A DNA stretch of 57,738 nt, counting the filler, from Rhizaria sp. SCN 62-66 (Eukaryota): the NCBI GenBank assembly GCA_001724265.1. It is 2 parts of 2 records of this genome, joined end to end, with 100 filler letters (N's around TTAATTAATTAA, not from the genome) between each part and the next. Parts side by side here need not be neighbours in the genome. Positions count along the whole stretch, not along the records: positions 29,976 to 57,738 come from MEDY01000396.1; 1 more part is not named here. One strand, written 5' to 3'. Shown here piece by piece: positions 1-57,738 of the stretch (its first letter is position 1; every line of letters begins with the position of its first letter). The notes beneath the pieces are model-generated. The model did not search any database. It had not been told where the DNA came from and was given only the letters and a program-made list of their open reading frames with translations. The translations under genes were made by a program, and so were the position numbers.

Positions 1-391
1 CAGGTCAGCCTCGGAAGGGTTCTGGCCGAGAGAGCGCATGACCTTGCCGAGCTCCTTGGTGGTGATGGTGCCGTCGCCGTCCATGTCGAAGAGGGAGAAG
101 GCCTCCTTGAACTCGGAGATCTGCTCCTCGGAGAGGTTCTTAGTTAGGTCCTGGGGTGCGAATGCAATGCAAAAAGAGGTCAATGTGAGATAAGTATTCT
201 CTGCATCCCAAAAGAGGCGCGCTGGGGACGTGGGTGGGCGGGTAGAAGCGCACCTCACGACAGCATGAGCGTCATGAGAGGAAGTCAGCGCAGCATTTGG
301 ACGAGCCAGAACGCGGCAAGTGCACGACAAGAGACGTTCTCAAAAATAGAAATCAAAACTACATAGACTCAATACGTACCTCAGAAGACAT
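1..391 (-). CDS. CAM: Calmodulin/calmodulin-like EF-hand protein, 5' part (exon 1 391-380, intron 379-151, exon 2 from 150 running off the window edge)
   Basis: Spliced translation [54 protein letters not shown] matches the calmodulin EF1 region. GTACGT donor and CAG acceptor, phase 0. Missed by the ORF track. Confidence 0.9.
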
Positions 392-953
392 TGAGTTGAT
401 TCGTGTTAACTGGAATCGAAGTCAGCAAGAAAAATTGCTTCTGGACGTTACTTCTCGAGAGTCTCTCGCTGGCCTCGCTCTTCGTCGGTCTCGATTTTTT
501 GCGAACCTGGAAAATCACAAATTCGGAGGGCATGCGAACATAAATAGAGTAACTTTTCAATATCTGAACAAGGCTTGTTGCGCGTACAAATTGAATAAAT
601 GATGTGTCATAATATAAAAATTGTGTTTATGGATATGATCAACGCACGGTTTCCGTAATAAATATAGCACGAAGCCTTCAGAGGACCGGCGTCCGTCAAA
701 AGTTGTTTTGATCAAAGCTAAACAAAACTTGACGACGACACCGACACACAAACACACACGCCCAAAACCAAACTCACACACCCGCACGGCTGCATTGTTG
801 TTTTATCATCACGCAGCCGCCGGTCTCACGTACACACGACAACTCTTTTGTTCTTGTTATTCGTAGCATTAATTAGACCTCTCACCTCACCTCATTCATA
901 CGCGCTGCGCGCGCGCATAGCTGTGTTATTTTCTGCCGATGTTGTGGGCTCTC

Positions 954-2318
954 TTACATGTTGAGGACGATGCGGCGGGGGTCCTCGACGCACTGCTTGA
1001 TGTGCTTGAGGAACTGCACTGCGGTGGAGCCGTCGAGCAGACGGTGGTCGTAAGTCAGCGCGACGTACATCATGGGGCGCACCTCGACCTTGTCGTCGAC
1101 GGCGATGGGGCGCTTGACGATCGAGTGCATGCCGAGAATGGCAGACTGCGGGGGGTTGATGATCGGCGTGCCGAACAGCGAGCCGTAGACGCCGCCGTTG
1201 GAGATGGTGAACGTGCCGCCGACGAAGTCCTCCATGGCGATGGTGCCGTTGCGGGCGCGGGTCGAGTAGTCGCCGATGGAACGCTCGATGCCCGCGAAGT
1301 CGAGCTCGTCGCAGCCGCGGACGACGGGGACGACGAGGCCCGTGGGGGTGGCGACGGCAACCGAGATGTCGACGTAGTTGCGGTACACGATCTCGTTCGT
1401 CTCGGCGTCGATGTACGCGTTGACGTCGGGGAACGCCTGGAGCGCGGACGCCGAGGCCTTCATGAAGAGGGACATGAAGCCGAGCTTGACGCCGTGCTTC
1501 TTCTCGAACGCGTCCTTGTACTCGTTGCGCAGGCCCTGGGCGGCGGACATGTCGATCTCGTTGAACGTGGTGAGCATGGCCATCGAGTTCTGCGAGTCCT
1601 TCAGGCGCTTGGCGATGGTCTGGCGCATGCGGGTCATCTTGACGCGGCGGTCCTCACGCACCTTGCCAGCGCCGGCCGCGGCGGGGGCGGCGGCGGCAGC
1701 GGCGGGGGCGGCCTTGGGGGCGGCGGCGGCAGGGGCAGCGGCAGCGGCGGGAGCGGCGGCGGCGGCGGGGGCGGCGGCGGCGGCAGCAGGAGCGGCCTTG
1801 GGGGCGGGGGCAGCAGCGCCGCCGGCGGGCTTGGGGGCGTCGCTGTCGATGGAGCAGAGCTTGTCGCCGACCTTGGCGACGTCGCCGGCCTTAAGGGCCT
1901 GCTCGGTGAGGACACCGGAGCACGGGGACGGGATGTCGACGATGACCTTAGCGGTCTCGAGCACGCACAGAGTGTCGTCCTCGTTGACCCACTCGCCGAC
2001 CTGTTTCTTCCACTCGAGGACGTCGCCCTCGAGGACGGAATCGCCGAGGCCGGGGCAGTTCACGGGGGTAGCCGCAAAGGTGCGCGCGGGGACGGCGGCG
2101 AAGGCCGAGGGCGCGGCGACGAGGGGCGCGGAAAGGAAGGCCGAGGACATGGCCAGGGGCTTGGACACAGCGAGGCCGCGGGAAGCGAGCATCGAAGCGG
2201 GAGCCTTGGCGGCGGACGCGGTAGTGGCGAGGGTGCGGGCAAGAGTGGTCGCGGGGCCAGCGACGCGGCTCACAGCACGCGCGGTGCGGGCAACGGTACG
2301 GGTCAGGGACACGGACAT
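954..2318 (-). CDS. DLST: Mitochondrial 2-oxoglutarate dehydrogenase E2 (dihydrolipoamide succinyltransferase), 454 aa, intronless
   Basis: Arg/Ser/Ala-rich presequence; lipoyl domain (LETAKV); Ala/Pro linker; catalytic domain with MTRMRQTIAKRLK, TTFNE, GTPIINPPQSAILGMH, LTYDHRLLDG. Stop TAA. Confidence 0.97.
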   Translation of the reverse strand: MSVSLTRTVARTARAVSRVAGPATTLARTLATTASAAKAPASMLASRGLAVSKPLAMSSAFLSAPLVAAPSAFAAVPARTFAATPVNCPGLGDSVLEGDVLEWKKQVGEWVNEDDTLCVLETAKVIVDIPSPCSGVLTEQALKAGDVAKVGDKLCSIDSDAPKPAGGAAAPAPKAAPAAAAAAPAAAAAPAAAAAPAAAAPKAAPAAAAAAPAAAGAGKVREDRRVKMTRMRQTIAKRLKDSQNSMAMLTTFNEIDMSAAQGLRNEYKDAFEKKHGVKLGFMSLFMKASASALQAFPDVNAYIDAETNEIVYRNYVDISVAVATPTGLVVPVVRGCDELDFAGIERSIGDYSTRARNGTIAMEDFVGGTFTISNGGVYGSLFGTPIINPPQSAILGMHSIVKRPIAVDDKVEVRPMMYVALTYDHRLLDGSTAVQFLKHIKQCVEDPRRIVLNM

Positions 2319-3196
2319 TGGAGTCTGGGTGGGAGCCGGGGGAGCGGGGGTCGACGGGGCGATGTGGAGGGGAGCGAGAAAAGAGTGAGCGGCGATGCAA
2401 TAAGGGCTCGGGTATAATAATTACAAAATTATAAGCGCTGGTGAACAGTATTATTGCAAACCAAACATGGGCGGCAACGCGGGCACGCACAGAAGGCCGA
2501 CCACGAATCTTCAGCACGGAGATGCGGTTGAAGCGTCATCGTCACCACATTTTGGGCACGCCCACGGGCGCCACCCTGCGTCCCAACGACAAAGATGCAA
2601 TTGGAACATAAGCATCGTTGCAAAAAATATCGGGCCACGCTTGCTATCATCAACAACTCGTTGACGCAACGACGCCTTGCCTTGTCGCAAAGCGAAAGTG
2701 GGACGTGGCCAAAACCGAGAGGACTGCTAAAATGATTTAGCTTTTTTGCGAACTCTGCGCTTGTAGCAAAGAACAAGGGCATCGAATCCCCGTGTTTGAT
2801 TTGAAGTTCTGCCACAGTCTTGCTGTCGACTCTTGTGTTCTTCTCGTGCCAGCGCTTTCATTGTGATTTTTATCTGCCACAACTATTACATGTCCTGGTA
2901 TTACGTTCCGGCCCTCATTGAGCAACATTCACTTCGGCCTAGGGGAGAGTGCGATCTCGCTCTCGCTGTGCTGCTGTTATCTTTGGTCAGATCTCCCGCT
3001 GACGCACTACAATGAACAGCTGTCGCGTTAATATGTTAAAGAAATTGTTAATGTCCACCGTGCTCACACACTGACTACCCTTGCATTGACACTTTAGGCT
3101 TTCATCTACTTGCTTTCGTAGGCAGCCTTCGAGGTCCTCACGTGTTAATTCCCGCGCGCTTGCGACACGCCGCACCGCGGTACCCCGAGACGTTTT

Positions 3197-6100
3197 ATGT
3201 CTGACGACCACATGTCCGAAACGGCGCACATTGCGCCTGCGTTTGCCGCGTCTTTGACGATGCGCGACGACGACTCTGCGGCCCCTGTGCTGTCTGACGC
3301 GTTCGCACAAGCCGCGTCCCGCGCTGGCCGCTCATCGCCGCCCCCGCACTCATCGTCCGACGCGGCCGACTCCGCCGCCGGCTCCCCCAGCGCAGGACCT
3401 GTCGAGCCCGACTATGACGCCGTTGCCGCGCTTGTGGCGTCGCGTCCGGGCCGCATGGGCGCGCACCAGAGCGCCAAAACTGCCGCCGCGGCCGACGACC
3501 ACGTCGAAGAGGAAGAAGTCGAGGTTGAAGCCTCTGACTCTGAAGCGGACGCGGACGCAGACGCAGACGTCGACAGCGCGGGCGTGCAGATGGGCGACGA
3601 TGACGAGGTTGACAACGCGGCCAAGACCGGCCGCCGCAAGCCCCGCGCGAGCGTTGGGGCGCAAATGGCGGCTGCTGCCGGCCGTGGCAGCGGCTCGTCA
3701 GCGCGCCAGCCTCGCCGCGGCAGTGGCGCGCGCGCCGCGGACTCCGAGGACGACGATGAGGACGGCGGTGACGACGACGGCGAGGGAGATGACGACGCGG
3801 ACGCCGACGGAGACGACGACGACGCTGGTGGCGTCAGCGGCGGCAGCTCGCGCTCGCGCTCTCGCCCCGCACGCGTCACCCGCAGCCGCCAGCGGCCGTC
3901 TGCCAGCTCAGTCGCGCGCTTACTGCCTTCCACAGCGATGTTTCCCATTGCCCCGCCGCAGCCGCGCGCGGACTCGCGCGCCGCGTTTGCTGCAGTCGTC
4001 GCCGCGGCCTGCAAGCGCGCAGGCATTGCACCTCCCGCCGCAGTCACCGACTTGGCCGACGCAACGCAAACGCAAACCGCAGGCTCCTCTGCTCCGGCGA
4101 CTAGCGCGCCTGCCGCTGGTGCGACCGAGCCCGCTGCGCCTGTGACGCTTGCGGTCGCTCTCGCCCACTGGCCGCGCCCCTCAACTGCGACTGTGATCAC
4201 AACCACCGCCACGAGTACCGCGAGCACGAGTCCCGTAAGTGCCGCCAAGGTTCCTGTAGAGCGGCGGCCGCACTGGTCGACTGCGCCCGACGTGCATGCG
4301 ACCGAGCGCACGGCGCACCGCTCGACGACGGCCGCGCTGGCCGCCGCCGCCGCGGTGGTGGGCCCTGTGCGGCCTTGCGGTGCGATGGGGCCCGCGGTGG
4401 AGCCGCTGCGGCCGCCGCTCGCGCATCTGGTAACGCACCGCCAGCCCACGGTCACATCGTCGTCGTCCTCTTCGACGCCGTCAGCATCGTCCTCGGAGGG
4501 TGTGTTGTTCCGCGCTAAGATAGGGCCGGAGCACCAAGTCACCGCGCTGCCGCGGCTGCGCGCGACGGTGCCGCTGGTGCCGTTTCCCTACTCGTCGCCG
4601 CACCTGCCGCCAACGCTCACGCAGGCCGTCACGGGCCTCCGCGCCGCCGCCGCCGCCACAGCCTCCGCGACCTCATCTGGCAATGGCTCCGCGCGCGCGA
4701 GCCGGGCGTCGTCGCGGCTACCGCTGCCGCCCGGCGCCGAGGCGCTCATGCCGGCGGGGCAGAGCGACGCCTCATCCGGCGGCTCCGACAACGGCGACGA
4801 CGATGACGACGACGATGACGACGAGGAGGAAGAGGCCGCGGCGGCCGCAGCCGCCGCCGCAGCCGCCGCAGCCGCCGCCGCTATCCACCACTCCGAGGCC
4901 CGCCCGCGGCGCGGCGGCGCTGCGACCGCTGCTGCCGCCGCCGCCGCCGCCGCCGCTGCCGCCGCGCTGCCCGCGCTAGCGCTGCCGTCTGATCCGCTGT
5001 CGGAGCGCGTCGCCCGCGACACGCGCGAGGCCACAGTGCTGGCGGACCGCTTCCTGGCGCGCCGTCTGGCCGCGCGCCGCACGGTCCGCCGCACCGCGCT
5101 CGCTGCGGCACGCCAGGCCGCGCTTGCTACGGCCGGCGCGGTCCTCGCCTGGGCGCTGGGGCCCGCCGGTGCGCGTGTGCTGCGCAACCCCGAGTTTGTG
5201 GCCGCTGGCAAGAGCGCAGATGGCGCGAATTGCTGCGATGACGCGGTGCGCGCGCTGTGGGCTGGCGTGTGGCGTGCACTCGCCGCCGCAGCGGTGCCGA
5301 GAGAGGCCTCCGTCGCCGCTGCCGCCGCTGCGGCGGTCGCGGCGCGTGCCACGCTGGCTTCGGCCACCAGCGCCGGCGCCGCAAACTTTGTCGCGGGCGA
5401 GTGGGCTGCGTGTGATGCGTTTACGTCGGCGCCCGGCGACTTTTCCTTCTCGTTCGCGCCGCGCGCCACTCACAGTGCGCTGCTGCTTGAACACAAGCGC
5501 TCCTCCGCGACGGCTGCTCCCGCGACCGCGACTGCTAACGTTGTCGTGCAGCTGCCGCATACGCGCGCCGGCCTGCCTCTGGGCCCCTTCGCCACCGGTC
5601 AGCAGCAGCAGCCGGCGCTGTTGCAGGGCTACCTGTCCTCGGTGCTCGCGTTGTCGCCGTTGACCCCGGCCGCGGCGCCGCTGTCCGCGCCCGCGGGCTC
5701 CGTGGCCGGCGAGGTCGCGGCCGCCGCACACTGCGTCGCCGCGGCCGCGCTGGCCGGCACGCTAGCGCATCTCGCTGCCACACAGCCCGCTCAGCTCCGC
5801 GCCGCCCGCGCCGCCGCCGCCGCCGCCGCCAGCGCGGGCGTGGGCGTGGGCGCGGACGCTGCGTCGACGGCTGCGAGCGCGCCGGGCGCGGTGCTGTCGC
5901 ACCTGTTGGGCGCCGGCGCGCGCGCGGTGTGGCGGGGGCCCGGCGCCAGCGTCGCGGCCTCGGCCGTGCCGGTGTTGCTGCCCGCCGCGCGCGCGGTCGC
6001 CGCGGACGCCGCGCTGACCGAGGCCGCCGCAGCTGCGGCTGCCGCGGGCTTTGCGGCCGCTGAGTCTGAGGCCAAGCCCGAGTCCGACTCCGGCAGCAAC

Positions 6101-9100
6101 AGCAGCAGTAGCGCTCACGACGCCGGCAACGTCAAGGCCGAGCCCGAGTCCGACGCCGCCGCGGCTGCTGCCGCCGCGTCCGCCGCCGTGGCGGCCGCGG
6201 CGGCCCCGCTGCTGTCAGTCGCGATGGGCCTCGCCCCCGTCGCGCCGGGGGTGCCCGCGTCGCTGCTGGCCGACCTCTCCCGCGGCGGCTCCGCCATCGC
6301 GGCCGTCACGGCGGACCCCGACGCCGGCGCCGAGGGCGAGGCCGCCGAGGGCGGCGCGCGGCCGGCGATGCGCAAGCGCAGCGGCCGCCGCAACCGCGTG
6401 CTGCTGCGCTCCTCGAAGGGACGCTTCCGCCGCACTGCGCGCGCGGGCGGCGGCGGCGGCGACGACGACGAGGACGGCGACGAGGATGACGACGACGATG
6501 ACGACGAGGAAGAGGACGACGACTCCGACTACGATGACGACGACGACGACGATGCTGACGACAACGAGCACGCTGACGGCGCCAAGCTTGAGTTTGCTTC
6601 GAAGCGCCCCTGCCGCGCCTCAAGCGCGTCCGAGGCGCAGTCGCAGTCTATCACGCAGCTTCCACAGCCCGGGTCTGCGCGTGCGCTGTCGCTGCCGCAT
6701 TTGGACTTGTCGGCGTCGCCCTACTACGCACTCGTGCACGCCGTCGCTGCCGCAGCCGCGACCGCCGCCGCCGCGGCCGCTGCAGGCGTTTGCGTCGCAG
6801 CCGAGCTCGCGCCCGCGGCCGCGTTCTTGCGCGCGCCGGCCGGCGTCTCGCCAACCTCCGCCGCGGCTGTGAGCAGCGCTTCGTCCAGCGACGCCGCAGC
6901 GGTGCTGCTGCCCGGAGTGCTCGCAGCGCCGCTCGCCGAGCCGCTGGTGGCGCTGCTGACTCTGGGCGTGCGCTTCGACGACGTCCTGCCCTCGGTCTGG
7001 GCCACTGCGCATGGCCGTAACACTCTTGTTCCTGCTACTGCTGCTGTGACGGCCGTCAATTCGCGTAGGAGCTGTGTGCGCGTGCTGCCCGTGCCCCCGT
7101 TGGCCTCGGCTGTGGGCGCCAGCGGCGCGCAGTCCGCGGCCCCCGCTGCGCCCGCGGTCGCCGGCGTGCCCGCATCGGTCAGCCGCGCGCACTTGGACAC
7201 CGACGGCGCGCTGACGCCCGCGGAGGAGCTCGAATGGGACCGCCTCGTCGCGCTGCCCGCGGCCGCGAACCCGGGCGGGTACGTCCTGTGGTCGCCCGTT
7301 GCCGCCGCCGCCGCCGCGGCCACGGGCGCCGCCGCGGGCGCGCAGGTCGAAGCGCTGGCCGAAGTCTCGCGCGCGCTCAAGGTGTTTGCTACCGAGACGC
7401 GTGCGCGCGCGCTGCCCGCGGCGGAGACCAAGGCGCTTGTTGCCGCCGCAACGGAGGAAGCGACGGCCAGCGTGGAGAGCGCGGTCCGTGCTGCCGCTGC
7501 GGGCGCGCTCAGTGGCGTCGGCGCCGGCGTCGGACGCTACCTCTCCACAGTCTCCAAACTCTTCCAGGTATGTTGAATCACATGTATCCCAACAACTCCT
7601 TTGACCTGGTTGATATTTTCACTGATTGACCTTTTTCACATGATATTTTTTTGTTCGCTCATAACCTTCATTAATTGTCTCTTTTCCCACTCATTTAATT
7701 AGGACGCCGAGGCCCGCGCTGCACCTTTGCGCGCGCTGGTGTACCTGCAGAGCATGGCATACAACGGCGACGCGGCGGGCGAGACGCTGCAGCCTTACGT
7801 GCACGTCGACGTCGACGCCGCGGCGGCCTCGCAGGAGTCGGTCGACTCGTTCGCCGGCGACTCGCTGTGTTTCCTGTGTTGCGAGGCCGGGCGCGTGCTC
7901 ATGTGCGAGCACGCGAACTGCTGCAAGGTGTTCCACGCCGAGTGTCTGGGCATGGACAAGTTTCCCGTCGGCACGTGGGAGTGCGCGCAGCACCGCTGCC
8001 ACCAGTGCCGCGCGCCCGCCGGCGACCGCGGCGCGGCGTGCGCCACATGCACCGTCGCCTACTGTCGCTCCCACGTGCCCGCGCGACTGGCCGAGAAGTC
8101 CGTGGCGTACGGCGTCTACGAGTTCCAGTGCTCCAAGTGTATCGACCGCGACGCGGCCAAGCTGCCGGGCAAGGGCCAGGGCGTGGGCCGCACGGCGTTT
8201 CTGCAGCGGCTGCTCGCGCTGCTGCAGCGTGTCGGCGTGCATCTCTCGGCGCCGCCCGTCATCGACGGCAAGATCGAGATGGATCTGTACACGCTCTACA
8301 CTGTTATGATCTCACGCGGCGGGCTTGCCGCAGTCGTGCGCACCAACGACTGGACGGAGGTTTGCGCCGTGCTGGGCATCGCGCAGCCCCCCAGCGCGCC
8401 GCCGACGACCGCCGCCGCCGCCGCCGCCGCCGCGGGGGCCGCACTTGTGCCCGCGTCGCCCGCAGCGCTGGCGACTGCGCTGCCCGCGGCCGCGGCGAGC
8501 GCGTCTCTGGCCGCGCGCGCGCCCGCGCTGCTAGCGTATTACTACTTCTACCTGCTTTACGCCTACGAGCGCAGGCACTTCCGCGGCGCGTTGGCGCTGT
8601 CGCCGCAAGAGAAGCTCTGGATCGACTCCGCAGGCTCGCCGCTCGTGCCCGTGCCGTACGTGGCCGCGCTGGTGCTGCCCAAGGACGACCTGGAGGCGCA
8701 GGCGCAGCAGCAGCAGCAGACGCAGCAACAGCAGCACCAGGCCGCTCAGTCGCAGCAGTCTGCCGCGGCGTCGTCTGCGGCGTCTACGGGCGCCCCGGCG
8801 CAGACCCAGCGTGACCGCGAGCGTGACCGCGAGCGCGAGCGCGAGCGGGAGCGCGAGCGCGAGAAGGAGCGTGAGGCCCAGCTACAGCAACAGCAGCAGG
8901 AGCGCCAGCAGCGCGAGCGTCAGCAACGCGAACGGCAGCAGCGCGAGCGTCAACAGCGTGAGCGCGAGCGCGAGCGCGAACGGCAGCGCCAGGCGCAGGC
9001 CGCCGAAGCCGCTGCCGCCGCCGCTGCGCCCGCTGCTGCTGCCGCTTCCGACGCCGCCGGTGATGCTGATGCTGACAACGGTGCTTCTACTGAGAGCGCC

Positions 9101-9850
9101 ACTATTGCTGCGGCAGCTCCGGGGGCTGTTGGCGCCGGCGCTGCGGCGGACGCGGCGGCCGTGCCGGTCCCTGTGGCGGCGTCTGCTCCGGTGAGTTCTA
9201 GTCGCGCGAGTGCCAGCAGGAGCGGCGCCAGCAAGACAGCCGCGGCCGTCACCAAGGACAAGAGCGCTGACCCAGCTTCTGCGACGGGGGCGGCGACGGC
9301 GACGGCCCCAACCCCAGCAACTGCGGCTGCAGCGGCTGCGACCCCGGCGCCGCGTTCACGCGTGCGGAAGGAGCCCGCCTCCAAGGCGACGCCTGCGTCT
9401 TCGTCTTCGTCGGCGGCGCCTGCCTCCGCTGCGACGGCGGCGGCGGCGGCGGCAGCGGTGGTGTCGCCCGCGGTGAGCCGCCGCGGGCGGCACCGGCGCG
9501 AGGACGCGGAGCTCGAGGCCGCGATCTCAGCCTCACTGGCGCTGGCGGCGCTCGAAGATCGGGAACGCGAGCGTGAGCGGGCGGATCGTGAGCGATCTGA
9601 GCGGGAGAAGGCGCAGAGCGGGCGCGCTGACAGCGAGGCTGCTGCTGAAGCTGCCGCTGAGCCGTCTGCTGGCACCGCCGCGAAGTCGCAATCTTCGAAG
9701 ACCGAGTCCGCGGCAGAGGCGTCTGTTGAGGCTGCGACTGCGTCCGTGACCAGGGCTGAGAAGGAGGTGCAAACTGAGGCGGCAGCTGGTGGCGGTCAAG
9801 CCATGGCTGACGAAGACAAAGCCTCTGAGAACGTGGATAAGAGCATGTAA
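3197..9850 (+). CDS. Large chromatin-associated protein (~2,172 aa): ELM2-like motif, NSD-type PHD/Cys-His zinc fingers, ARID domain, Q/E/R coiled coil, UIM. Exons 3197-7567 and 7703-9850
   Basis: The two track ORFs share a frame and are joined by a 135-nt AT-rich phase-0 intron (GTATGT...TTAG, 7568-7702). Motifs: AKIGPEHQV (ELM2-like); CFLCCEAGRVLMCEHANCCKVFHAECLG...WECAQHRC (PHD); MDLYTLYTVMISRGG...WTEVCAVLG...LLYAYE (ARID); EDAELEAAISASL (UIM). Stop TAA. Confidence 0.85.
8700..8995 (+). repeat. Coding low-complexity repeats: poly-Gln, (RE)n and (RQQRE)n
   Basis: CAG runs, GAGCGC/GAGCGT hexamer arrays and about four imperfect 15-bp units encoding RQQRE are visible in the sequence. Confidence 0.85.
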
Positions 9851-10741
9851 GCACGTCTTATCGGGATCGCCCCATGTCAGCACGTATCAATAATCTCTAT
9901 GTTTCGACTGTTGTCTGATAACAGCTCCTCTGCAAAGAGTGAGACAGATAATAATGTATTTCAATAGATATAAAATAAAATACCAAGTAATTTAGAAAGC
10001 GCTGATGTGTTCTACAACGAAACTGAAGCAAATTATTGGCTGTGGACTAAGTAAGTAACCTGATGAAGGGTGCCTCATGCAGACTCAAATCAGCACAGGA
10101 TGAAAAGAGAGGCGCATACAGGCACGTTATAACTTACTATTAAGCTAATGCCTTTAGTTTCCTGGTGTTTTATGCGAGAAAAGTTCATTCATCTTGAATT
10201 TCTCAGTCGCAGAATGATTGCTCCCGTGTGATTTGATGCAACCTCCACAATTCAAGAAGGATATAGATGATAATTCAATAAACTCTCGAACAAATAAATA
10301 TAATTTAATATATTCACAGTTATTTCAATTACTGAACAGTGGTTGGCTTTTCGATTGGCGTCAGTTCTTTATGTTAAAACAGTAAAAATGCACATCGCTA
10401 CTTTTTTTGTGGTGGGGCGGTCATGTTGAACACAGAACTGGGCTGCGAACGAGAGCGGCTTGACTTCTGGGTTGAAGGAAAGGGAGGATTGTGCCTCTCA
10501 TACGCTTTGTCATTGACTGTATGTTATTATTTAATATAAATCTGACCTTGAATTGACTATGACTATTATGAAAATCGCGGATATACGCTCGCCAGTCCCA
10601 CACAGTACTCGTCAAAGCTTGCCCTCACCTCGGACCGTTTTCCCTCCTCCTAGTTCTCTTTTTGTGGGGACACTAGCTCTTCTTTCGCCTGAGATTTTTT
10701 AATTGTTTTCTGGTGTGACAGCTGGGCACCTCTCAGACACA

Positions 10742-13700
10742 ATGCCGTCCGTTCGACCCGGATTGGGTCTGGCGTTCGCGGCCTTGGCCCTATTGCTTGG
10801 GCTCTTCGTCCCCGGACCATTGCATACCACCGCGATTGTCGTAAACGGTACAGACTACTCAAACTTTCCCAGCTACTCAGACGGCTTTTGGTTTGGTGAT
10901 TGGGAGGTTGCGTCTGCACACGAAGCATACGAAATCCCCGGCCACAACTGCGCGAATGTTCTCAACTACCCGTTCTACGGCGACGATGAGACCTACATCT
11001 ACTCTCGCCTGTGCGATGTCGGTGGCTGTCGCTACTACATGCCGTACGGGATGCCACTGGAGCTCGCCAATGCAATTGGCTGCCGCGACGATGGCGGCAC
11101 GTACTGCGGCGAGCGTCGTCCTGGGCCCGTGCAGTGCTTCTGCGACGATGCGTGCTGTAGTCAGAATGACTGCTGCTGGAACAATGTGCTGCTGTGTAAG
11201 AGCCCTATAATCTCAAGCGCACAGCCCGCGCGCGCGGCCACAGGTCCCGCTGGCACGACTGTCGTGACGCTGTCCGGCGAAGGCTTTTCCTGCCGTGGCT
11301 CTACGACCGACCCGCCCGCGGCGGCGCGCGTCACGATGCACAACATGCGTGGCCTGCCGCGGCCTGCGGACGAGATCAGTCCCAACGCAGTGTCCGTGCC
11401 TACCACCAATGTTCTCAACTCGAATCAGCTTCAGGTTGAGTTTCTGCTGCCCGAGGGCTACGGCCCGGACTGGTACTTCTTCCTGGTGAACTGCTACGAG
11501 CTGCGAAGCCCCGCGTCGGCGAACCTGTTCTCATACACGCCGCCGCAGCTCAACGCCATCTCGCCTTCGTCGGGCGCCACGCGCGGCGGTGTCGCCGTGG
11601 GCGCGATGACGACGATCAAAGGCACGAGCTTCGGCAGCGCGTCTGTGCACAGTACGGGCGTGACCGTGGCGCGCTTCTACTGTACTACTAACTCCGGTGG
11701 CACCAAGACTGTGGCGACGACCGTGACGTCTGGCTCGTCTGTGACCGGACACACGGACTACGTGTTCCACCACCCCGCGGGCGAGGGCGTGTGTTCCGTC
11801 TCGCTTGAGATCAGCGCGCTCTCCGTCTCGGTCTCGCGCGTATATTTTTCGTACCGCGCGCCGCAGCTCAAGTCCGTTACGCCCTCAACGGCGCTGCTGC
11901 CGGGCACGCGGCTCACGATCGTCGGGACGGACTTTGGCGTTAGTGGCACTAATACCATCACGGTCAACGGCGTGGAGTGTGTGTTTGTGAGTCAAACCAC
12001 GACGGGCACCGGTAACCTTGATGACCGTATCATCTGCACTGCACCCAACGGATCGCGCGCGAATCAGCCGGTGATGTTGATGACGGGCAGCCAGTACAGT
12101 AACGTGCTCCTTGCGTCGTACGCCGCGCCCATCATCACATCGGTGTCCCCAGTGGTCGGTGTTACGGCTGGCAACACAGCCTTCACGATCAATGGCAGCG
12201 GCTTCTACACCGAAGGCATTCTCCTGATGGGCGGCACGACATATTCCAGCATAGCTAACGCATCCATGTTCACAAGCTGGGCGCCCACACGCATTATCCT
12301 CCGCACGCCTCCGGGCCAGGGCAAAAACGTCGCCATTTACCTCCTTGTCGGTGACCAGCTGTCCGACGTCAACACAGCCTTCTCGTACACTGCTCCCACA
12401 ATCGCATCGATGAACCCAGTTTCTGGCAACGCCGCCGCGCGCGTCGGGAGCAACGTCGTGATCACCGGAAATAACTTTGGTCTGTCGCCAGCAGCCACCA
12501 TTAACGGACTTGAGTGTGTACTGCAAAGCAGTACTCACACGACACTCAGTTGTACAATTCCGTCTGGCTACGGTACGGCCAAGCCGGTCGTCGTGACTGT
12601 CGGTGGACAAGCGTCAGCTGCATTCAGCTGGAGCTACGCGCCGCCGCTCCTCCAATCACGCACTCCGACTACAGGCGCCACTGAGGGTGGCTACGCGCTC
12701 ACGCTTGTTGGCCTAAACTTCGGCGACACGGGCAGCGTGTTCCTGTCGACCTCCACCACTGCCACCAGCGGCATCAACTGCATCAGCTCAGTGTGGAACG
12801 TCACCACGATCATTTGCGCACTGTCTGCGGGCAGTGGCAAGAACTTGTACTTTTATATCTCCTCCGGTGGCTACGTCACGCGCCAAACATTGACCTTTTC
12901 TTATAGCGCACCGACGCTGACGTCCGTGACCCCGACCGCGGGTCCGACGGGTGGCGGCACACAGCTCGTGCTCGTCGGCACGAACTTTGGTACTGGCACT
13001 GTTGCCCAGTCCACTGGCGTTACTATTACGTACAGCGCTAAGGCCGGTGGTTCGACGTGCACCCTTCAGTCGCGCGACCATTCGCTGATTATCTGTACCA
13101 CAAACGCCGGTTATGGCACTGTGCACACGCTCGTTGTGACGATTGATACCCAAGCTGCGACTCACGTCAGTGGCACGAAGACCTTTAGCTACGACCTGCC
13201 CGTCATTACGACCATCACGAACCGCGCCGCGCCAACGAGCGCGAGCCCTGAGACGTTGATGACCATCATCGGCACGTCGTTCGGCGCCACCAACGGCACT
13301 GTGCGGCTCGGCTCAGTGCCGTACTTGTGCCCCGCGACGGAATGGTCGCATTCGCGCATCGTGTGCCGCATCAGTCCCGGCGCGGGCGGTGATCTGCCGG
13401 TGACTGTGGTCATGGGCTACAACTCCTCCGTCACGGTGACCACGCCGACGTACACGATGTCTTACAACTCGCCGTCCATTGTGGCCGTCACGCCGAACCC
13501 CGTTGTGTCGGCCGGTACTATTCCCATCACAGTGCAAGGATCCAACTTCGGTCCCTACGACGGTGGCACCACGGTCGCGATCAATGGCAACAATTGTGCT
13601 GTGACTTCGCAAACGCACTCGCAAATCGTGTGCACTTCGCCTCCGGGCTGGGGCACGGGACTCAGTCTCATCGTGAATGCACGCAACCAGGCGTCCAACT

Positions 13701-16700
13701 CGTACGCGTTCTCCTATTCTTCGCCCGTCATCACCAGCATCACGCCCTCGGGGCTCACGCCGCTGGGTGGCGTTGATGTGACTGTAGTCGGCACGTCGTT
13801 TGGTCCCGGCACGCCTGCGCCGTTTGTTTCGTTTGGCTCCGCGGACTGCGTGGTCAAGTCGCGGACGCACACGCAGATTGTTTGCACGCTGCCACCTGGT
13901 GCGGGCACCGTCGCTGTGCAGGTTACTGTCGACGTGCTCGTGAGTAACTACTTTAACTACAACTACGCGACGCCGACGATCCTGAGCGCCGGCGCTGCGT
14001 GCCACCCCACGCGCGGCGGCTCAACGCTCTCGCTTACGGGCGCGTACTTCGGCTCCGAGGCCCCCACGGTGCGCATCTCGAACCGTGAGTGCGTGGTGAC
14101 GTCGTACAATGCGGTGACGCAGGCCTCGCTGGAGTGCACGACGCCGGCGACTGAGGGCAAGAACCAGACCATCCTGGTGTCTACCGGCGGCAAGACCGCG
14201 TCTGCGACCATCTTCAACGTCTGTGCTCCCGCCATCACGAGCATTACCACGTCCAACGGCTTGCACCCGACGACGTCGCACGTCATCACCGTCATCGGCA
14301 ACTACTTTTCCGACTCTGGTATCGTGCAGATGAACGGCTATGTGTGCACCAGTCCGACCCGCTCAGTCGCCAGCGACGCGGCCAAGGACCAGATCGTGTG
14401 CACCGTCGTTGCCGGCGCGGGCCGCAATCTGCCGACCATTGTCACCGTTGCAGGCCAGGCCTCAGCGGCTGCATTGTACCACTACGACGCGCCTGTGCTT
14501 CAGACGGCCAGCATTTACGCCTCTGACACCGCTGGTGGCGCACTGGTGACGCTGACAGGCATCAACTTCGGCCCCGCCGGCACGGGCGCTGTCACTCTCG
14601 GTGGCCGTCTCTGTACGTTGGCATCCAACGGCTGGTCGCACAGTGAGGTTCGCTGCTATGTGCCTGCGGGACAGGGCCTGGGTCTCAACTACACTCTCAC
14701 GCGCGTGAGCGAGTCGTCGACCATCACGAGCCAACTGTTCAACTACAGTCCGCCGACGCTCACGGGCGTGTCGCCCTCCTCGATTGTCACTGCCGGCGCC
14801 GTTCCCATCACGCTCACCGGAACCAACTTTGGCGTCCTGGGCGGCGCCACGGTCTACGTCCAGGACCAGTCGCCCAGCGACAACACGAACAGGTCATGTG
14901 TTGTCACATTCCAAACGCACACGCAGATCGTATGCAATGCGCCACAGGGCTTCCGCGCTCTCGTCAGTGTGAGCCTTGATGTCAGCACGCAGCTGGCCGC
15001 GCTCAGTAACAGCTATGGCTATGATCTGCCGTACATGTACGCGCTGTCGCCGTCGCTCTACTCCACCGGCGGCTCCTCGGGTGCTACGGACAGCATGACT
15101 ATCACCGGTGTCTCTTTTGGTGAGCTCCCGGGTATCGTGCGTTTCTTCTTCCCTGAGGGCACGCAGGACGTGACTGGTGCAGCCATCACGTCGTGGACAC
15201 ATGATCGCGTTGTTGTCAAAGTCCCCGTGGGCTCTGGCCGTGACATCCCCGTGCGAGTCATCAGCTCTGTAGACCGCGCGCATCCGACACAGAACCTGAC
15301 GTACTCGTACTCACCCGCCTCCCTGACGTCCATCTCGCCCATCAGCATGGTCACAGGCCCGGAGTCAAGCGGCAGCCGCGTCCTCACGATCAATGGTCTG
15401 TCGTTTGGCCCGACGAAGGCCGAATCGACGCTCTTCGTTGGTGAGCTTGAGTGTCCTGTCATATCGTGGTCGCACTCGCAGATCAAGTGCACAGTGCCGG
15501 TGTCGCAGGGCATCAACCTGCCCGTCGCGCTCACTGTCTCGGGCAAAGAAGCCAACCACATCATGTTCTCGTTTGCCAACCCTGTGGTGACGGGAGTGAC
15601 TCCGCAAAACAGCGCGACCACTGGTGGCGTTGACATTACCGTCGCGGGCACCAGCTTTGGCGATCCTGACACGGCGTCCTCCTACCACGATGACCCTGTC
15701 GAAGTGACCGTCGGTGGCCTGCCCTGTCCTGTCGTCGGCGGTACGTACACGCACGAAAAGATCATCTGCACGCTGCCTCCCGGTGTCGGTACCAAGAACG
15801 GCGTTGTGGTCAAGGTTGGCGTCCTCGTCTCCAACTCGGTCGATTACGTCTACGCGGTGCCCTCGCTCTCTTCCCTGTCGCCCACCACAGCCGATACCGA
15901 AGGTGCGCTGCTCACGGTCACGGCCTACGAGCTCGGCGCCAGCATCAGCCTTGTCGGCGTCTCGGTCGGCGGACTTGTCTGCGTGATCCAGAGCAACGAC
16001 CTGCTGATGGTTGACAATAGTGACCCCACGCGGCCGCTGCAGAGTTTCACTTGCTTGCTTCCGACGGGCACGGGCAAAAACCTTGCTCTTTCTCTCTCTG
16101 TCAGTGATAGCACCGTGACTGTGCTAAACCAATTCAGCTTCAACGACCCGCACAATGTGACCGTGTCGCCGCTCAACTGGCCCTCAAACGGTGGCGTCAC
16201 AATGTTGTTTGCAGGCCGCTCCATGTCCATCTCTCCCACGTTCCGCATTGGCTCGAATCTGTGTCTGGACGTGCACACAGCAGAGGCGCACCGTAATTTC
16301 ACGTGCACGCTGATGCCCGGTCAAGGCACGTTGCTCGCGTTGTCCATGACTATCGGCACGACGACGTATCCTCTCAACGGCACCTTCAGCTACGACCCGC
16401 CGAATATTCTCTCTGTGACGCCGCTCACGGGCCCCACTGCCGGCGGCACTGTGCTTACCATCACCGGCGTCTCACTCGGCACTAGTGGCTCCGTTACCAT
16501 CGGCGGCACCATTTTGGGCAACGTCGTCACCGGTGGCGCTGCATGCGCCGTGATCTCGGGCTCATATTCGCACTACGGTCTGCGCTGCACCGTGCCGCCC
16601 GGCATGGACCAGGGCTACGCGGTGCGGCTGCAGAGCGCGGAACGCTTTGATATCAAGGTGCCTTCGTTCGAGTTCTCGTACGATGCGCCGACTGTGTCCA

Positions 16701-19700
16701 CTGTTTCCCCCAGCAATGGCCCCGCCGTGGGCCACTCTGCGTCTGCGCCATTCTTGCTCACGATCACTGGCATCAACTTCGGCCTCGCGACTGCGGCAAC
16801 GGCGGGCACGAGCTTCGTCACCGTTGGTGGCTCGTCGTGCCCTTTCACACTTTGGACGCACGTGCGTATCGAGTGTGAACTGCCTCCGGGCTTCGATCAG
16901 GCCGCGGTTGTGGTCTCCGTCGGCACGCCGGCGCGCACTTCCGGCACCACGTATCAGTACAAGCTGCCCGCGCTGACCACGATTTCGCCGCTCAATGGAC
17001 CCACCACAGGTTCTGCAATCACTCTTACGGGCACGAATCTGGGCGCTGTGTCGCTGCCGCGCACTTTCCATGCGTCACTCACAGGCCAGGCCGCTGAGAT
17101 TTTGATCGCGACCTCCGGGGCCACCATGACGGAAGTCACGGCGACTGTGGGTGCTGGTGTCGGACGCAACCTGCCATTCAATTTGTTTGTCTCGTACGAT
17201 AATGCTGGTGTCGCGCGCAATCGCACATTGTCAACGTCGCTGCTCTATAACTATGATCCGCCCACAGTCACTGCTATCTCGTCGGCAGACTGTGACTCTG
17301 ACGTTACTAACACCAAGATCGTCGACTGCCCTGTGCGCGCTGCTGGCATCACTATCACCATCACTGGCACCAACTTTGGTGCGCCTGCGCCCCACGCGGC
17401 CCCAGTTGCACACCTCGCCGCGCCCGATTGCGTCGTCGCGTCGTGGACCCACACGCAGATTGTGTGCACGGCTGTCGGTGCCGTTGGCTACGAGCTCGAC
17501 GTGCGCGTGGCGCAGAGTGACGCATCCGTCACCTTTGCGAAATCGGTTTCATTCAAGGGTCCCAAGCTTAATGGCATTGTGTCGCCCCCAGGTGGTGTGC
17601 TCTCATCGACGTATGCGAGCCAGGAAGTGCAGATCGCCGTCGATGATGCTCCAGGTGTATACGTGGGCATCTCGGTCACCTTTGGTCCTGCGAGCGATCC
17701 GGCTCAGTTCGTCTGTGCGGCTCCGTCACTCAGCGCGGGCGTCATTACATGCACTGTGCCCCCTGGTGTCGGTATGGACCTCGTGTTCGTTGCGCGCTTC
17801 GACATCGACGGCTCACTATACCAGGTTTCGCAGGCTTCGACGGGCTCGGTGACGTACCCCGCGCCGGCTTTTGTGGCCTCTTCGCTGGCGATGTTCTCGA
17901 CGCCCCTCGACGTCACAGACTCGCTTATTGGCACCGTGTCGCAGGGCCAGCTGCTCATCTTCGACATGACCAACACCGGTGTCGACGCCTCGCTGATCAA
18001 GATCTACTACTTTAACAGCGACTACGAGAACGAGTGCACGGGTGTGCAGTTCTACACCCCCACCCCTGCTGATCCGCGCACAATTCAGTGTGCCACGCAA
18101 GCCTCGCAAGGTGCGCCTCACGACGGCTACAAGTTCCGTGCCGTTTTGCTGAACCAGAACTCGTCTGCGCCATCGACCTTTGTCTACGCGTACCCCGAGC
18201 CGCCCGTCGTCGGCAAGGTCACCACGGACGCTGCCAACTGCGAAGAGTCTGGTGACGGCATTGCGGATTGCGTGACCGCGGGCAATTTCGTCATCACTAT
18301 CGCCGGTTCTAAGTTCCCCACCAATGGCGCCACGGTCCGCGTCGGTCAGTACGAGTGTCCGCTGTTGTCCAACACGCAGGAGCAAATCTTGTGTACACTG
18401 CCTTCTGGCGCTGGCCGCAACCTCGCCGTCGTCGTCACGTCCGGCAGCACGTTCTCCACTGCGCGCCGCCTTGTGTCGTACGCCTCGCCTGTGTTGCTCA
18501 CGATAACGGGCTGCACGGCGAGCTCCGCGACTAAGATCATTGACTGTTCTCGGCTCACACAGCCCGTGCTGACGATCACAGGAACCAACTTCGGTCCCAC
18601 GGGAGCGACCATTTACATGGGCGACCATGTGCTGTCTGTCACACACGATGCTGCCACTCCTAACAGCAAGGGCACCTTCACGCTGCCGCAGGGCTATGGC
18701 CTCGACCGCGCGTTGCTGCTCATGCAGGCTGGTGGAAGCTCCGGCTCTGGGCTCTATGTCTCCTACGAGCCCTGTCCCTCGGGCACCTACGAGCAGTCCG
18801 CTATCGCGTGTCTCCCGTGCGCCGCGGGCTACTTCAGCAACATCCCCGGCACCGCCGCGTGCTCGCCGTGTAATCCGGGCACGTACCAGCTCACCACCGG
18901 CCGCACCATCTGCGACCAGTGCCCCGTGGGCAAGTACAGCGCGGATCTGGCGCGCAGCAGCAACTGCCCCGACTGCGCACCAGGCTACACCTCGGTTGCT
19001 GTTGGGCAGACGCAGTGCACACCTTGCGCCGCCGGTACATACCGTACTGTCTCTATGACTGCTTGTACGTCCTGCGTGGCGGGCCGCTATGCCAATCTCG
19101 TCTCTGCCGCCACGTCGTGTCTCAGCTGCGCCGCCGGTACTTTCTCGTCCGCGCGCGCTGTCACGTGTAACTCCTGCTCGCAGGGCACGTACTCGGCCGC
19201 TGCGGCAACGGTGTGCACGGCCTGCGCCATCGGCAAGGTTCAACCACTGACGGGAAGCTCCATGTGTAATGACTGCGTGCAGGGCACCTACATGCCCAAC
19301 ACCGGTCAGGCCGTGTGCTTGCTCTGTAACGATGGCACCTGGTCTGCGCTTGGCCGCACAGTGTGCACCAACTGCGTGCGCGGCAAGTACGCTGCTCGCG
19401 CGCCTTCGTCCACGGTCGGCCCCACTGTCTGCACTAACTGCGCAGAAGGCTACTATGCCGAGAACGAGGGTCAGCCCGCGTGCACCGAGTGCCCTCTTGG
19501 CCGCTACACCAACACGACTGGTCAGTCTGCGTGTCTGCTGTGCGCTGAGGGCAAGTATGGCCCCACCACGGCGCGCACCAGCTGCCAGCTGTGCGGCATC
19601 GGCACCTACCAAGACCTTGTGGGCACCGCGGCGTGCAAGCAGTGCGAGACGGGCAAGTCGCAGCACGTGACTGGCCAGAGCGTGTGCTTGCCCTGCGCGC

Positions 19701-22700
19701 AGGGCCAGTATGCGGCCACTCCGGGCCATCAGTACTGCGACTCGTGCGCCATGGGCCGCTATGCCGACGACATTGGCAGTGTTGCTTGCGCGCCCTGCGC
19801 GTCAGGCCGCTTCTCCAACGCCGCCGCGACGGCGCAATGCACGGCCTGCCCTTCTGGTTCCTACTCCACGCGCATTGGCGAGGACGTGCTGACGTCCTGC
19901 TCCAACTGTGTCGCCGGCAAGTTTGCCCCCGCGTCCGGCCAGGCGGCGTGCACGGACTGCCCTCTGGGCTCGATCAGTGCTGGTCCTGGCCGCACTGCGT
20001 GCGCCAACTGCCAAGCTGGCACGTACAACGATGAGCTCAGCATGTCTGTGTGCAAGTCGTGCGTTGTGGGAACTTTCTCGCTCGCTGGTGCCAGCTCCTG
20101 CTCACCGTGCCCCGTCGGGCGCTACACCGCGAGTCCCGGCGCGCAGGCGTGCGTCGAGTGCGCGGCCGGCCGCTACGGTGCCACGGCTGGGCTCTCTATC
20201 TGCTCTAGCTGCCAGCCCGGTCGCTTCATCGGCGTCAAAGGTCAATCTGCGTGTATTGAGTGCCCTGCTGGCCGCTACACTTCTGGCTCGCAGCCCACGG
20301 TCTGCAGCCTGTGTCCCGTGGGCAAGTTCCAGACGTCGCCCGGTCAGAGCACGTGCGAGGACTGTCCCGCGGGCCGCTTCACGGCTTCAGCTGGCCAGGC
20401 CAACTGCATGCTGTGCGCGCGCGGCGAGTACGCCAACACCACGGGCTCTGAGCGTTGCCGCTCCTGTGAGCGCGGAACTGTGGCAGGCTCTGAGGGTCTC
20501 TCGGTGTGCGAGGCCTGCGATGCCGGTCGGTACGCGCCGACGACACGCTTGGCGGCGTGTCTGGACTGCCCCGCTGGCTCGATGAACACGGCCACGGGTG
20601 CCTCTGCGTGTTCGCTGTGCACTGTGGGCAAGCACCAGACTGGCGAAGGCAGCACAATGTGCACGGACTGCGAGGTTGGTCGCTATGCGCCCGCTCTTGG
20701 GCTGCACACGTGCATTGCCTGCAAGGCTGGAACATTCCAGAACTCGACAGGCACGTCCACTTGCCGCCGCTGTGCACTTGGCACGTTCTCGGCCGTCTCT
20801 GGGCTTACTGCGTGCATCAATTGCGATGCAGGGCGCTACGCACCTGCACAAGAAGCTGTCACTTGCCTAGCCTGCTCTCGTGGCCACTACCAACCGCTGC
20901 AGGGCCAGAGCGACTGCCTGTCGTGCCCCACTGGACAGATTCAGCCGGCGACGGGCATGAGCATCTGCTCTGACTGCCTCGCCGGCACGTTCCAGGCGCA
21001 AATCGGCCAAGGCAGCTGCACGCTGTGCGGCGCCGGCGAGTACCAAGACGCGCCCGGTACGACGTCGTGCAAGCCGTGTGAGCCGGAAACGTACTCGGTC
21101 GTGACCAATACGACAGCGGGCGCATCTGTCTGCACGGCCTGCCCTGCGGGCCGCACGCAGCCCTCTCCCGGTCAGGCGTCGTGCAATCTGTGCGCGCCCG
21201 GCAAGTTCACCGCCACCACTGGCTGTGAGGACTGCCCCTTGGGTCACTACCAGGACCAGAGCGGGCAGAACTCCTGTCTGCCGTGTCCCACTGGGACGTA
21301 CGGCCCTGACACGGCCATGCTCACGTGTCTGCCCTGCGGTGTCGGCAGTTTCACCAACGACACGGGCCGCACCGAGTGCGACAAGTGTGCGGCGGGCGAG
21401 TACCAGGATGTCCCATCTTCGACCACCTGCAAGCCCTGTGCCGCGGGCACCGTCACGGCAGCCGTCGGCCAGGCCGTCTGTGGACACTGTCCCGCTGGCC
21501 GTTACGACGCGAACCCATCGGGTTCTGCCCGCACAGCTTGTACATCGTGTGAAGCGGGCAAGTTTCAGACGGACGTTGGCACGACAGCATGTCTGGACTG
21601 CGGACTGGGTTATTTCTCGGCGAACGTTGGTCAGGTTGACTGCATCGAATGTCCTCAGGGCAAGTATACAAGCAGCTATGGCACCGTCGAGTGCACGAAC
21701 TGCGAGTTGGGCCGTTACTCCGACGTTATCGGACAACTCATGTGTACTGACTGTGCCACGGGCCGGTTTGCGCCCGAGACCGGCTCTTTCTCGTGCACAA
21801 ACTGCCCTGCTGGCAAGATCCAGTCCACAATGGGCCAGTCCGAGTGCGTTGACTGCGAGAACGGCAAGTTCATCGATGTCGCTGGTCGCTCTACGTGCAG
21901 CTTATGCCTGCCCGGCACCTACGCCGGTGGCGTGGGCCTTACGGCGTGCGCTGACTGCGCCCCTGGTGAGTATACTGCTGGCTACGGCGAGGAAACCTGC
22001 ACGTCGTGCGATGCTGGTAAGTTTCAAGTGAACCGCGGACGCTCTTATTGCAACGAGTGCTCCGCCGGTCGCTTCTCTCCCCTTGCGCACGCCGTTTCGT
22101 GTTCAGCCTGTGCGCCCGGTACGTACACTGGTATTGAAGGCCAGTCTGTGTGCGTCGATTGCGAGGCGGGCAAGTACCAGTTCAACGCTGGATTCAGCGC
22201 CTGTGACGAGTGTCCTGCGGGGTCCTTCACTGCGAAGACGCGCCAGACGCGCTGCTCACCCTGCACGTCGGGCACGTACGCTAATACGACTGGGTTCACG
22301 CAGTGCACGGATTGTAATCCTGGCCGGTATTCCATGCTTCTCGGCACAATTGGCCCCACAACTTGCTCAGAATGTGCTGTCGGCCGCTACCAGATCGCGT
22401 ACGGGCAGGGCGCGTGCGTCGAGTGCCTGCCGGGTCGCTACACCAACAACACTGGCTCTTTGTTGTGCCCGCAGTGTGATGTGGGCTCCTACACGGCTGA
22501 CATTGAGAGCCAGGAGTGCGAACTCTGTCGCGCGGGCACGTTCTCCTCGCGTGAGGGTTCCATGATTTGCACCGAGTGCGGTGTCGGCTACTACACGGCT
22601 GCGCCGGGAGCTAGTGCGTGCCTCGCCTGTGGTGCTGGCAAGTACCAGGACGTCTCTGGCGGCTCCGTGTGCAAGACATGCCCTGGAGGCTACTACCAGC

Positions 22701-25456
22701 CTGAGCCCGCGCAGAGCTACTGCCTCGCCTGCCCACTCGGCAAGCACAGCGCGGGCGACGGCATTAACTGCAACGAATGTGCCGTCGGCCGGTTCTCGAA
22801 CCGCATCGGCGTCAGCGCGTGCGAGGCCTGCCCCTCTGGCGCTTACCAGAGCGAAACGGGTCAGGCATCGTGTCTGCTCTGTTCGCCCGGCACCTACACC
22901 AACGTCTCCGAGGCCGTGGGCTGCACCAATTGCCCCATCGGCAAGGCGCAGCCCTACGCCGGCGGTGTGGGCTGCCTGTCGTGCGACGAAGGCACCTACA
23001 GCCCCAACGTCGGCCAGTCGCGCTGCCGCGCGTGCGAGCCTGGCACGTACAACACGCTGATTCAGGGTACGGCTTGCTTTGGCTGCGACGTCGGCAAGTA
23101 TCAGACGGTGCAGGGTCAGACAACGTGCCATAACTGCCCTGCGGGTTCCTTTTCCTCCGCCAACGCCGTCGAGTGCTCAAAATGCGAAAACGGCATGGCG
23201 AACGAGCTTGAGGGACAGGGTAGCTGCGTGCTATGTGATCCGCTTGTGTCAACGCCCAACAAGGAAGCGACTGGCTGCGACTGTAACGTAGGCTATTATC
23301 TCCCCGACTACACGTCCTACACGAATCTGGGGCTCACTCGCTTCGTTTCCGGCACTAACAACTTTATTTGCTACCCCTGTCCCACTGGCGCAGACTGCAC
23401 GCAGGTCGGCAACAAGTGGTCCGAGCTCAAGACGCTCGCGGGCTGGTGGCGCGCAACGAACGAGTCGTCCGAGTTCTACCGCTGCGCCGTCGCCGACTAC
23501 TGCCCCGGTGGCGTCGCGATGGCAACAGTGTTCGACGAAACCAGTGGCTCCAAGTGCTCTGACGGCCGTCAAGGCATCATGTGCAGCGACTGTGCGCCTG
23601 GACTCAAGACGGGTATTGGCGGTAGCTGCGAGGCGTGCCCCGACGACGCCGGCTCGTACGTTATCATGATCATCGTGCTCGTGCTCGTTGTCGCCCTGAT
23701 CCTGGTGTCGGTGTGGATTCTGTGGAAGGCCGGTGAGGACACTCTGAAGGCAGCGCAGCGCGCGCCGCGGCAAGAGGACGACATGTCCGACGACGAAGAC
23801 GACTATGACATGTACGCCAACGCGTCCGAGGCTGAGCGTGCCAAGCGCACGCGCGACGCCGCTGCCAGTGCTAATAACGACAATGATGAGATGGTGAGTG
23901 ACGAGCTGCACGGCGAGCGCGAAGCGGTAGAACTGGAGACGCTGAACCCATACTCACCCGAACACGTGCACCGCATGTTGCCGGGCCCGCCGCCGCCGCC
24001 GCCCAACTTTACGTACAAGCTCAAGATCTTCCTGTCTTTCATCCAGATTGCTACACACATCGGCACTGGACTGGAGATTCAGTGGCCCAGTACATTTAAA
24101 GAGTTCATCCTCTTCTTCGATTTCCTGAACTTTGACTACATCTTCAGCTCGATCACGTCTGCTGAGTGCTACGACGCCGTGGACTACTACTTCTCGTACG
24201 TTGTCTTTGTGTGTCTGCCGGCGGTGATTATTGTGGCCGTGATGGTGCTGTGGATCCTGCCGCGCCACTTCAACCTCTTCTGCTTCCGTCACCAGGACGT
24301 GTTCCAACGCATGCGCAGCAAGATGCGTTCGTGGCTCATTATCCTGTACGCGCTCTTCCTCCTGTACCCTGTTGTTTCGAGTACCATTCTCAACCACTAC
24401 GTGTGCAAGACGATTCACGACTCGCACAACACGTACTCGTACTTGCTGATCGACCTAGCTGTGCCGTGCAAGACTGACACGTGGTGGTTGTTTGCCTACG
24501 TCGGCGTGCTGCTTGTCATCATCTACCCCGTCGGTATCCCGGCCTTCTTTTTCTTCCTGCTCTACTCGCACCGCACCCGTCTGCACTTGGGCCAGGTTCA
24601 GGCCAAGTTTGGCTTTCTCTACGCAGGCTACCGTGATGGAACTTGGTGGTGGGAGCTTTTGGACACGTTCCACAAGCTTATTCAAACCTCGATCCTCGCC
24701 TTCTTCCCGCTCCTGGTGCAGCTCCCCGTCGGCATGGGCGTCGCGATCTTGTACCTCATGGCCATCCTGCTCTTCAACCCGTACCTGCGCAAGGAAGACG
24801 ACGCGCTTGCGATGCTGTGCCAAAACTTGATCTTCCTGCTCATGCTTGCTGGCTACTTCTTCCAGATCGAAGGCAGTGTCAAGCTGTCGACATCCGAGGA
24901 CGTCGGCATGACCCTGTCTCTGCTTGTCGCTGCAGGTATCTTCCTGGCCGCGTTCGTGTACTACATTGGCCGCGCGTTGTGGCAAGTTGCGCTTGAGCTA
25001 CGCCAGAAGTTCTGCCCTAAGAAGGCCACCCCCAAGGACTTGGCGCAGCTTATGCCCGATCCCACGGACGCGGACACGCACGGACACGCCCCGATTGTGG
25101 CCGAGGAGGACATCACTTCCGGCAGCGAAAACGACAGCGACGACGACGAGTCCAGCTTCGGCGATAGACCGCACGGCGACGCTGCGGGGCACCACAGCAA
25201 CAGCGGCAGCGAGAGAGGCAGTCACGGTGATGGCTCGAGTGCCGCTCCAAGCAGCGACAGCGATAGCAGCGGCGGTGGAGACACAGACGCCAACGTTGAT
25301 GCTCCCCGCTCGCCACAGATGCGCACTCACGCGCCACAAACAGTCACGTTTGGCGGAACAGATGAGCGATCTGTGGCCTACGGGGATGAGTCCGACTCGG
25401 ATCTTTGTGACGTACAAACACCACAAGACGCGAGTTATGAGTTGGCAAGTAATTAA
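10742..25456 (+). CDS. Giant intronless cell-surface protein, 4,904 aa: signal peptide, somatomedin-B-like Cys domain, ~27 IPT/TIG domains, long GCC2/GCC3 (ephrin-receptor-like) Cys-rich array, multipass membrane domain, acidic tail
   Basis: First ATG at 10742 is followed by a hydrophobic signal peptide. CFCDDACCSQNDCC is SMB-like. I counted 27 repeats of the type P-x-I-x-S-V-x-P...G-T-N-F-G...I-x-C...P-x-G-x-G (~11205-18770). CxxCxxGxY/F units span ~18770-23640; hydrophobic helices lie at ~23657-24990. Stop TAA. Confidence 0.93.
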   Translation: MPSVRPGLGLAFAALALLLGLFVPGPLHTTAIVVNGTDYSNFPSYSDGFWFGDWEVASAHEAYEIPGHNCANVLNYPFYGDDETYIYSRLCDVGGCRYYMPYGMPLELANAIGCRDDGGTYCGERRPGPVQCFCDDACCSQNDCCWNNVLLCKSPIISSAQPARAATGPAGTTVVTLSGEGFSCRGSTTDPPAAARVTMHNMRGLPRPADEISPNAVSVPTTNVLNSNQLQVEFLLPEGYGPDWYFFLVNCYELRSPASANLFSYTPPQLNAISPSSGATRGGVAVGAMTTIKGTSFGSASVHSTGVTVARFYCTTNSGGTKTVATTVTSGSSVTGHTDYVFHHPAGEGVCSVSLEISALSVSVSRVYFSYRAPQLKSVTPSTALLPGTRLTIVGTDFGVSGTNTITVNGVECVFVSQTTTGTGNLDDRIICTAPNGSRANQPVMLMTGSQYSNVLLASYAAPIITSVSPVVGVTAGNTAFTINGSGFYTEGILLMGGTTYSSIANASMFTSWAPTRIILRTPPGQGKNVAIYLLVGDQLSDVNTAFSYTAPTIASMNPVSGNAAARVGSNVVITGNNFGLSPAATINGLECVLQSSTHTTLSCTIPSGYGTAKPVVVTVGGQASAAFSWSYAPPLLQSRTPTTGATEGGYALTLVGLNFGDTGSVFLSTSTTATSGINCISSVWNVTTIICALSAGSGKNLYFYISSGGYVTRQTLTFSYSAPTLTSVTPTAGPTGGGTQLVLVGTNFGTGTVAQSTGVTITYSAKAGGSTCTLQSRDHSLIICTTNAGYGTVHTLVVTIDTQAATHVSGTKTFSYDLPVITTITNRAAPTSASPETLMTIIGTSFGATNGTVRLGSVPYLCPATEWSHSRIVCRISPGAGGDLPVTVVMGYNSSVTVTTPTYTMSYNSPSIVAVTPNPVVSAGTIPITVQGSNFGPYDGGTTVAINGNNCAVTSQTHSQIVCTSPPGWGTGLSLIVNARNQASNSYAFSYSSPVITSITPSGLTPLGGVDVTVVGTSFGPGTPAPFVSFGSADCVVKSRTHTQIVCTLPPGAGTVAVQVTVDVLVSNYFNYNYATPTILSAGAACHPTRGGSTLSLTGAYFGSEAPTVRISNRECVVTSYNAVTQASLECTTPATEGKNQTILVSTGGKTASATIFNVCAPAITSITTSNGLHPTTSHVITVIGNYFSDSGIVQMNGYVCTSPTRSVASDAAKDQIVCTVVAGAGRNLPTIVTVAGQASAAALYHYDAPVLQTASIYASDTAGGALVTLTGINFGPAGTGAVTLGGRLCTLASNGWSHSEVRCYVPAGQGLGLNYTLTRVSESSTITSQLFNYSPPTLTGVSPSSIVTAGAVPITLTGTNFGVLGGATVYVQDQSPSDNTNRSCVVTFQTHTQIVCNAPQGFRALVSVSLDVSTQLAALSNSYGYDLPYMYALSPSLYSTGGSSGATDSMTITGVSFGELPGIVRFFFPEGTQDVTGAAITSWTHDRVVVKVPVGSGRDIPVRVISSVDRAHPTQNLTYSYSPASLTSISPISMVTGPESSGSRVLTINGLSFGPTKAESTLFVGELECPVISWSHSQIKCTVPVSQGINLPVALTVSGKEANHIMFSFANPVVTGVTPQNSATTGGVDITVAGTSFGDPDTASSYHDDPVEVTVGGLPCPVVGGTYTHEKIICTLPPGVGTKNGVVVKVGVLVSNSVDYVYAVPSLSSLSPTTADTEGALLTVTAYELGASISLVGVSVGGLVCVIQSNDLLMVDNSDPTRPLQSFTCLLPTGTGKNLALSLSVSDSTVTVLNQFSFNDPHNVTVSPLNWPSNGGVTMLFAGRSMSISPTFRIGSNLCLDVHTAEAHRNFTCTLMPGQGTLLALSMTIGTTTYPLNGTFSYDPPNILSVTPLTGPTAGGTVLTITGVSLGTSGSVTIGGTILGNVVTGGAACAVISGSYSHYGLRCTVPPGMDQGYAVRLQSAERFDIKVPSFEFSYDAPTVSTVSPSNGPAVGHSASAPFLLTITGINFGLATAATAGTSFVTVGGSSCPFTLWTHVRIECELPPGFDQAAVVVSVGTPARTSGTTYQYKLPALTTISPLNGPTTGSAITLTGTNLGAVSLPRTFHASLTGQAAEILIATSGATMTEVTATVGAGVGRNLPFNLFVSYDNAGVARNRTLSTSLLYNYDPPTVTAISSADCDSDVTNTKIVDCPVRAAGITITITGTNFGAPAPHAAPVAHLAAPDCVVASWTHTQIVCTAVGAVGYELDVRVAQSDASVTFAKSVSFKGPKLNGIVSPPGGVLSSTYASQEVQIAVDDAPGVYVGISVTFGPASDPAQFVCAAPSLSAGVITCTVPPGVGMDLVFVARFDIDGSLYQVSQASTGSVTYPAPAFVASSLAMFSTPLDVTDSLIGTVSQGQLLIFDMTNTGVDASLIKIYYFNSDYENECTGVQFYTPTPADPRTIQCATQASQGAPHDGYKFRAVLLNQNSSAPSTFVYAYPEPPVVGKVTTDAANCEESGDGIADCVTAGNFVITIAGSKFPTNGATVRVGQYECPLLSNTQEQILCTLPSGAGRNLAVVVTSGSTFSTARRLVSYASPVLLTITGCTASSATKIIDCSRLTQPVLTITGTNFGPTGATIYMGDHVLSVTHDAATPNSKGTFTLPQGYGLDRALLLMQAGGSSGSGLYVSYEPCPSGTYEQSAIACLPCAAGYFSNIPGTAACSPCNPGTYQLTTGRTICDQCPVGKYSADLARSSNCPDCAPGYTSVAVGQTQCTPCAAGTYRTVSMTACTSCVAGRYANLVSAATSCLSCAAGTFSSARAVTCNSCSQGTYSAAAATVCTACAIGKVQPLTGSSMCNDCVQGTYMPNTGQAVCLLCNDGTWSALGRTVCTNCVRGKYAARAPSSTVGPTVCTNCAEGYYAENEGQPACTECPLGRYTNTTGQSACLLCAEGKYGPTTARTSCQLCGIGTYQDLVGTAACKQCETGKSQHVTGQSVCLPCAQGQYAATPGHQYCDSCAMGRYADDIGSVACAPCASGRFSNAAATAQCTACPSGSYSTRIGEDVLTSCSNCVAGKFAPASGQAACTDCPLGSISAGPGRTACANCQAGTYNDELSMSVCKSCVVGTFSLAGASSCSPCPVGRYTASPGAQACVECAAGRYGATAGLSICSSCQPGRFIGVKGQSACIECPAGRYTSGSQPTVCSLCPVGKFQTSPGQSTCEDCPAGRFTASAGQANCMLCARGEYANTTGSERCRSCERGTVAGSEGLSVCEACDAGRYAPTTRLAACLDCPAGSMNTATGASACSLCTVGKHQTGEGSTMCTDCEVGRYAPALGLHTCIACKAGTFQNSTGTSTCRRCALGTFSAVSGLTACINCDAGRYAPAQEAVTCLACSRGHYQPLQGQSDCLSCPTGQIQPATGMSICSDCLAGTFQAQIGQGSCTLCGAGEYQDAPGTTSCKPCEPETYSVVTNTTAGASVCTACPAGRTQPSPGQASCNLCAPGKFTATTGCEDCPLGHYQDQSGQNSCLPCPTGTYGPDTAMLTCLPCGVGSFTNDTGRTECDKCAAGEYQDVPSSTTCKPCAAGTVTAAVGQAVCGHCPAGRYDANPSGSARTACTSCEAGKFQTDVGTTACLDCGLGYFSANVGQVDCIECPQGKYTSSYGTVECTNCELGRYSDVIGQLMCTDCATGRFAPETGSFSCTNCPAGKIQSTMGQSECVDCENGKFIDVAGRSTCSLCLPGTYAGGVGLTACADCAPGEYTAGYGEETCTSCDAGKFQVNRGRSYCNECSAGRFSPLAHAVSCSACAPGTYTGIEGQSVCVDCEAGKYQFNAGFSACDECPAGSFTAKTRQTRCSPCTSGTYANTTGFTQCTDCNPGRYSMLLGTIGPTTCSECAVGRYQIAYGQGACVECLPGRYTNNTGSLLCPQCDVGSYTADIESQECELCRAGTFSSREGSMICTECGVGYYTAAPGASACLACGAGKYQDVSGGSVCKTCPGGYYQPEPAQSYCLACPLGKHSAGDGINCNECAVGRFSNRIGVSACEACPSGAYQSETGQASCLLCSPGTYTNVSEAVGCTNCPIGKAQPYAGGVGCLSCDEGTYSPNVGQSRCRACEPGTYNTLIQGTACFGCDVGKYQTVQGQTTCHNCPAGSFSSANAVECSKCENGMANELEGQGSCVLCDPLVSTPNKEATGCDCNVGYYLPDYTSYTNLGLTRFVSGTNNFICYPCPTGADCTQVGNKWSELKTLAGWWRATNESSEFYRCAVADYCPGGVAMATVFDETSGSKCSDGRQGIMCSDCAPGLKTGIGGSCEACPDDAGSYVIMIIVLVLVVALILVSVWILWKAGEDTLKAAQRAPRQEDDMSDDEDDYDMYANASEAERAKRTRDAAASANNDNDEMVSDELHGEREAVELETLNPYSPEHVHRMLPGPPPPPPNFTYKLKIFLSFIQIATHIGTGLEIQWPSTFKEFILFFDFLNFDYIFSSITSAECYDAVDYYFSYVVFVCLPAVIIVAVMVLWILPRHFNLFCFRHQDVFQRMRSKMRSWLIILYALFLLYPVVSSTILNHYVCKTIHDSHNTYSYLLIDLAVPCKTDTWWLFAYVGVLLVIIYPVGIPAFFFFLLYSHRTRLHLGQVQAKFGFLYAGYRDGTWWWELLDTFHKLIQTSILAFFPLLVQLPVGMGVAILYLMAILLFNPYLRKEDDALAMLCQNLIFLLMLAGYFFQIEGSVKLSTSEDVGMTLSLLVAAGIFLAAFVYYIGRALWQVALELRQKFCPKKATPKDLAQLMPDPTDADTHGHAPIVAEEDITSGSENDSDDDESSFGDRPHGDAAGHHSNSGSERGSHGDGSSAAPSSDSDSSGGGDTDANVDAPRSPQMRTHAPQTVTFGGTDERSVAYGDESDSDLCDVQTPQDASYELASN

Positions 25457-27632
25457 GGACAAAAAGATAGGACAGAACAATCATAGCTTGTAACGAGCCG
25501 AAAAACGCATCCTTTTCAATGGGTGTAAGAGAGAGCAAGAAAAAAAGAAGAAGAAAAAAAAGAGAGACATGCAGGAAAGAGATTTTGAAACAGGACAAGA
25601 AATTGATAACGAAGGTTTCTTTCTGTTTCTTTGCGAAATGAGACAGAAATTACGAAAAAAATAAAGCATCATACAAACTAAAACAAATGTGTAGGTATAA
25701 AATACTCAAATTCAAGTTATTCACAAAACATCGTGTGAGAGGGATCAGTGAGTTCGTTCTCAGCGCGTACGTTTAGTCGCTGCGCTGATGCGTCCAGGAG
25801 TTTTCACCATCCGTAAGAGCCGAATCTCCACCCATTTTGAACTTTCGTTTTATCCCACTTCGCCACACCCCTGATGTGTGCGCGCGACACATTCACACGC
25901 CCCACAGTCGTCTGTGTTTGTTTGTGTTTGTCACGTGTGCTTATCCGCTTCTTGCTATGTCACTATCTCTGTGTTCGTGTCCTGCATTCCTTCAGCGCGC
26001 ACGCAGATGTACACCGCGTATCGTCGACCCCCGCGCGCTACGTGACGGGCTGTCGCTTGTCAGAGAGAAGTGTCTGCTATGTCTGTGTGTGTTGTTGTTG
26101 TTGTTTTCTTGATCTTATGGTCTGTTTCCTGTGCTACCCGATTAGTGTGTGTTTCTTTTAATATCCTCTTGTCTGTTTTATAGACTCATGTTTATAACGT
26201 TAGCTTGGCTGATGTTGAATACCCTTGTGCTGCTGTACGAGCTGAGCACGTGTTGCTCTTCTCTCCAGTTTGTTCTCACACTGGTACCGAGTCTCATATT
26301 GCCCTCGGTTGCCTTTGCAGTTCAGCGCGCGCTGGTGTTTCCCTCTCTGTCCTTCCTGACGCAATAGCCTGCGTTTATTCGATAGTCTACACTAGTTTCT
26401 CCCTTCCGTCTTTGTATAATTATCTTTTGTTTGTTTCACGCCCGTGCTTCTTCTTTGTTACGGTAGTCCCTTCTTCTGCCTTTCTCCTCAGGCATTGCGG
26501 GTATGTCTTAAGTGTTGTCTTCCCCACCTTAGCACAGTGTGTATGATCTCTGCGCTCTTTCTCTCAGCCTTACAATTATTTCTCTCACACAACTTCTCAC
26601 GCTCTTGGCGCAGGTCCGTCTGCTCTGCGTCGTGTTGTCACGATGTTTTCAATCCTGTGGATGTGACTGGAGTTGTTGCTGATTGCTGTCGCATCTCTCA
26701 CTCAGTGCTATGTGCGCGCGTGCAAGAGCTTTCTTCAAATCTTGCTCGTCGGCTTGGATTCGTGCTGAGCTGTTGCTGTTGCTGCTGCCTTGACATCAAA
26801 ACTACTTTCACATGATTAGTATCATGATGTCAAAGTTTAATACTTGGGTACGGATGAGTGACTCTGACGCATGTCAAATTCGGACACAAATTTCAATACA
26901 ATTCTTTTCTACTTCTCCCTCGATGCTTTTATTTGCGGAACGCAAACCGAGGTATATCCTCGACAATCATGTTCTAAGATGACTCCTTTTGCTGCGGTAA
27001 ACGTTAATCAGGGACAGTCTCATCATATTTGTTGATACATTGAGGGTGATTATTTTATAGCGCATGTGACATCAAATTCAGTTGGTTTTAATGGAAAATA
27101 CAAATCATTCATTGCAGAAACGTGAAGAATAGTGATCGCACCACAAATAGATTTTAAGGGGTGCGACTTGAGTTCCGTGCTCACAGTCACTTTGGAGCTC
27201 ACAGTCACTTTCGACATCAGGCCTGTCTTCAAACCAAGCACAAAATGCGTTTCTTGTGGGGTGCAAATCCGTTTCCTTGGGTCGTCGTGAATTGGTCGTA
27301 ATTTTTACACTATGATTATTATTCGTTGCTTTCTCCGTCTCTGGGAGTGTTGTCATTCTCTCAAAGGAACCTCGTATTTCCGCATGCCTGCTCTTTGAAA
27401 CGTTCCTCCCCTTCCTGTCTTTTTGACTGTTCTGAAACTTACTTTTGCGCCCTTTCCTGTCCTCGAAAGCTAGTGACTGCGTATTGAATGTGTTTCTCAT
27501 TTCTTCTGACATGCTCCTCGTCCCGCTTCACTTCCTCGCTCGCAGAGTCTTCGTCCTTTTCGATCCCACTCGGTGCGTGCTCTGCTGCCCTCGCTTTCAT
27601 TGACGGCCAAGGTCGTGGCATCCCCTTCACAG

Positions 27633-29875
27633 ATGTTGTTGGGCGGTCGCTCTGGAGCAGCGCGCTCCTTGTCTCTCATTGTAGCCTTTGTGATGCTCAT
27701 GGCATCTATGGTCTCTGCACAGTGGTACTACAGCACCACGAAGTCCTCCGTCCATATAGCCTACGAGACGGCGGGTCAAACCTGCACCGTCGTTGCACGG
27801 CAGGTGGTTGCACGTTCTACATGTATTATGGCAGGACTGAGGCATATGCGCTTCAATATGGCTGCGTCAATACGATTACTAACTCCTTTAACTACTGCGG
27901 TGAGTCGTCAAAAGCAGGCCTCGGCTGTTGGTGCGATGATGCCTGTTGCGCTTATAACGACTGCTGCTGGGACAACGTGCGTAACTGCAAGGCGCCGCTC
28001 ATTGACGGCGTACAGCCCAGCCGTGCGCCGACAGGCCCCTTGAAGTCGACCATTATCACGCTCACCGGCGACGGCTTCGCCTGCCGCGACATGTCCACCA
28101 CCCCGCAGGCGTACGTCACCATGCACAACATGCGCGGCGCGGCTCGCCCCGCGGACAACATCAGTCCCAACGCCTACGTTGTGCCCACCAGTACGATGAT
28201 CGCGACGACTCAGCTGTACACCTCGTTCTACTTGCCCGAAGACTACGGCCCCAACTGGTACTTCATCCTGCGTAACTGCTACTTCGTGGTCGGTCCCGCG
28301 TCCGCAGACCTCTTCTCGTACAACGTGCCGTCGCTCGAGGGTCTCTCGCCGACGACGGGTGCGACCCGCGGTGGCAAGGCTGTGCTCGTGCTTTCGACGA
28401 TGCAGGGAACGAGCTTCGGCAACACTGTACCACTCACGGCCGGTCTCACCGTCGCCCGCTACTACTGCACGCTCAGCAACGGCTCAACCGGCGTCTTCAG
28501 CACGGTGTATAACACCAATATGACAGTGACCAACCACACGAAGCTGATCTTCTACCACCCGGCCGGTGAGGGCACGTGCAGTGTCTCGCTCGAAGTCAGC
28601 TCGCAGTCCGTGTCCGTGTCGCGCCTGTCGTTCGCCTACCAGCCGCCGACGATCACGTCCGTGACCCCGTCAGTGTCACTCACGCCTGGCACCTCGATCA
28701 CCATCAAGGGACAGAACTTCGGCGTCACGCCCAGCGTCACCGTCAACGACATCTCCTGTCCGGTCACGAGCAGCACCGTCGACGGCACGACCGAAGTCCT
28801 GGTCTGCACGCTGCCGCTGGGCTACCGCGTGTCGCAGCCCGTCGTCGTGGCGGCCGGCGGCCAGCGCAGTAACGTCGTCTACGTGTCGTACGCGGCGCCG
28901 GTCATCAGTAACGTCAGCCCGTCGACCGGTCCCACGGCCGGCAGCACCGTCGTGACACTTACCGGCACCGGCTTCTACATCAGCGGCTCGATGATCTTCG
29001 GCGGCACGACGTACGCATCGACCAACACGACGATGTTCACGAGCTGGACGACGACGCAGATCGTGTTCAAGACGCCCGCCGGACAGGGCAAGAACGTGGC
29101 CATCTACCTCATCGTCGGTGACCAGCTCTCCGCCACGCCCGGCGCCTTCAGCTACAACGCGCCTGTGATCACGAACGCCACGCCCAACCCCGGCGCGTCG
29201 GGCGCCACGCTCACGCTCACGGGTACTGACTTCGGCACAAGTGGCTCCGTCGCCGTCTCCGGCCTTGACTGTGCCATCTTGACGCACGCCACGACCCAGA
29301 TCACGTGCACCATCCCGACGGGCTACGGCAACAACAAGGCTATCCTCGTGACCATCAGCTCGCAGTCGTCCAACTCGTACGCGTGGAGCTACCCCGCGCC
29401 CGTGGTCTCGACAGTGAGCCCGCTCACCGGCGGCACCCAGGGTGGGTACTCGCTCACCATCACCGGTCAGTACTTCGGCGACACGGGCAGTCTGCTCCTG
29501 GGCACCAGTGCGTTGGCCACGTCGGGCATCAACTGCGTCAGCTCCTCGTGGACCACCACCAAGATCGTCTGCGAGCTTGCTTCGGGCAGTGGTAAGAACC
29601 TCTACGCCATCGTCGCCTCCGGCGGCCAGACTGGCGCCGCCCCCGCGGGATACCTCTTCTCATACGGCGCGCCCACGGTCACTTCCGTGACCCCTCTGAC
29701 GGGTCCCACGTCCGGTGGCACGCAGCTCATCATCACGGGTACCAACTACGGCTCCAGCACCGTCGCGCAGGCCGCGGGCGTCGTCACCATCCGGTACGAC
29801 TCGCTCGCCGGCGGCGCCAACTGCACGCTGCAGTCGCGCGACCACACGCAGCTGCTGTGCTCGACCAGCATCGGT
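27633..29875 (+). CDS. Tandem paralog of the giant IPT/TIG surface protein; 5' part only, one apparent frameshift near 27788, truncated by the assembly gap
   Basis: Collinear with the upstream gene: CWCDDACCAYNDCCW, VTMHNMRG..RPAD.ISPNA, HPAGEG.CSVSLE, GQGKNVAIYL.VGDQLS, CTLQSRDH. The signal peptide and WYY..SVHIAYETAGQTC lie in the frame of ATG 27633; the rest lies in a different frame. Confidence 0.85.
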
Positions 29876-29975
29876 NNNNNNNNNNNNNNNNNNNNNNNNN
29901 NNNNNNNNNNNNNNNNNNNTTAATTAATTAANNNNNNNNNNNNNNNNNNNNNNNNNNNNNNNNNNNNNNNNNNNN
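29876..29975. other. Scaffold gap (44 N + TTAATTAATTAA + 44 N); artificial six-frame stop linker
   Basis: The palindromic TTAATTAATTAA at 29920-29931 is centred in a 100-nt N run and gives stops in all six frames, as used when joining contigs. Confidence 0.95.
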
Positions 29976-30074
29976 CTCGCCAAGCACTGGTCCCGCATGG
30001 AGAAGATCATCGCCAAGAAGGCCGCCGACAAGGCCCTCGCCGACAAGAAGGCTGCCAAGAAGGCCGACGAGTAA
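29976..30074 (+). CDS. 3' end of a probably highly expressed Lys/Ala-rich protein (LAKHWSRMEKIIAKKAADKALADKKAAKKADE*), possibly a ribosomal protein C-terminus such as eL13
   Basis: Strong GCC/AAG/GAC codon bias, TAA stop, AATAAA at 30097-30102, then AT-rich sequence. The identity is a guess from composition only. Confidence 0.55.
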   Translation, partial: LAKHWSRMEKIIAKKAADKALADKKAAKKADE

Positions 30075-30678
30075 ATTGTCGTGCAGTCTGTGCTGTAATA
30101 AAAACGTGCTTGCCAAATCAATTTCCACCCTCCCATCTCTCCTATCATGAAATGTCTTTGCTTTATCGTCTTATTGACTTCAATGATGTACGATGTACTG
30201 TAATATCTTTGTATTGGCTTAATAGATATTGATTCAAATGTGATAAGTCGGGACAACACATGCGCCCGATAACTGAATAAAAGATAAGCTGCGCCGCCGC
30301 GTCAGTTGCAGTCAGTCAGCATATGAGTCACAAGGGACGTCAAGGTACGCTAGACCACATAGCACAGGTTCCATGCCCCGCACCGTGCGACAAAGGCTCT
30401 CGGTCAAGCACGGCGCGTCCTCACAGAAACATCACAAAACATGACTGACACGACACTGCACTGATTTGAAAGTGATACGAGTTGTGTGCAACAACATTGG
30501 TGGGCAAAGTTGTGAATACTTCTATACAACACACAGCCATGCGTCCACTATTACATATACACTTCGATCCACAAACAGACAAAGTGACCATCATTTCGAT
30601 ATTTAACACCACCACCACCATACAACTACACAGAGAGCTGCACCAAAGTCGAGTCAAAATGACAACACACGCGTACAC

Positions 30679-32925
30679 TCAGCGCGAGGCACCAAGCGCT
30701 GCACCGAAGTCGACACGACGCACGAGCACACCGGCGTCACCGTCGTCGCTGTCGCCGTCTGAGTCATCCCCACTCCCCGCAGCCGCCGCGCCCGTGGCCA
30801 CGACTCCGCGCCCACCGCTCGCTGCCGTTTTCGCGCCAGCGCCCGCTGATGACGCGCCGACGCTGTGCGCGGCCTTGGAGGCGCCGGCCGGGAGCAGCGC
30901 GCCCGCCTTGACAAGCGCCGCCGTGCGTGCCTCTGCCGCGGCGGCGATGGCGGCCGCGGGTTCGGGCTTTTGCGCGTCGAGCGCGGGGTCGAAAAACAGC
31001 GACATGAAGTAGGAAAACAGACATGACGCCGTGAGAACGATGAAGATGAGATGGAAATTGAGCGGGAACGGCATGTCGTTGTTCATCGACCACGCGAAGA
31101 TGGCGCCAGCAACCGTGGGGCCCAGCATGCGACCTGCGGAGGAGGCGGCTTGGGCGACGCCGTTGACGGAGCCGCGGTAGGACTTGGTGCAGGAGTTGGA
31201 CACCATGACGGAGATGCATGTGAAAGCACCGATACGCGAGCACATCGTGACGGCGATGCAGAGAATGAACACGGGCCAAACAACGTAGCGCGAGCGGTCG
31301 TTAAGGTAGGCCATGAAGGGCATCGCGAAGAGGATTGCGCCATACACAAGCACGCACACGCGGAAGAGCGCGATGAACTTCATGCGTTGCGCCAGCACTG
31401 GGTACAGCCAGGCCTGGAAAACGACCTGGAACGGCGCGACGAGGGACAACAGCAGCCCGATCTCGGACGTATTCATCTCGAAGCCGTGGTCTTCCTTGCG
31501 GTTGATGACCCACACCGGCACGATCTCGTGCGAGATGACGCCCACGAACGAGTGGATGAAGTACCCCAGAAGCACGTTGAGCACGGTCGGATGCGTGACG
31601 ATGCGCATCAGAGACTCTTCCTCTTCGTCATTGCCGGCACCCACAGTCCCGGCTGCGGCGGCCGCGGCGGCGCGCGCGGCCGCGCGGTTGCGCTTCTGCT
31701 CCTCGGCGTCTTTATCGAGCGTCTCGCGGAGCCAACCAGTGACCATGACGAGCGCCGTGCCAGTCAGAATGGCACCGATGACGCACGGGAACAGATACGG
31801 GTGGCGGTCGTAGATGGTGTCCTTGAACCACGCGGGGTATTTCGTCGCCGGCAGCGCGAGAATGCCGCCGATCGCGGGCGCGAAAAGACGCGCGAGTCCC
31901 GTGGACAGGCCTATCATGGAGAAACCGCGTCCTTGGTTCGAGTCGTCGCACGACTCGGACATGAGGGTACGTGTAAGCGCGTTGTTGCCACAGAGAAAGC
32001 CGGAGAGAATGCGGACGGTGATGGCAAACTTGTACGTCGGGGCCACCGCGAAGAGCAGGATACCGATGAGCGTGGCGATGAGACCGATCGAGACTGCGGG
32101 TTTGCGGCCGTAGCGGTCGGCGAAGGGCCCCCAGAGGAGCGAGCCAAACATGTCGCCGACGTAATACGCAGACGCAAGCATGCCCACGTACACGCCGAGA
32201 CGCGAGGCGGGCACGTCGGGGTAGAACACCGCCGTGTAAAAGGGCAGAAAGGGGAAAATGATCACCATGTTAAGGATGTTGACGAACGCGACGTAACCGA
32301 TGACAAACACTTGCGTCGAGTCAAGAGGCGTCTCGACCACCGCAGCAGCTCCGGCGGCGGCAGCGCTATCGCCAGCCTTGCCATCGGAGGAAGACGACGC
32401 GGTGGGCTTGGCGTTGGAGTCAGCGTCGACCTGTGCGGCGGCACGTGTGGCGCGTAAAACAGACGCCGCCAACTCTTCAGCGTCCCCTGCCTGTGGCGCC
32501 ATGGAGCGTGACCCCGCGTAAGGGTTCTCCTCCGCCACGGCCTGCCGCAGCCACGTCGTGCGCGCCGAGCCCTGAGGCCGCATGGGGATCTCGTCCCCCG
32601 GCGGGGACAGCGCGTGGAGCGTGATGGTTGCAGCCGCCGCCGAGGAAGAAGAAACAGCGCGTGTGAGCCCGCCGTCGTCGGTCGAGGAGGAGGAAAAGTC
32701 TGCAATGTCGGGCACGCCTAACGCGAGCGCGAACGCGTCGGGGTGGCTGGTGCTGCCCGCGCCAGCGCCCGTGCCCGAGCCCGAGCCGGAGCCGGCGGGG
32801 CGAAGGAAAGGAGACGGGACCTCGTCTGAGGAGGAGCCCCCGTCGCCGCCGCCGCCGCCACTGCCCAGGTATGCACCGCTGAAGCCGCCACCGCGCTTTT
32901 GCGAGGACGATTGGTGCTCAGCCAT
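30679..32925 (-). CDS. Major facilitator superfamily transporter (DHA1/ZIFL-like), 748 aa, long disordered N-terminus
   Basis: MFS motif A (WGPFADRYGRKP), RILSGFLCGN, GSVNGVAQAASSAGRMLGP, about 12 hydrophobic helices. Stop TGA. Confidence 0.92.
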   Translation of the reverse strand: MAEHQSSSQKRGGGFSGAYLGSGGGGGDGGSSSDEVPSPFLRPAGSGSGSGTGAGAGSTSHPDAFALALGVPDIADFSSSSTDDGGLTRAVSSSSAAAATITLHALSPPGDEIPMRPQGSARTTWLRQAVAEENPYAGSRSMAPQAGDAEELAASVLRATRAAAQVDADSNAKPTASSSSDGKAGDSAAAAGAAAVVETPLDSTQVFVIGYVAFVNILNMVIIFPFLPFYTAVFYPDVPASRLGVYVGMLASAYYVGDMFGSLLWGPFADRYGRKPAVSIGLIATLIGILLFAVAPTYKFAITVRILSGFLCGNNALTRTLMSESCDDSNQGRGFSMIGLSTGLARLFAPAIGGILALPATKYPAWFKDTIYDRHPYLFPCVIGAILTGTALVMVTGWLRETLDKDAEEQKRNRAAARAAAAAAAGTVGAGNDEEEESLMRIVTHPTVLNVLLGYFIHSFVGVISHEIVPVWVINRKEDHGFEMNTSEIGLLLSLVAPFQVVFQAWLYPVLAQRMKFIALFRVCVLVYGAILFAMPFMAYLNDRSRYVVWPVFILCIAVTMCSRIGAFTCISVMVSNSCTKSYRGSVNGVAQAASSAGRMLGPTVAGAIFAWSMNNDMPFPLNFHLIFIVLTASCLFSYFMSLFFDPALDAQKPEPAAAIAAAAEARTAALVKAGALLPAGASKAAHSVGASSAGAGAKTAASGGRGVVATGAAAAGSGDDSDGDSDDGDAGVLVRRVDFGAALGASR

Positions 32926-33772
32926 TCCTGGCTACCACTAGGAACGATGTAGAGTCAAATATGTGGGCGTAGAGGAAGGTTAGCTGCCTGTTCGAGGAGG
33001 CGTGGGATGATGACGACTGGGCCCATAAATATCTCAATTTAGGCGTCCACAGAAAAGGCAGACAGATAAAACAAAATATTAACTTAGTATAAAAAACGGA
33101 TTTGCTGCTATATATCAACCTGTTTCACCAACGGACGGTTTCTTCGTCGAGTTAGGTCATGTTTATTATTTTGTGTCGTGTTCAGACAGGACAGACAGGA
33201 CCGAAAAACCGTTTCGGGTAGTACTCGTCTCAAAAGTGTAACTTGTGTGTTTTCATGGTCACAGAAGACCTTAAATCATTAGCTAGCTTAGTTGCCAATT
33301 TTATTGTGCATACTGCGCATTTTTTAATCAAGCATGATGCTCTTGTATTGCTCCTAGCGGCAAAGCGCGCGATATCCTCGCAGAGACTGTCGAGTTTTCT
33401 CGTTTCTCAAACGCTCTAAAACGCTGCATCTCTATGATGCTGCCGAGAATGGTGCCCAGAATTCGAGGTTTTACGAAGGCCATTCTTCGTATTTCGTCAT
33501 GGCTTCTAGCCCGAGCTATAAGAACTACAAAGCGCCGGATACGAACAACAAGCTCTATAGCTACCGTGACCTTTACACTGACGTGTGGACTTGAGTCAGA
33601 TTCAGGAGGGCTTGCCGCTCATGTTCGATGGCATTGGCTACGATCATCAGATGTGCGTTGATACGAGTGAGGTGACGGAGGGTGAGGAGACCCCTAGGCC
33701 CCGTACATTTACTCATGCGAATTTTGAATATGTGGAATGTGTTTGGAACTTGATGAATTCGTTCACCTAGAT

Positions 33773-35040
33773 TCACTTAGTAGCGCTCTCGCGCTCAGCG
33801 GCGGCCCGCGCGGCCTCAAACGGCTCAACAACATCGCCGTCGCCGCAGTCCTCCTCTACCAGCGCACCGATGTCCGTCACTTCCTGCTCCGTCAAGTCCC
33901 ACGACTCACTCTCCGTCGCACCAGCAGCAGTAGCAGCGCTGTCGGCAGCAGCGCTCTCGGCATTAGCGCTGGGGCTAACGGTGAACTTGTTGCTGCCGTG
34001 CCAGGCGCCGAGGTCTTGCGCCATATGCTCCGCGCTGCACGTGCCAGTCAGCGGCGCAACGCCCCGGTGCATGAGGAAGCGGAACAGCACCTGCTCGGCC
34101 GTCTTCCCCGTCCGCCGGGCCGCGCGCTTCACTGCAGCAGATGCGAGGAGCTGCGGATTGCCGGTGAGGGTCCAGAAGGACTGGTAGACGATGCCGTGCT
34201 CGCGGCAGAAGCGCCGCAACGCGCCGTCGTGGCGCGTCTCGCCGTACCACCGGTTCTGCAGAACCGCGGGCTTGATCGTCGCCTTGGCATAGAACGCACG
34301 GAAATCCTTGAGAGAGTAGAAGTTGGAGACGCCGAGTTGGGAGGCGAGTCCGCTCGTGTGGATGGCCTCCATCGCGCGCCAGACGGCGAGCGTGTCGGCC
34401 GCGCGCGAGAGCGGGCCGTGAAGCACGAGCGAGTCGACCTTGTCAATCCCGAGCTCGCTCTGGGACGTCGCGAAGGAAACGCGGACTTGTTCAGCGAGGG
34501 GAAGCTTCGGGTCGTAGGGGCACCGCGCAGGGTCCTGGCCGTCAAACGAGGTGAACTTGGTCTGCACGAAGACGTCGTCGCGGGTGACAACGCCCGCGGC
34601 GAAAAGGCGGCGGAGAGCCTCACCCACACCGGGCTGGTGGTAGTGCTTCGGCTACGCGTTGTAAATAACGTTGACCAGTGATTGACGGTGAGTGATTGTT
34701 GTTGTGAGAGTGTGGTTGTAAGTGGGCATGCGCCGTGTGTCGCGTTGCATCAAAGTTATACGAAAAAAGAGAACACAAATAAAAAAGGTAAGCATATGAG
34801 GATATGTTGGTGGCAAAGTGATAGCACAAACATATACGACGACAGAGCGGGGAAGATGTGGCGCGTGCTTAGGGCCTGAGGGGGGGGACGTACCTGGCAC
34901 GCGGTGTCAACACCGCGGAAACCCAGCTTGAAGGCCTGCTCGACAAGGTCGGCCGTGCGCTCCTTCTTCCAAGCCGTGCCGTAGATCATGCGGGGCATCA
35001 TCACGCCCGCCGACGTCTTGACGTGCGTCGAGAGAGACAT
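33773..35040 (-). CDS. Aldo-keto reductase, ~341 aa (exons 35040-34894 and 34651-33773)
   Basis: Spliced MPRMIYGTAWK...GFRGVDTACQ|PKHY...VGEAL...RDDVFVQTKF...DSLVLHGP...LGVSNF. 242-nt GTACGT...TAG intron, phase 0. Stop TGA. Confidence 0.92.
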
Positions 35041-35444
35041 TGCTAGGAGCGGGACCGAAGATAGGGAGATACGCACGTTTGATATTTGTGAAATCAACAA
35101 GGAAGGACGTTGGATATGTATGTGTGGCAAATGTGTGATATATTAGCGCCAAATAAATGCATCGTGTCAACATCAAATTGGGGTAATAACGAGTGGATCA
35201 ACCTGCTAGATATGATTTGAAAAGTTGGGCAATGACCTAACTCAGGGCTTCCGTGGCGACCCACCAGCTCTCAACGGATTGATGCATGTCAGACCTAAAT
35301 CTTCTTTCTGCGTAATAACGTTTTGCATTCCTTAAAGAAATACGATATACCTTACGAATAACATATCAGAGCTCACCTTGACGGATCCGCTCTTCCCATT
35401 CTATTGTCGCACTTTCGTTTGTCCGCACGCAGTCCCGAGCCTCC

Positions 35445-38400
35445 ATGCTCGCTCGTCGGCTATCCATAGCCACATGCAAGATGTTTGGGCCTCTCGTCGC
35501 GACATCAGCGAGTTCTCTTCCAGCCCCAACTGCCACCGTCTCCGCATCCCCCCGCGCGACCTCCACATTCACTTCGCTGTCCGCGGCCAGGACTCTCGGC
35601 CCCACTGTTAGCTTCATCATCTCGCACCCAGCCAGTCGCTTCACTTCCAGCTCCTCAGCTCCTGCGGACATTGCGCCCCCCGAGCACGGTTCATACAACC
35701 CGCCGAACGTGGACGCTGATCCGCACTTAGTCACATCCGCCGGCGGGCTACCCGCCTCCATCCCGGCGCCGCTGCGTGCACTGCTCGAACGCTCGGGCCC
35801 CACCAAGTTCCCCAGCTACTTCGACGACGAGGCGCGCAATGTCCGAGCCGAGCTCGCCTCCGCCCGCCGCGGCTCCGCAGCCCACGCGCTCACCATCGCA
35901 CTGCGCCGGCTCTGCGACGACGGCTTCCCGGGCGCTGCGCTGGCGCTGTTTTTCGGCACCCCCGAGCGCAACGTTGCACATTGGTCCGTCATGCTACACT
36001 CCCTGCAGCGTTCGGGCCACGAGCTGCTCTTCCGCGCTCTCTGGGACGCGCTGCTGCGCTCGCCCGTCGCGCTTGACCCCGTGCTCCTCACGCGCCCGTT
36101 GTTGGCCGCGGCCGGCGACGGACAGGTCCTCGCCGCCGAACGCATGCTCACACTGCTGATCACACACGGATCCGCTGCCCCCGCGCCCGCGCTCGCGTTG
36201 CTGGCCCGCTCGTACGCCCGCGCGCCCTCGGACGCCTCCGCGCGCCGCGTGCTCGCGCTGGCGGAAATGCAGCTCTCCGCGCAGCTGCCCACCGCCGCGC
36301 ACGCCGACGCCGCCGTCGCAGCCAAGCCCTCAGCGCTGCCCCGCGTCGGCCACCGCCGCGCGGACCACTCCGCGCTCGCCGCGGCCTCTGCGACGGCCGT
36401 CTCCGAAGCGCTGCCGTCGTCTCTCCTCGCGTCGCTGCTATGGGCGCTCCCGCGCCTCGGCGCCACGGCCGCAGCGGTCGAGCTGCTGCGCCTGCGCACT
36501 CTGGCTGACCACCGGCTCCGCGTGTCGGACCTCACGCCGCTGCTCGCCGGTCTCGCCCGCGCCGGCGCACCCGACCTCCCCGCGCTTGTGCAGTGGGCAC
36601 GTTTTGCCGCGGCATTCGCGCCCGACCCCGTGGCCGCCCCCGCCGCGTACGTCGCCTCTGCGGCCGCGCTGCGTGCCGCCGGTGCGCATACAACCGCGAT
36701 CAAATGGCTCGCACTAGTCTTTCCGTCCTGCGCACCCGACGTCGCGCTCGCGGCACGGCCCTACGCCGTCGCACAGCTTGTGCAGTCGCTCGCCGACGCC
36801 CACTACGTCCGCTCTCTCGTCTCGCTGCTCGCGCGCGCGCCCGGGCGGCTTAACTTACGCCAGCACATGCTCGCGGCCAGCGCGCTGACAGCGGCCGGTC
36901 AAGCCGTGCCCGCGCTGGCGCTGGCGACCGCGCTGCCCGCCGCCGCGGATGCCGTCACGACGTGGAGCGCGGCGGCCGCGCACGTGTTGTCGCGCGGGCT
37001 TGGCCAGTGGGCGACGGCGGCTGCGCTGAGCACCGCGGCCGAGGCCTCCGGGGACGATGCCGCGTTCGCGGCGGCGCCGGGGCTGCGTGCGGCGCCGGCG
37101 CTGCGGCACCGCGCTCTGTTCTCCGCAGCTCCCATTCCCGCTCCGACAGTGAAAGCCTCACAGAGCGCGACTGCGATGCCGGAGGCCTATGTTCAGAAAG
37201 ACGATGATGAAGACGACTGGGCCGGACTAGACCCCTTTGCGCTCGACGCGAGCCAAGAAGTTTGGTTGGGCGCCGCCACCGAGCTCATGACCCACAGTCA
37301 GAGCTCTGACAACAGCAACCAGACAACTCCCAAGCTCAACGCAGCTGGCTTCGCGACGGCGTTTGATCTGTCACTGGGCGACGCGCTGGCGCCTGCGGAC
37401 GGCCGCGACGACGGCCCCCGCGGCATAGCCGTGCGCCACCACCGCCGCGCCCCACCTCTCCAGAACAACATGCCCTCGCCAGTCACTTCGGCGGCGCACG
37501 TGGACCAGGTCCCCACGTCGACGACAGACCGCAGCGCGCCGCCCGTGGCTCCGGCCGCCACTTACCGCAGCGCGCTCACGTCCGTCGCACTGCGCACAGC
37601 CGCGGCGCTCGCGCGCGCGCTGCCGTCCGCCTCCGCTGGGGACCCCGCCGTGCACGAGGCCGAGGCGGCGGCGCTGCAGCGCGCAGTGCTGCTCTCTTGC
37701 GGCGCGCTGCCCGTGGCGTCGCCGCAAGACGCCGTCGACGCCGTGTTCGCGCTCGCGGTGCGCGCGTGCCACGGCGCCCGCGGCGCCCCCGCGCGCGCGG
37801 CGCGGCTGCTCGCCCTCCTGCGCGCGCTCGGCTCCCACGGTCTCACCGCGGCTGTGGAGGACCTGCTCCGCGCCGCGCCGTGGCTGCGAGCGCTGCCCCA
37901 GGCCCACTGCGAGCACGCGCGCGCGCACTCGGTGGCCGCCGCCGCGCGCACCGCCGTCGCAGCCGGCTTCGCGCCGGCGTCAGAGATTCAGACGCTGCAG
38001 CGCACACTGCCCACGGGCTCGCCCTCGTACCGGCGCACGCGTGCAGGCGCGATCGACACCACCCGCGCCCGTGGCTTCTCCCGGCTCACGCGCGAAGTGA
38101 CTCTCTCGCTGGACCTCGGGCCCGGCGGCGCCCCGCGCCTGCGGCTCCCGCCCGCGCTGATTGCGCGTATCGACCGCGTTGCGAGCGACCCCGCGCAGCT
38201 CCGCGCCGCCGCCGTTGCGCTGCAGGCCTAGCTCCTGCCGACCGGCCCCACAGCGCCCAAGCCCGAAGACGTCGCGGTGTTTGCGGCGTCGCGCAACCCG
38301 CGCCTGGGACCGTGGGCGCTCAACTCTCTCCCGCCGCGCCCGGACCGCGCCGCGTTCTCCGCCGTTGTGTCGGCCATGCGCGCGTGGGAAGAGGCCGCCG

Positions 38401-41400
38401 GGGCGGGCGCGCCCGATGCGGGACTGTTTGCACAGCTCCTCGCTGACGCCGGTGCGCGTGGTGATGTGTGCGGAGTGCTCTTCTGGGCGCTCGTGCAGCG
38501 CAACCATGAAAGTGCGCGCTCACTCCGCGAAATTGTTCCTTCTACTCCCACCACATCTGCCGCTTTCTCTGTCTCCGGCTCTGCGACGGCAGCGGCCGTG
38601 TCGGCGGATGGCACTGCAGCGGCCGCGGACCCGTACAGCGCGCTCTGCAGCGGTCCCTCGCGGCCGCTCGCCGCACTGACCGCGGCCACCGCGCCCTCGC
38701 GCGCGCTGCTGCAGGCCGGCCCGCTCGGCCTGTACGGCGCCGTCGACAGCGGCAGCGCTGTGGAGACCGCGCTGGGCCTCGCACACCGCGCCGCGTTCTC
38801 GGACCCAGGGCGCGCGACCGTGCCCGCCGCCGCCGCGCTGCTGCGGCCCGTCACGCCCACGCTCGTCCCGGCGTTCCCCGTCGCGGCGGGTGCGGCCCCC
38901 GTGCCGCTGCCGCTGCTGGCCCGCGAGTCCCCGACCGCCGCCTCCGCCTCCGCCTCGGCGACCGGCGGCCGCGCTATGTCCGCGGTCGGCGCGGCGACCG
39001 CGGCGGCCGCGGCTGCGATGGGGCAGGACCCGTCTCTGTCGACCCTGCCCTTCACGCCCGCGATGCTGCGGGAGCCCGACGGCGTCGTGCCTCTCCCGGC
39101 AGGCGCGGGTGCGGCGGCCGCGAGTGACGCAGCGACTGTGCTCGGCGCCTCGGCCCGCGCGCCGCCGACGTCGGTCGCCGCGATGCTCGACGCGCTCGCG
39201 CTGCCGCGGTCTGTGGTGACGCCCGTGAGTCTACAGGAGCACTTCTCACTCACCGCGCCCTTCGACGGCGGCGTGATGCCAGTCGCTGACCCGACCACCG
39301 CGGGCCCCGCCGCCGCCGCCGCCGCGCCACTGAGACTCGGCCTAAGCCTCGGACTCGGGCTCGGCATCACGCGCGGGACCTACGACACGTACTCCGCGCT
39401 CACCACTGCATTGATGCGCAACGACGCTCCTCGCGAGGCGCTGCGCATGTTTTGGCGGCTGCTTGCCGTCGCCGAGCGTCTCGATGCCGACACAGCCCAC
39501 GGCCGCTTGCACCTCCCCGTGCCGGTGCCGGAGAACGACGCCGACGCCGCCCCAGAGATGGACGCCGCGGCCGGTGATAGCGGCAGCGGCAGCAAGCTCC
39601 GCGTCGTGCCCCCGTCGTCTTTCGGCGCCGGCCGCGTGTCCCTGCGCACCCCTCGCGCTGCGGCCTTCGCGCAGACCCAGTCCGCGCTGCTCCCCTCACT
39701 GCCCCCGCGGAGCGAGCCCGCGGCGCTGCGCATGCGGTCCGCCTTGGGCGCCGGGGTCGCGGTTGCCGGGGACGCGCCGCCCGCGGTGTCCGTGGCCGTG
39801 TCGTGGGCGCACATGCTGATGTACTTTGGCGAGCTCTCGCACCGGTGCGCTGCCATCGCAACGGCCGATGACCCGGGCGCGCTCATTCTTGCTGACGGCG
39901 GCGGCGCGAGCAAGACCAGCAAGACCGGCATCGAGGCGAGCGCGTTGAACGTGCTGGACAGTCAGGAGGAGCCGCTCGCTGCGATGCTGGCCCTGCCCAC
40001 AGTCACCCCGCATCCCGCGGCGGCCGCCACAGCCGAGCGTCTCGCTAAGGGGATGCAATTGCTGGAGACGCGCGTCAAGCTCGGCCTTCCCGACCTGCCC
40101 GAGAGCCACTTCGTCTCGTCTGACACGCCCGACGACGACTTGCCTGCAGACCGCCCGTTTCCCCCCGCGGCGAAGCCAGCAGCGGCGAAGCCAGCAGTGG
40201 CGAAGCCAGCAGTGGCGAAGCCAACAGCGGCGAAGGCAACGACGACAAAGCCCGCAGCGCCAAAACCACTCTCTGCGGCGGCTGCTTCTGTGGCACCGCG
40301 CGCCGCCGCCGCGGCCGCCTCTCTCGTTTCCCTTAGCGGCGAGTTTGACTGGCTGGAGCTTTCCGCGCGCGCGCTCGTCTCGGAGTGGGCGCGCGGTCCC
40401 CTCCGCGCTGCCGGCAACGCGCTCGTCGACGCCGCCGCCGCGGGGCCCTGCGCCGCGCTACCACCGGCGCTCGCCGCCGCCGTGGGGCAGCCCGCCGCCG
40501 TGGCCGCCGCGGCCGCCGCGGGCGACGCCGAGGCCGAGCTCGCGTGGGCGCCGAACCAAGCGCTCGCAGCCGCCGCGCGCTGCCGCCGGCAGCAGCTCGA
40601 CGCCAACGCCGCCCGCGCCGCGCAACAGACTGGCGGCGCCGGGACACAGGTGACGCTGACCGGGTCCACCGCGACCGCGCCCGTGGGGCCCGTGGTGGCG
40701 CCGACGCCGCAAGTACTGACCGCGCTGGTGACGTTCTGGGCAGGCCGTGCGCGCGCGCGGCTGAGCGCCGGGGCTGACGCCGCAGCCGCGGTGTCGCTGC
40801 TCGAGTCTGCACGCGCCGTGTCGGCGTATATCGCCCTGGTCGAGGGCCTCGCCCCGCGTCCTGTGACCGGCGGCCCGGATAATGCGCCGGCGCCGAGCGC
40901 AGTCGCGCATTTCTCGCACTCAACAGCCAAGCTTCACCACAGCGCGACATCCTCCGTGAAAAAACCCTCCGCGTCGGCGTCGGCATCGGCGGACGTCCCG
41001 GCAGACATGCACAGCAGTGGATTGACCGAGACCGCCACAAGCGCGCTGTCGTGGCGTGCTGCCCTGCTTTTCTGCTCTCAGGCGGGCGATGTCCTGAAAC
41101 TGGCGACGAAGACTCGGCCGCAAAGCGCGCTGTGGAGCGGGCCCGCGTCCGCGCACGCGCGATATGCGCTCAACCGCAGCGCGCTGCAGCTGGTCCAACA
41201 GCAGCCTTTGCTTACGGGCGGGCCCGAGGGGGCGGAGTTCGCGCGAAAGCTCGAGGTCGAAGCGGCCGACGCGGTCGGCGTTCTGAGTCGGCGGAACGCG
41301 CCCGCGGTGCTTACGGATGGCGACGCGGCCGCGGGCGTGGAGCTGCCCGTGTTTGCGGTGCTGCCGGATGAGTTGGCGCACAAGTACTGGGAAGAGGCGT

Positions 41401-41531
41401 GTGTTGTGGGGAATGACCGCGTTCTCAACAACACAGAGGTGCGCCGCTTGAAGGACGTACTCAAAGCGTTCGATGTCATGCGCGGGGTGATTATCACTGC
41501 GGTGCCTGATCTGGCAGGATCAGCTGTCTGA
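35445..41531 (+). CDS. Probable single ~2,028-aa organelle-targeted protein with degenerate pentatricopeptide (PPR)-like repeats; one in-frame TAG at 38229-38231
   Basis: Track ORFs 35445-38231 and 38277-41531 share a frame with uninterrupted GC-rich, coding-like sequence across the TAG. PPR-like motifs occur on both sides (PERNVAHWSVMLHSLQRSG; PDAGLFAQLLADAGARGD; TYSALTTALMRNDAPREALRMFWRL). N-terminus MLARRLS resembles a mitochondrial presequence. Final stop TGA. Confidence 0.65.
40170..40244 (+). repeat. 15-bp coding tandem repeat (about 5 imperfect copies) encoding AKPAA/AKPAV
   Basis: GCGAAGCCAGCAG(C/T)G units are directly visible. Confidence 0.85.
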
Positions 41532-41783
41532 ACTGCCTGATAAGTCGTGCTGGGCTTCGCTCTGTCTTGTTTTGAATTGCGTATTGCGACTCTTTAGGCG
41601 TCACTTCAGGTCGCACTTTGTGGTTGTGGGAGGACTTCCTTGTTGCTTTTAAAACTAATTTATTTGTTCACACAGACCGTCAACGTGAATTATTCGCATT
41701 CACCATAATAGAATATATAGTATTTATTATTTCCTGTTAATTCTGCACTATAATATGCTCATTATCCACCACAATTCTTTACA

Positions 41784-42728
41784 ATGCAGACACTGATGTC
41801 GAAGAAGAAGCCGGTGACGGTGATGCTTGGTTTTTACGGCGCGCGTCCGCGCTATCTGAATAAGTATGCTGACTTCGTCCGCAAGCTGAAAATCCCTTCC
41901 GCTCCTCGCACTATTGTGCCCACAGAGACGGTTCACTCCGAAGTGGTGACGTACCAGCCGCCGATGGCGAACTTGCTGAGCCGTCGCTGCGCAGACAAAT
42001 CTTCGGCCGAGCTCGCTGACGTCGTCCGCCAAGCCTGGGTCGAGCCCTTTCGCGCCGCGAAGCATGCCGATAAGAGCGCGACCCCCGCGCCGCTCATTTT
42101 CTACCTGCTGAGCAACAACGGTGCGTTCAACTTCGCCAAGTACATGGACACTCTCCGCAAGCAGCATCCCGAAGACTACGAGCTCGTCCAAGAGCACACC
42201 AGTGGCATTGTCTTCGACTCGTGCCCGTCGGATCCCAACCTGCCTCTCATGGTGCGCGGCGTGACCTCCGTCGCCACAGCCAGCGCCTTCAAGAAGCCTG
42301 TCTCGCACCACCCCATGCTGTCGCCTGTCTTCAAAGCCGCGCTGGCCGCCGTGCTGCCGTTCCACGAGCAACACCTCGGCGAAATCACTGACGCGCTTCA
42401 CAACGACCTGCCGCGCCACGCCGCGCTGCTCTACCTCTATTCGCAAGCTGACTCGCTAGTCATGGCCGAGGAGACACGCGCGCATGCCGTTGAGCTCGCC
42501 CCGCGGCAGGGCGCTGCGTACCACGCGCTCTCGCAGAAGTTGAAGCTGCCGTCATTGGTCCTCTCGCCAGAGTCCGCCGCCGCGCTTGGCACGGCTGAGC
42601 GGCTGGGCGAGCGCGTGTTTGCGCACGATTTCGTCGACTCCGCACACGTTGAGCACCTCCGCACGCACACGCCGCGCTACACTGAGCTCGTCCGTGGCTT
42701 CTACGAGTATGCCACGCGCACCAATTAA
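41784..42728 (+). CDS. TMEM53/DUF829-family alpha/beta-hydrolase-fold protein, 314 aa
   Basis: LGFYGARPRYLNKY, YLLSNNG, GIVFDSCP, LYLYSQADSLV and DSAHVEHLRTH match the family motif order. Stop TAA. Confidence 0.85.
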   Translation: MQTLMSKKKPVTVMLGFYGARPRYLNKYADFVRKLKIPSAPRTIVPTETVHSEVVTYQPPMANLLSRRCADKSSAELADVVRQAWVEPFRAAKHADKSATPAPLIFYLLSNNGAFNFAKYMDTLRKQHPEDYELVQEHTSGIVFDSCPSDPNLPLMVRGVTSVATASAFKKPVSHHPMLSPVFKAALAAVLPFHEQHLGEITDALHNDLPRHAALLYLYSQADSLVMAEETRAHAVELAPRQGAAYHALSQKLKLPSLVLSPESAAALGTAERLGERVFAHDFVDSAHVEHLRTHTPRYTELVRGFYEYATRTN

Positions 42729-42975
42729 AGAAATTCGCAATCAAAAGGTTGCTTCCTCCCGACTTTGCTTTAAGTTATAACCGTAATTTATTTTTATTGT
42801 AAGATATGAACTATGTATCGATTTTTCTTTTCGTTTTTCTTTCTATGTGATTCCTCCCTAGTGCCACCTTGTTTCGGCAATTTACCTCTTCTCTTTTGTC
42901 CGCAATACAACCATGTGACTTTGCGACCATAAACAGCGCGTAATTGACACTTTTAAAGCCAAACACGGGTCAACT

Positions 42976-45900
42976 TTAAAGCAGCATACGTGAAAAATCA
43001 TTCATATATGCCGCCACCACGGTATCGATCGCCTCAACAGCAGCCGCAGCAGCAGCGTCCACAGTCAGCGTCGGGCGCCACGGTAGCGCCACTCGATCAG
43101 CACTATCTACCCTCGCATTTGCACCGGAGAAGCTCGCGCTCGCGCTCGTTGTGACGACCGTGGCGGCGGCACCGCAGCCCTGCTGCTGCGTGACCCAAGC
43201 CAGCAGCAGCGCAGCAGCCTCCCAGCGCGCGTGCGGGCGCAGCGCAGCGTACGCCCGCGCCAGCGTCGCGCCGTCAACGGCCGAGCCCAGAGCCTGCTGC
43301 AGCGCAACGGGCACGGCCCCCGCGGTCGCGATCAGCAGCTCACGCGCGTACGGCGTGGCGACCCCCGCCGCAGCTGACGCCGCCGCCGCGCGCGCGGGCG
43401 CTCCGGCCGAGCCCCGCAGCGCGCCGGCCAGTTTGGTCACGACGGCGGGCGGACGGCCCACCGGCAGCGGCGCAGCGGCCACCACGCCGGAGCCCGCGGC
43501 GGCGTCCGCGGCGGCGGATGCGGCGGCCGCGGAGCCCGCCAGCGGAGCCTGCGCGGCGTCGAGGCAGTACAGTCCACCGGTCGACGCCGCGTGGGTGGCG
43601 AGTGCAGCGACACGTGCCCAGTCGACCGCAGCGCCCGCACAGCCAGATAAAGCGCGGGAAACGCAGGGCGCCAGCGCGGCGTCGCCGCCGTACAGCCACG
43701 GCCACGCGCCGTCGGCGTTCTCAGCACTGTCTGCAGCTGCGGCGTCAAGGTCGACGTCGTCCGCAGCCGCCGAGGCAGACGCAGACGCTGACGCAAAGGA
43801 AGATGACGAAGAGTTGGCGTTGCGGGCGCGTTTAGCAGCCTGCGTTGCAGGGTCACCACGGCGAGTTGCGCGGCGGTTCTTATCACGCGCGCGCGCTTCT
43901 TTCGCGTTCACGTCAGCAAGCGCCGTCGCGTTGGCCTGGCGCCAGCCGTCGACCGCAGTCGCAGCGAGCACGGCCACGGTCAACATGCGCAGGAAGAGAA
44001 ACTGCGGCAGCGTCAGCGGCGCAAGCGGGCCCACCGCGCCTGCAACCGAAGCCCACACGTGCGACGGCGCGGGGGTGGTTAACAGCGCAGTAACATCGGC
44101 CTCGTTCAGGAACGTGCCTTCTAGTGGCGTCTCGGTGCTACTGCTGCTCCGCGCGGCCGCGAGCGAGAGCGCGACAAACGGGTGTGTCGCGGCGGCCGCA
44201 GCGACTGCGGACGCTGTAGCGTTCGGGCCTAGCAGCGCCGCGGCCGCTGCGGTGCCCAAGCGCGCGTGCAGGGCGCTGGCGGGCGCTTGGCCCAGCGGCA
44301 CAAGGGGGGCCAGAACGTTTATGAGCGCTGCTGGGTGCACCGCGCCAGTAAGGCGCAGACGCTGCGGCAGCGCGGCGTTTGCGGGCGGTGCGGCGCGGCG
44401 CAGCAGATGCTGCAGCGGGGACGTTGCGTCAGGTGACATGAACAGCAGTGAGCCCGCGTCGTCGCTCAGTGCGAGCGCGCGCGAGCCCGGTAGGGGCGCG
44501 GCGTCAATGCACCAGCGCTGCGCAAAGTCACGTGCAGCGGGCAGGAGCGCGTCAGCAGCGGCGTCGTAGCGCAGCACCGCCACGGACGCGTTGAGTGTGC
44601 CCATCACAAGCACTTCCTCGCCTTCGCCCTCGCCTTGGCCCTGGCTCTCAGCATCCGCACTGGCGTCGAAGGGTGACGAACGGCCCGCGCGCAGTGAGAG
44701 TACGAAGATCTCTCCCGTGTACGCGGCCAGCGGCAGCAGCCGGAACGGATATCCGGTCTCCGCGGCGGCCGGCAGCGCGGCGCGGTGCCAGCCGTAGATG
44801 TGCACCGCGCCGTTGACCGCAGCGGCGAGACAACCGCGGAATACCGCAAGCGCGCTCACTGCGCCGGCGACCGTGCGCCGCGCCGCCACGCTTACAGCCA
44901 CGCCTCCCGCGCGCACGCCGCCGGGGCCGGCGTCGGCGGCGGTGGGCGCGACAGTAAGCACGAGAATGCGGCCCAGCGCGGGCTCAGCCTCGCCGGGGCG
45001 CGAGAAGCCTGTGCCGACAGCGAATGCCGCGACGCCGAGCCCGGCCGCGGCCGGGGCGGCGCGGCGCAACGAGGCCGTAGCGCCGGGCGCGAGCCGCGGA
45101 AGCGCGACGGGCACCACGCACAGCGGCTCCTCACCGGGCAGCAGGCGCAGCGCGGCGAGGTAAGACATGCCCAGCACAGAAAAGAACCGCACAAAGCCTT
45201 CTGCAGCGGGCTCATTCGCGGGGGGCGCGGCGCCAGTCACGCGCGCGAGAGCGGACGCGGGCGACGGCGCGGTGTCGGCGGCGGCCGCGACTGCTGCGGC
45301 TGCGGCGGCGGGTTCATGGGCGACGGAGAACACGGGGGCGTCGCGCGGGGCCGGCGCGGCGGCGGCGGCGAGCGCACCGACGGGGAGTGGTGCGGCCAGC
45401 GCGGCGGCGGACAGCGCAACAGCGGGGCGAGCAGTGTCCGCCGTGAACGGCAGCAGCGCGTCGGCGCGTGGCTTCACAGTTGCCACGGCAACGACTCCGA
45501 GCCGCGGGCAGAGTGCAGCGCGGCGCGGCTGCTCATCAAGCGCATACGCGCGCTCAAGAGGCGCTGTTGAGGACTGCAACGCGTGCAGGCGCGGGGCCAT
45601 GCGCGGCTGCGAGCGGCGGGCCAGCGGGGCAGCAGGCACAGTGAGCAGAGCGTCACTGGTGCAAGCCGTAGTTTCCACTCCAATCGTGATGGCAGCTGCG
45701 CAGACAAGCGGGCCACTTGCCAGCGCCAGCGGAATCAGCGGAGCGCGTTGCGCAGCTTCCTCGGCGTCGTCCGCGGCTTCCTCGTCCGTGCGCAACGTTT
45801 GCGGGACGGGGTCATCGCGCGATTCGATCTCGATATCGCTGTCGTCACCGCTGTTCGTAGTCGCCTTCTTGACAGCCACGGGAGCTGACAGCTCCACACC

Positions 45901-48900
45901 GGGTGTCGCAGACGAGAGCTCCAGTGCAAGAGGCTTGTCACACGCGGCAACTTGCCTCGGCTGCAGCACCGTAGCGCGTCCACGCGAGTCCCGCGTTGCG
46001 GTCACAACCACATTTAACGCAGGCGCGCCGCTTGCGGTGGCCGTTAGCATGTGGGGCGCGCCCACGGCGAGCGCCCAGCCTGCCGCGCCAACGGCGGCGC
46101 CGACGGGGACAGACAGCAGCGCACCGGACGCGAGCGCAGCGACAAGCGTAAGCGTGCGCGGCGGCGTCCGACCAGCAAGTACTGGTGCAAACGCAGCATC
46201 GGAGTCAGAGTCGGGCACCGTTAGCGGCCGTAGGTCAGCCAGTGCAAGCGAGGCTGCGTGCGACGCGCCAGGCAGCGGCACTGTCGCAAGGTGAGACAGC
46301 GCAGTTGAGCCCGCGCGCCATGCGAGCAGCTGTAAAGCCGGAGGTGCAGCCGCGGCAGCACAAGTCGCCACGGCCAACACGGATACCGAGTCTAACGCGG
46401 TCGAAGCGGGTGACTCGAGAGCGCATAGTTCGCCGTCAAGCAATACATGTGTGACGGGAGCGGAGGCGTTTGCGCCTGCGGTGGCCGCTGCAGCAGCGCG
46501 TGTGGCGGGCAGCGCAGACGCAGCGGCTGCAAGCCCTGCCCAGGGCAACTGCGGCGCTGCGAGAAGGTACGCTGCGACAGCACTGCCCTCGGCAGCCAGA
46601 GGCATCGCGGTGACGACGTCAAGCGTCCAAGTGGGGAGCGAGTCTCCAGTTGCAAGGCGAATCTGCATCATAGCTAACGCGTGCGTGGGCTCGGTGCCAT
46701 CCTCAACTGCAGCCATGAGCGCAAGAGAGACTATGCCGCTCTGCAAGGACGCCGCCGAGGTCGCATAGACGGCAGTCGCTGACGCGGCTACACCGAGCGC
46801 GGATGCTATAGCCGGCCACACGTCAGACACGGCAACCCTCAGCGCCGTGGCACCGCTGCCCCACACAAGCACAGCGTCAGGCGTCACTTGAACCAGCGCG
46901 CTCACTGCTGCAGCAGCAGCAGTGCACTCGGGACCGAGCGGTGCAGTCAGCACCGAGCCTAGGTACAGCGTTGCCTCCGCGCTCGCGTCGCGACTGACCT
47001 CCGCCGCTGCAGGAACAAACTCCGTGCTCTCGGCTGCACACAGCGCCGCAAGAGGTCGCTCTAGCAGACGTGCATCAAGCCTGGGCTCAGCGATCCCCGC
47101 GAGAACGCACAGCGCGCCGGGCGCCCACTGTAGCGGCGCGTACGCAGTGAGAAACGCCCCGCAGGCACAGTTGCTTTCGGCCGCACCGCCGCGACGGGGC
47201 GCGCCGCACGCGCAGTTCGGCGCCATCAGCGCGGGCAGTGCGCGAGCGGGCGCGCGCAGTGTGATGCCGCGGCGCAGCAGCGTGAGCGCACCGCCGGCCG
47301 CCGCGCCGCCGCAGAGAAGAACGCCACCGCCGAGGTGCGCAGGTAGAGCGAGAGCGTCCACCGCTGGTGCCGCGCTTGGGTACGTTGCCTCCACACGCAA
47401 CAGCTGCTGTGGGATGGCTGCACTTGCTGCGTTCTGCTGGTGATGTTGCTGTGAGGTCAGTGCGGTGAGTGCAATGCGGAGCAGTTGTGAGGGCGCAACC
47501 GCGGATGCGAGGAAAAGATATCCGCTGTCGAGATAGGCCAGTGCGGCCGCGGGTGATGCAGAGCCAAGTGCACGGTAGCGCAGCCGCACGCGCGGCGCTG
47601 ATGTGTCAAACCCAGCGAACGTGTCGTCCGGCACTGTCGTCGAGAACGTCAGCGCCGCCTCAGTCGCTGTACCTGGCTCAGCCTTGACCTCGCCGCGCTT
47701 GTGGCCGCTAGTATGGGTGTGCGCAGGGAAAAACGTTTCGATCTCAAGTAAACCCAGTTGTCCGGTCGAGTCGCTGACGAGCACGCGCGACACACTGCCA
47801 ACAACGCCCGCCGCGCGCAGCGGCGCGGCCCCAAGCACCGCCAGCGCCGACAACCCGGCGGCGGCCGACACAGGCCGAGTGGCAGACACGACCGTGAGCG
47901 CGCCCGCCGGCAGCACACGGCCCGCAAGAGCGTTGGCGGTATCAGTCAGCGCAGCACCCGCGCCCAGCGTCGTGGCTACCGCTGGCGGCGGCGTCGGAAC
48001 GGGGGCGCCAGCGAGGACGGCGCGCACGGCGGCCAGCGCGGCGGGGTAGATCGCAGTCGCGTGCGCGCGCGCGTCGGACAAAACGCGCGCAAACACTGCG
48101 GGGGGCAGCGGGGAGGGCGCGTCCTCACCCGCCGCAGCCGCACCCGCCGAAAGCGCCGCCGCCGCTGCTGATGCTGCTGCATTAGAGCTTGAGCTAGCGG
48201 ACGAAGCAGTAGCGAGACGACTGGCGGCGCGAGGGGGCGGGAGCGCCACGCCCGCGCGCGCGCCGCCGTCCTTGCCGTTCGCGTGCAAACACGCATGTAC
48301 GCCGGGGCCCAGCACGAGCAGTCCGCCGGCCGGCAGCGCGGCGAGCGTGGTCGCAGCGGGCGCGACCTCAGTCACGGGCCAAGGACCGGGCACGAGCGCG
48401 AGCGCTGCCGTGGGCCGCTGCACGCGCGCGGAACCGGTGCCGGCGCCGGTCGCAACGGCGGCTGCGGCGGCCTCTGCGGCGGCGGCGGCCAGACGCGGCG
48501 GCAGCGAGGATGTGAGGTGCTCGATGACAGCGTCAGCCGCGTTCACCACAACACGGGTGTCGGCGCCGGTCACGAGGTAGGTCCGCACGAAGCGGCGCGC
48601 AAGCTCGTCCTGGAACAGCACGGCGAGCAGCGGCAGCAGCCCCGCCGGCCGCGCGACGAACGCGAGAGACAGAATCTGCAGCTCTTCGATGCGCACGTCC
48701 ACGCCCCGCACGCGCCCAACAGCACTCGCACCCAGGCCTGCACTGGCGCTCGCACTGACGCTAGCGCTGGAGCTAGAGAGAGCGTTGGAGTGGGCGCTAG
48801 AGCTGTGGTGAGAGACGGAGCGCGCCGCCGTGCCGTCTGGCGCGAGCGGAACAAGGTGGATCAGACCTGCGTGCGCGTGCACTGCGAGAACGCCAGCGGC

Positions 48901-49593
48901 TGGGTCAACCGCGCACAGAGGGCCGGACTGCGCGCGCGGGGGCGCGGCGTCGCCCGCAAAGCCGGAGGTGCCGGCGCCGGCGCAGCTGCCGGAGAGCCGC
49001 GTGCGCAACGAAGGCGGCGCTGCGCCATTGGCACTGGCACTGACACTGGAGTCGACACTGGCACTACTGGCACTGGCGCTGATGCGATTATGAGGAGAGC
49101 TGGAACTGGCACCGGGGGGCTAGCACGTAACAGAAAAGAAGCGCATCTCCTGCGTGCACACAAAGAGATAGTCCGTCATGCGTGGCTGAGGCAACGGCGG
49201 AAGAGTGGTCTCCGTCTCAGCGGCAGCGGCGGCTGAGGCACTACGGCGGGCTGAGGGTGGCGGCGGCAGGGACGCGATGAGGTGTTGCCGCGCGAGACGA
49301 GCGAGAAGCTCGCGCGGCTTGTAGAGAAACATTCCCGCAACGGCGCCGTGCAGCGGGACGCGGAATGAGTCTAAACCACGAGGGGTGACAAGTCCGACCT
49401 CAAGCGCGGAGCCCTTGGCCACCACGACGTTCAAGTCGGTCTCGCCCGTGAAGCTGCCCGAGCACGCGTGAGTGGCGGCGGTCGCCTCTTGGGCCACGCC
49501 AAAGTACTGGTAAGGCGTCGGCTGTGCGGGAGGATCACCGAAGTGCAGGGGCGCGACCGGTGTGGGAGGCGCGTCGGTCATCAACTGACTCAT
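42976..49593 (-). CDS. DDB1: DNA damage-binding protein 1 (CUL4 adaptor)-like, expanded to ~2,205 aa by Ala-rich insertions; one in-frame TAG at 49120-49122
   Basis: N-terminus YFGVAQEATAATHACSGSFTGETDLNVVVAKGSALEV...TDYLFVCT matches the DDB1 start. Same frame after the TAG: SGPLCAVDP...GLIHLVPL, DVRIEELQILSLAF, LAYLDSGYLFLAS..PSQL, AVGTG..PGEAEP.LGRILV, GAV..L..FRG.L.AAVN, AARDF...W. Final stop TAA. Confidence 0.85.
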
Positions 49594-49882
49594 CCTGCTC
49601 AAGTCAGACGAGGGGTGGGCGCGCGGGTGCGGAATGGAAGCTCTATGAAGGATCTGAAGGAAATAATAAACAAAAATAGAACATCAGTGTGCCATATAAC
49701 GTTGATTCAAAAATGCACTCTGTACACGGAAGTTTGACTTCACAGCACAAGTGTTGGACACTCCCATCAGGTCCGAAGTCGGCCGAGACTGTGGCACCGA
49801 GGCAGGCAAGTGAGCTCACTTTATCTAGATCAAAGGCCGTCGAACGGGTTCGTGTGAATCAACAAGCACACTTTGTTTCATT

Positions 49883-50574
49883 ATGGTACGTCTAATTAAT
49901 TGTCTTCGCTAAATTACATATTTTAGATATACCATCCAGCCGCACGTGTATTCGTTTTGAGATCTCACATGCCCTCCTACGTCGTCGGTGCCTGTTAGGA
50001 GCTTGACCGTCGCATTCTGGACTCGCTGTCGCTGGGCAACAGCGAGGGCGTTTTTGACGACAAGCAGTTTGCGAAGCTTGCCGACGCGGTTGCGCGCGTG
50101 GCGTCGAACGAGGTGGACGCCGAGACGATGGAGAAGGTCCTCGCGTCGATGAAGACTGACGCCCTCAAGACGAAGCAGCTGTACACTGCGCTGCTCAACC
50201 TGGCCTATGAGGCCGCTCGCCACGACGCGAAGCTCCCCGAGATCACATCATTTGTCGACGACCGGCTGTCGAGCGACCGCCTGGAGGCTTTCTACTCCAT
50301 CTTCGACGCCAGCAAGGCCAAGATCCGCTCTCAGCTCGCTCGCAACTCGATTTCCTTCCCCGACGTTGTCGACATCGCGTGGCGCCTCGACTATTACGTG
50401 CAAAACAATCAGCTCGAGCACATCCGCACGCCCGTGTTTTTCGTCACGCTTACGACGCAGGCCGCGGACGGTTCGCTGGGCACGGTCGAGTTCACTGCGT
50501 CTGTGCAGGAGCTCCAGGACCTCCTTGCGCGCGTCAAGGAGGCCTGTAACGCCGCCAAGCTCGTCACTATCTAA
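49883..50574 (+). CDS. COMMD3: COMM domain-containing protein 3, 192 aa (exon 1 is the ATG only, 49883-49885; intron 49886-49998; exon 2 49999-50574)
   Basis: ATG|GTACGT...TTAG|GAG gives M-E-L-D..., like the MEL start of COMMD3. COMM domain: PDVVDIAWRLDYYVQNNQLE...P.FFVTL...FTASVQELQDLLARVKEA. Stop TAA. Confidence 0.88.
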
Positions 50575-51065
50575 GCCCTACGTCACGCAACTGCGCTACT
50601 CTACCCCACGGCACACATCCGACGGCATTGCGCTGTGTCTGACGATCGGCGCGCGACTTGCGATCGCTGTGACGCGCACTTCAGCTGTCATAAGTGTGCT
50701 GCACGACAGGCTGGTCACATCTTTCTCGTGGGCGATAGGCCAAGCAGGCCATTTATCGTGTGTAATCACTGTCCAACGCTGTGGAAATCTACCCGCAACG
50801 TGCTACAAAGCAATATCTGTTATTTTTTCTCTTGCTATCGTCTCTTTATCATCATGCGTCGCAGTTAACGTATTTCAGTGCCAACTGAGGAAGTAAAAAG
50901 TGTTCGAAGTGAGTTGTTTAGAATATTTGTTTAGATTTATTTTTTCACATATACAAAATAATACACCTATTTTTCATTCATCACATCTATCTACCAGTTA
51001 TTTTCCTTTACCGACACAAATCGCTATGATTGTCAATTGCGACTTGCGCACTATTCGGCACTTCC

Positions 51066-52793
51066 TTAGAGTTTGCCGGCCTCGATGCGCGCGAGCTGTG
51101 CGACAACGAGCGCAGTCTCCCCGTCGACCATCTTGCGCGCGAGCCGCGTGAAGGCCGTATCCGGCACCGCCTCGCCCTCGGGCCCCGCCTCCGCGGCGGC
51201 GGCAGCAGCTTTGCTGGCATCATCCCCGTCGCCATCATCTTCAACGATCTCGAGTTGCGCGCCCTCACGCCGCTCCGCGCTCTTCTGCGCGGCCTTGGCC
51301 ACGGCGCGCGCCGCCTCGGCCGCGGCCGCCGGGTGCGCGGCCTCAACGTTGGCCTTGAGGGCTGACATCACGCGCACGCGCCAGTCGTCAGGGCAGTCGT
51401 CTGCGAAGAGCCAGTGCTTGGTGCGCTGCAGGATCTCAAGCATCTCGGCGCCGTCCATGCCAGGCTTGCTGGGGTCCACCCCGGCCTCCTTAAACGCCTT
51501 GGTAAGCCCCAGCAGCGCTGCCGAGACTTCCTCGCGCGTCATGCATTGCACGGCGAGCACGCGCCACACGTCGCGCCACTGGTCCAGCGGCGCGAACGGC
51601 GGGGGCACCGCCCCGGCCGCGGCGCCAGTCGCCGTCCTGATCGGGACGGCGAACTCGGCGTGGGTCAGCCCCAGGCGCGCGGAGACCATGGCCTTGATCT
51701 TGAACAGCGGGTCGCCGACAGCGAGCGAGAAGCGGGCCAACAACCTGTCTCCCGGAAGCGCCGGGACGACGAAGCCCTGGTAGGCAAAGAGCAAAGAGTT
51801 CGGCCGGCCGCCGTAGTCGATGTAGATCTGCCCGCCATTGGCCACAGCAGCGTGCAGGAACGACTCCGAGCTCTGCGTCGGCCAGTCAAACGCCGACTTA
51901 AGTGCGCCGCCGAACGGAGCGTGGTTGAGCGAATCGAAGCCCGGGATGAGAGCGATGGTGGTCACTGGGCGGCCGCCGGGACGAAAAGACGACGCGAGGA
52001 TCTTGTTCTGGCGCGCCATGAGCGTAGCGACGGCCCAGCGGAACTCGCGAAATGTGAACTCGGGGAGCTTCACCCCCTGGCGCGCGCGGGCCGCGGCGAT
52101 CTGGTCCACGGCGTCGACGTACTGACGCACGTGCGTCGTCACCATGAGCAGCGCGGCGGCGTAGGTCGCCGAGCCCTTGAGCGCGCGTAGCTCTGCGGGC
52201 GACGCGTGCAGCGGCGTGGTGTACGCAGCGGGGAGAATCGCCAAGTACGGCGCCCAGAAGGAGCTGGCGCCCGCGAGACGTTCAAAGAGGAGGTGGAGTG
52301 CGGTGGCGAGAGAGTGCGACCGCTGCAGACGCTCGTCGCGCTCGATGACGACGCGCAGGGGCGACTCGAGCGCAGTCTCAAAAGTCAACATCGCCTTGCG
52401 TGGGATGCGCATGAAGAGCTCGTCGGCTTCCAGGTCACGCGCGGCGACGACGCCGGAGCCCTCGGGGACGGCGGAGGAGAAAACGAACGAATCGTCGAGC
52501 CCGCTGTCGGGGGCGACGCGCTTGAGCCACTGCGCAAACGTCACGTAAAGTGTCTCGAGCTCGTCCGCGGAGACCTCGACGTCCATAAATGAGGGCGCGG
52601 AAGGGTTCTTCTGGGCCTCGATGAGCGTCTGCAGCAGAGGCCAGAGCTGGGCGTAGTACACCTCAAGCTCGGCCACTGACGCGGGGCGCTGCTGCTCCAT
52701 CTGCTTCTGCGTGTACGCCTCCGTCGCGCTGCGCAGGGCCGCAAGGGCCTTTTCAGTCCGGTCCAGCCGGGTCTGCGCGTACAGGTTTGACAT
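51066..52793 (-). CDS. SETD3: SETD3-like SET-domain (protein-histidine/lysine) methyltransferase with Rubisco-LSMT-type substrate domain; possible extra 5' exon 53060-53004 via intron 53003-52806
   Basis: EGSGVVAARDL, IPRKAML, HLLFER...SFWAPYLAILP..YTTPL, FRWAVATLMARQN, ALIPGFDSLNH, QIYIDYG.RPNS.LF..QGFV, DPLF..K. The upstream GTGAGT...ACTAAT...CAG intron is phase 0 and in frame, so the start is uncertain. Stop TAA. Confidence 0.82.
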   Translation of the reverse strand: MSNLYAQTRLDRTEKALAALRSATEAYTQKQMEQQRPASVAELEVYYAQLWPLLQTLIEAQKNPSAPSFMDVEVSADELETLYVTFAQWLKRVAPDSGLDDSFVFSSAVPEGSGVVAARDLEADELFMRIPRKAMLTFETALESPLRVVIERDERLQRSHSLATALHLLFERLAGASSFWAPYLAILPAAYTTPLHASPAELRALKGSATYAAALLMVTTHVRQYVDAVDQIAAARARQGVKLPEFTFREFRWAVATLMARQNKILASSFRPGGRPVTTIALIPGFDSLNHAPFGGALKSAFDWPTQSSESFLHAAVANGGQIYIDYGGRPNSLLFAYQGFVVPALPGDRLLARFSLAVGDPLFKIKAMVSARLGLTHAEFAVPIRTATGAAAGAVPPPFAPLDQWRDVWRVLAVQCMTREEVSAALLGLTKAFKEAGVDPSKPGMDGAEMLEILQRTKHWLFADDCPDDWRVRVMSALKANVEAAHPAAAAEAARAVAKAAQKSAERREGAQLEIVEDDGDGDDASKAAAAAAEAGPEGEAVPDTAFTRLARKMVDGETALVVAQLARIEAGKL

Positions 52794-53239
52794 GTCGGCT
52801 CCGGGCTGCGAATGCGGCAGTCGCAGTGGGGGAGCGAGTGGAGAGGGATAGGAGAAGTGCGAAATGATGCGGATTAGTCGGTTATTTGTGGACATGTGCA
52901 TTGTAATTTAGTGATCATGTACACTATCGCTGCTTCAATTCTGTTCTATTAGTGAAATGCTATATGACGGAAGACTGACCGAGAACATGATGTTGAAACT
53001 CACTAAACGGGACGCGTGCTGTGAGCCCGGCGCTCGCCACGATAGGCTCCGTGCGACCATAGAACAACGTATAGACGGTTTATGATGTCCAACATTTGTC
53101 TAGATCCTGACACATCTGGAATATATTGAGCGGTGAAGCCTGTTGTACATAATAGGTGAAATTTGTGTATATAACGTAGTCCCATATCTTCCTAGCCCCC
53201 TTCCTCTGATTCTGTTGTTTTGCCTTCGCTCATGTCGTC

Positions 53240-54206
53240 TTAATCAACCATGAGCTTCTTGGCGCGGAAATACCGCTTAAGGTACCAGATCTGCAGGAGG
53301 CCCGTGCCGACCAGAATGATGATCGCCACGACGTTAAACCACAGAACCTGCGACGCCGTGTTGGCGTTGAGCTCGCGCATCTCCTCCTGGCGGCGACTCA
53401 ACCACGTCTCATCGCGGCGGATGCCGGAGACGATCTGCTCCAAGTGCGAGACCTGCACCTCAAGAGGGCGCAGGTTCTTCTTCGTGGCCACGTTCTTCGG
53501 TTTGGCCTCGGCGCCGGTCAGCAGGCGGAACTTGATCGTCTTAGGACCCTCTGTAAAGATAAAAAGAACAAAGAATCCAGGTAGACAGAGTGAGTGTGTG
53601 TTGGATAAAGGGAATACATCAAATGAAAGCAGCAACTCCTTAGGACAGAATAGATGGCTATCCAACATAGCAGTATCTGCGTCCGCTATGCACATAAATG
53701 CACAGAGTCAGCTATCTTGTGAACATGTGCAACTACCGGCGAGGTTGCGGCACGGTCACAAACGTACCATGATCAACGGTATTAGAAAAGCACGCCTTAT
53801 ACTCTCCGTTATCCGCGGCGGTGTATGCAAAGTTGCCCTCGAAGGCGTGGGGCTTGTGGAAAGCGACGGCGCCAAGGGGGTCGCGCACGTTGACAGCGAC
53901 GACACGGCCCTCGGGCTCGACCCAGAACTCGCCAGAGACGTACTCGCCGCGGATCACGTCTTGGCTGTAGGCGCAGAACGCAAAAGAAAGCACAAAAAGC
54001 ACGTGGAGGTGAGATTGAGGCATGCATAATCTGCAAGAGAAAGAACATTCATGAGAGAGAAACAACCCGAGAGAGAGGGAGTTGTGGGTGGGGACGAACC
54101 TGATGCAAGTCTCCTCGCCGACGCGGAGCGTGAAGCCGAGGGCGCTGACACCGCCAAGGGTCGCAATAAACGCGACCGCGGCAGCACACAGCGCGAGCAA
54201 ACACAT
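53240..54206 (-). CDS. p24/emp24/gp25L GOLD-domain cargo receptor (TMED10/p24-delta-like), ~204 aa; exons 54206-54100, 53964-53768, 53550-53240
   Basis: Spliced: signal peptide, ETCISQDV...GNFAYTA...GEYKACFSN, coiled coil REEMRELN-like segment, TM helix, tail QIWYLKRYFRAKKL. Introns GTTCGT..CAG (135 nt) and GTACGT..CAG (217 nt) keep the frame. Start uncertain. Stop TAA. Confidence 0.9.
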
Positions 54207-54936
54207 GAGGTCTAAGCATGGGGGGCAAGCAATGGGGGCAGAAGGAAGATGGGTTGTTGGGTTAGTTTGACTCAGCAAACGCGCGCTAAAATCACGCCAC
54301 GAGCACAGCGTAAACAGAAGCCGAAGAAATGAAGGAAAGATATAGTATTCAATGATGTCGGAAACCTAGAGTACACGCAGTTGCATAACGCCATTATGGA
54401 CAGATGTAGCACATATCGCTGTTGATTTTGGCCGATTTAGCTGACGCTTCGTCAAGAGCTGCGACCGTGGCCGACCGTGGTCGCCGTGTAACAACCAACC
54501 GAGATATCTCCCGAGCTATTGTGCGCTGTATAACTATCGTCTGGCTTCGGAGGTTACTGTTTACAGCGTCATCATGCACATCTGAAACATATTTCTTTAT
54601 TATCCCCCACCATTTGCTGAGTCTATCTCGCTCTAGTCTTGTCGAGATACGCTGCCGCGCAGGCGAGACAACCGCTCCAAATACTCTTGCTTTCGTCGCC
54701 CTAAAGCCACAAACCATCATTTATAGTTGTAACCGCGGGATTTTAGAGTGTACCCACGCTATTCCGATATGTAGTGCCGTGTGATTTGTCTTAGATGGTC
54801 TTACTTGTGCGTCTGATTCGAAGTTACGCTCGCAAGTCGCCTTCGCCAAGTCCTATCCCCACCCTCGAACGATATCATTTGCCTCACGTTCCGCCTCTTG
54901 TTCACTGTTTCTCGCCTTGTTTCCGCAGACGGCGCA

Positions 54937-57267
54937 ATGTCGTTTTTCAAAAACTTGTGGTTTGGCAAGCCGCAACCTGACGCTACTCTTCAGGAGTATG
55001 TCAAGGGTACGTTACTCCTCTTCTGACACGCACGCACGCGCTTCCAACCCACCAACATCTTACGAGCTCCAGTCAGCCATATTGCGACTTTTTACCCGAA
55101 TGCGAACGTTCCTTCGACGTGTATTTTTATCTTATGCGAATATGTCTTATCCCTTTCCCTTTGCACTCATCTTTCGCTTCTGTACCCCTCGCCCGCCCAC
55201 GCACACAACGCCGTTTTTTAAAACTTCACGCCACTTGCGATGTCGCACACACGCACAATAGAGATCGACGCGCTGACTGACGTAATGCAGGACATGCGCA
55301 CCAAGTTCTCCGCCTACTGCAACGCCGTTGTCCACATCGGCACCACCGGTCTCGAGCTCGCCGACGGTGTCCACAAGTTCAACCAGAAGCACCGCCCCGG
55401 CCACCTCCCGTCGCTCTCGTTCGCACAGGTCCAGTACGCGTTCCGCGAGCAGCTGCGCCTTAAGTGGGCGCGCCAGTTTAAGGAAGAGGCGATTTACATG
55501 TTCGAGCACTGGTACAAGCAGTCCGAGGCGCAGAAGAACACCATCGCTAACTTCGAGATCGCCCGCCAGCACTGCCACCACCTCAAGGCGCAGCTTCTTG
55601 AGCTGCTCGACCAGCGCGCCAAGCTCGTGGAGAAAAACAAGCCCGTCCCGCCGACGCTGACAAAAGAGTCTGCGGACGCCGACCAGCAGTTCCGCAAGTA
55701 CTCTACCGCTCTCGACTCGATGCGCGCCGCTATCGTGAGCAACCAGCAGCGGCTCACGGGCCCCCAGGGCCAGTTCGTGTACTTCGACAAGGCCTTCGCG
55801 ACGCTGCTTGAGATGCAGGTTTCGCTCGAGCGCGAGATGCGCCGCGTCGTCGACGCCTACGAGCCGCTCATTGCCGCCGCGCGCCAGGAGCTGGGCGCTC
55901 CGAACAGCGGCCTCAGCGACAGAGCCGCCGCCGTTGGCGACGCACAGTTGCGCGAAGACGAGATGGCGATGACGGGCTTCGAGCGCCAGCTTAAGGAGAT
56001 GGCCGAGTTCGTCGTCCAGACCCACCTTGAGCAGGACGACGGCGGCGGCGCGGCGGCGTCCCCGCTCAAGCGCAACCTCGAGGTCGACGCGCTGCTGCAA
56101 CAGTTTGTGGCCTCCGCGCCCCCCACACCACAGGCCAGCGGCGACGGCGCCGGCGCGGGCTCCGGCCGTGTCGGCGGGCTGCGGCTGTCCCTGGGCGCCA
56201 CGGGGTCTTCCGCGGCCGGCTCCGGCGGCGCGGGCTCGGGCGACTTGCTCTCCGCGCCGTCCCCGCGCTTGCTCGCGTCGGCGCGCAAGAAGAAGCGGCT
56301 GTCGTGGGGCGTTAACGCCGGCGTGTCCACCGTCGACAGCCCGGTGCACGGCGCGACCCCGCTTAAGGGTTCGCTCGCCGAGCAGGCTATCGCCGAGGAG
56401 CCGGAGGACGGCGACAACGCGTCCGTCTCCTCCACTTCCGCCGCGGCCGCAGCCTCTGAGGGTCCGGCGCTGACTGGCGACGCTGCGACGCGCGCGCTCG
56501 CCCGCCGCTCTCTCGGTGCGCAATACGGCATTACAGACTCGCTGATGGAGACGGACATCGACGCGTATCTCGAGGGCCAGTTCGACGACGCTGCGGACGA
56601 GGACGACGAGCTTCACCTCCGTGCCGCCGCCGCCTCCGCCTCTGGCTCCGACCACGCGGTCACGGACGACAGTGCTGTGCATAGCGGCCTGCTCGCGCTG
56701 CCTTCCGCGCCGTCCACCGCGGCCTCCGCTCTCAGCACGCCGCTGGAGCCCGCCGAGCCTCCCGCCGTGATGCTGGCCAAGACGGCTGCCTGGCGCGACG
56801 CCGCCGACTCCGTATCCATGGCCGCCGGCGCCATCTCAGCCGCGGGCGACGGCCACACCGGTCTGCCCAGCGATGGCGCGGTTGACTGGCCCGCTGACCT
56901 CATCGTGCGCGACTTCGAGCTCCAGTCGTGGGAGTCCCGCGCGGGTCGTCGCAAGCCGCTGCGCGAGCTCCTCGCCACGCTTCAGCTCGCGCTGTGGCCC
57001 GGCGTGTCGTGGAAGGTCGTCACCATCGCCTCCATGGCGGGCTGGGCAGGCGTCGCGGCAGTGTTTAACCGCGCGTGGGCCGCCGTCGCGCCGGTGGCTG
57101 AGGCCGCGCGGAAGGAGCTCGGCGCCGCCGCGGCCGGGTCGCCCGCCACTGCGCTCGCCGCGCTCGGCGATAGCGCTGTCGGCGTCAAGTACATGACGGC
57201 GCTGCGGGTTGCGTCGGCGCTCGCGATCGCCATGGATGTCGAGGTGCGCACTGCCGGCGAGCTCTAA
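54937..57267 (+). CDS. ~691-aa protein: N-terminal BAR-like helical region, disordered middle, C-terminal auxilin-type J-like domain lacking HPD (exons 54937-55006 and 55262-57267)
   Basis: Exon 1 MSFFKNLWFGKPQPDATLQEYVK joins in frame through a GTACGT...TAG intron (55007-55261). The C-terminus W...RKPLRELLATLQLALWPGVSWKVV...VFNRAWAAVAP resembles the auxilin/GAK/Swa2 NIRALLSTL..VLW....W......YRRA.L.VHPDK region. The BAR call is inferred from helical pattern only. Stop TAA. Confidence 0.7.
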
Positions 57268-57343
57268 GTATTCACTCTCTAAGTATTTGCTTGCTCTAAG
57301 TATTCGCCCGCTCTAAATGCGCGCTCTAAGAACTCGCTCTCAG
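57262..57343 (+). repeat. Degenerate tandem repeat of CTCTAAGTATT (5-6 copies, ~13-17 bp period) beginning at the stop codon
   Basis: Exact copies at 57262, 57277, 57294; degenerate copies at 57311, 57324, 57337. Confidence 0.8.
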
Positions 57344-57667
57344 TTGTACTTGCGCTCTCTCTCGCTCGCTATGCTGTGTAGCATGCGCGCCCTTTTATGT
57401 AGTGCAGTTGCCTGATGCTAAGTCATGACTTGACTTGACTTGACGACCGTTCCGTTACGTAGACTCTATTCTCGATCGACCCACTATTTCGTTTTTTGAT
57501 CATTCCTGTTCTGTTTCACTAGTTCTTTGTTTTATTTTGTTGGATCACTCATGAGTAAAGTCGTTCCAAGAATAAATTGTACATTTTCTTTCTTCGTCTC
57601 CCAAAATTCTTAAGTTGTTCTGAATTGCAATAGTTTTGTTTAACCCCTATGTAGCGTCAACTAAAAA

Positions 57668-57701
57668 ACGCGATTTCGCGCTTTTTTTGCGACTTTGGCG
57701 C
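57668..57701 (+). promoter_or_regulatory. Two E2F-consensus sites (TTTCGCGC, TTTGGCGC) plus an ACGCG element in AT-rich intergenic DNA
   Basis: Exact TTTSSCGC matches at 57674-57681 and 57694-57701; the putative target gene lies outside the window. Confidence 0.4.
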
Positions 57702-57738
57702 ACTTTCGTAGAAGTTATCAAACTACGTGGTTTATTTA

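Follow-up and report, generated by a model that had tools for sequence, protein, structure and literature searches.

The locus described here raises the question of whether UAG is read as a sense codon in this organism, or whether two of its genes are interrupted by ordinary stop codons. The window, i.e. the whole stretch of 57,738 nucleotides that was analysed, includes at 29876..29975 an artificial linker, N44-TTAATTAATTAA-N44, which the first-pass annotation had taken for a gap; the window therefore consists of two contigs, and both sites of interest are located on the second. Independent gene models (15 ORF segments with GC3 values of 0.73-0.91) cover approximately 15,345 codons, in which two stops are internal. 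In agreement with what had been claimed before, each of them reads TAG with C as the next base, and no internal TAA or TGA was found in the 15,345 modelled codons of the window. The two codons share the context C-TAG-C, and they lie reproducibly inside otherwise intact long coding sequences.

TAG1 (gcc TAG ctc; 38229..38231, forward strand) is placed inside a single GC-rich coding sequence of about 2,028 codons, the Ala-rich 'PPR-like' gene (35445..41531, forward strand), where it separates ORFs of 949 and 1099 aa that share one frame. Neither half of this gene has a match in Pfam, and homologues were not detected. A gene boundary at TAG1 is ruled out by the unbroken high GC and the same-frame GC3 on either side; the GC around the codon is 0.75-0.8, without a low-GC spacer (the intergenic spacers and introns of the window all have a GC below 0.5), and the GC3 in flanking 30-codon windows is 0.87 before the codon and 0.87-0.90 after it. 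Downstream of TAG1 there are 1,099 codons without a stop, and a polyA-RNA contig from run X5 matches positions 39468-39893 in this part of the gene with 0 differing letters.

TAG2 (tgc TAG ccc; 49120..49122, reverse strand) falls in a homologue of DDB1, within its first beta-propeller. The gene is a DDB1/CPSF_A-like coding sequence (42976..49593, reverse strand) whose 2,205 codons include large inserts rich in Ala and Ser. The PF10433 profile is matched on both sides of the codon, with positions 3-77 upstream (E 4.4e-05) and 102-201 downstream (1.2e-09), and PF03178 is matched as well (2.1e-14). In the same way, residues 3-70 of human DDB1 align upstream of TAG2 and residues 118-199 downstream, the DDB1 chains giving E values of ~1e-07. 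The gene thus combines the N-terminal first beta-propeller with the C-terminal CPSF_A region, and belongs to the DDB1/CPSF160/SF3B3 (RSE1) propeller proteins. In 40 full-length homologues a conserved strand is aligned up to the residue just before TAG2, and the TAG2 column itself contains D in 25, N in eight, R in two, and K, C, H, Q and E in one each. Neither D nor N has a codon one mutational step from TAG, and an amino acid cannot be assigned to TAG2 from this column; a polar residue would fit this turn position if the codon is translated. Downstream, 2,047 codons follow without a stop, and five pieces of polyA-RNA contigs from run X5 fall inside the gene, contigs identical to the window lying beyond TAG2. 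The gene is highly divergent, with 31-38% identity to its best non-self match; it also has twice the usual length and the lowest GC3 of the window (0.73), and could be a relaxed paralogue.

Both TAGs are very probably genuine DNA and not assembly slips. TAG2 is precisely where the predicted protein P0002 (153 aa, 100% identical) stops, and TAG1 is where P0274 and P0275 stop; each of these proteins is found on three contigs from Logan and ENA assemblies, which may not be independent. The stretch is present in runs from 2015-2017 and in a separate 2025 study, and neither a read-through variant nor an intact allele was found in the 90% protein clusters that contain the TAG1 and TAG2 ORFs. The RNA contigs of run X5 list no differing letter at TAG1 or TAG2, although they may not span the exact bases. 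The remaining ORF breaks in the window correspond to AT-rich introns of the form GTAYGT...TTAG, located in the ARID gene (7568..7702, forward strand; GTATGT...TTAG, 135 nt), in the COMMD gene (49886..49998, forward strand; GTACGT...TTAG, 113 nt, directly after the ATG) and in the p24 gene (from 53767, reverse strand). The terminal TAG of the COMMD intron is a splice acceptor and not a codon. No GTAYGT...TTAG signal was found flanking TAG1 or TAG2.

If UAG is a sense codon it should be missing from gene ends. The window has 14 definable ends, of which 11 are TAA and three are TGA, and none is TAG; 10 of them (seven TAA and three TGA) are on the second contig. The 13 ends reported in the first-pass annotation (10 TAA, three TGA) are all as listed there, and the end added here is a TAA at 191..193 (forward strand) that closes the probable 3' fragment of a gene (ORF 2-193, GC3 0.81, without a Pfam match). 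This TAA is followed by G, as are those of the genes encoding DLST (954..956, reverse), the ARID/PHD protein (9848..9850, forward), the 4,904-aa TIG/Ephrin_rec_like receptor (25454..25456, forward), the COMM-domain protein (50572..50574, forward), the SETD3-like methyltransferase (51066..51068, reverse), p24/EMP24 (53240..53242, reverse) and a 675-aa protein (57265..57267, forward), and the TGA of the MFS transporter gene (30679..30681, reverse). In the 675-aa product, labelled 'auxilin-like' in the first-pass annotation, Pfam does not find a J domain. The next base is A after the TAA of the gene fragment that opens the second contig (30072..30074, forward), the TGA of the aldo/keto reductase gene (33773..33775, reverse) and the TAA of the DUF829/TMEM53-like gene (42726..42728, forward). 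The two TAG-bearing genes end in TGA (41529-41531, forward; 'PPR-like') and TAA (42976-42978, reverse; DDB1/CPSF_A-like). In total, a purine follows the terminator in 14 of 14 cases (nine G, five A), in contrast to the C that follows both internal TAGs. Apart from the two sites, the only coding-like ORFs of the window that end in TAG are antisense shadows of known genes. The absence of TAG from 14 ends is nonetheless a weak test of reassignment; its probability is 0.23, 0.10 or 0.044 if the share of TAG among terminators is 10, 15 or 20%.

We tentatively favour the reading in which UAG has a sense meaning, whether through complete reassignment or through efficient suppression, for which we consider the chances to be slightly under even. 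According to this reading UAG would be translated and would not serve for termination, either as a reassigned sense codon of very rare use, or by means of a UAG-reading tRNA that would outcompete the release factor at least where termination is weak, as with a C after the codon. Termination would be left to UAA and, in fewer genes, to UGA, with a purine after either, and ribosomes would presumably pass both TAGs to yield the full-length proteins. The codon would be exceptionally scarce; TAG accounts for two of the 15,345 codons, fewer than the rarest sense codon AGA (five) or ATA (12), and it is the rarest in spite of a preference for codons ending in G (CAG 379 vs CAA 92). The window contains no tRNA genes and no Rfam matches. 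The claim of reassignment or readthrough made in the first-pass annotation stands as far as the internal TAGs are real, no intron removes them and none of the 14 ends is TAG; it is weakened by the fact that TAG is the product expected from nonsense mutation, and that the aligned column is uninformative. It is also conceivable, if unlikely, that the code is at an ambiguous intermediate, in which UAG would have been purged from gene ends, a suppressor tRNA would decode it, and the rare codon would be tolerated in the context C-UAG-C. Were this the case, the locus would show a code change at an early stage, restricted to UAG and dependent on context, in a GC-rich eukaryote that is not a ciliate.

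Among the alternatives, the one that survives best is that the standard code operates and that the TAGs are genuine premature stops, i.e. recent nonsense mutations that are fixed or in the majority in the sludge population; we regard it as a possible explanation, on the doubtful side. The affected genes would then be dispensable, duplicated or decaying, and the lack of TAG among the 14 ends would reflect a strong preference for TAA together with small numbers, which is unremarkable if the TAG share is at most 10% (p at least 0.23). In this GC3-rich coding sequence, TAG represents 0.59-0.63 of the random single-base nonsense changes, and 0.68 if only GC->AT transitions are considered; two nonsense changes would both be TAG with p ~0.35-0.47. 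Since random nonsense yields TAG in 59-68% of the cases, the likelihood ratio provided by both stops being TAG is only ~2-3. In addition, the TAG-bearing genes are two of the four longest, and hence the largest mutational targets, the divergence of the DDB1-like gene would suit a relaxed paralogue, and the TAG2 column is compatible with no single amino acid. Another gene of the window has an unexplained frame change near 27.78-27.80 kb, which does not involve a stop codon; the first-pass annotation suspected an error at 27788. The window therefore includes broken or mis-modelled genes. Against premature stops, only 2.6% of all substitutions are computed to be nonsense, yet both genes are otherwise intact over the 1,099 and 2,047 codons that follow the TAGs, so that any loss of function must have occurred very recently in each. 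Two null alleles in about 14 genes are far above the usual loss-of-function loads, the TAGs recur on several contigs and across studies without an intact allele in their clusters, and a C after both has a chance probability of ~0.058 (the frequency of C at codon position 1 is 0.241). With two sites, plain nonsense mutations remain compatible with the data.

A standard code with local recoding, either a programmed or leaky readthrough at UAG-C, or mRNA editing of UAG to UGG or CAG, appears distinctly improbable; under it, TAG could still terminate other genes. The C-TAG-C common to both sites, as opposed to the purine after all 14 real stops, speaks for it; in eukaryotes, termination is leakiest when C follows the stop, and editing of premature UAG to UGG is known in filamentous ascomycetes. 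However, of the downstream contexts, TAG CTC CTG and TAG CCC CCC, only the post-stop C fits a leaky context, and neither corresponds to the CARYYA-type readthrough motif. The RNA structure adjoining the TAGs is unexceptional (z 0.59, -0.35, 1.02 and 0.42 vs shuffles); in particular, no stimulatory fold was detected in the 122 nt starting at each TAG, which are no stabler than shuffles (z 0.59 and -0.35). Programmed readthrough, in the cases known, adds C-terminal extensions and does not bridge the middle of a conserved propeller, which also counts against recoding, and the RNA of run X5, within the limit indicated above, lists no differing letter at either site.

Finally, that the TAGs are artefacts, either sequencing or consensus errors or stops removed by very short unconventional introns, is highly improbable; the k-mer depth is low (~5-7) in the runs containing the stretch, the window is a stitched pseudo-molecule, and frame-preserving GT..AG segments of 42 and 18 nt end at TAG2 and TAG1, respectively, but the same ORF ends recur on three contigs each in assemblies that may not be independent, the giant receptor has an unbroken 14.7-kb ORF, which indicates a low substitution error rate, and the candidate mini-introns have neither the GTAYGT signal nor the AT-richness of the real introns (113-135 nt). 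The 42-nt candidate, which alone preserves the frame at TAG2, was rejected on a further account, as it would remove the strand conserved in the 40 homologues.

The favoured reading, UAG as sense, can be compared with several known systems. Ambiguous stop/sense codes are described for Condylostoma, Parduczia and Blastocrithidia in the excerpts of the reports used here (PMC4967479, PMC12153298). A context-dependent stop or sense meaning of this sort would fit the C after the internal TAGs as against the purine after the true stops; in contrast to the rare TAG of the window, the ambiguous codons of these organisms are, as far as those excerpts go, common in coding sequence. In such codes the deciding context is the position near the 3' end of the mRNA. 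With no TAG terminator among the gene ends of the window, ambiguity is not shown here.

In phyllopharyngean ciliates, the abstracted account (PMC11687900) describes UAG as having changed independently to Leu and to Gln, UAA being the stop of preference; suppressor tRNAs were found in two of the three genomes with UAG = Leu. These ciliates are missing from the list of known UAG cases in the first-pass annotation. They resemble the proposal made here in that UAG alone is reassigned, UAA is a fixed stop, and the change was found in metagenome-derived genomes. According to that account sense UAG is widespread in them and the tRNA genes were identified, whereas UAG is very rare here and the window has no tRNA; in addition, the DNA examined here is GC-rich and does not evidently come from a ciliate.

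For the rhizarian exLh (Sainouroidea), the portion of the source considered gives a nuclear code in which UAG = Leu and the stops are UAA and UGA; its 71 genes contain 384 in-frame UAGs, most of them where Leu is conserved, and have terminators comprising 56 UAA, 15 UGA and no UAG (PMC5304391). As in the window, the in-frame stops are UAG only and the ends are dominated by UAA with some UGA (11 TAA and three TGA here), and in both cases a non-ciliate protist turned up unplanned in mixed sequence data. The difference lies in the density, 384 UAGs in 71 genes vs two in about 14 genes, and in the only alignable site here being a D/N column. Iotanema spirale (Fornicata) is given in the same portion as a species whose nuclear UAG encodes Gln and whose stops are UAA and UGA, with 204 UAGs in 126 genes and ends that are UAA in 104 cases and UGA in 15 (PMC5304391). 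Its density of in-frame UAG is far higher than that of the window, with two in 15,345 codons; nonetheless, it shares with the window the 'occasional' in-frame UAG, the absence of UAG terminators in that portion of the data and UAA as the main stop, and its Gln, a polar residue, would suit the turn position of TAG2.

The window is gene-dense eukaryotic DNA with a GC content of ~63% and introns that are few, short and AT-rich. An artificial linker with stops in all six frames, N44-TTAATTAATTAA-N44, fills 29876-29975, so the first contig spans 1-29875 and the second 29976-57738; the TAA that closes the open reading frame 27488-29923 lies within this linker and is not biological. The GC3 of coding sequence is 0.73-0.91, and a GC content below 0.5 marks each intergenic spacer and intron across the window. 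The probe was partly present in 10 of the 11 listed sequencing runs (6 studies represented), with at least half of the sampled words in 4. Run labels are bioreactor, wastewater and activated-sludge metagenomes, and nothing about habitat is taken beyond the labels of these 4. GC-rich Ala-codon repeats, e.g. 40300-40520 and 48150-48490, drew in hundreds of contigs from other organisms, and for this reason read-depth figures over the genes in 35300-55299 are unusable.

The first contig encodes a DLST (954-2320, minus strand; PF00198, E 3e-85), an ARID/PHD protein with a 135-nt intron (GTATGT...TTAG, 7568-7702), and a giant receptor-like protein of 4,904 aa (10742-25456, plus strand) whose 4,904 codons lie in one exon and which has Ephrin_rec_like stretches (25), TIG stretches (16) and NCD3G-like repeats. 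In a partial TIG/Somatomedin-B gene, the stretch 27600-27900 (plus strand) shows a good signal-peptide-like open reading frame and a Cys-rich domain that continues in another frame, and a TACTAAC box lies near 27872; the frame switch near 27780-27800 may reflect either a 1-nt indel or an unusual intron. The window also includes genes for an MFS transporter, an aldo/keto reductase, an Ala-rich protein of ~2,028 codons and no known family (35445-41531, plus strand; previously labelled PPR-like), a DUF829/TMEM53-like protein, a DDB1 homologue of 2,205 codons (42976-49593, minus strand), a COMM-domain protein, a SETD3-like methyltransferase, a p24/EMP24 protein with two exons in different frames, and a 675-aa protein with no Pfam domain. 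In the COMM-domain gene (plus strand; region 49883-49998) the first exon is the start codon alone, a 113-nt intron (GTACGT...TTAG, 49886-49998) lying directly after the ATG. Ala/Ser-rich inserts bring the DDB1 homologue to 2,205 aa, double the usual ~1,140 aa.

Across 15,345 modelled codons the continuous frames are interrupted only by two TAG triplets, both on the second contig: TAG1 (38229-38231, plus strand) in the gene for the Ala-rich protein, and TAG2 (49120-49122, minus strand) in the DDB1 homologue. The first-pass annotation had described two internal stops, both TAG and each followed by C, and they were seen again here, in a shared C-TAG-C context. Its 13 gene ends, none of them TAG, were all correct on re-check, and a probable 3' fragment adds a 14th (TAA at 191-193); in total 11 genes end in TAA and 3 in TGA (7 and 3 among the 10 ends of the second contig). 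TAA is thus used by 11 of the 14 genes despite the high GC3. The base that follows the terminator is a purine in all 14 cases (G in 9, A in 5), a regularity absent from the first-pass annotation and apparently a sign of unusual stringency in the context of termination. No other TAG-terminated coding-like open reading frame was detected across the window, apart from antisense shadows of known genes. A third in-frame TAG, ahead of the COMM-domain open reading frame, is the acceptor of the intron that follows the ATG, and the TAG that closes the first-exon frame of p24 is intronic given that the frame changes there.

Both TAGs are very probably genuine, internal and located outside introns. For TAG2, positions 3-77 of the PF10433 profile were matched upstream and 102-201 downstream; likewise, residues 3-70 of human DDB1 align upstream (E ~1e-7), and downstream a colinear alignment covers residues 118-155 and 156-199. 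In a MAFFT alignment with the N-termini of all 40 matches of at least 900 aa among 150 listed, the conserved strand extends to the residue that precedes TAG2. The column at the TAG itself is occupied by D in 25 homologues, N in 8 and R in 2, with single occurrences of K, C, H, Q and E. No homologues of the protein carrying TAG1 were found. This site lies in DNA of GC 0.75-0.8 without a low-GC spacer, and the 30 codons preceding it have a same-frame GC3 of 0.87, the 60 following it one of 0.87-0.90; since there is no spacer and the coding periodicity is continuous, the possibility that TAG1 is the end of a first gene was rejected as unlikely. Neither site has the GTAYGT signal or the AT-rich body of the three real introns; the frame-preserving GT..AG segments at the sites are 42 and 18 nt long, and removal of the 42-nt candidate would eliminate the conserved strand.

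Database proteins reproduce the same ends. P0002 (153 aa, 100% identical) terminates exactly at TAG2, P0152 (2,010 aa) corresponds to the open reading frame downstream of it, and P0274 and P0275 are two versions of the upstream frame that terminate exactly at TAG1; each was found on 3 contigs (Logan, ENA), which may not be independent of one another. No read-through version of either protein was present in the 90% clusters of these four entries. A comparison of 35300-55299 in runs X2-X5 (X5 being polyA RNA), made with contigs only and swamped by GC-rich cross-matches, gave no alternative base at either TAG; as the exact positions may lie uncovered, no conclusion is drawn from it.

The window scan detected no tRNA genes or Rfam matches, and no RNA structure beyond that of shuffled sequences was found near the TAGs. 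A protein homologue search gave no close relatives of the DDB1-like N-terminus, its candidate lists being probably swamped by low-complexity words; an exhaustive search of 1.84 billion representatives returned, among the matches listed, only the organism's own fragments and homologues 31-38% identical, the best non-self match being no closer than this. In metagenome_contigs and genome_contigs there were no loci related to the DUF829 protein and no match to the exact DNA pattern around TAG2. The best named match of DLST is from the amoebozoan Vermistella antarctica (70%), followed by others from several supergroups (64-68%), which does not suffice to place the organism. Environmental relatives of DLST, P0156 and P0157, are 86-89% identical and come from 3.5-kb contigs, so public data contain a related organism; from P0156 (89%), only bacterial loci were reached in genome_contigs.

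The first-pass annotation had proposed that UAG is a sense codon in the nuclear code, with UAA and UGA as stops. The observation behind this proposal was confirmed and strengthened; the reassignment is plausible but unproven. Our tentative preference, which could well prove mistaken, is that ribosomes pass both TAGs because UAG would no longer be an efficient terminator in this organism. UAG may be a very rare reassigned codon; alternatively, a suppressor tRNA could read it in competition with eRF1, in which case selection would exclude UAG from the ends of genes and tolerate it solely at sites of weakest termination, a pattern that the C-TAG-C contexts match.

The main rival, somewhat less likely, keeps the standard code and takes both TAGs as real premature stops. 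Each argument drawn from the pattern is weaker than it looks. G-ending codons are dominant (CAG 379, GAG 453, AAG 261, TCG 395), and as a result 59-63% of single-base nonsense changes yield TAG, or 68% if only GC->AT transitions are considered; therefore, two TAGs out of two have a p of ~0.35-0.47 under plain mutation. The absence of TAG from 14 ends has a p of 0.23, 0.10 or 0.044 if its true share is 10, 15 or 20%. In-frame TAG occurs twice, less often than any sense codon (AGA, the rarest, occurs 5 times), whereas GC3 pressure should favour TAG were UAG an established sense codon. Against premature stops, nonsense changes are only 2.6% of substitutions, the frames stay open for 1,099 codons past TAG1 and 2,047 past TAG2, the 14.7-kb receptor frame is unbroken, and two independent recent nulls in ~14 genes would be unusual; in addition, C follows both TAGs (chance p ~0.058), in contrast to the purine after every real stop. 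Site-specific readthrough or editing is unlikely, and no stimulatory RNA structure was found. An artefact or a mini-intron is very improbable, the latter given the missing intron features and, for the 42-nt candidate, the conserved strand that would be deleted.

A lineage whose terminators no longer include UAG, but which still hardly uses UAG as sense and restricts it to poor termination contexts, would show codon capture in its early phase, a stage that theory at present has to infer. There would be a practical side too: standard-code gene callers split this organism's proteins at TAG, as the four database entries illustrate. Should the TAGs instead be plain nonsense alleles, the result would be an ordinary one, with the caution that mutational arithmetic alone makes most premature stops TAG in GC3-rich genomes.

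A code with UAG as sense and UAA and UGA as stops is of a kind already known. A literature search listed no account of UAG having changed meaning in a GC-rich eukaryote from sludge, which does not prove absence. Few nuclear lineages are documented with a UAG-only change that leaves UAA as a stop: a sainouroid rhizarian, Iotanema and certain phyllopharyngean ciliates (PMC5304391, PMC11687900). UAA and UGA are the stops in the rhizarian exLh, where UAG is Leu, and in Iotanema, where it is Gln (PMC5304391), and both Leu and Gln are described for the ciliates (PMC11687900). The terminator profile found here (11 TAA, 3 TGA) resembles theirs. In contrast, UAG is already a common codon in all these documented lineages (PMC5304391, PMC11687900), with 384 in-frame UAG in 71 genes of exLh and 204 in 126 genes of Iotanema (PMC5304391), a density unlike that of this window.

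Follow-up and report, generated by a model that had tools for sequence, protein, structure and literature searches.

An in-frame TAG within the first beta-propeller of a DDB1 gene from Rhizaria sp. SCN 62-66 is probably read as an amino acid

The window analysed here, by which we mean the whole stretch of 57,738 nucleotides (filler included) from Rhizaria sp. SCN 62-66, belongs to an uncultured wastewater organism that is GC-rich and intron-poor, uses GTACGT splice donors and encodes giant TIG/ephrin-receptor-like surface proteins. A predicted giant surface protein is encoded by a single 4904-codon exon on the plus strand (10742-25456); it has a signal peptide, 25 IPT/TIG domains, about 50 ephrin-receptor-like Cys repeats and a tail with several membrane passes. 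Near the 3' end of another, 811-codon TIG-repeat gene lie two 44-base N runs (29876-29919 and 29932-29975), with the last 33 codons and the TAA beyond them. The mixture of gene strands, the presence of introns and the ARID/PHD and ephrin-receptor-like domains of the proteins led us to reject an organisation in kinetoplastid-style polycistrons. Two enzyme genes lie on the minus strand, and the plus-strand ORFs that overlie them (939-2417 and 33737-34681), although the longest with an ATG at these places, were rejected as genes, being antisense shadows:

954-2318, minus strand: 2-oxoglutarate dehydrogenase E2
33773-35040, minus strand: aldo/keto reductase, two exons

The gene that concerns us most spans 6.6 kb and encodes a putative DDB1 whose reading frame is broken at one place only, by a TAG at 49120-49122. 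Its parts are as follows:

42976-49593, minus strand: putative DDB1 ortholog of 2206 codons including one in-frame TAG, with its ATG at 49593-49591 and its terminator TAA at 42978-42976 (from the ORF and its translation)
49123-49593, minus strand: N-terminal 157 codons, first blades of DDB1 propeller A (PF10433 profile 3-77, human DDB1 3-70)
49120-49122, minus strand: in-frame TAG at codon 158 followed by C (TAG CCC CCC), read from the sequence
49012-49119, minus strand: lineage-specific Ser/Ala-rich insertion, residues 159-194, starting at the TAG (gap in 73/77 homologs; pLDDT 45-64; GC 0.654)
42976-49119, minus strand: the 2047 open codons after the TAG, covering the remainder of propeller A together with propellers B and C (the latter CPSF_A)

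Under the standard code this frame is interrupted at codon 158, where the minus-strand translation reads ...TDYLFVCTQEMRFFSVTC-TAG-PPGASSSSPHNRISASASS...LRTRLSG; counting back from the TAG, 187 open codons lead to the previous stop, and 157 to the ATG. At the local composition a stop triplet is expected about once per 50 codons by simple arithmetic, so that an open frame of 2047 codons is not due to chance. The next ATG after the TAG is at 47226, some 630 codons downstream, and the downstream part of DDB1 therefore cannot be started and made on its own. Against Pfam, the whole translation matches PF10433 (the first propeller of RSE1/DDB1/CPSF1; E 1.6e-15, 57.4 bits, cut-off 26.9) and PF03178 (CPSF_A; E 2.6e-14, 53.8 bits, cut-off 27, residues 1554-1901). 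Scanned separately, the 157-residue piece matches positions 3-77 of the PF10433 profile (E 2.6e-5), and the stretch just past the TAG matches positions 102-195 (E 6.8e-6). In a sequence search of the PDB the N-terminus is colinear with human DDB1 residues 3-70, DDB1 is matched on both sides of the TAG, and all 39 matches at E<=0.01 contain DDB1, with CPSF160 and SF3B3 in none of them. Together with the Foldseek matches described below, this suggests that the protein is more similar to DDB1 than to either paralog, CPSF160 or SF3B3.

Relatives close enough for a comparison proved elusive. An exhaustive phmmer search of 1.84 billion cluster representatives recovered the organism's own fragments and beyond them only proteins of at most 36% identity, and a search with the DDB1 N-terminus among proteins of 151-482 residues recovered the organism's own fragment alone. 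A word-index search with residues 1-700 gave 0 matches, being swamped by Ala-rich words, and a scan of metagenome contigs with the 157-residue piece returned 590 pattern stretches with neither the organism itself nor any relatives among them.

To place the TAG within the protein, we aligned 77 homologs of at least 400 residues from the exhaustive search with MAFFT. The residues before the TAG, DYLFVCTQEMRFFSVTC, align on the conserved strand pair D.LF..TE.Y.FCVL.Y, and the column directly preceding it is aromatic (Y in 41, F in 12 and W in 12 of the 77 homologs, with C in 5). The TAG itself opens an insertion that has no counterpart in 73 of the 77. A predicted structure agrees with this picture. 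In an AlphaFold model of residues 1-420, in which the TAG was entered as Q merely as a placeholder, the mean pLDDT is 71 and the strands at 142-147 and 151-158 reach about 91-94; residue 158 closes the confident strand 151-158 and is followed by a low-confidence loop (159-194) and then by further confident propeller strands. Among the Foldseek matches listed for this model, the best are all human DDB1 (E about 1e-14, about 328 columns). The Pfam parts, the PDB matches and the model with its Foldseek hits establish that a single propeller fold spans the TAG. The peptide strings and codon counts of the preliminary description (157 before and about 2,050 after the TAG) were correct, and its statement that the flanks are consecutive parts of DDB1 is borne out by the two adjoining PF10433 segments and the 39 of 39 PDB matches. 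The alignment and the model likewise uphold its argument that splicing to the TAG as acceptor would cost the protein a conserved strand. It had added that the amino acid cannot be deduced here, and the gap in 73 of 77 homologs bears this out, since the site opens a lineage-specific insertion.

The TAG-bearing stretch also occurs in bioreactor and wastewater metagenome runs, whose contigs we compared with the window over 47500-50500, bearing in mind that contigs drop rare variants. Run X2 has a 557-nt contig across 48694-49250 with 0 differences, and run X4, from another study (2025), a 250-nt contig across 48986-49235, also with 0 differences. X4 additionally contains a 1641-nt contig that crosses the spacer and includes the intron of the neighbouring gene in unspliced form, and we therefore take X4 to be DNA. 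X2 and X3 are filed under different studies and years, yet their record lengths match, as do their depths and loose ends; they probably represent a single data set deposited twice, and we do not treat them as separate evidence. The depth of the X2 contig at the TAG is 8.1, compared with 5-6 for its neighbours, so there is no drop. Not one letter differs in any compared piece, about 2.3-2.7 kb per sample in samples about ten years apart, which suggests that the population is nearly clonal. Recorded proteins show the same split: P0004 (153 residues) stops precisely at the TAG and P0277 (2010 residues) lies downstream of it, each coming from 3 contigs. These observations establish that the DDB1 TAG is real DNA and not an assembly error. 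A polyA metatranscriptome (X6) contains exact contigs for 47726-47991 and 48327-48552, but none that crosses the TAG, barely covers the bin 49116-49216 and is uninformative either way; in addition, an RNA library of this kind can contain DNA.

Because in-frame TAGs can also mark the 3' ends of introns, the introns of the window need to be considered. Three of them serve as comparators:

34654-34892, minus strand: intron of the aldo/keto reductase gene (GTACGT...GCGTAG; GC 0.473), with Pfam profile positions 51-274 within exon 2
49887-49998, plus strand: intron right after the ATG of the COMM-domain gene adjoining DDB1 (GTACGT...TGTTAG; GC 0.42)
7568-7702, plus strand: 135-nt in-frame intron of the ARID/PHD gene (GTATGT...TTAATTAG), joining two ORFs into a frame with no internal stops

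The last of these unites the ORFs 3197-7576 and 7754-9850 into one plus-strand gene of about 2170 codons (3197-9850). At the start of the COMM-domain gene (49884-49998, plus strand) the junction reads ATG|GTACGT...TGTTAG|GAG, and the COMM_HN profile begins at residue 7 of exon 2. An alternative start of this gene at 49969 would bring another TAG in frame; the register of the Pfam HN domain favours the intron model over that start. Further introns are found in the calmodulin-like gene (one), the p24 gene (two) and the gene starting at 54938 (one). The seven introns recognised in the window all share the GTNYGT donor pattern and span about 110-280 nt; three of them end in TAG. The three that we measured have a GC content of 0.42-0.51, which is near that of 13 intergenic spacers (0.37-0.52) and unlike that of exons. 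The in-frame TAGs at 34654, 49996 and 7700 were accordingly rejected as sense codons, being intron 3' ends.

When ORFs are bounded by TAA and TGA only, one further long gene with a single in-frame TAG appears in the window:

35445-41531, plus strand: second gene with an in-frame TAG (38229-38231, GCC TAG CTC), 2028 codons, Ala-rich, ending in TGA

The frame is the same on either side of this TAG, and the 1099 codons that follow it are free of any other lesion. The 144 nt between the TAG and the next ATG have a GC content of 0.757, compared with 0.37-0.52 in the 13 spacers, and the GC1/2/3 pattern continues unbroken across the TAG, which makes two separate genes without a spacer unlikely. Searches with this gene found no Pfam family and no homologs.

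At the 13 gene ends of the window that could be scored, after correction for strands and introns, the terminator is TAA ten times, TGA three times and TAG never. TAA dominates gene ends despite a GC3 of about 0.8. Within coding sequence TAG is found twice in 15,574 codons (13-14 genes), a frequency of the same order as that of AGA, the rarest ordinary sense codon, which is present five times. If TAG were a neutral twin of CAG, the TTG/CTG ratio of 111/533 would predict about 80 TAGs by arithmetic; a synonymous codon in free use would be about 50 times as common as TAG is here. As to the decoding machinery, the window contains no tRNA genes and no Rfam matches.

A metagenome scan with the E2o enzyme yielded 76 loci, of which one, L001, is close. 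L001 is a 21-kb piece of a 318-kb metagenome contig with a GC content of 0.53 and has no gene order in common with the window; its E2o has an overall identity of 64%, rising, as judged by eye, to near 87% in the catalytic domain, where the nearest library proteins have 87-90% identity. Of its seven gene ends, five are TAA and one is TAG (6136-6138), and no in-frame TAG is present in about 5,170 codons. Reading through the terminal TAG would add an extension that looks non-coding and would run into the convergent neighbour. At the L001 rate of 1 in 7, finding no TAG among 13 gene ends has a probability of about 0.13, so that the stop-usage argument is weak by itself.

What, then, does the cell do at codon 158? 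The best-supported reading, which we infer from the evidence above, is that the ribosome probably reads UAG at this position as an amino acid. We tentatively favour the explanation that this gene is a functional DDB1 ortholog whose UAG is so read. A real change in the status of UAG, to a rare sense codon with UAA and UGA remaining as stops, is likewise our tentative preference; it is favoured by the lack of TAG terminators in the window and by the precedent of UAG-only codes, and the case for it rests mainly on two intact genes with one real TAG each. UAG would then be mostly freed from its role as a terminator, UAA and UGA would be kept, and UAG would serve as a very rare sense codon by way of a putative UAG-decoding tRNA, possibly with a change in eRF1. 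It would be tolerated mainly at unconstrained positions, and in DDB1 it would open a disordered, lineage-specific loop after a conserved beta-strand. The organism may even be at an early step of reassigning UAG from stop to sense, with the codon gone from gene ends and its first sense uses placed in unconstrained loops of long, fast-evolving proteins, although we consider this more specific scenario doubtful. There are limits to the case for a code change: such codons number just two, both sit at unconstrained sites, no amino acid can be inferred from them, TAG is far rarer than a free synonym, and the L001 relative terminates at TAG. The proposal of the preliminary description that the TAG is translated thus gains from the second in-frame TAG and from the 0 of 13 gene ends, and loses from the termination at TAG in L001; it remains an interpretation.

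The in-frame TAGs of both genes could also be explained by leaky, context-dependent readthrough: TAG would still be a terminator, but near-cognate tRNAs would read UAG-C often enough for full-length protein to be made in workable quantity. C follows both internal TAGs, whereas each of the 13 true stops has a purine in that position, and in eukaryotes no context terminates more weakly than C at +4. The great rarity of TAG compared with a free sense codon and the use of TAG as a stop in L001 point the same way. However, the chance probability of C at +4 in both of the two cases is about 0.06 (24% C at codon position 1), and the true TAG stop of L001 is also followed by C. RNA structure downstream of the two TAGs does not exceed that of shuffled controls (z 0.92 and 0.03), TAG is found at none of the window's gene ends, and a basal rate of a few per cent would be very costly for a protein of 2206 codons with an essential role in many eukaryotes. 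On balance, we think it unlikely that leaky readthrough accounts for these genes.

Alternatively, the TAGs could be young nonsense mutations, either recent inactivations or null alleles of a diploid or polyploid clone whose intact allele has been dropped by assemblers. The exact sequence is on record from 3 contigs only, no close DDB1 relative was found for comparison, and contigs tend to lose rare variants. Moreover, TAG is, by arithmetic, the commonest stop reached by one substitution from the frequent codons CAG, GAG, AAG, TCG and TAC, and DDB1 is dispensable in some fungi. On the other hand, two of about 14 genes would be affected, yet 2047 and 1099 downstream codons carry no other lesion. 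The same letter recurs, with 0 differences between studies about ten years apart and low diversity, the X2 contig at the TAG has undiminished depth, and nothing else resembling DDB1 at more than 36% identity was found among the 1.84 billion cluster representatives, a library not tied to the organism. That two of about 14 genes should each carry a young nonsense mutation is possible, but improbable.

A change at the RNA level, by an unconventional or very short intron or by base editing (for example UAG to UGG by A-to-I editing, which is known in some fungi), would leave the ribosome with no UAG to read. The organism has introns, three of the seven ending in TAG, and the DDB1 TAG sits exactly at the start of an insertion relative to homologs, downstream of the pyrimidine-rich run CTTCTTTTCTGTTAC. 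Candidate in-frame GT...AG units can be drawn here, GTTACGTGCTAG (12 nt) and GTGCTAG...CCAG (21 nt), and the second TAG likewise closes an in-frame GT...AG unit of 18 nt. Such lengths of 12-21 nt are far below the intron sizes seen in the window, and a longer intron would remove conserved strands. The GT sites just 5' of the DDB1 TAG (GTTACG, GTGCTA, GTGTGC and GTGCAC) include none that fits GTNYGT, and GTACGT is absent from the minus strand of the DDB1 gene, which agrees with the earlier statement that a GTACGT-type donor is missing. GC around the TAG is 0.58-0.65, compared with 0.42-0.51 in the measured introns, and one frame stays open throughout. The site thus does not fit the combination that marks spliceosomal introns in this organism (a GTNYGT donor, a YAG acceptor, sequence AT-richer than exons and more than 100 nt), and removal or alteration of the TAG in RNA seems very unlikely. 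Bypassing or frameshifting at the TAG was rejected by eye, the same frame being open on both sides and the matching out-of-frame TGC leading to TAA. A sequencing or assembly artefact, conceivable for a metagenome-derived scaffold in a window with two N runs elsewhere, is nearly excluded by the identical letters in independently assembled contigs (X2/X3 and X4) and by the identical split in recorded proteins from 3 contigs.

If UAG is indeed read as an amino acid in this organism, it would join a small set of eukaryotes with UAG alone as a sense codon, possibly at an early stage, and would show how a UAG change begins and which genes and positions tolerate UAG first. It would provide a natural intermediate for testing codon capture against an ambiguous intermediate, given a relative about 87% identical (in the enzyme domain) that still stops at UAG. 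There would also be a practical consequence, since gene callers that use the standard code cut proteins at TAG, as in the 153-residue and 2010-residue pieces under which this DDB1 is already recorded, and annotation of eukaryotic bins from wastewater metagenomes would have to take the code into account. Should the TAGs prove to be null alleles, the finding is an ordinary one. Among the papers listed by our literature search, none described an activated-sludge protist with a UAG change. To our knowledge, nuclear codes in which UAG alone is sense are confined to a handful of lineages, nearly all described from transcriptomes and with the change complete.

Comparison with known systems helps to place these observations. 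Human DDB1 (for example PDB 9bbe and 3ei1), the CUL4 adaptor with three beta-propellers, resembles the protein described here in its first and CPSF_A propellers and in its colinear N-terminus. The two differ in length (about 1140 residues in human DDB1, 2206 here), share about 17-30% identity, and the TAG interruption is found here; the roughly doubled length is due to Ala/Ser-rich insertions. Stop readthrough at UAG-C by near-cognate tRNAs, programmed or basal, is a known phenomenon, and in known programmed cases it adds a C-terminal domain to a complete protein at low efficiency. The DDB1 gene shares with these cases a UAG followed by C and a single stop within a long open frame, but its stop comes as early as codon 158 of 2206, interrupts a folded domain and has no predicted stimulatory structure.

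The closest parallels come from genuine reassignments of UAG. According to the available part of one report, UAG encodes Leu in the rhizarian exLh, where 71 genes carry 384 in-frame UAGs, frequently at conserved leucine positions, and Gln in Iotanema spirale (PMC5304391). The same part gives 56 UAA and 15 UGA terminators for exLh and a relative that still appears to use the standard code with UAG as a stop, so that a reassignment of UAG only, with UAA and UGA kept as stops, has a precedent (PMC5304391). As far as that part of the report goes, the organism studied here is like exLh in having in-frame UAGs in otherwise intact genes, a preference for UAA (UAA/UGA of 56/15 in exLh and 10/3 here) and a close relative with an apparently standard code, as L001 appears to be; it is unlike exLh in having 2 UAGs in 15,574 codons, both in unconstrained loops, rather than 384. 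Among ciliates, the accessible portions of two further reports describe UAG reassignments in phyllopharyngeans (PMC11687900) and an oligohymenophorean in which UAA and UAG differ in meaning (PMC10553269). Judged by those portions, the organism here would share with these ciliates a UAG decoupled from UAA; in the features observed it is not ciliate-like, being GC-rich (0.54-0.76 per 2 kb), having GTACGT donors in its spliceosomal introns and ending most of its genes in TAA.
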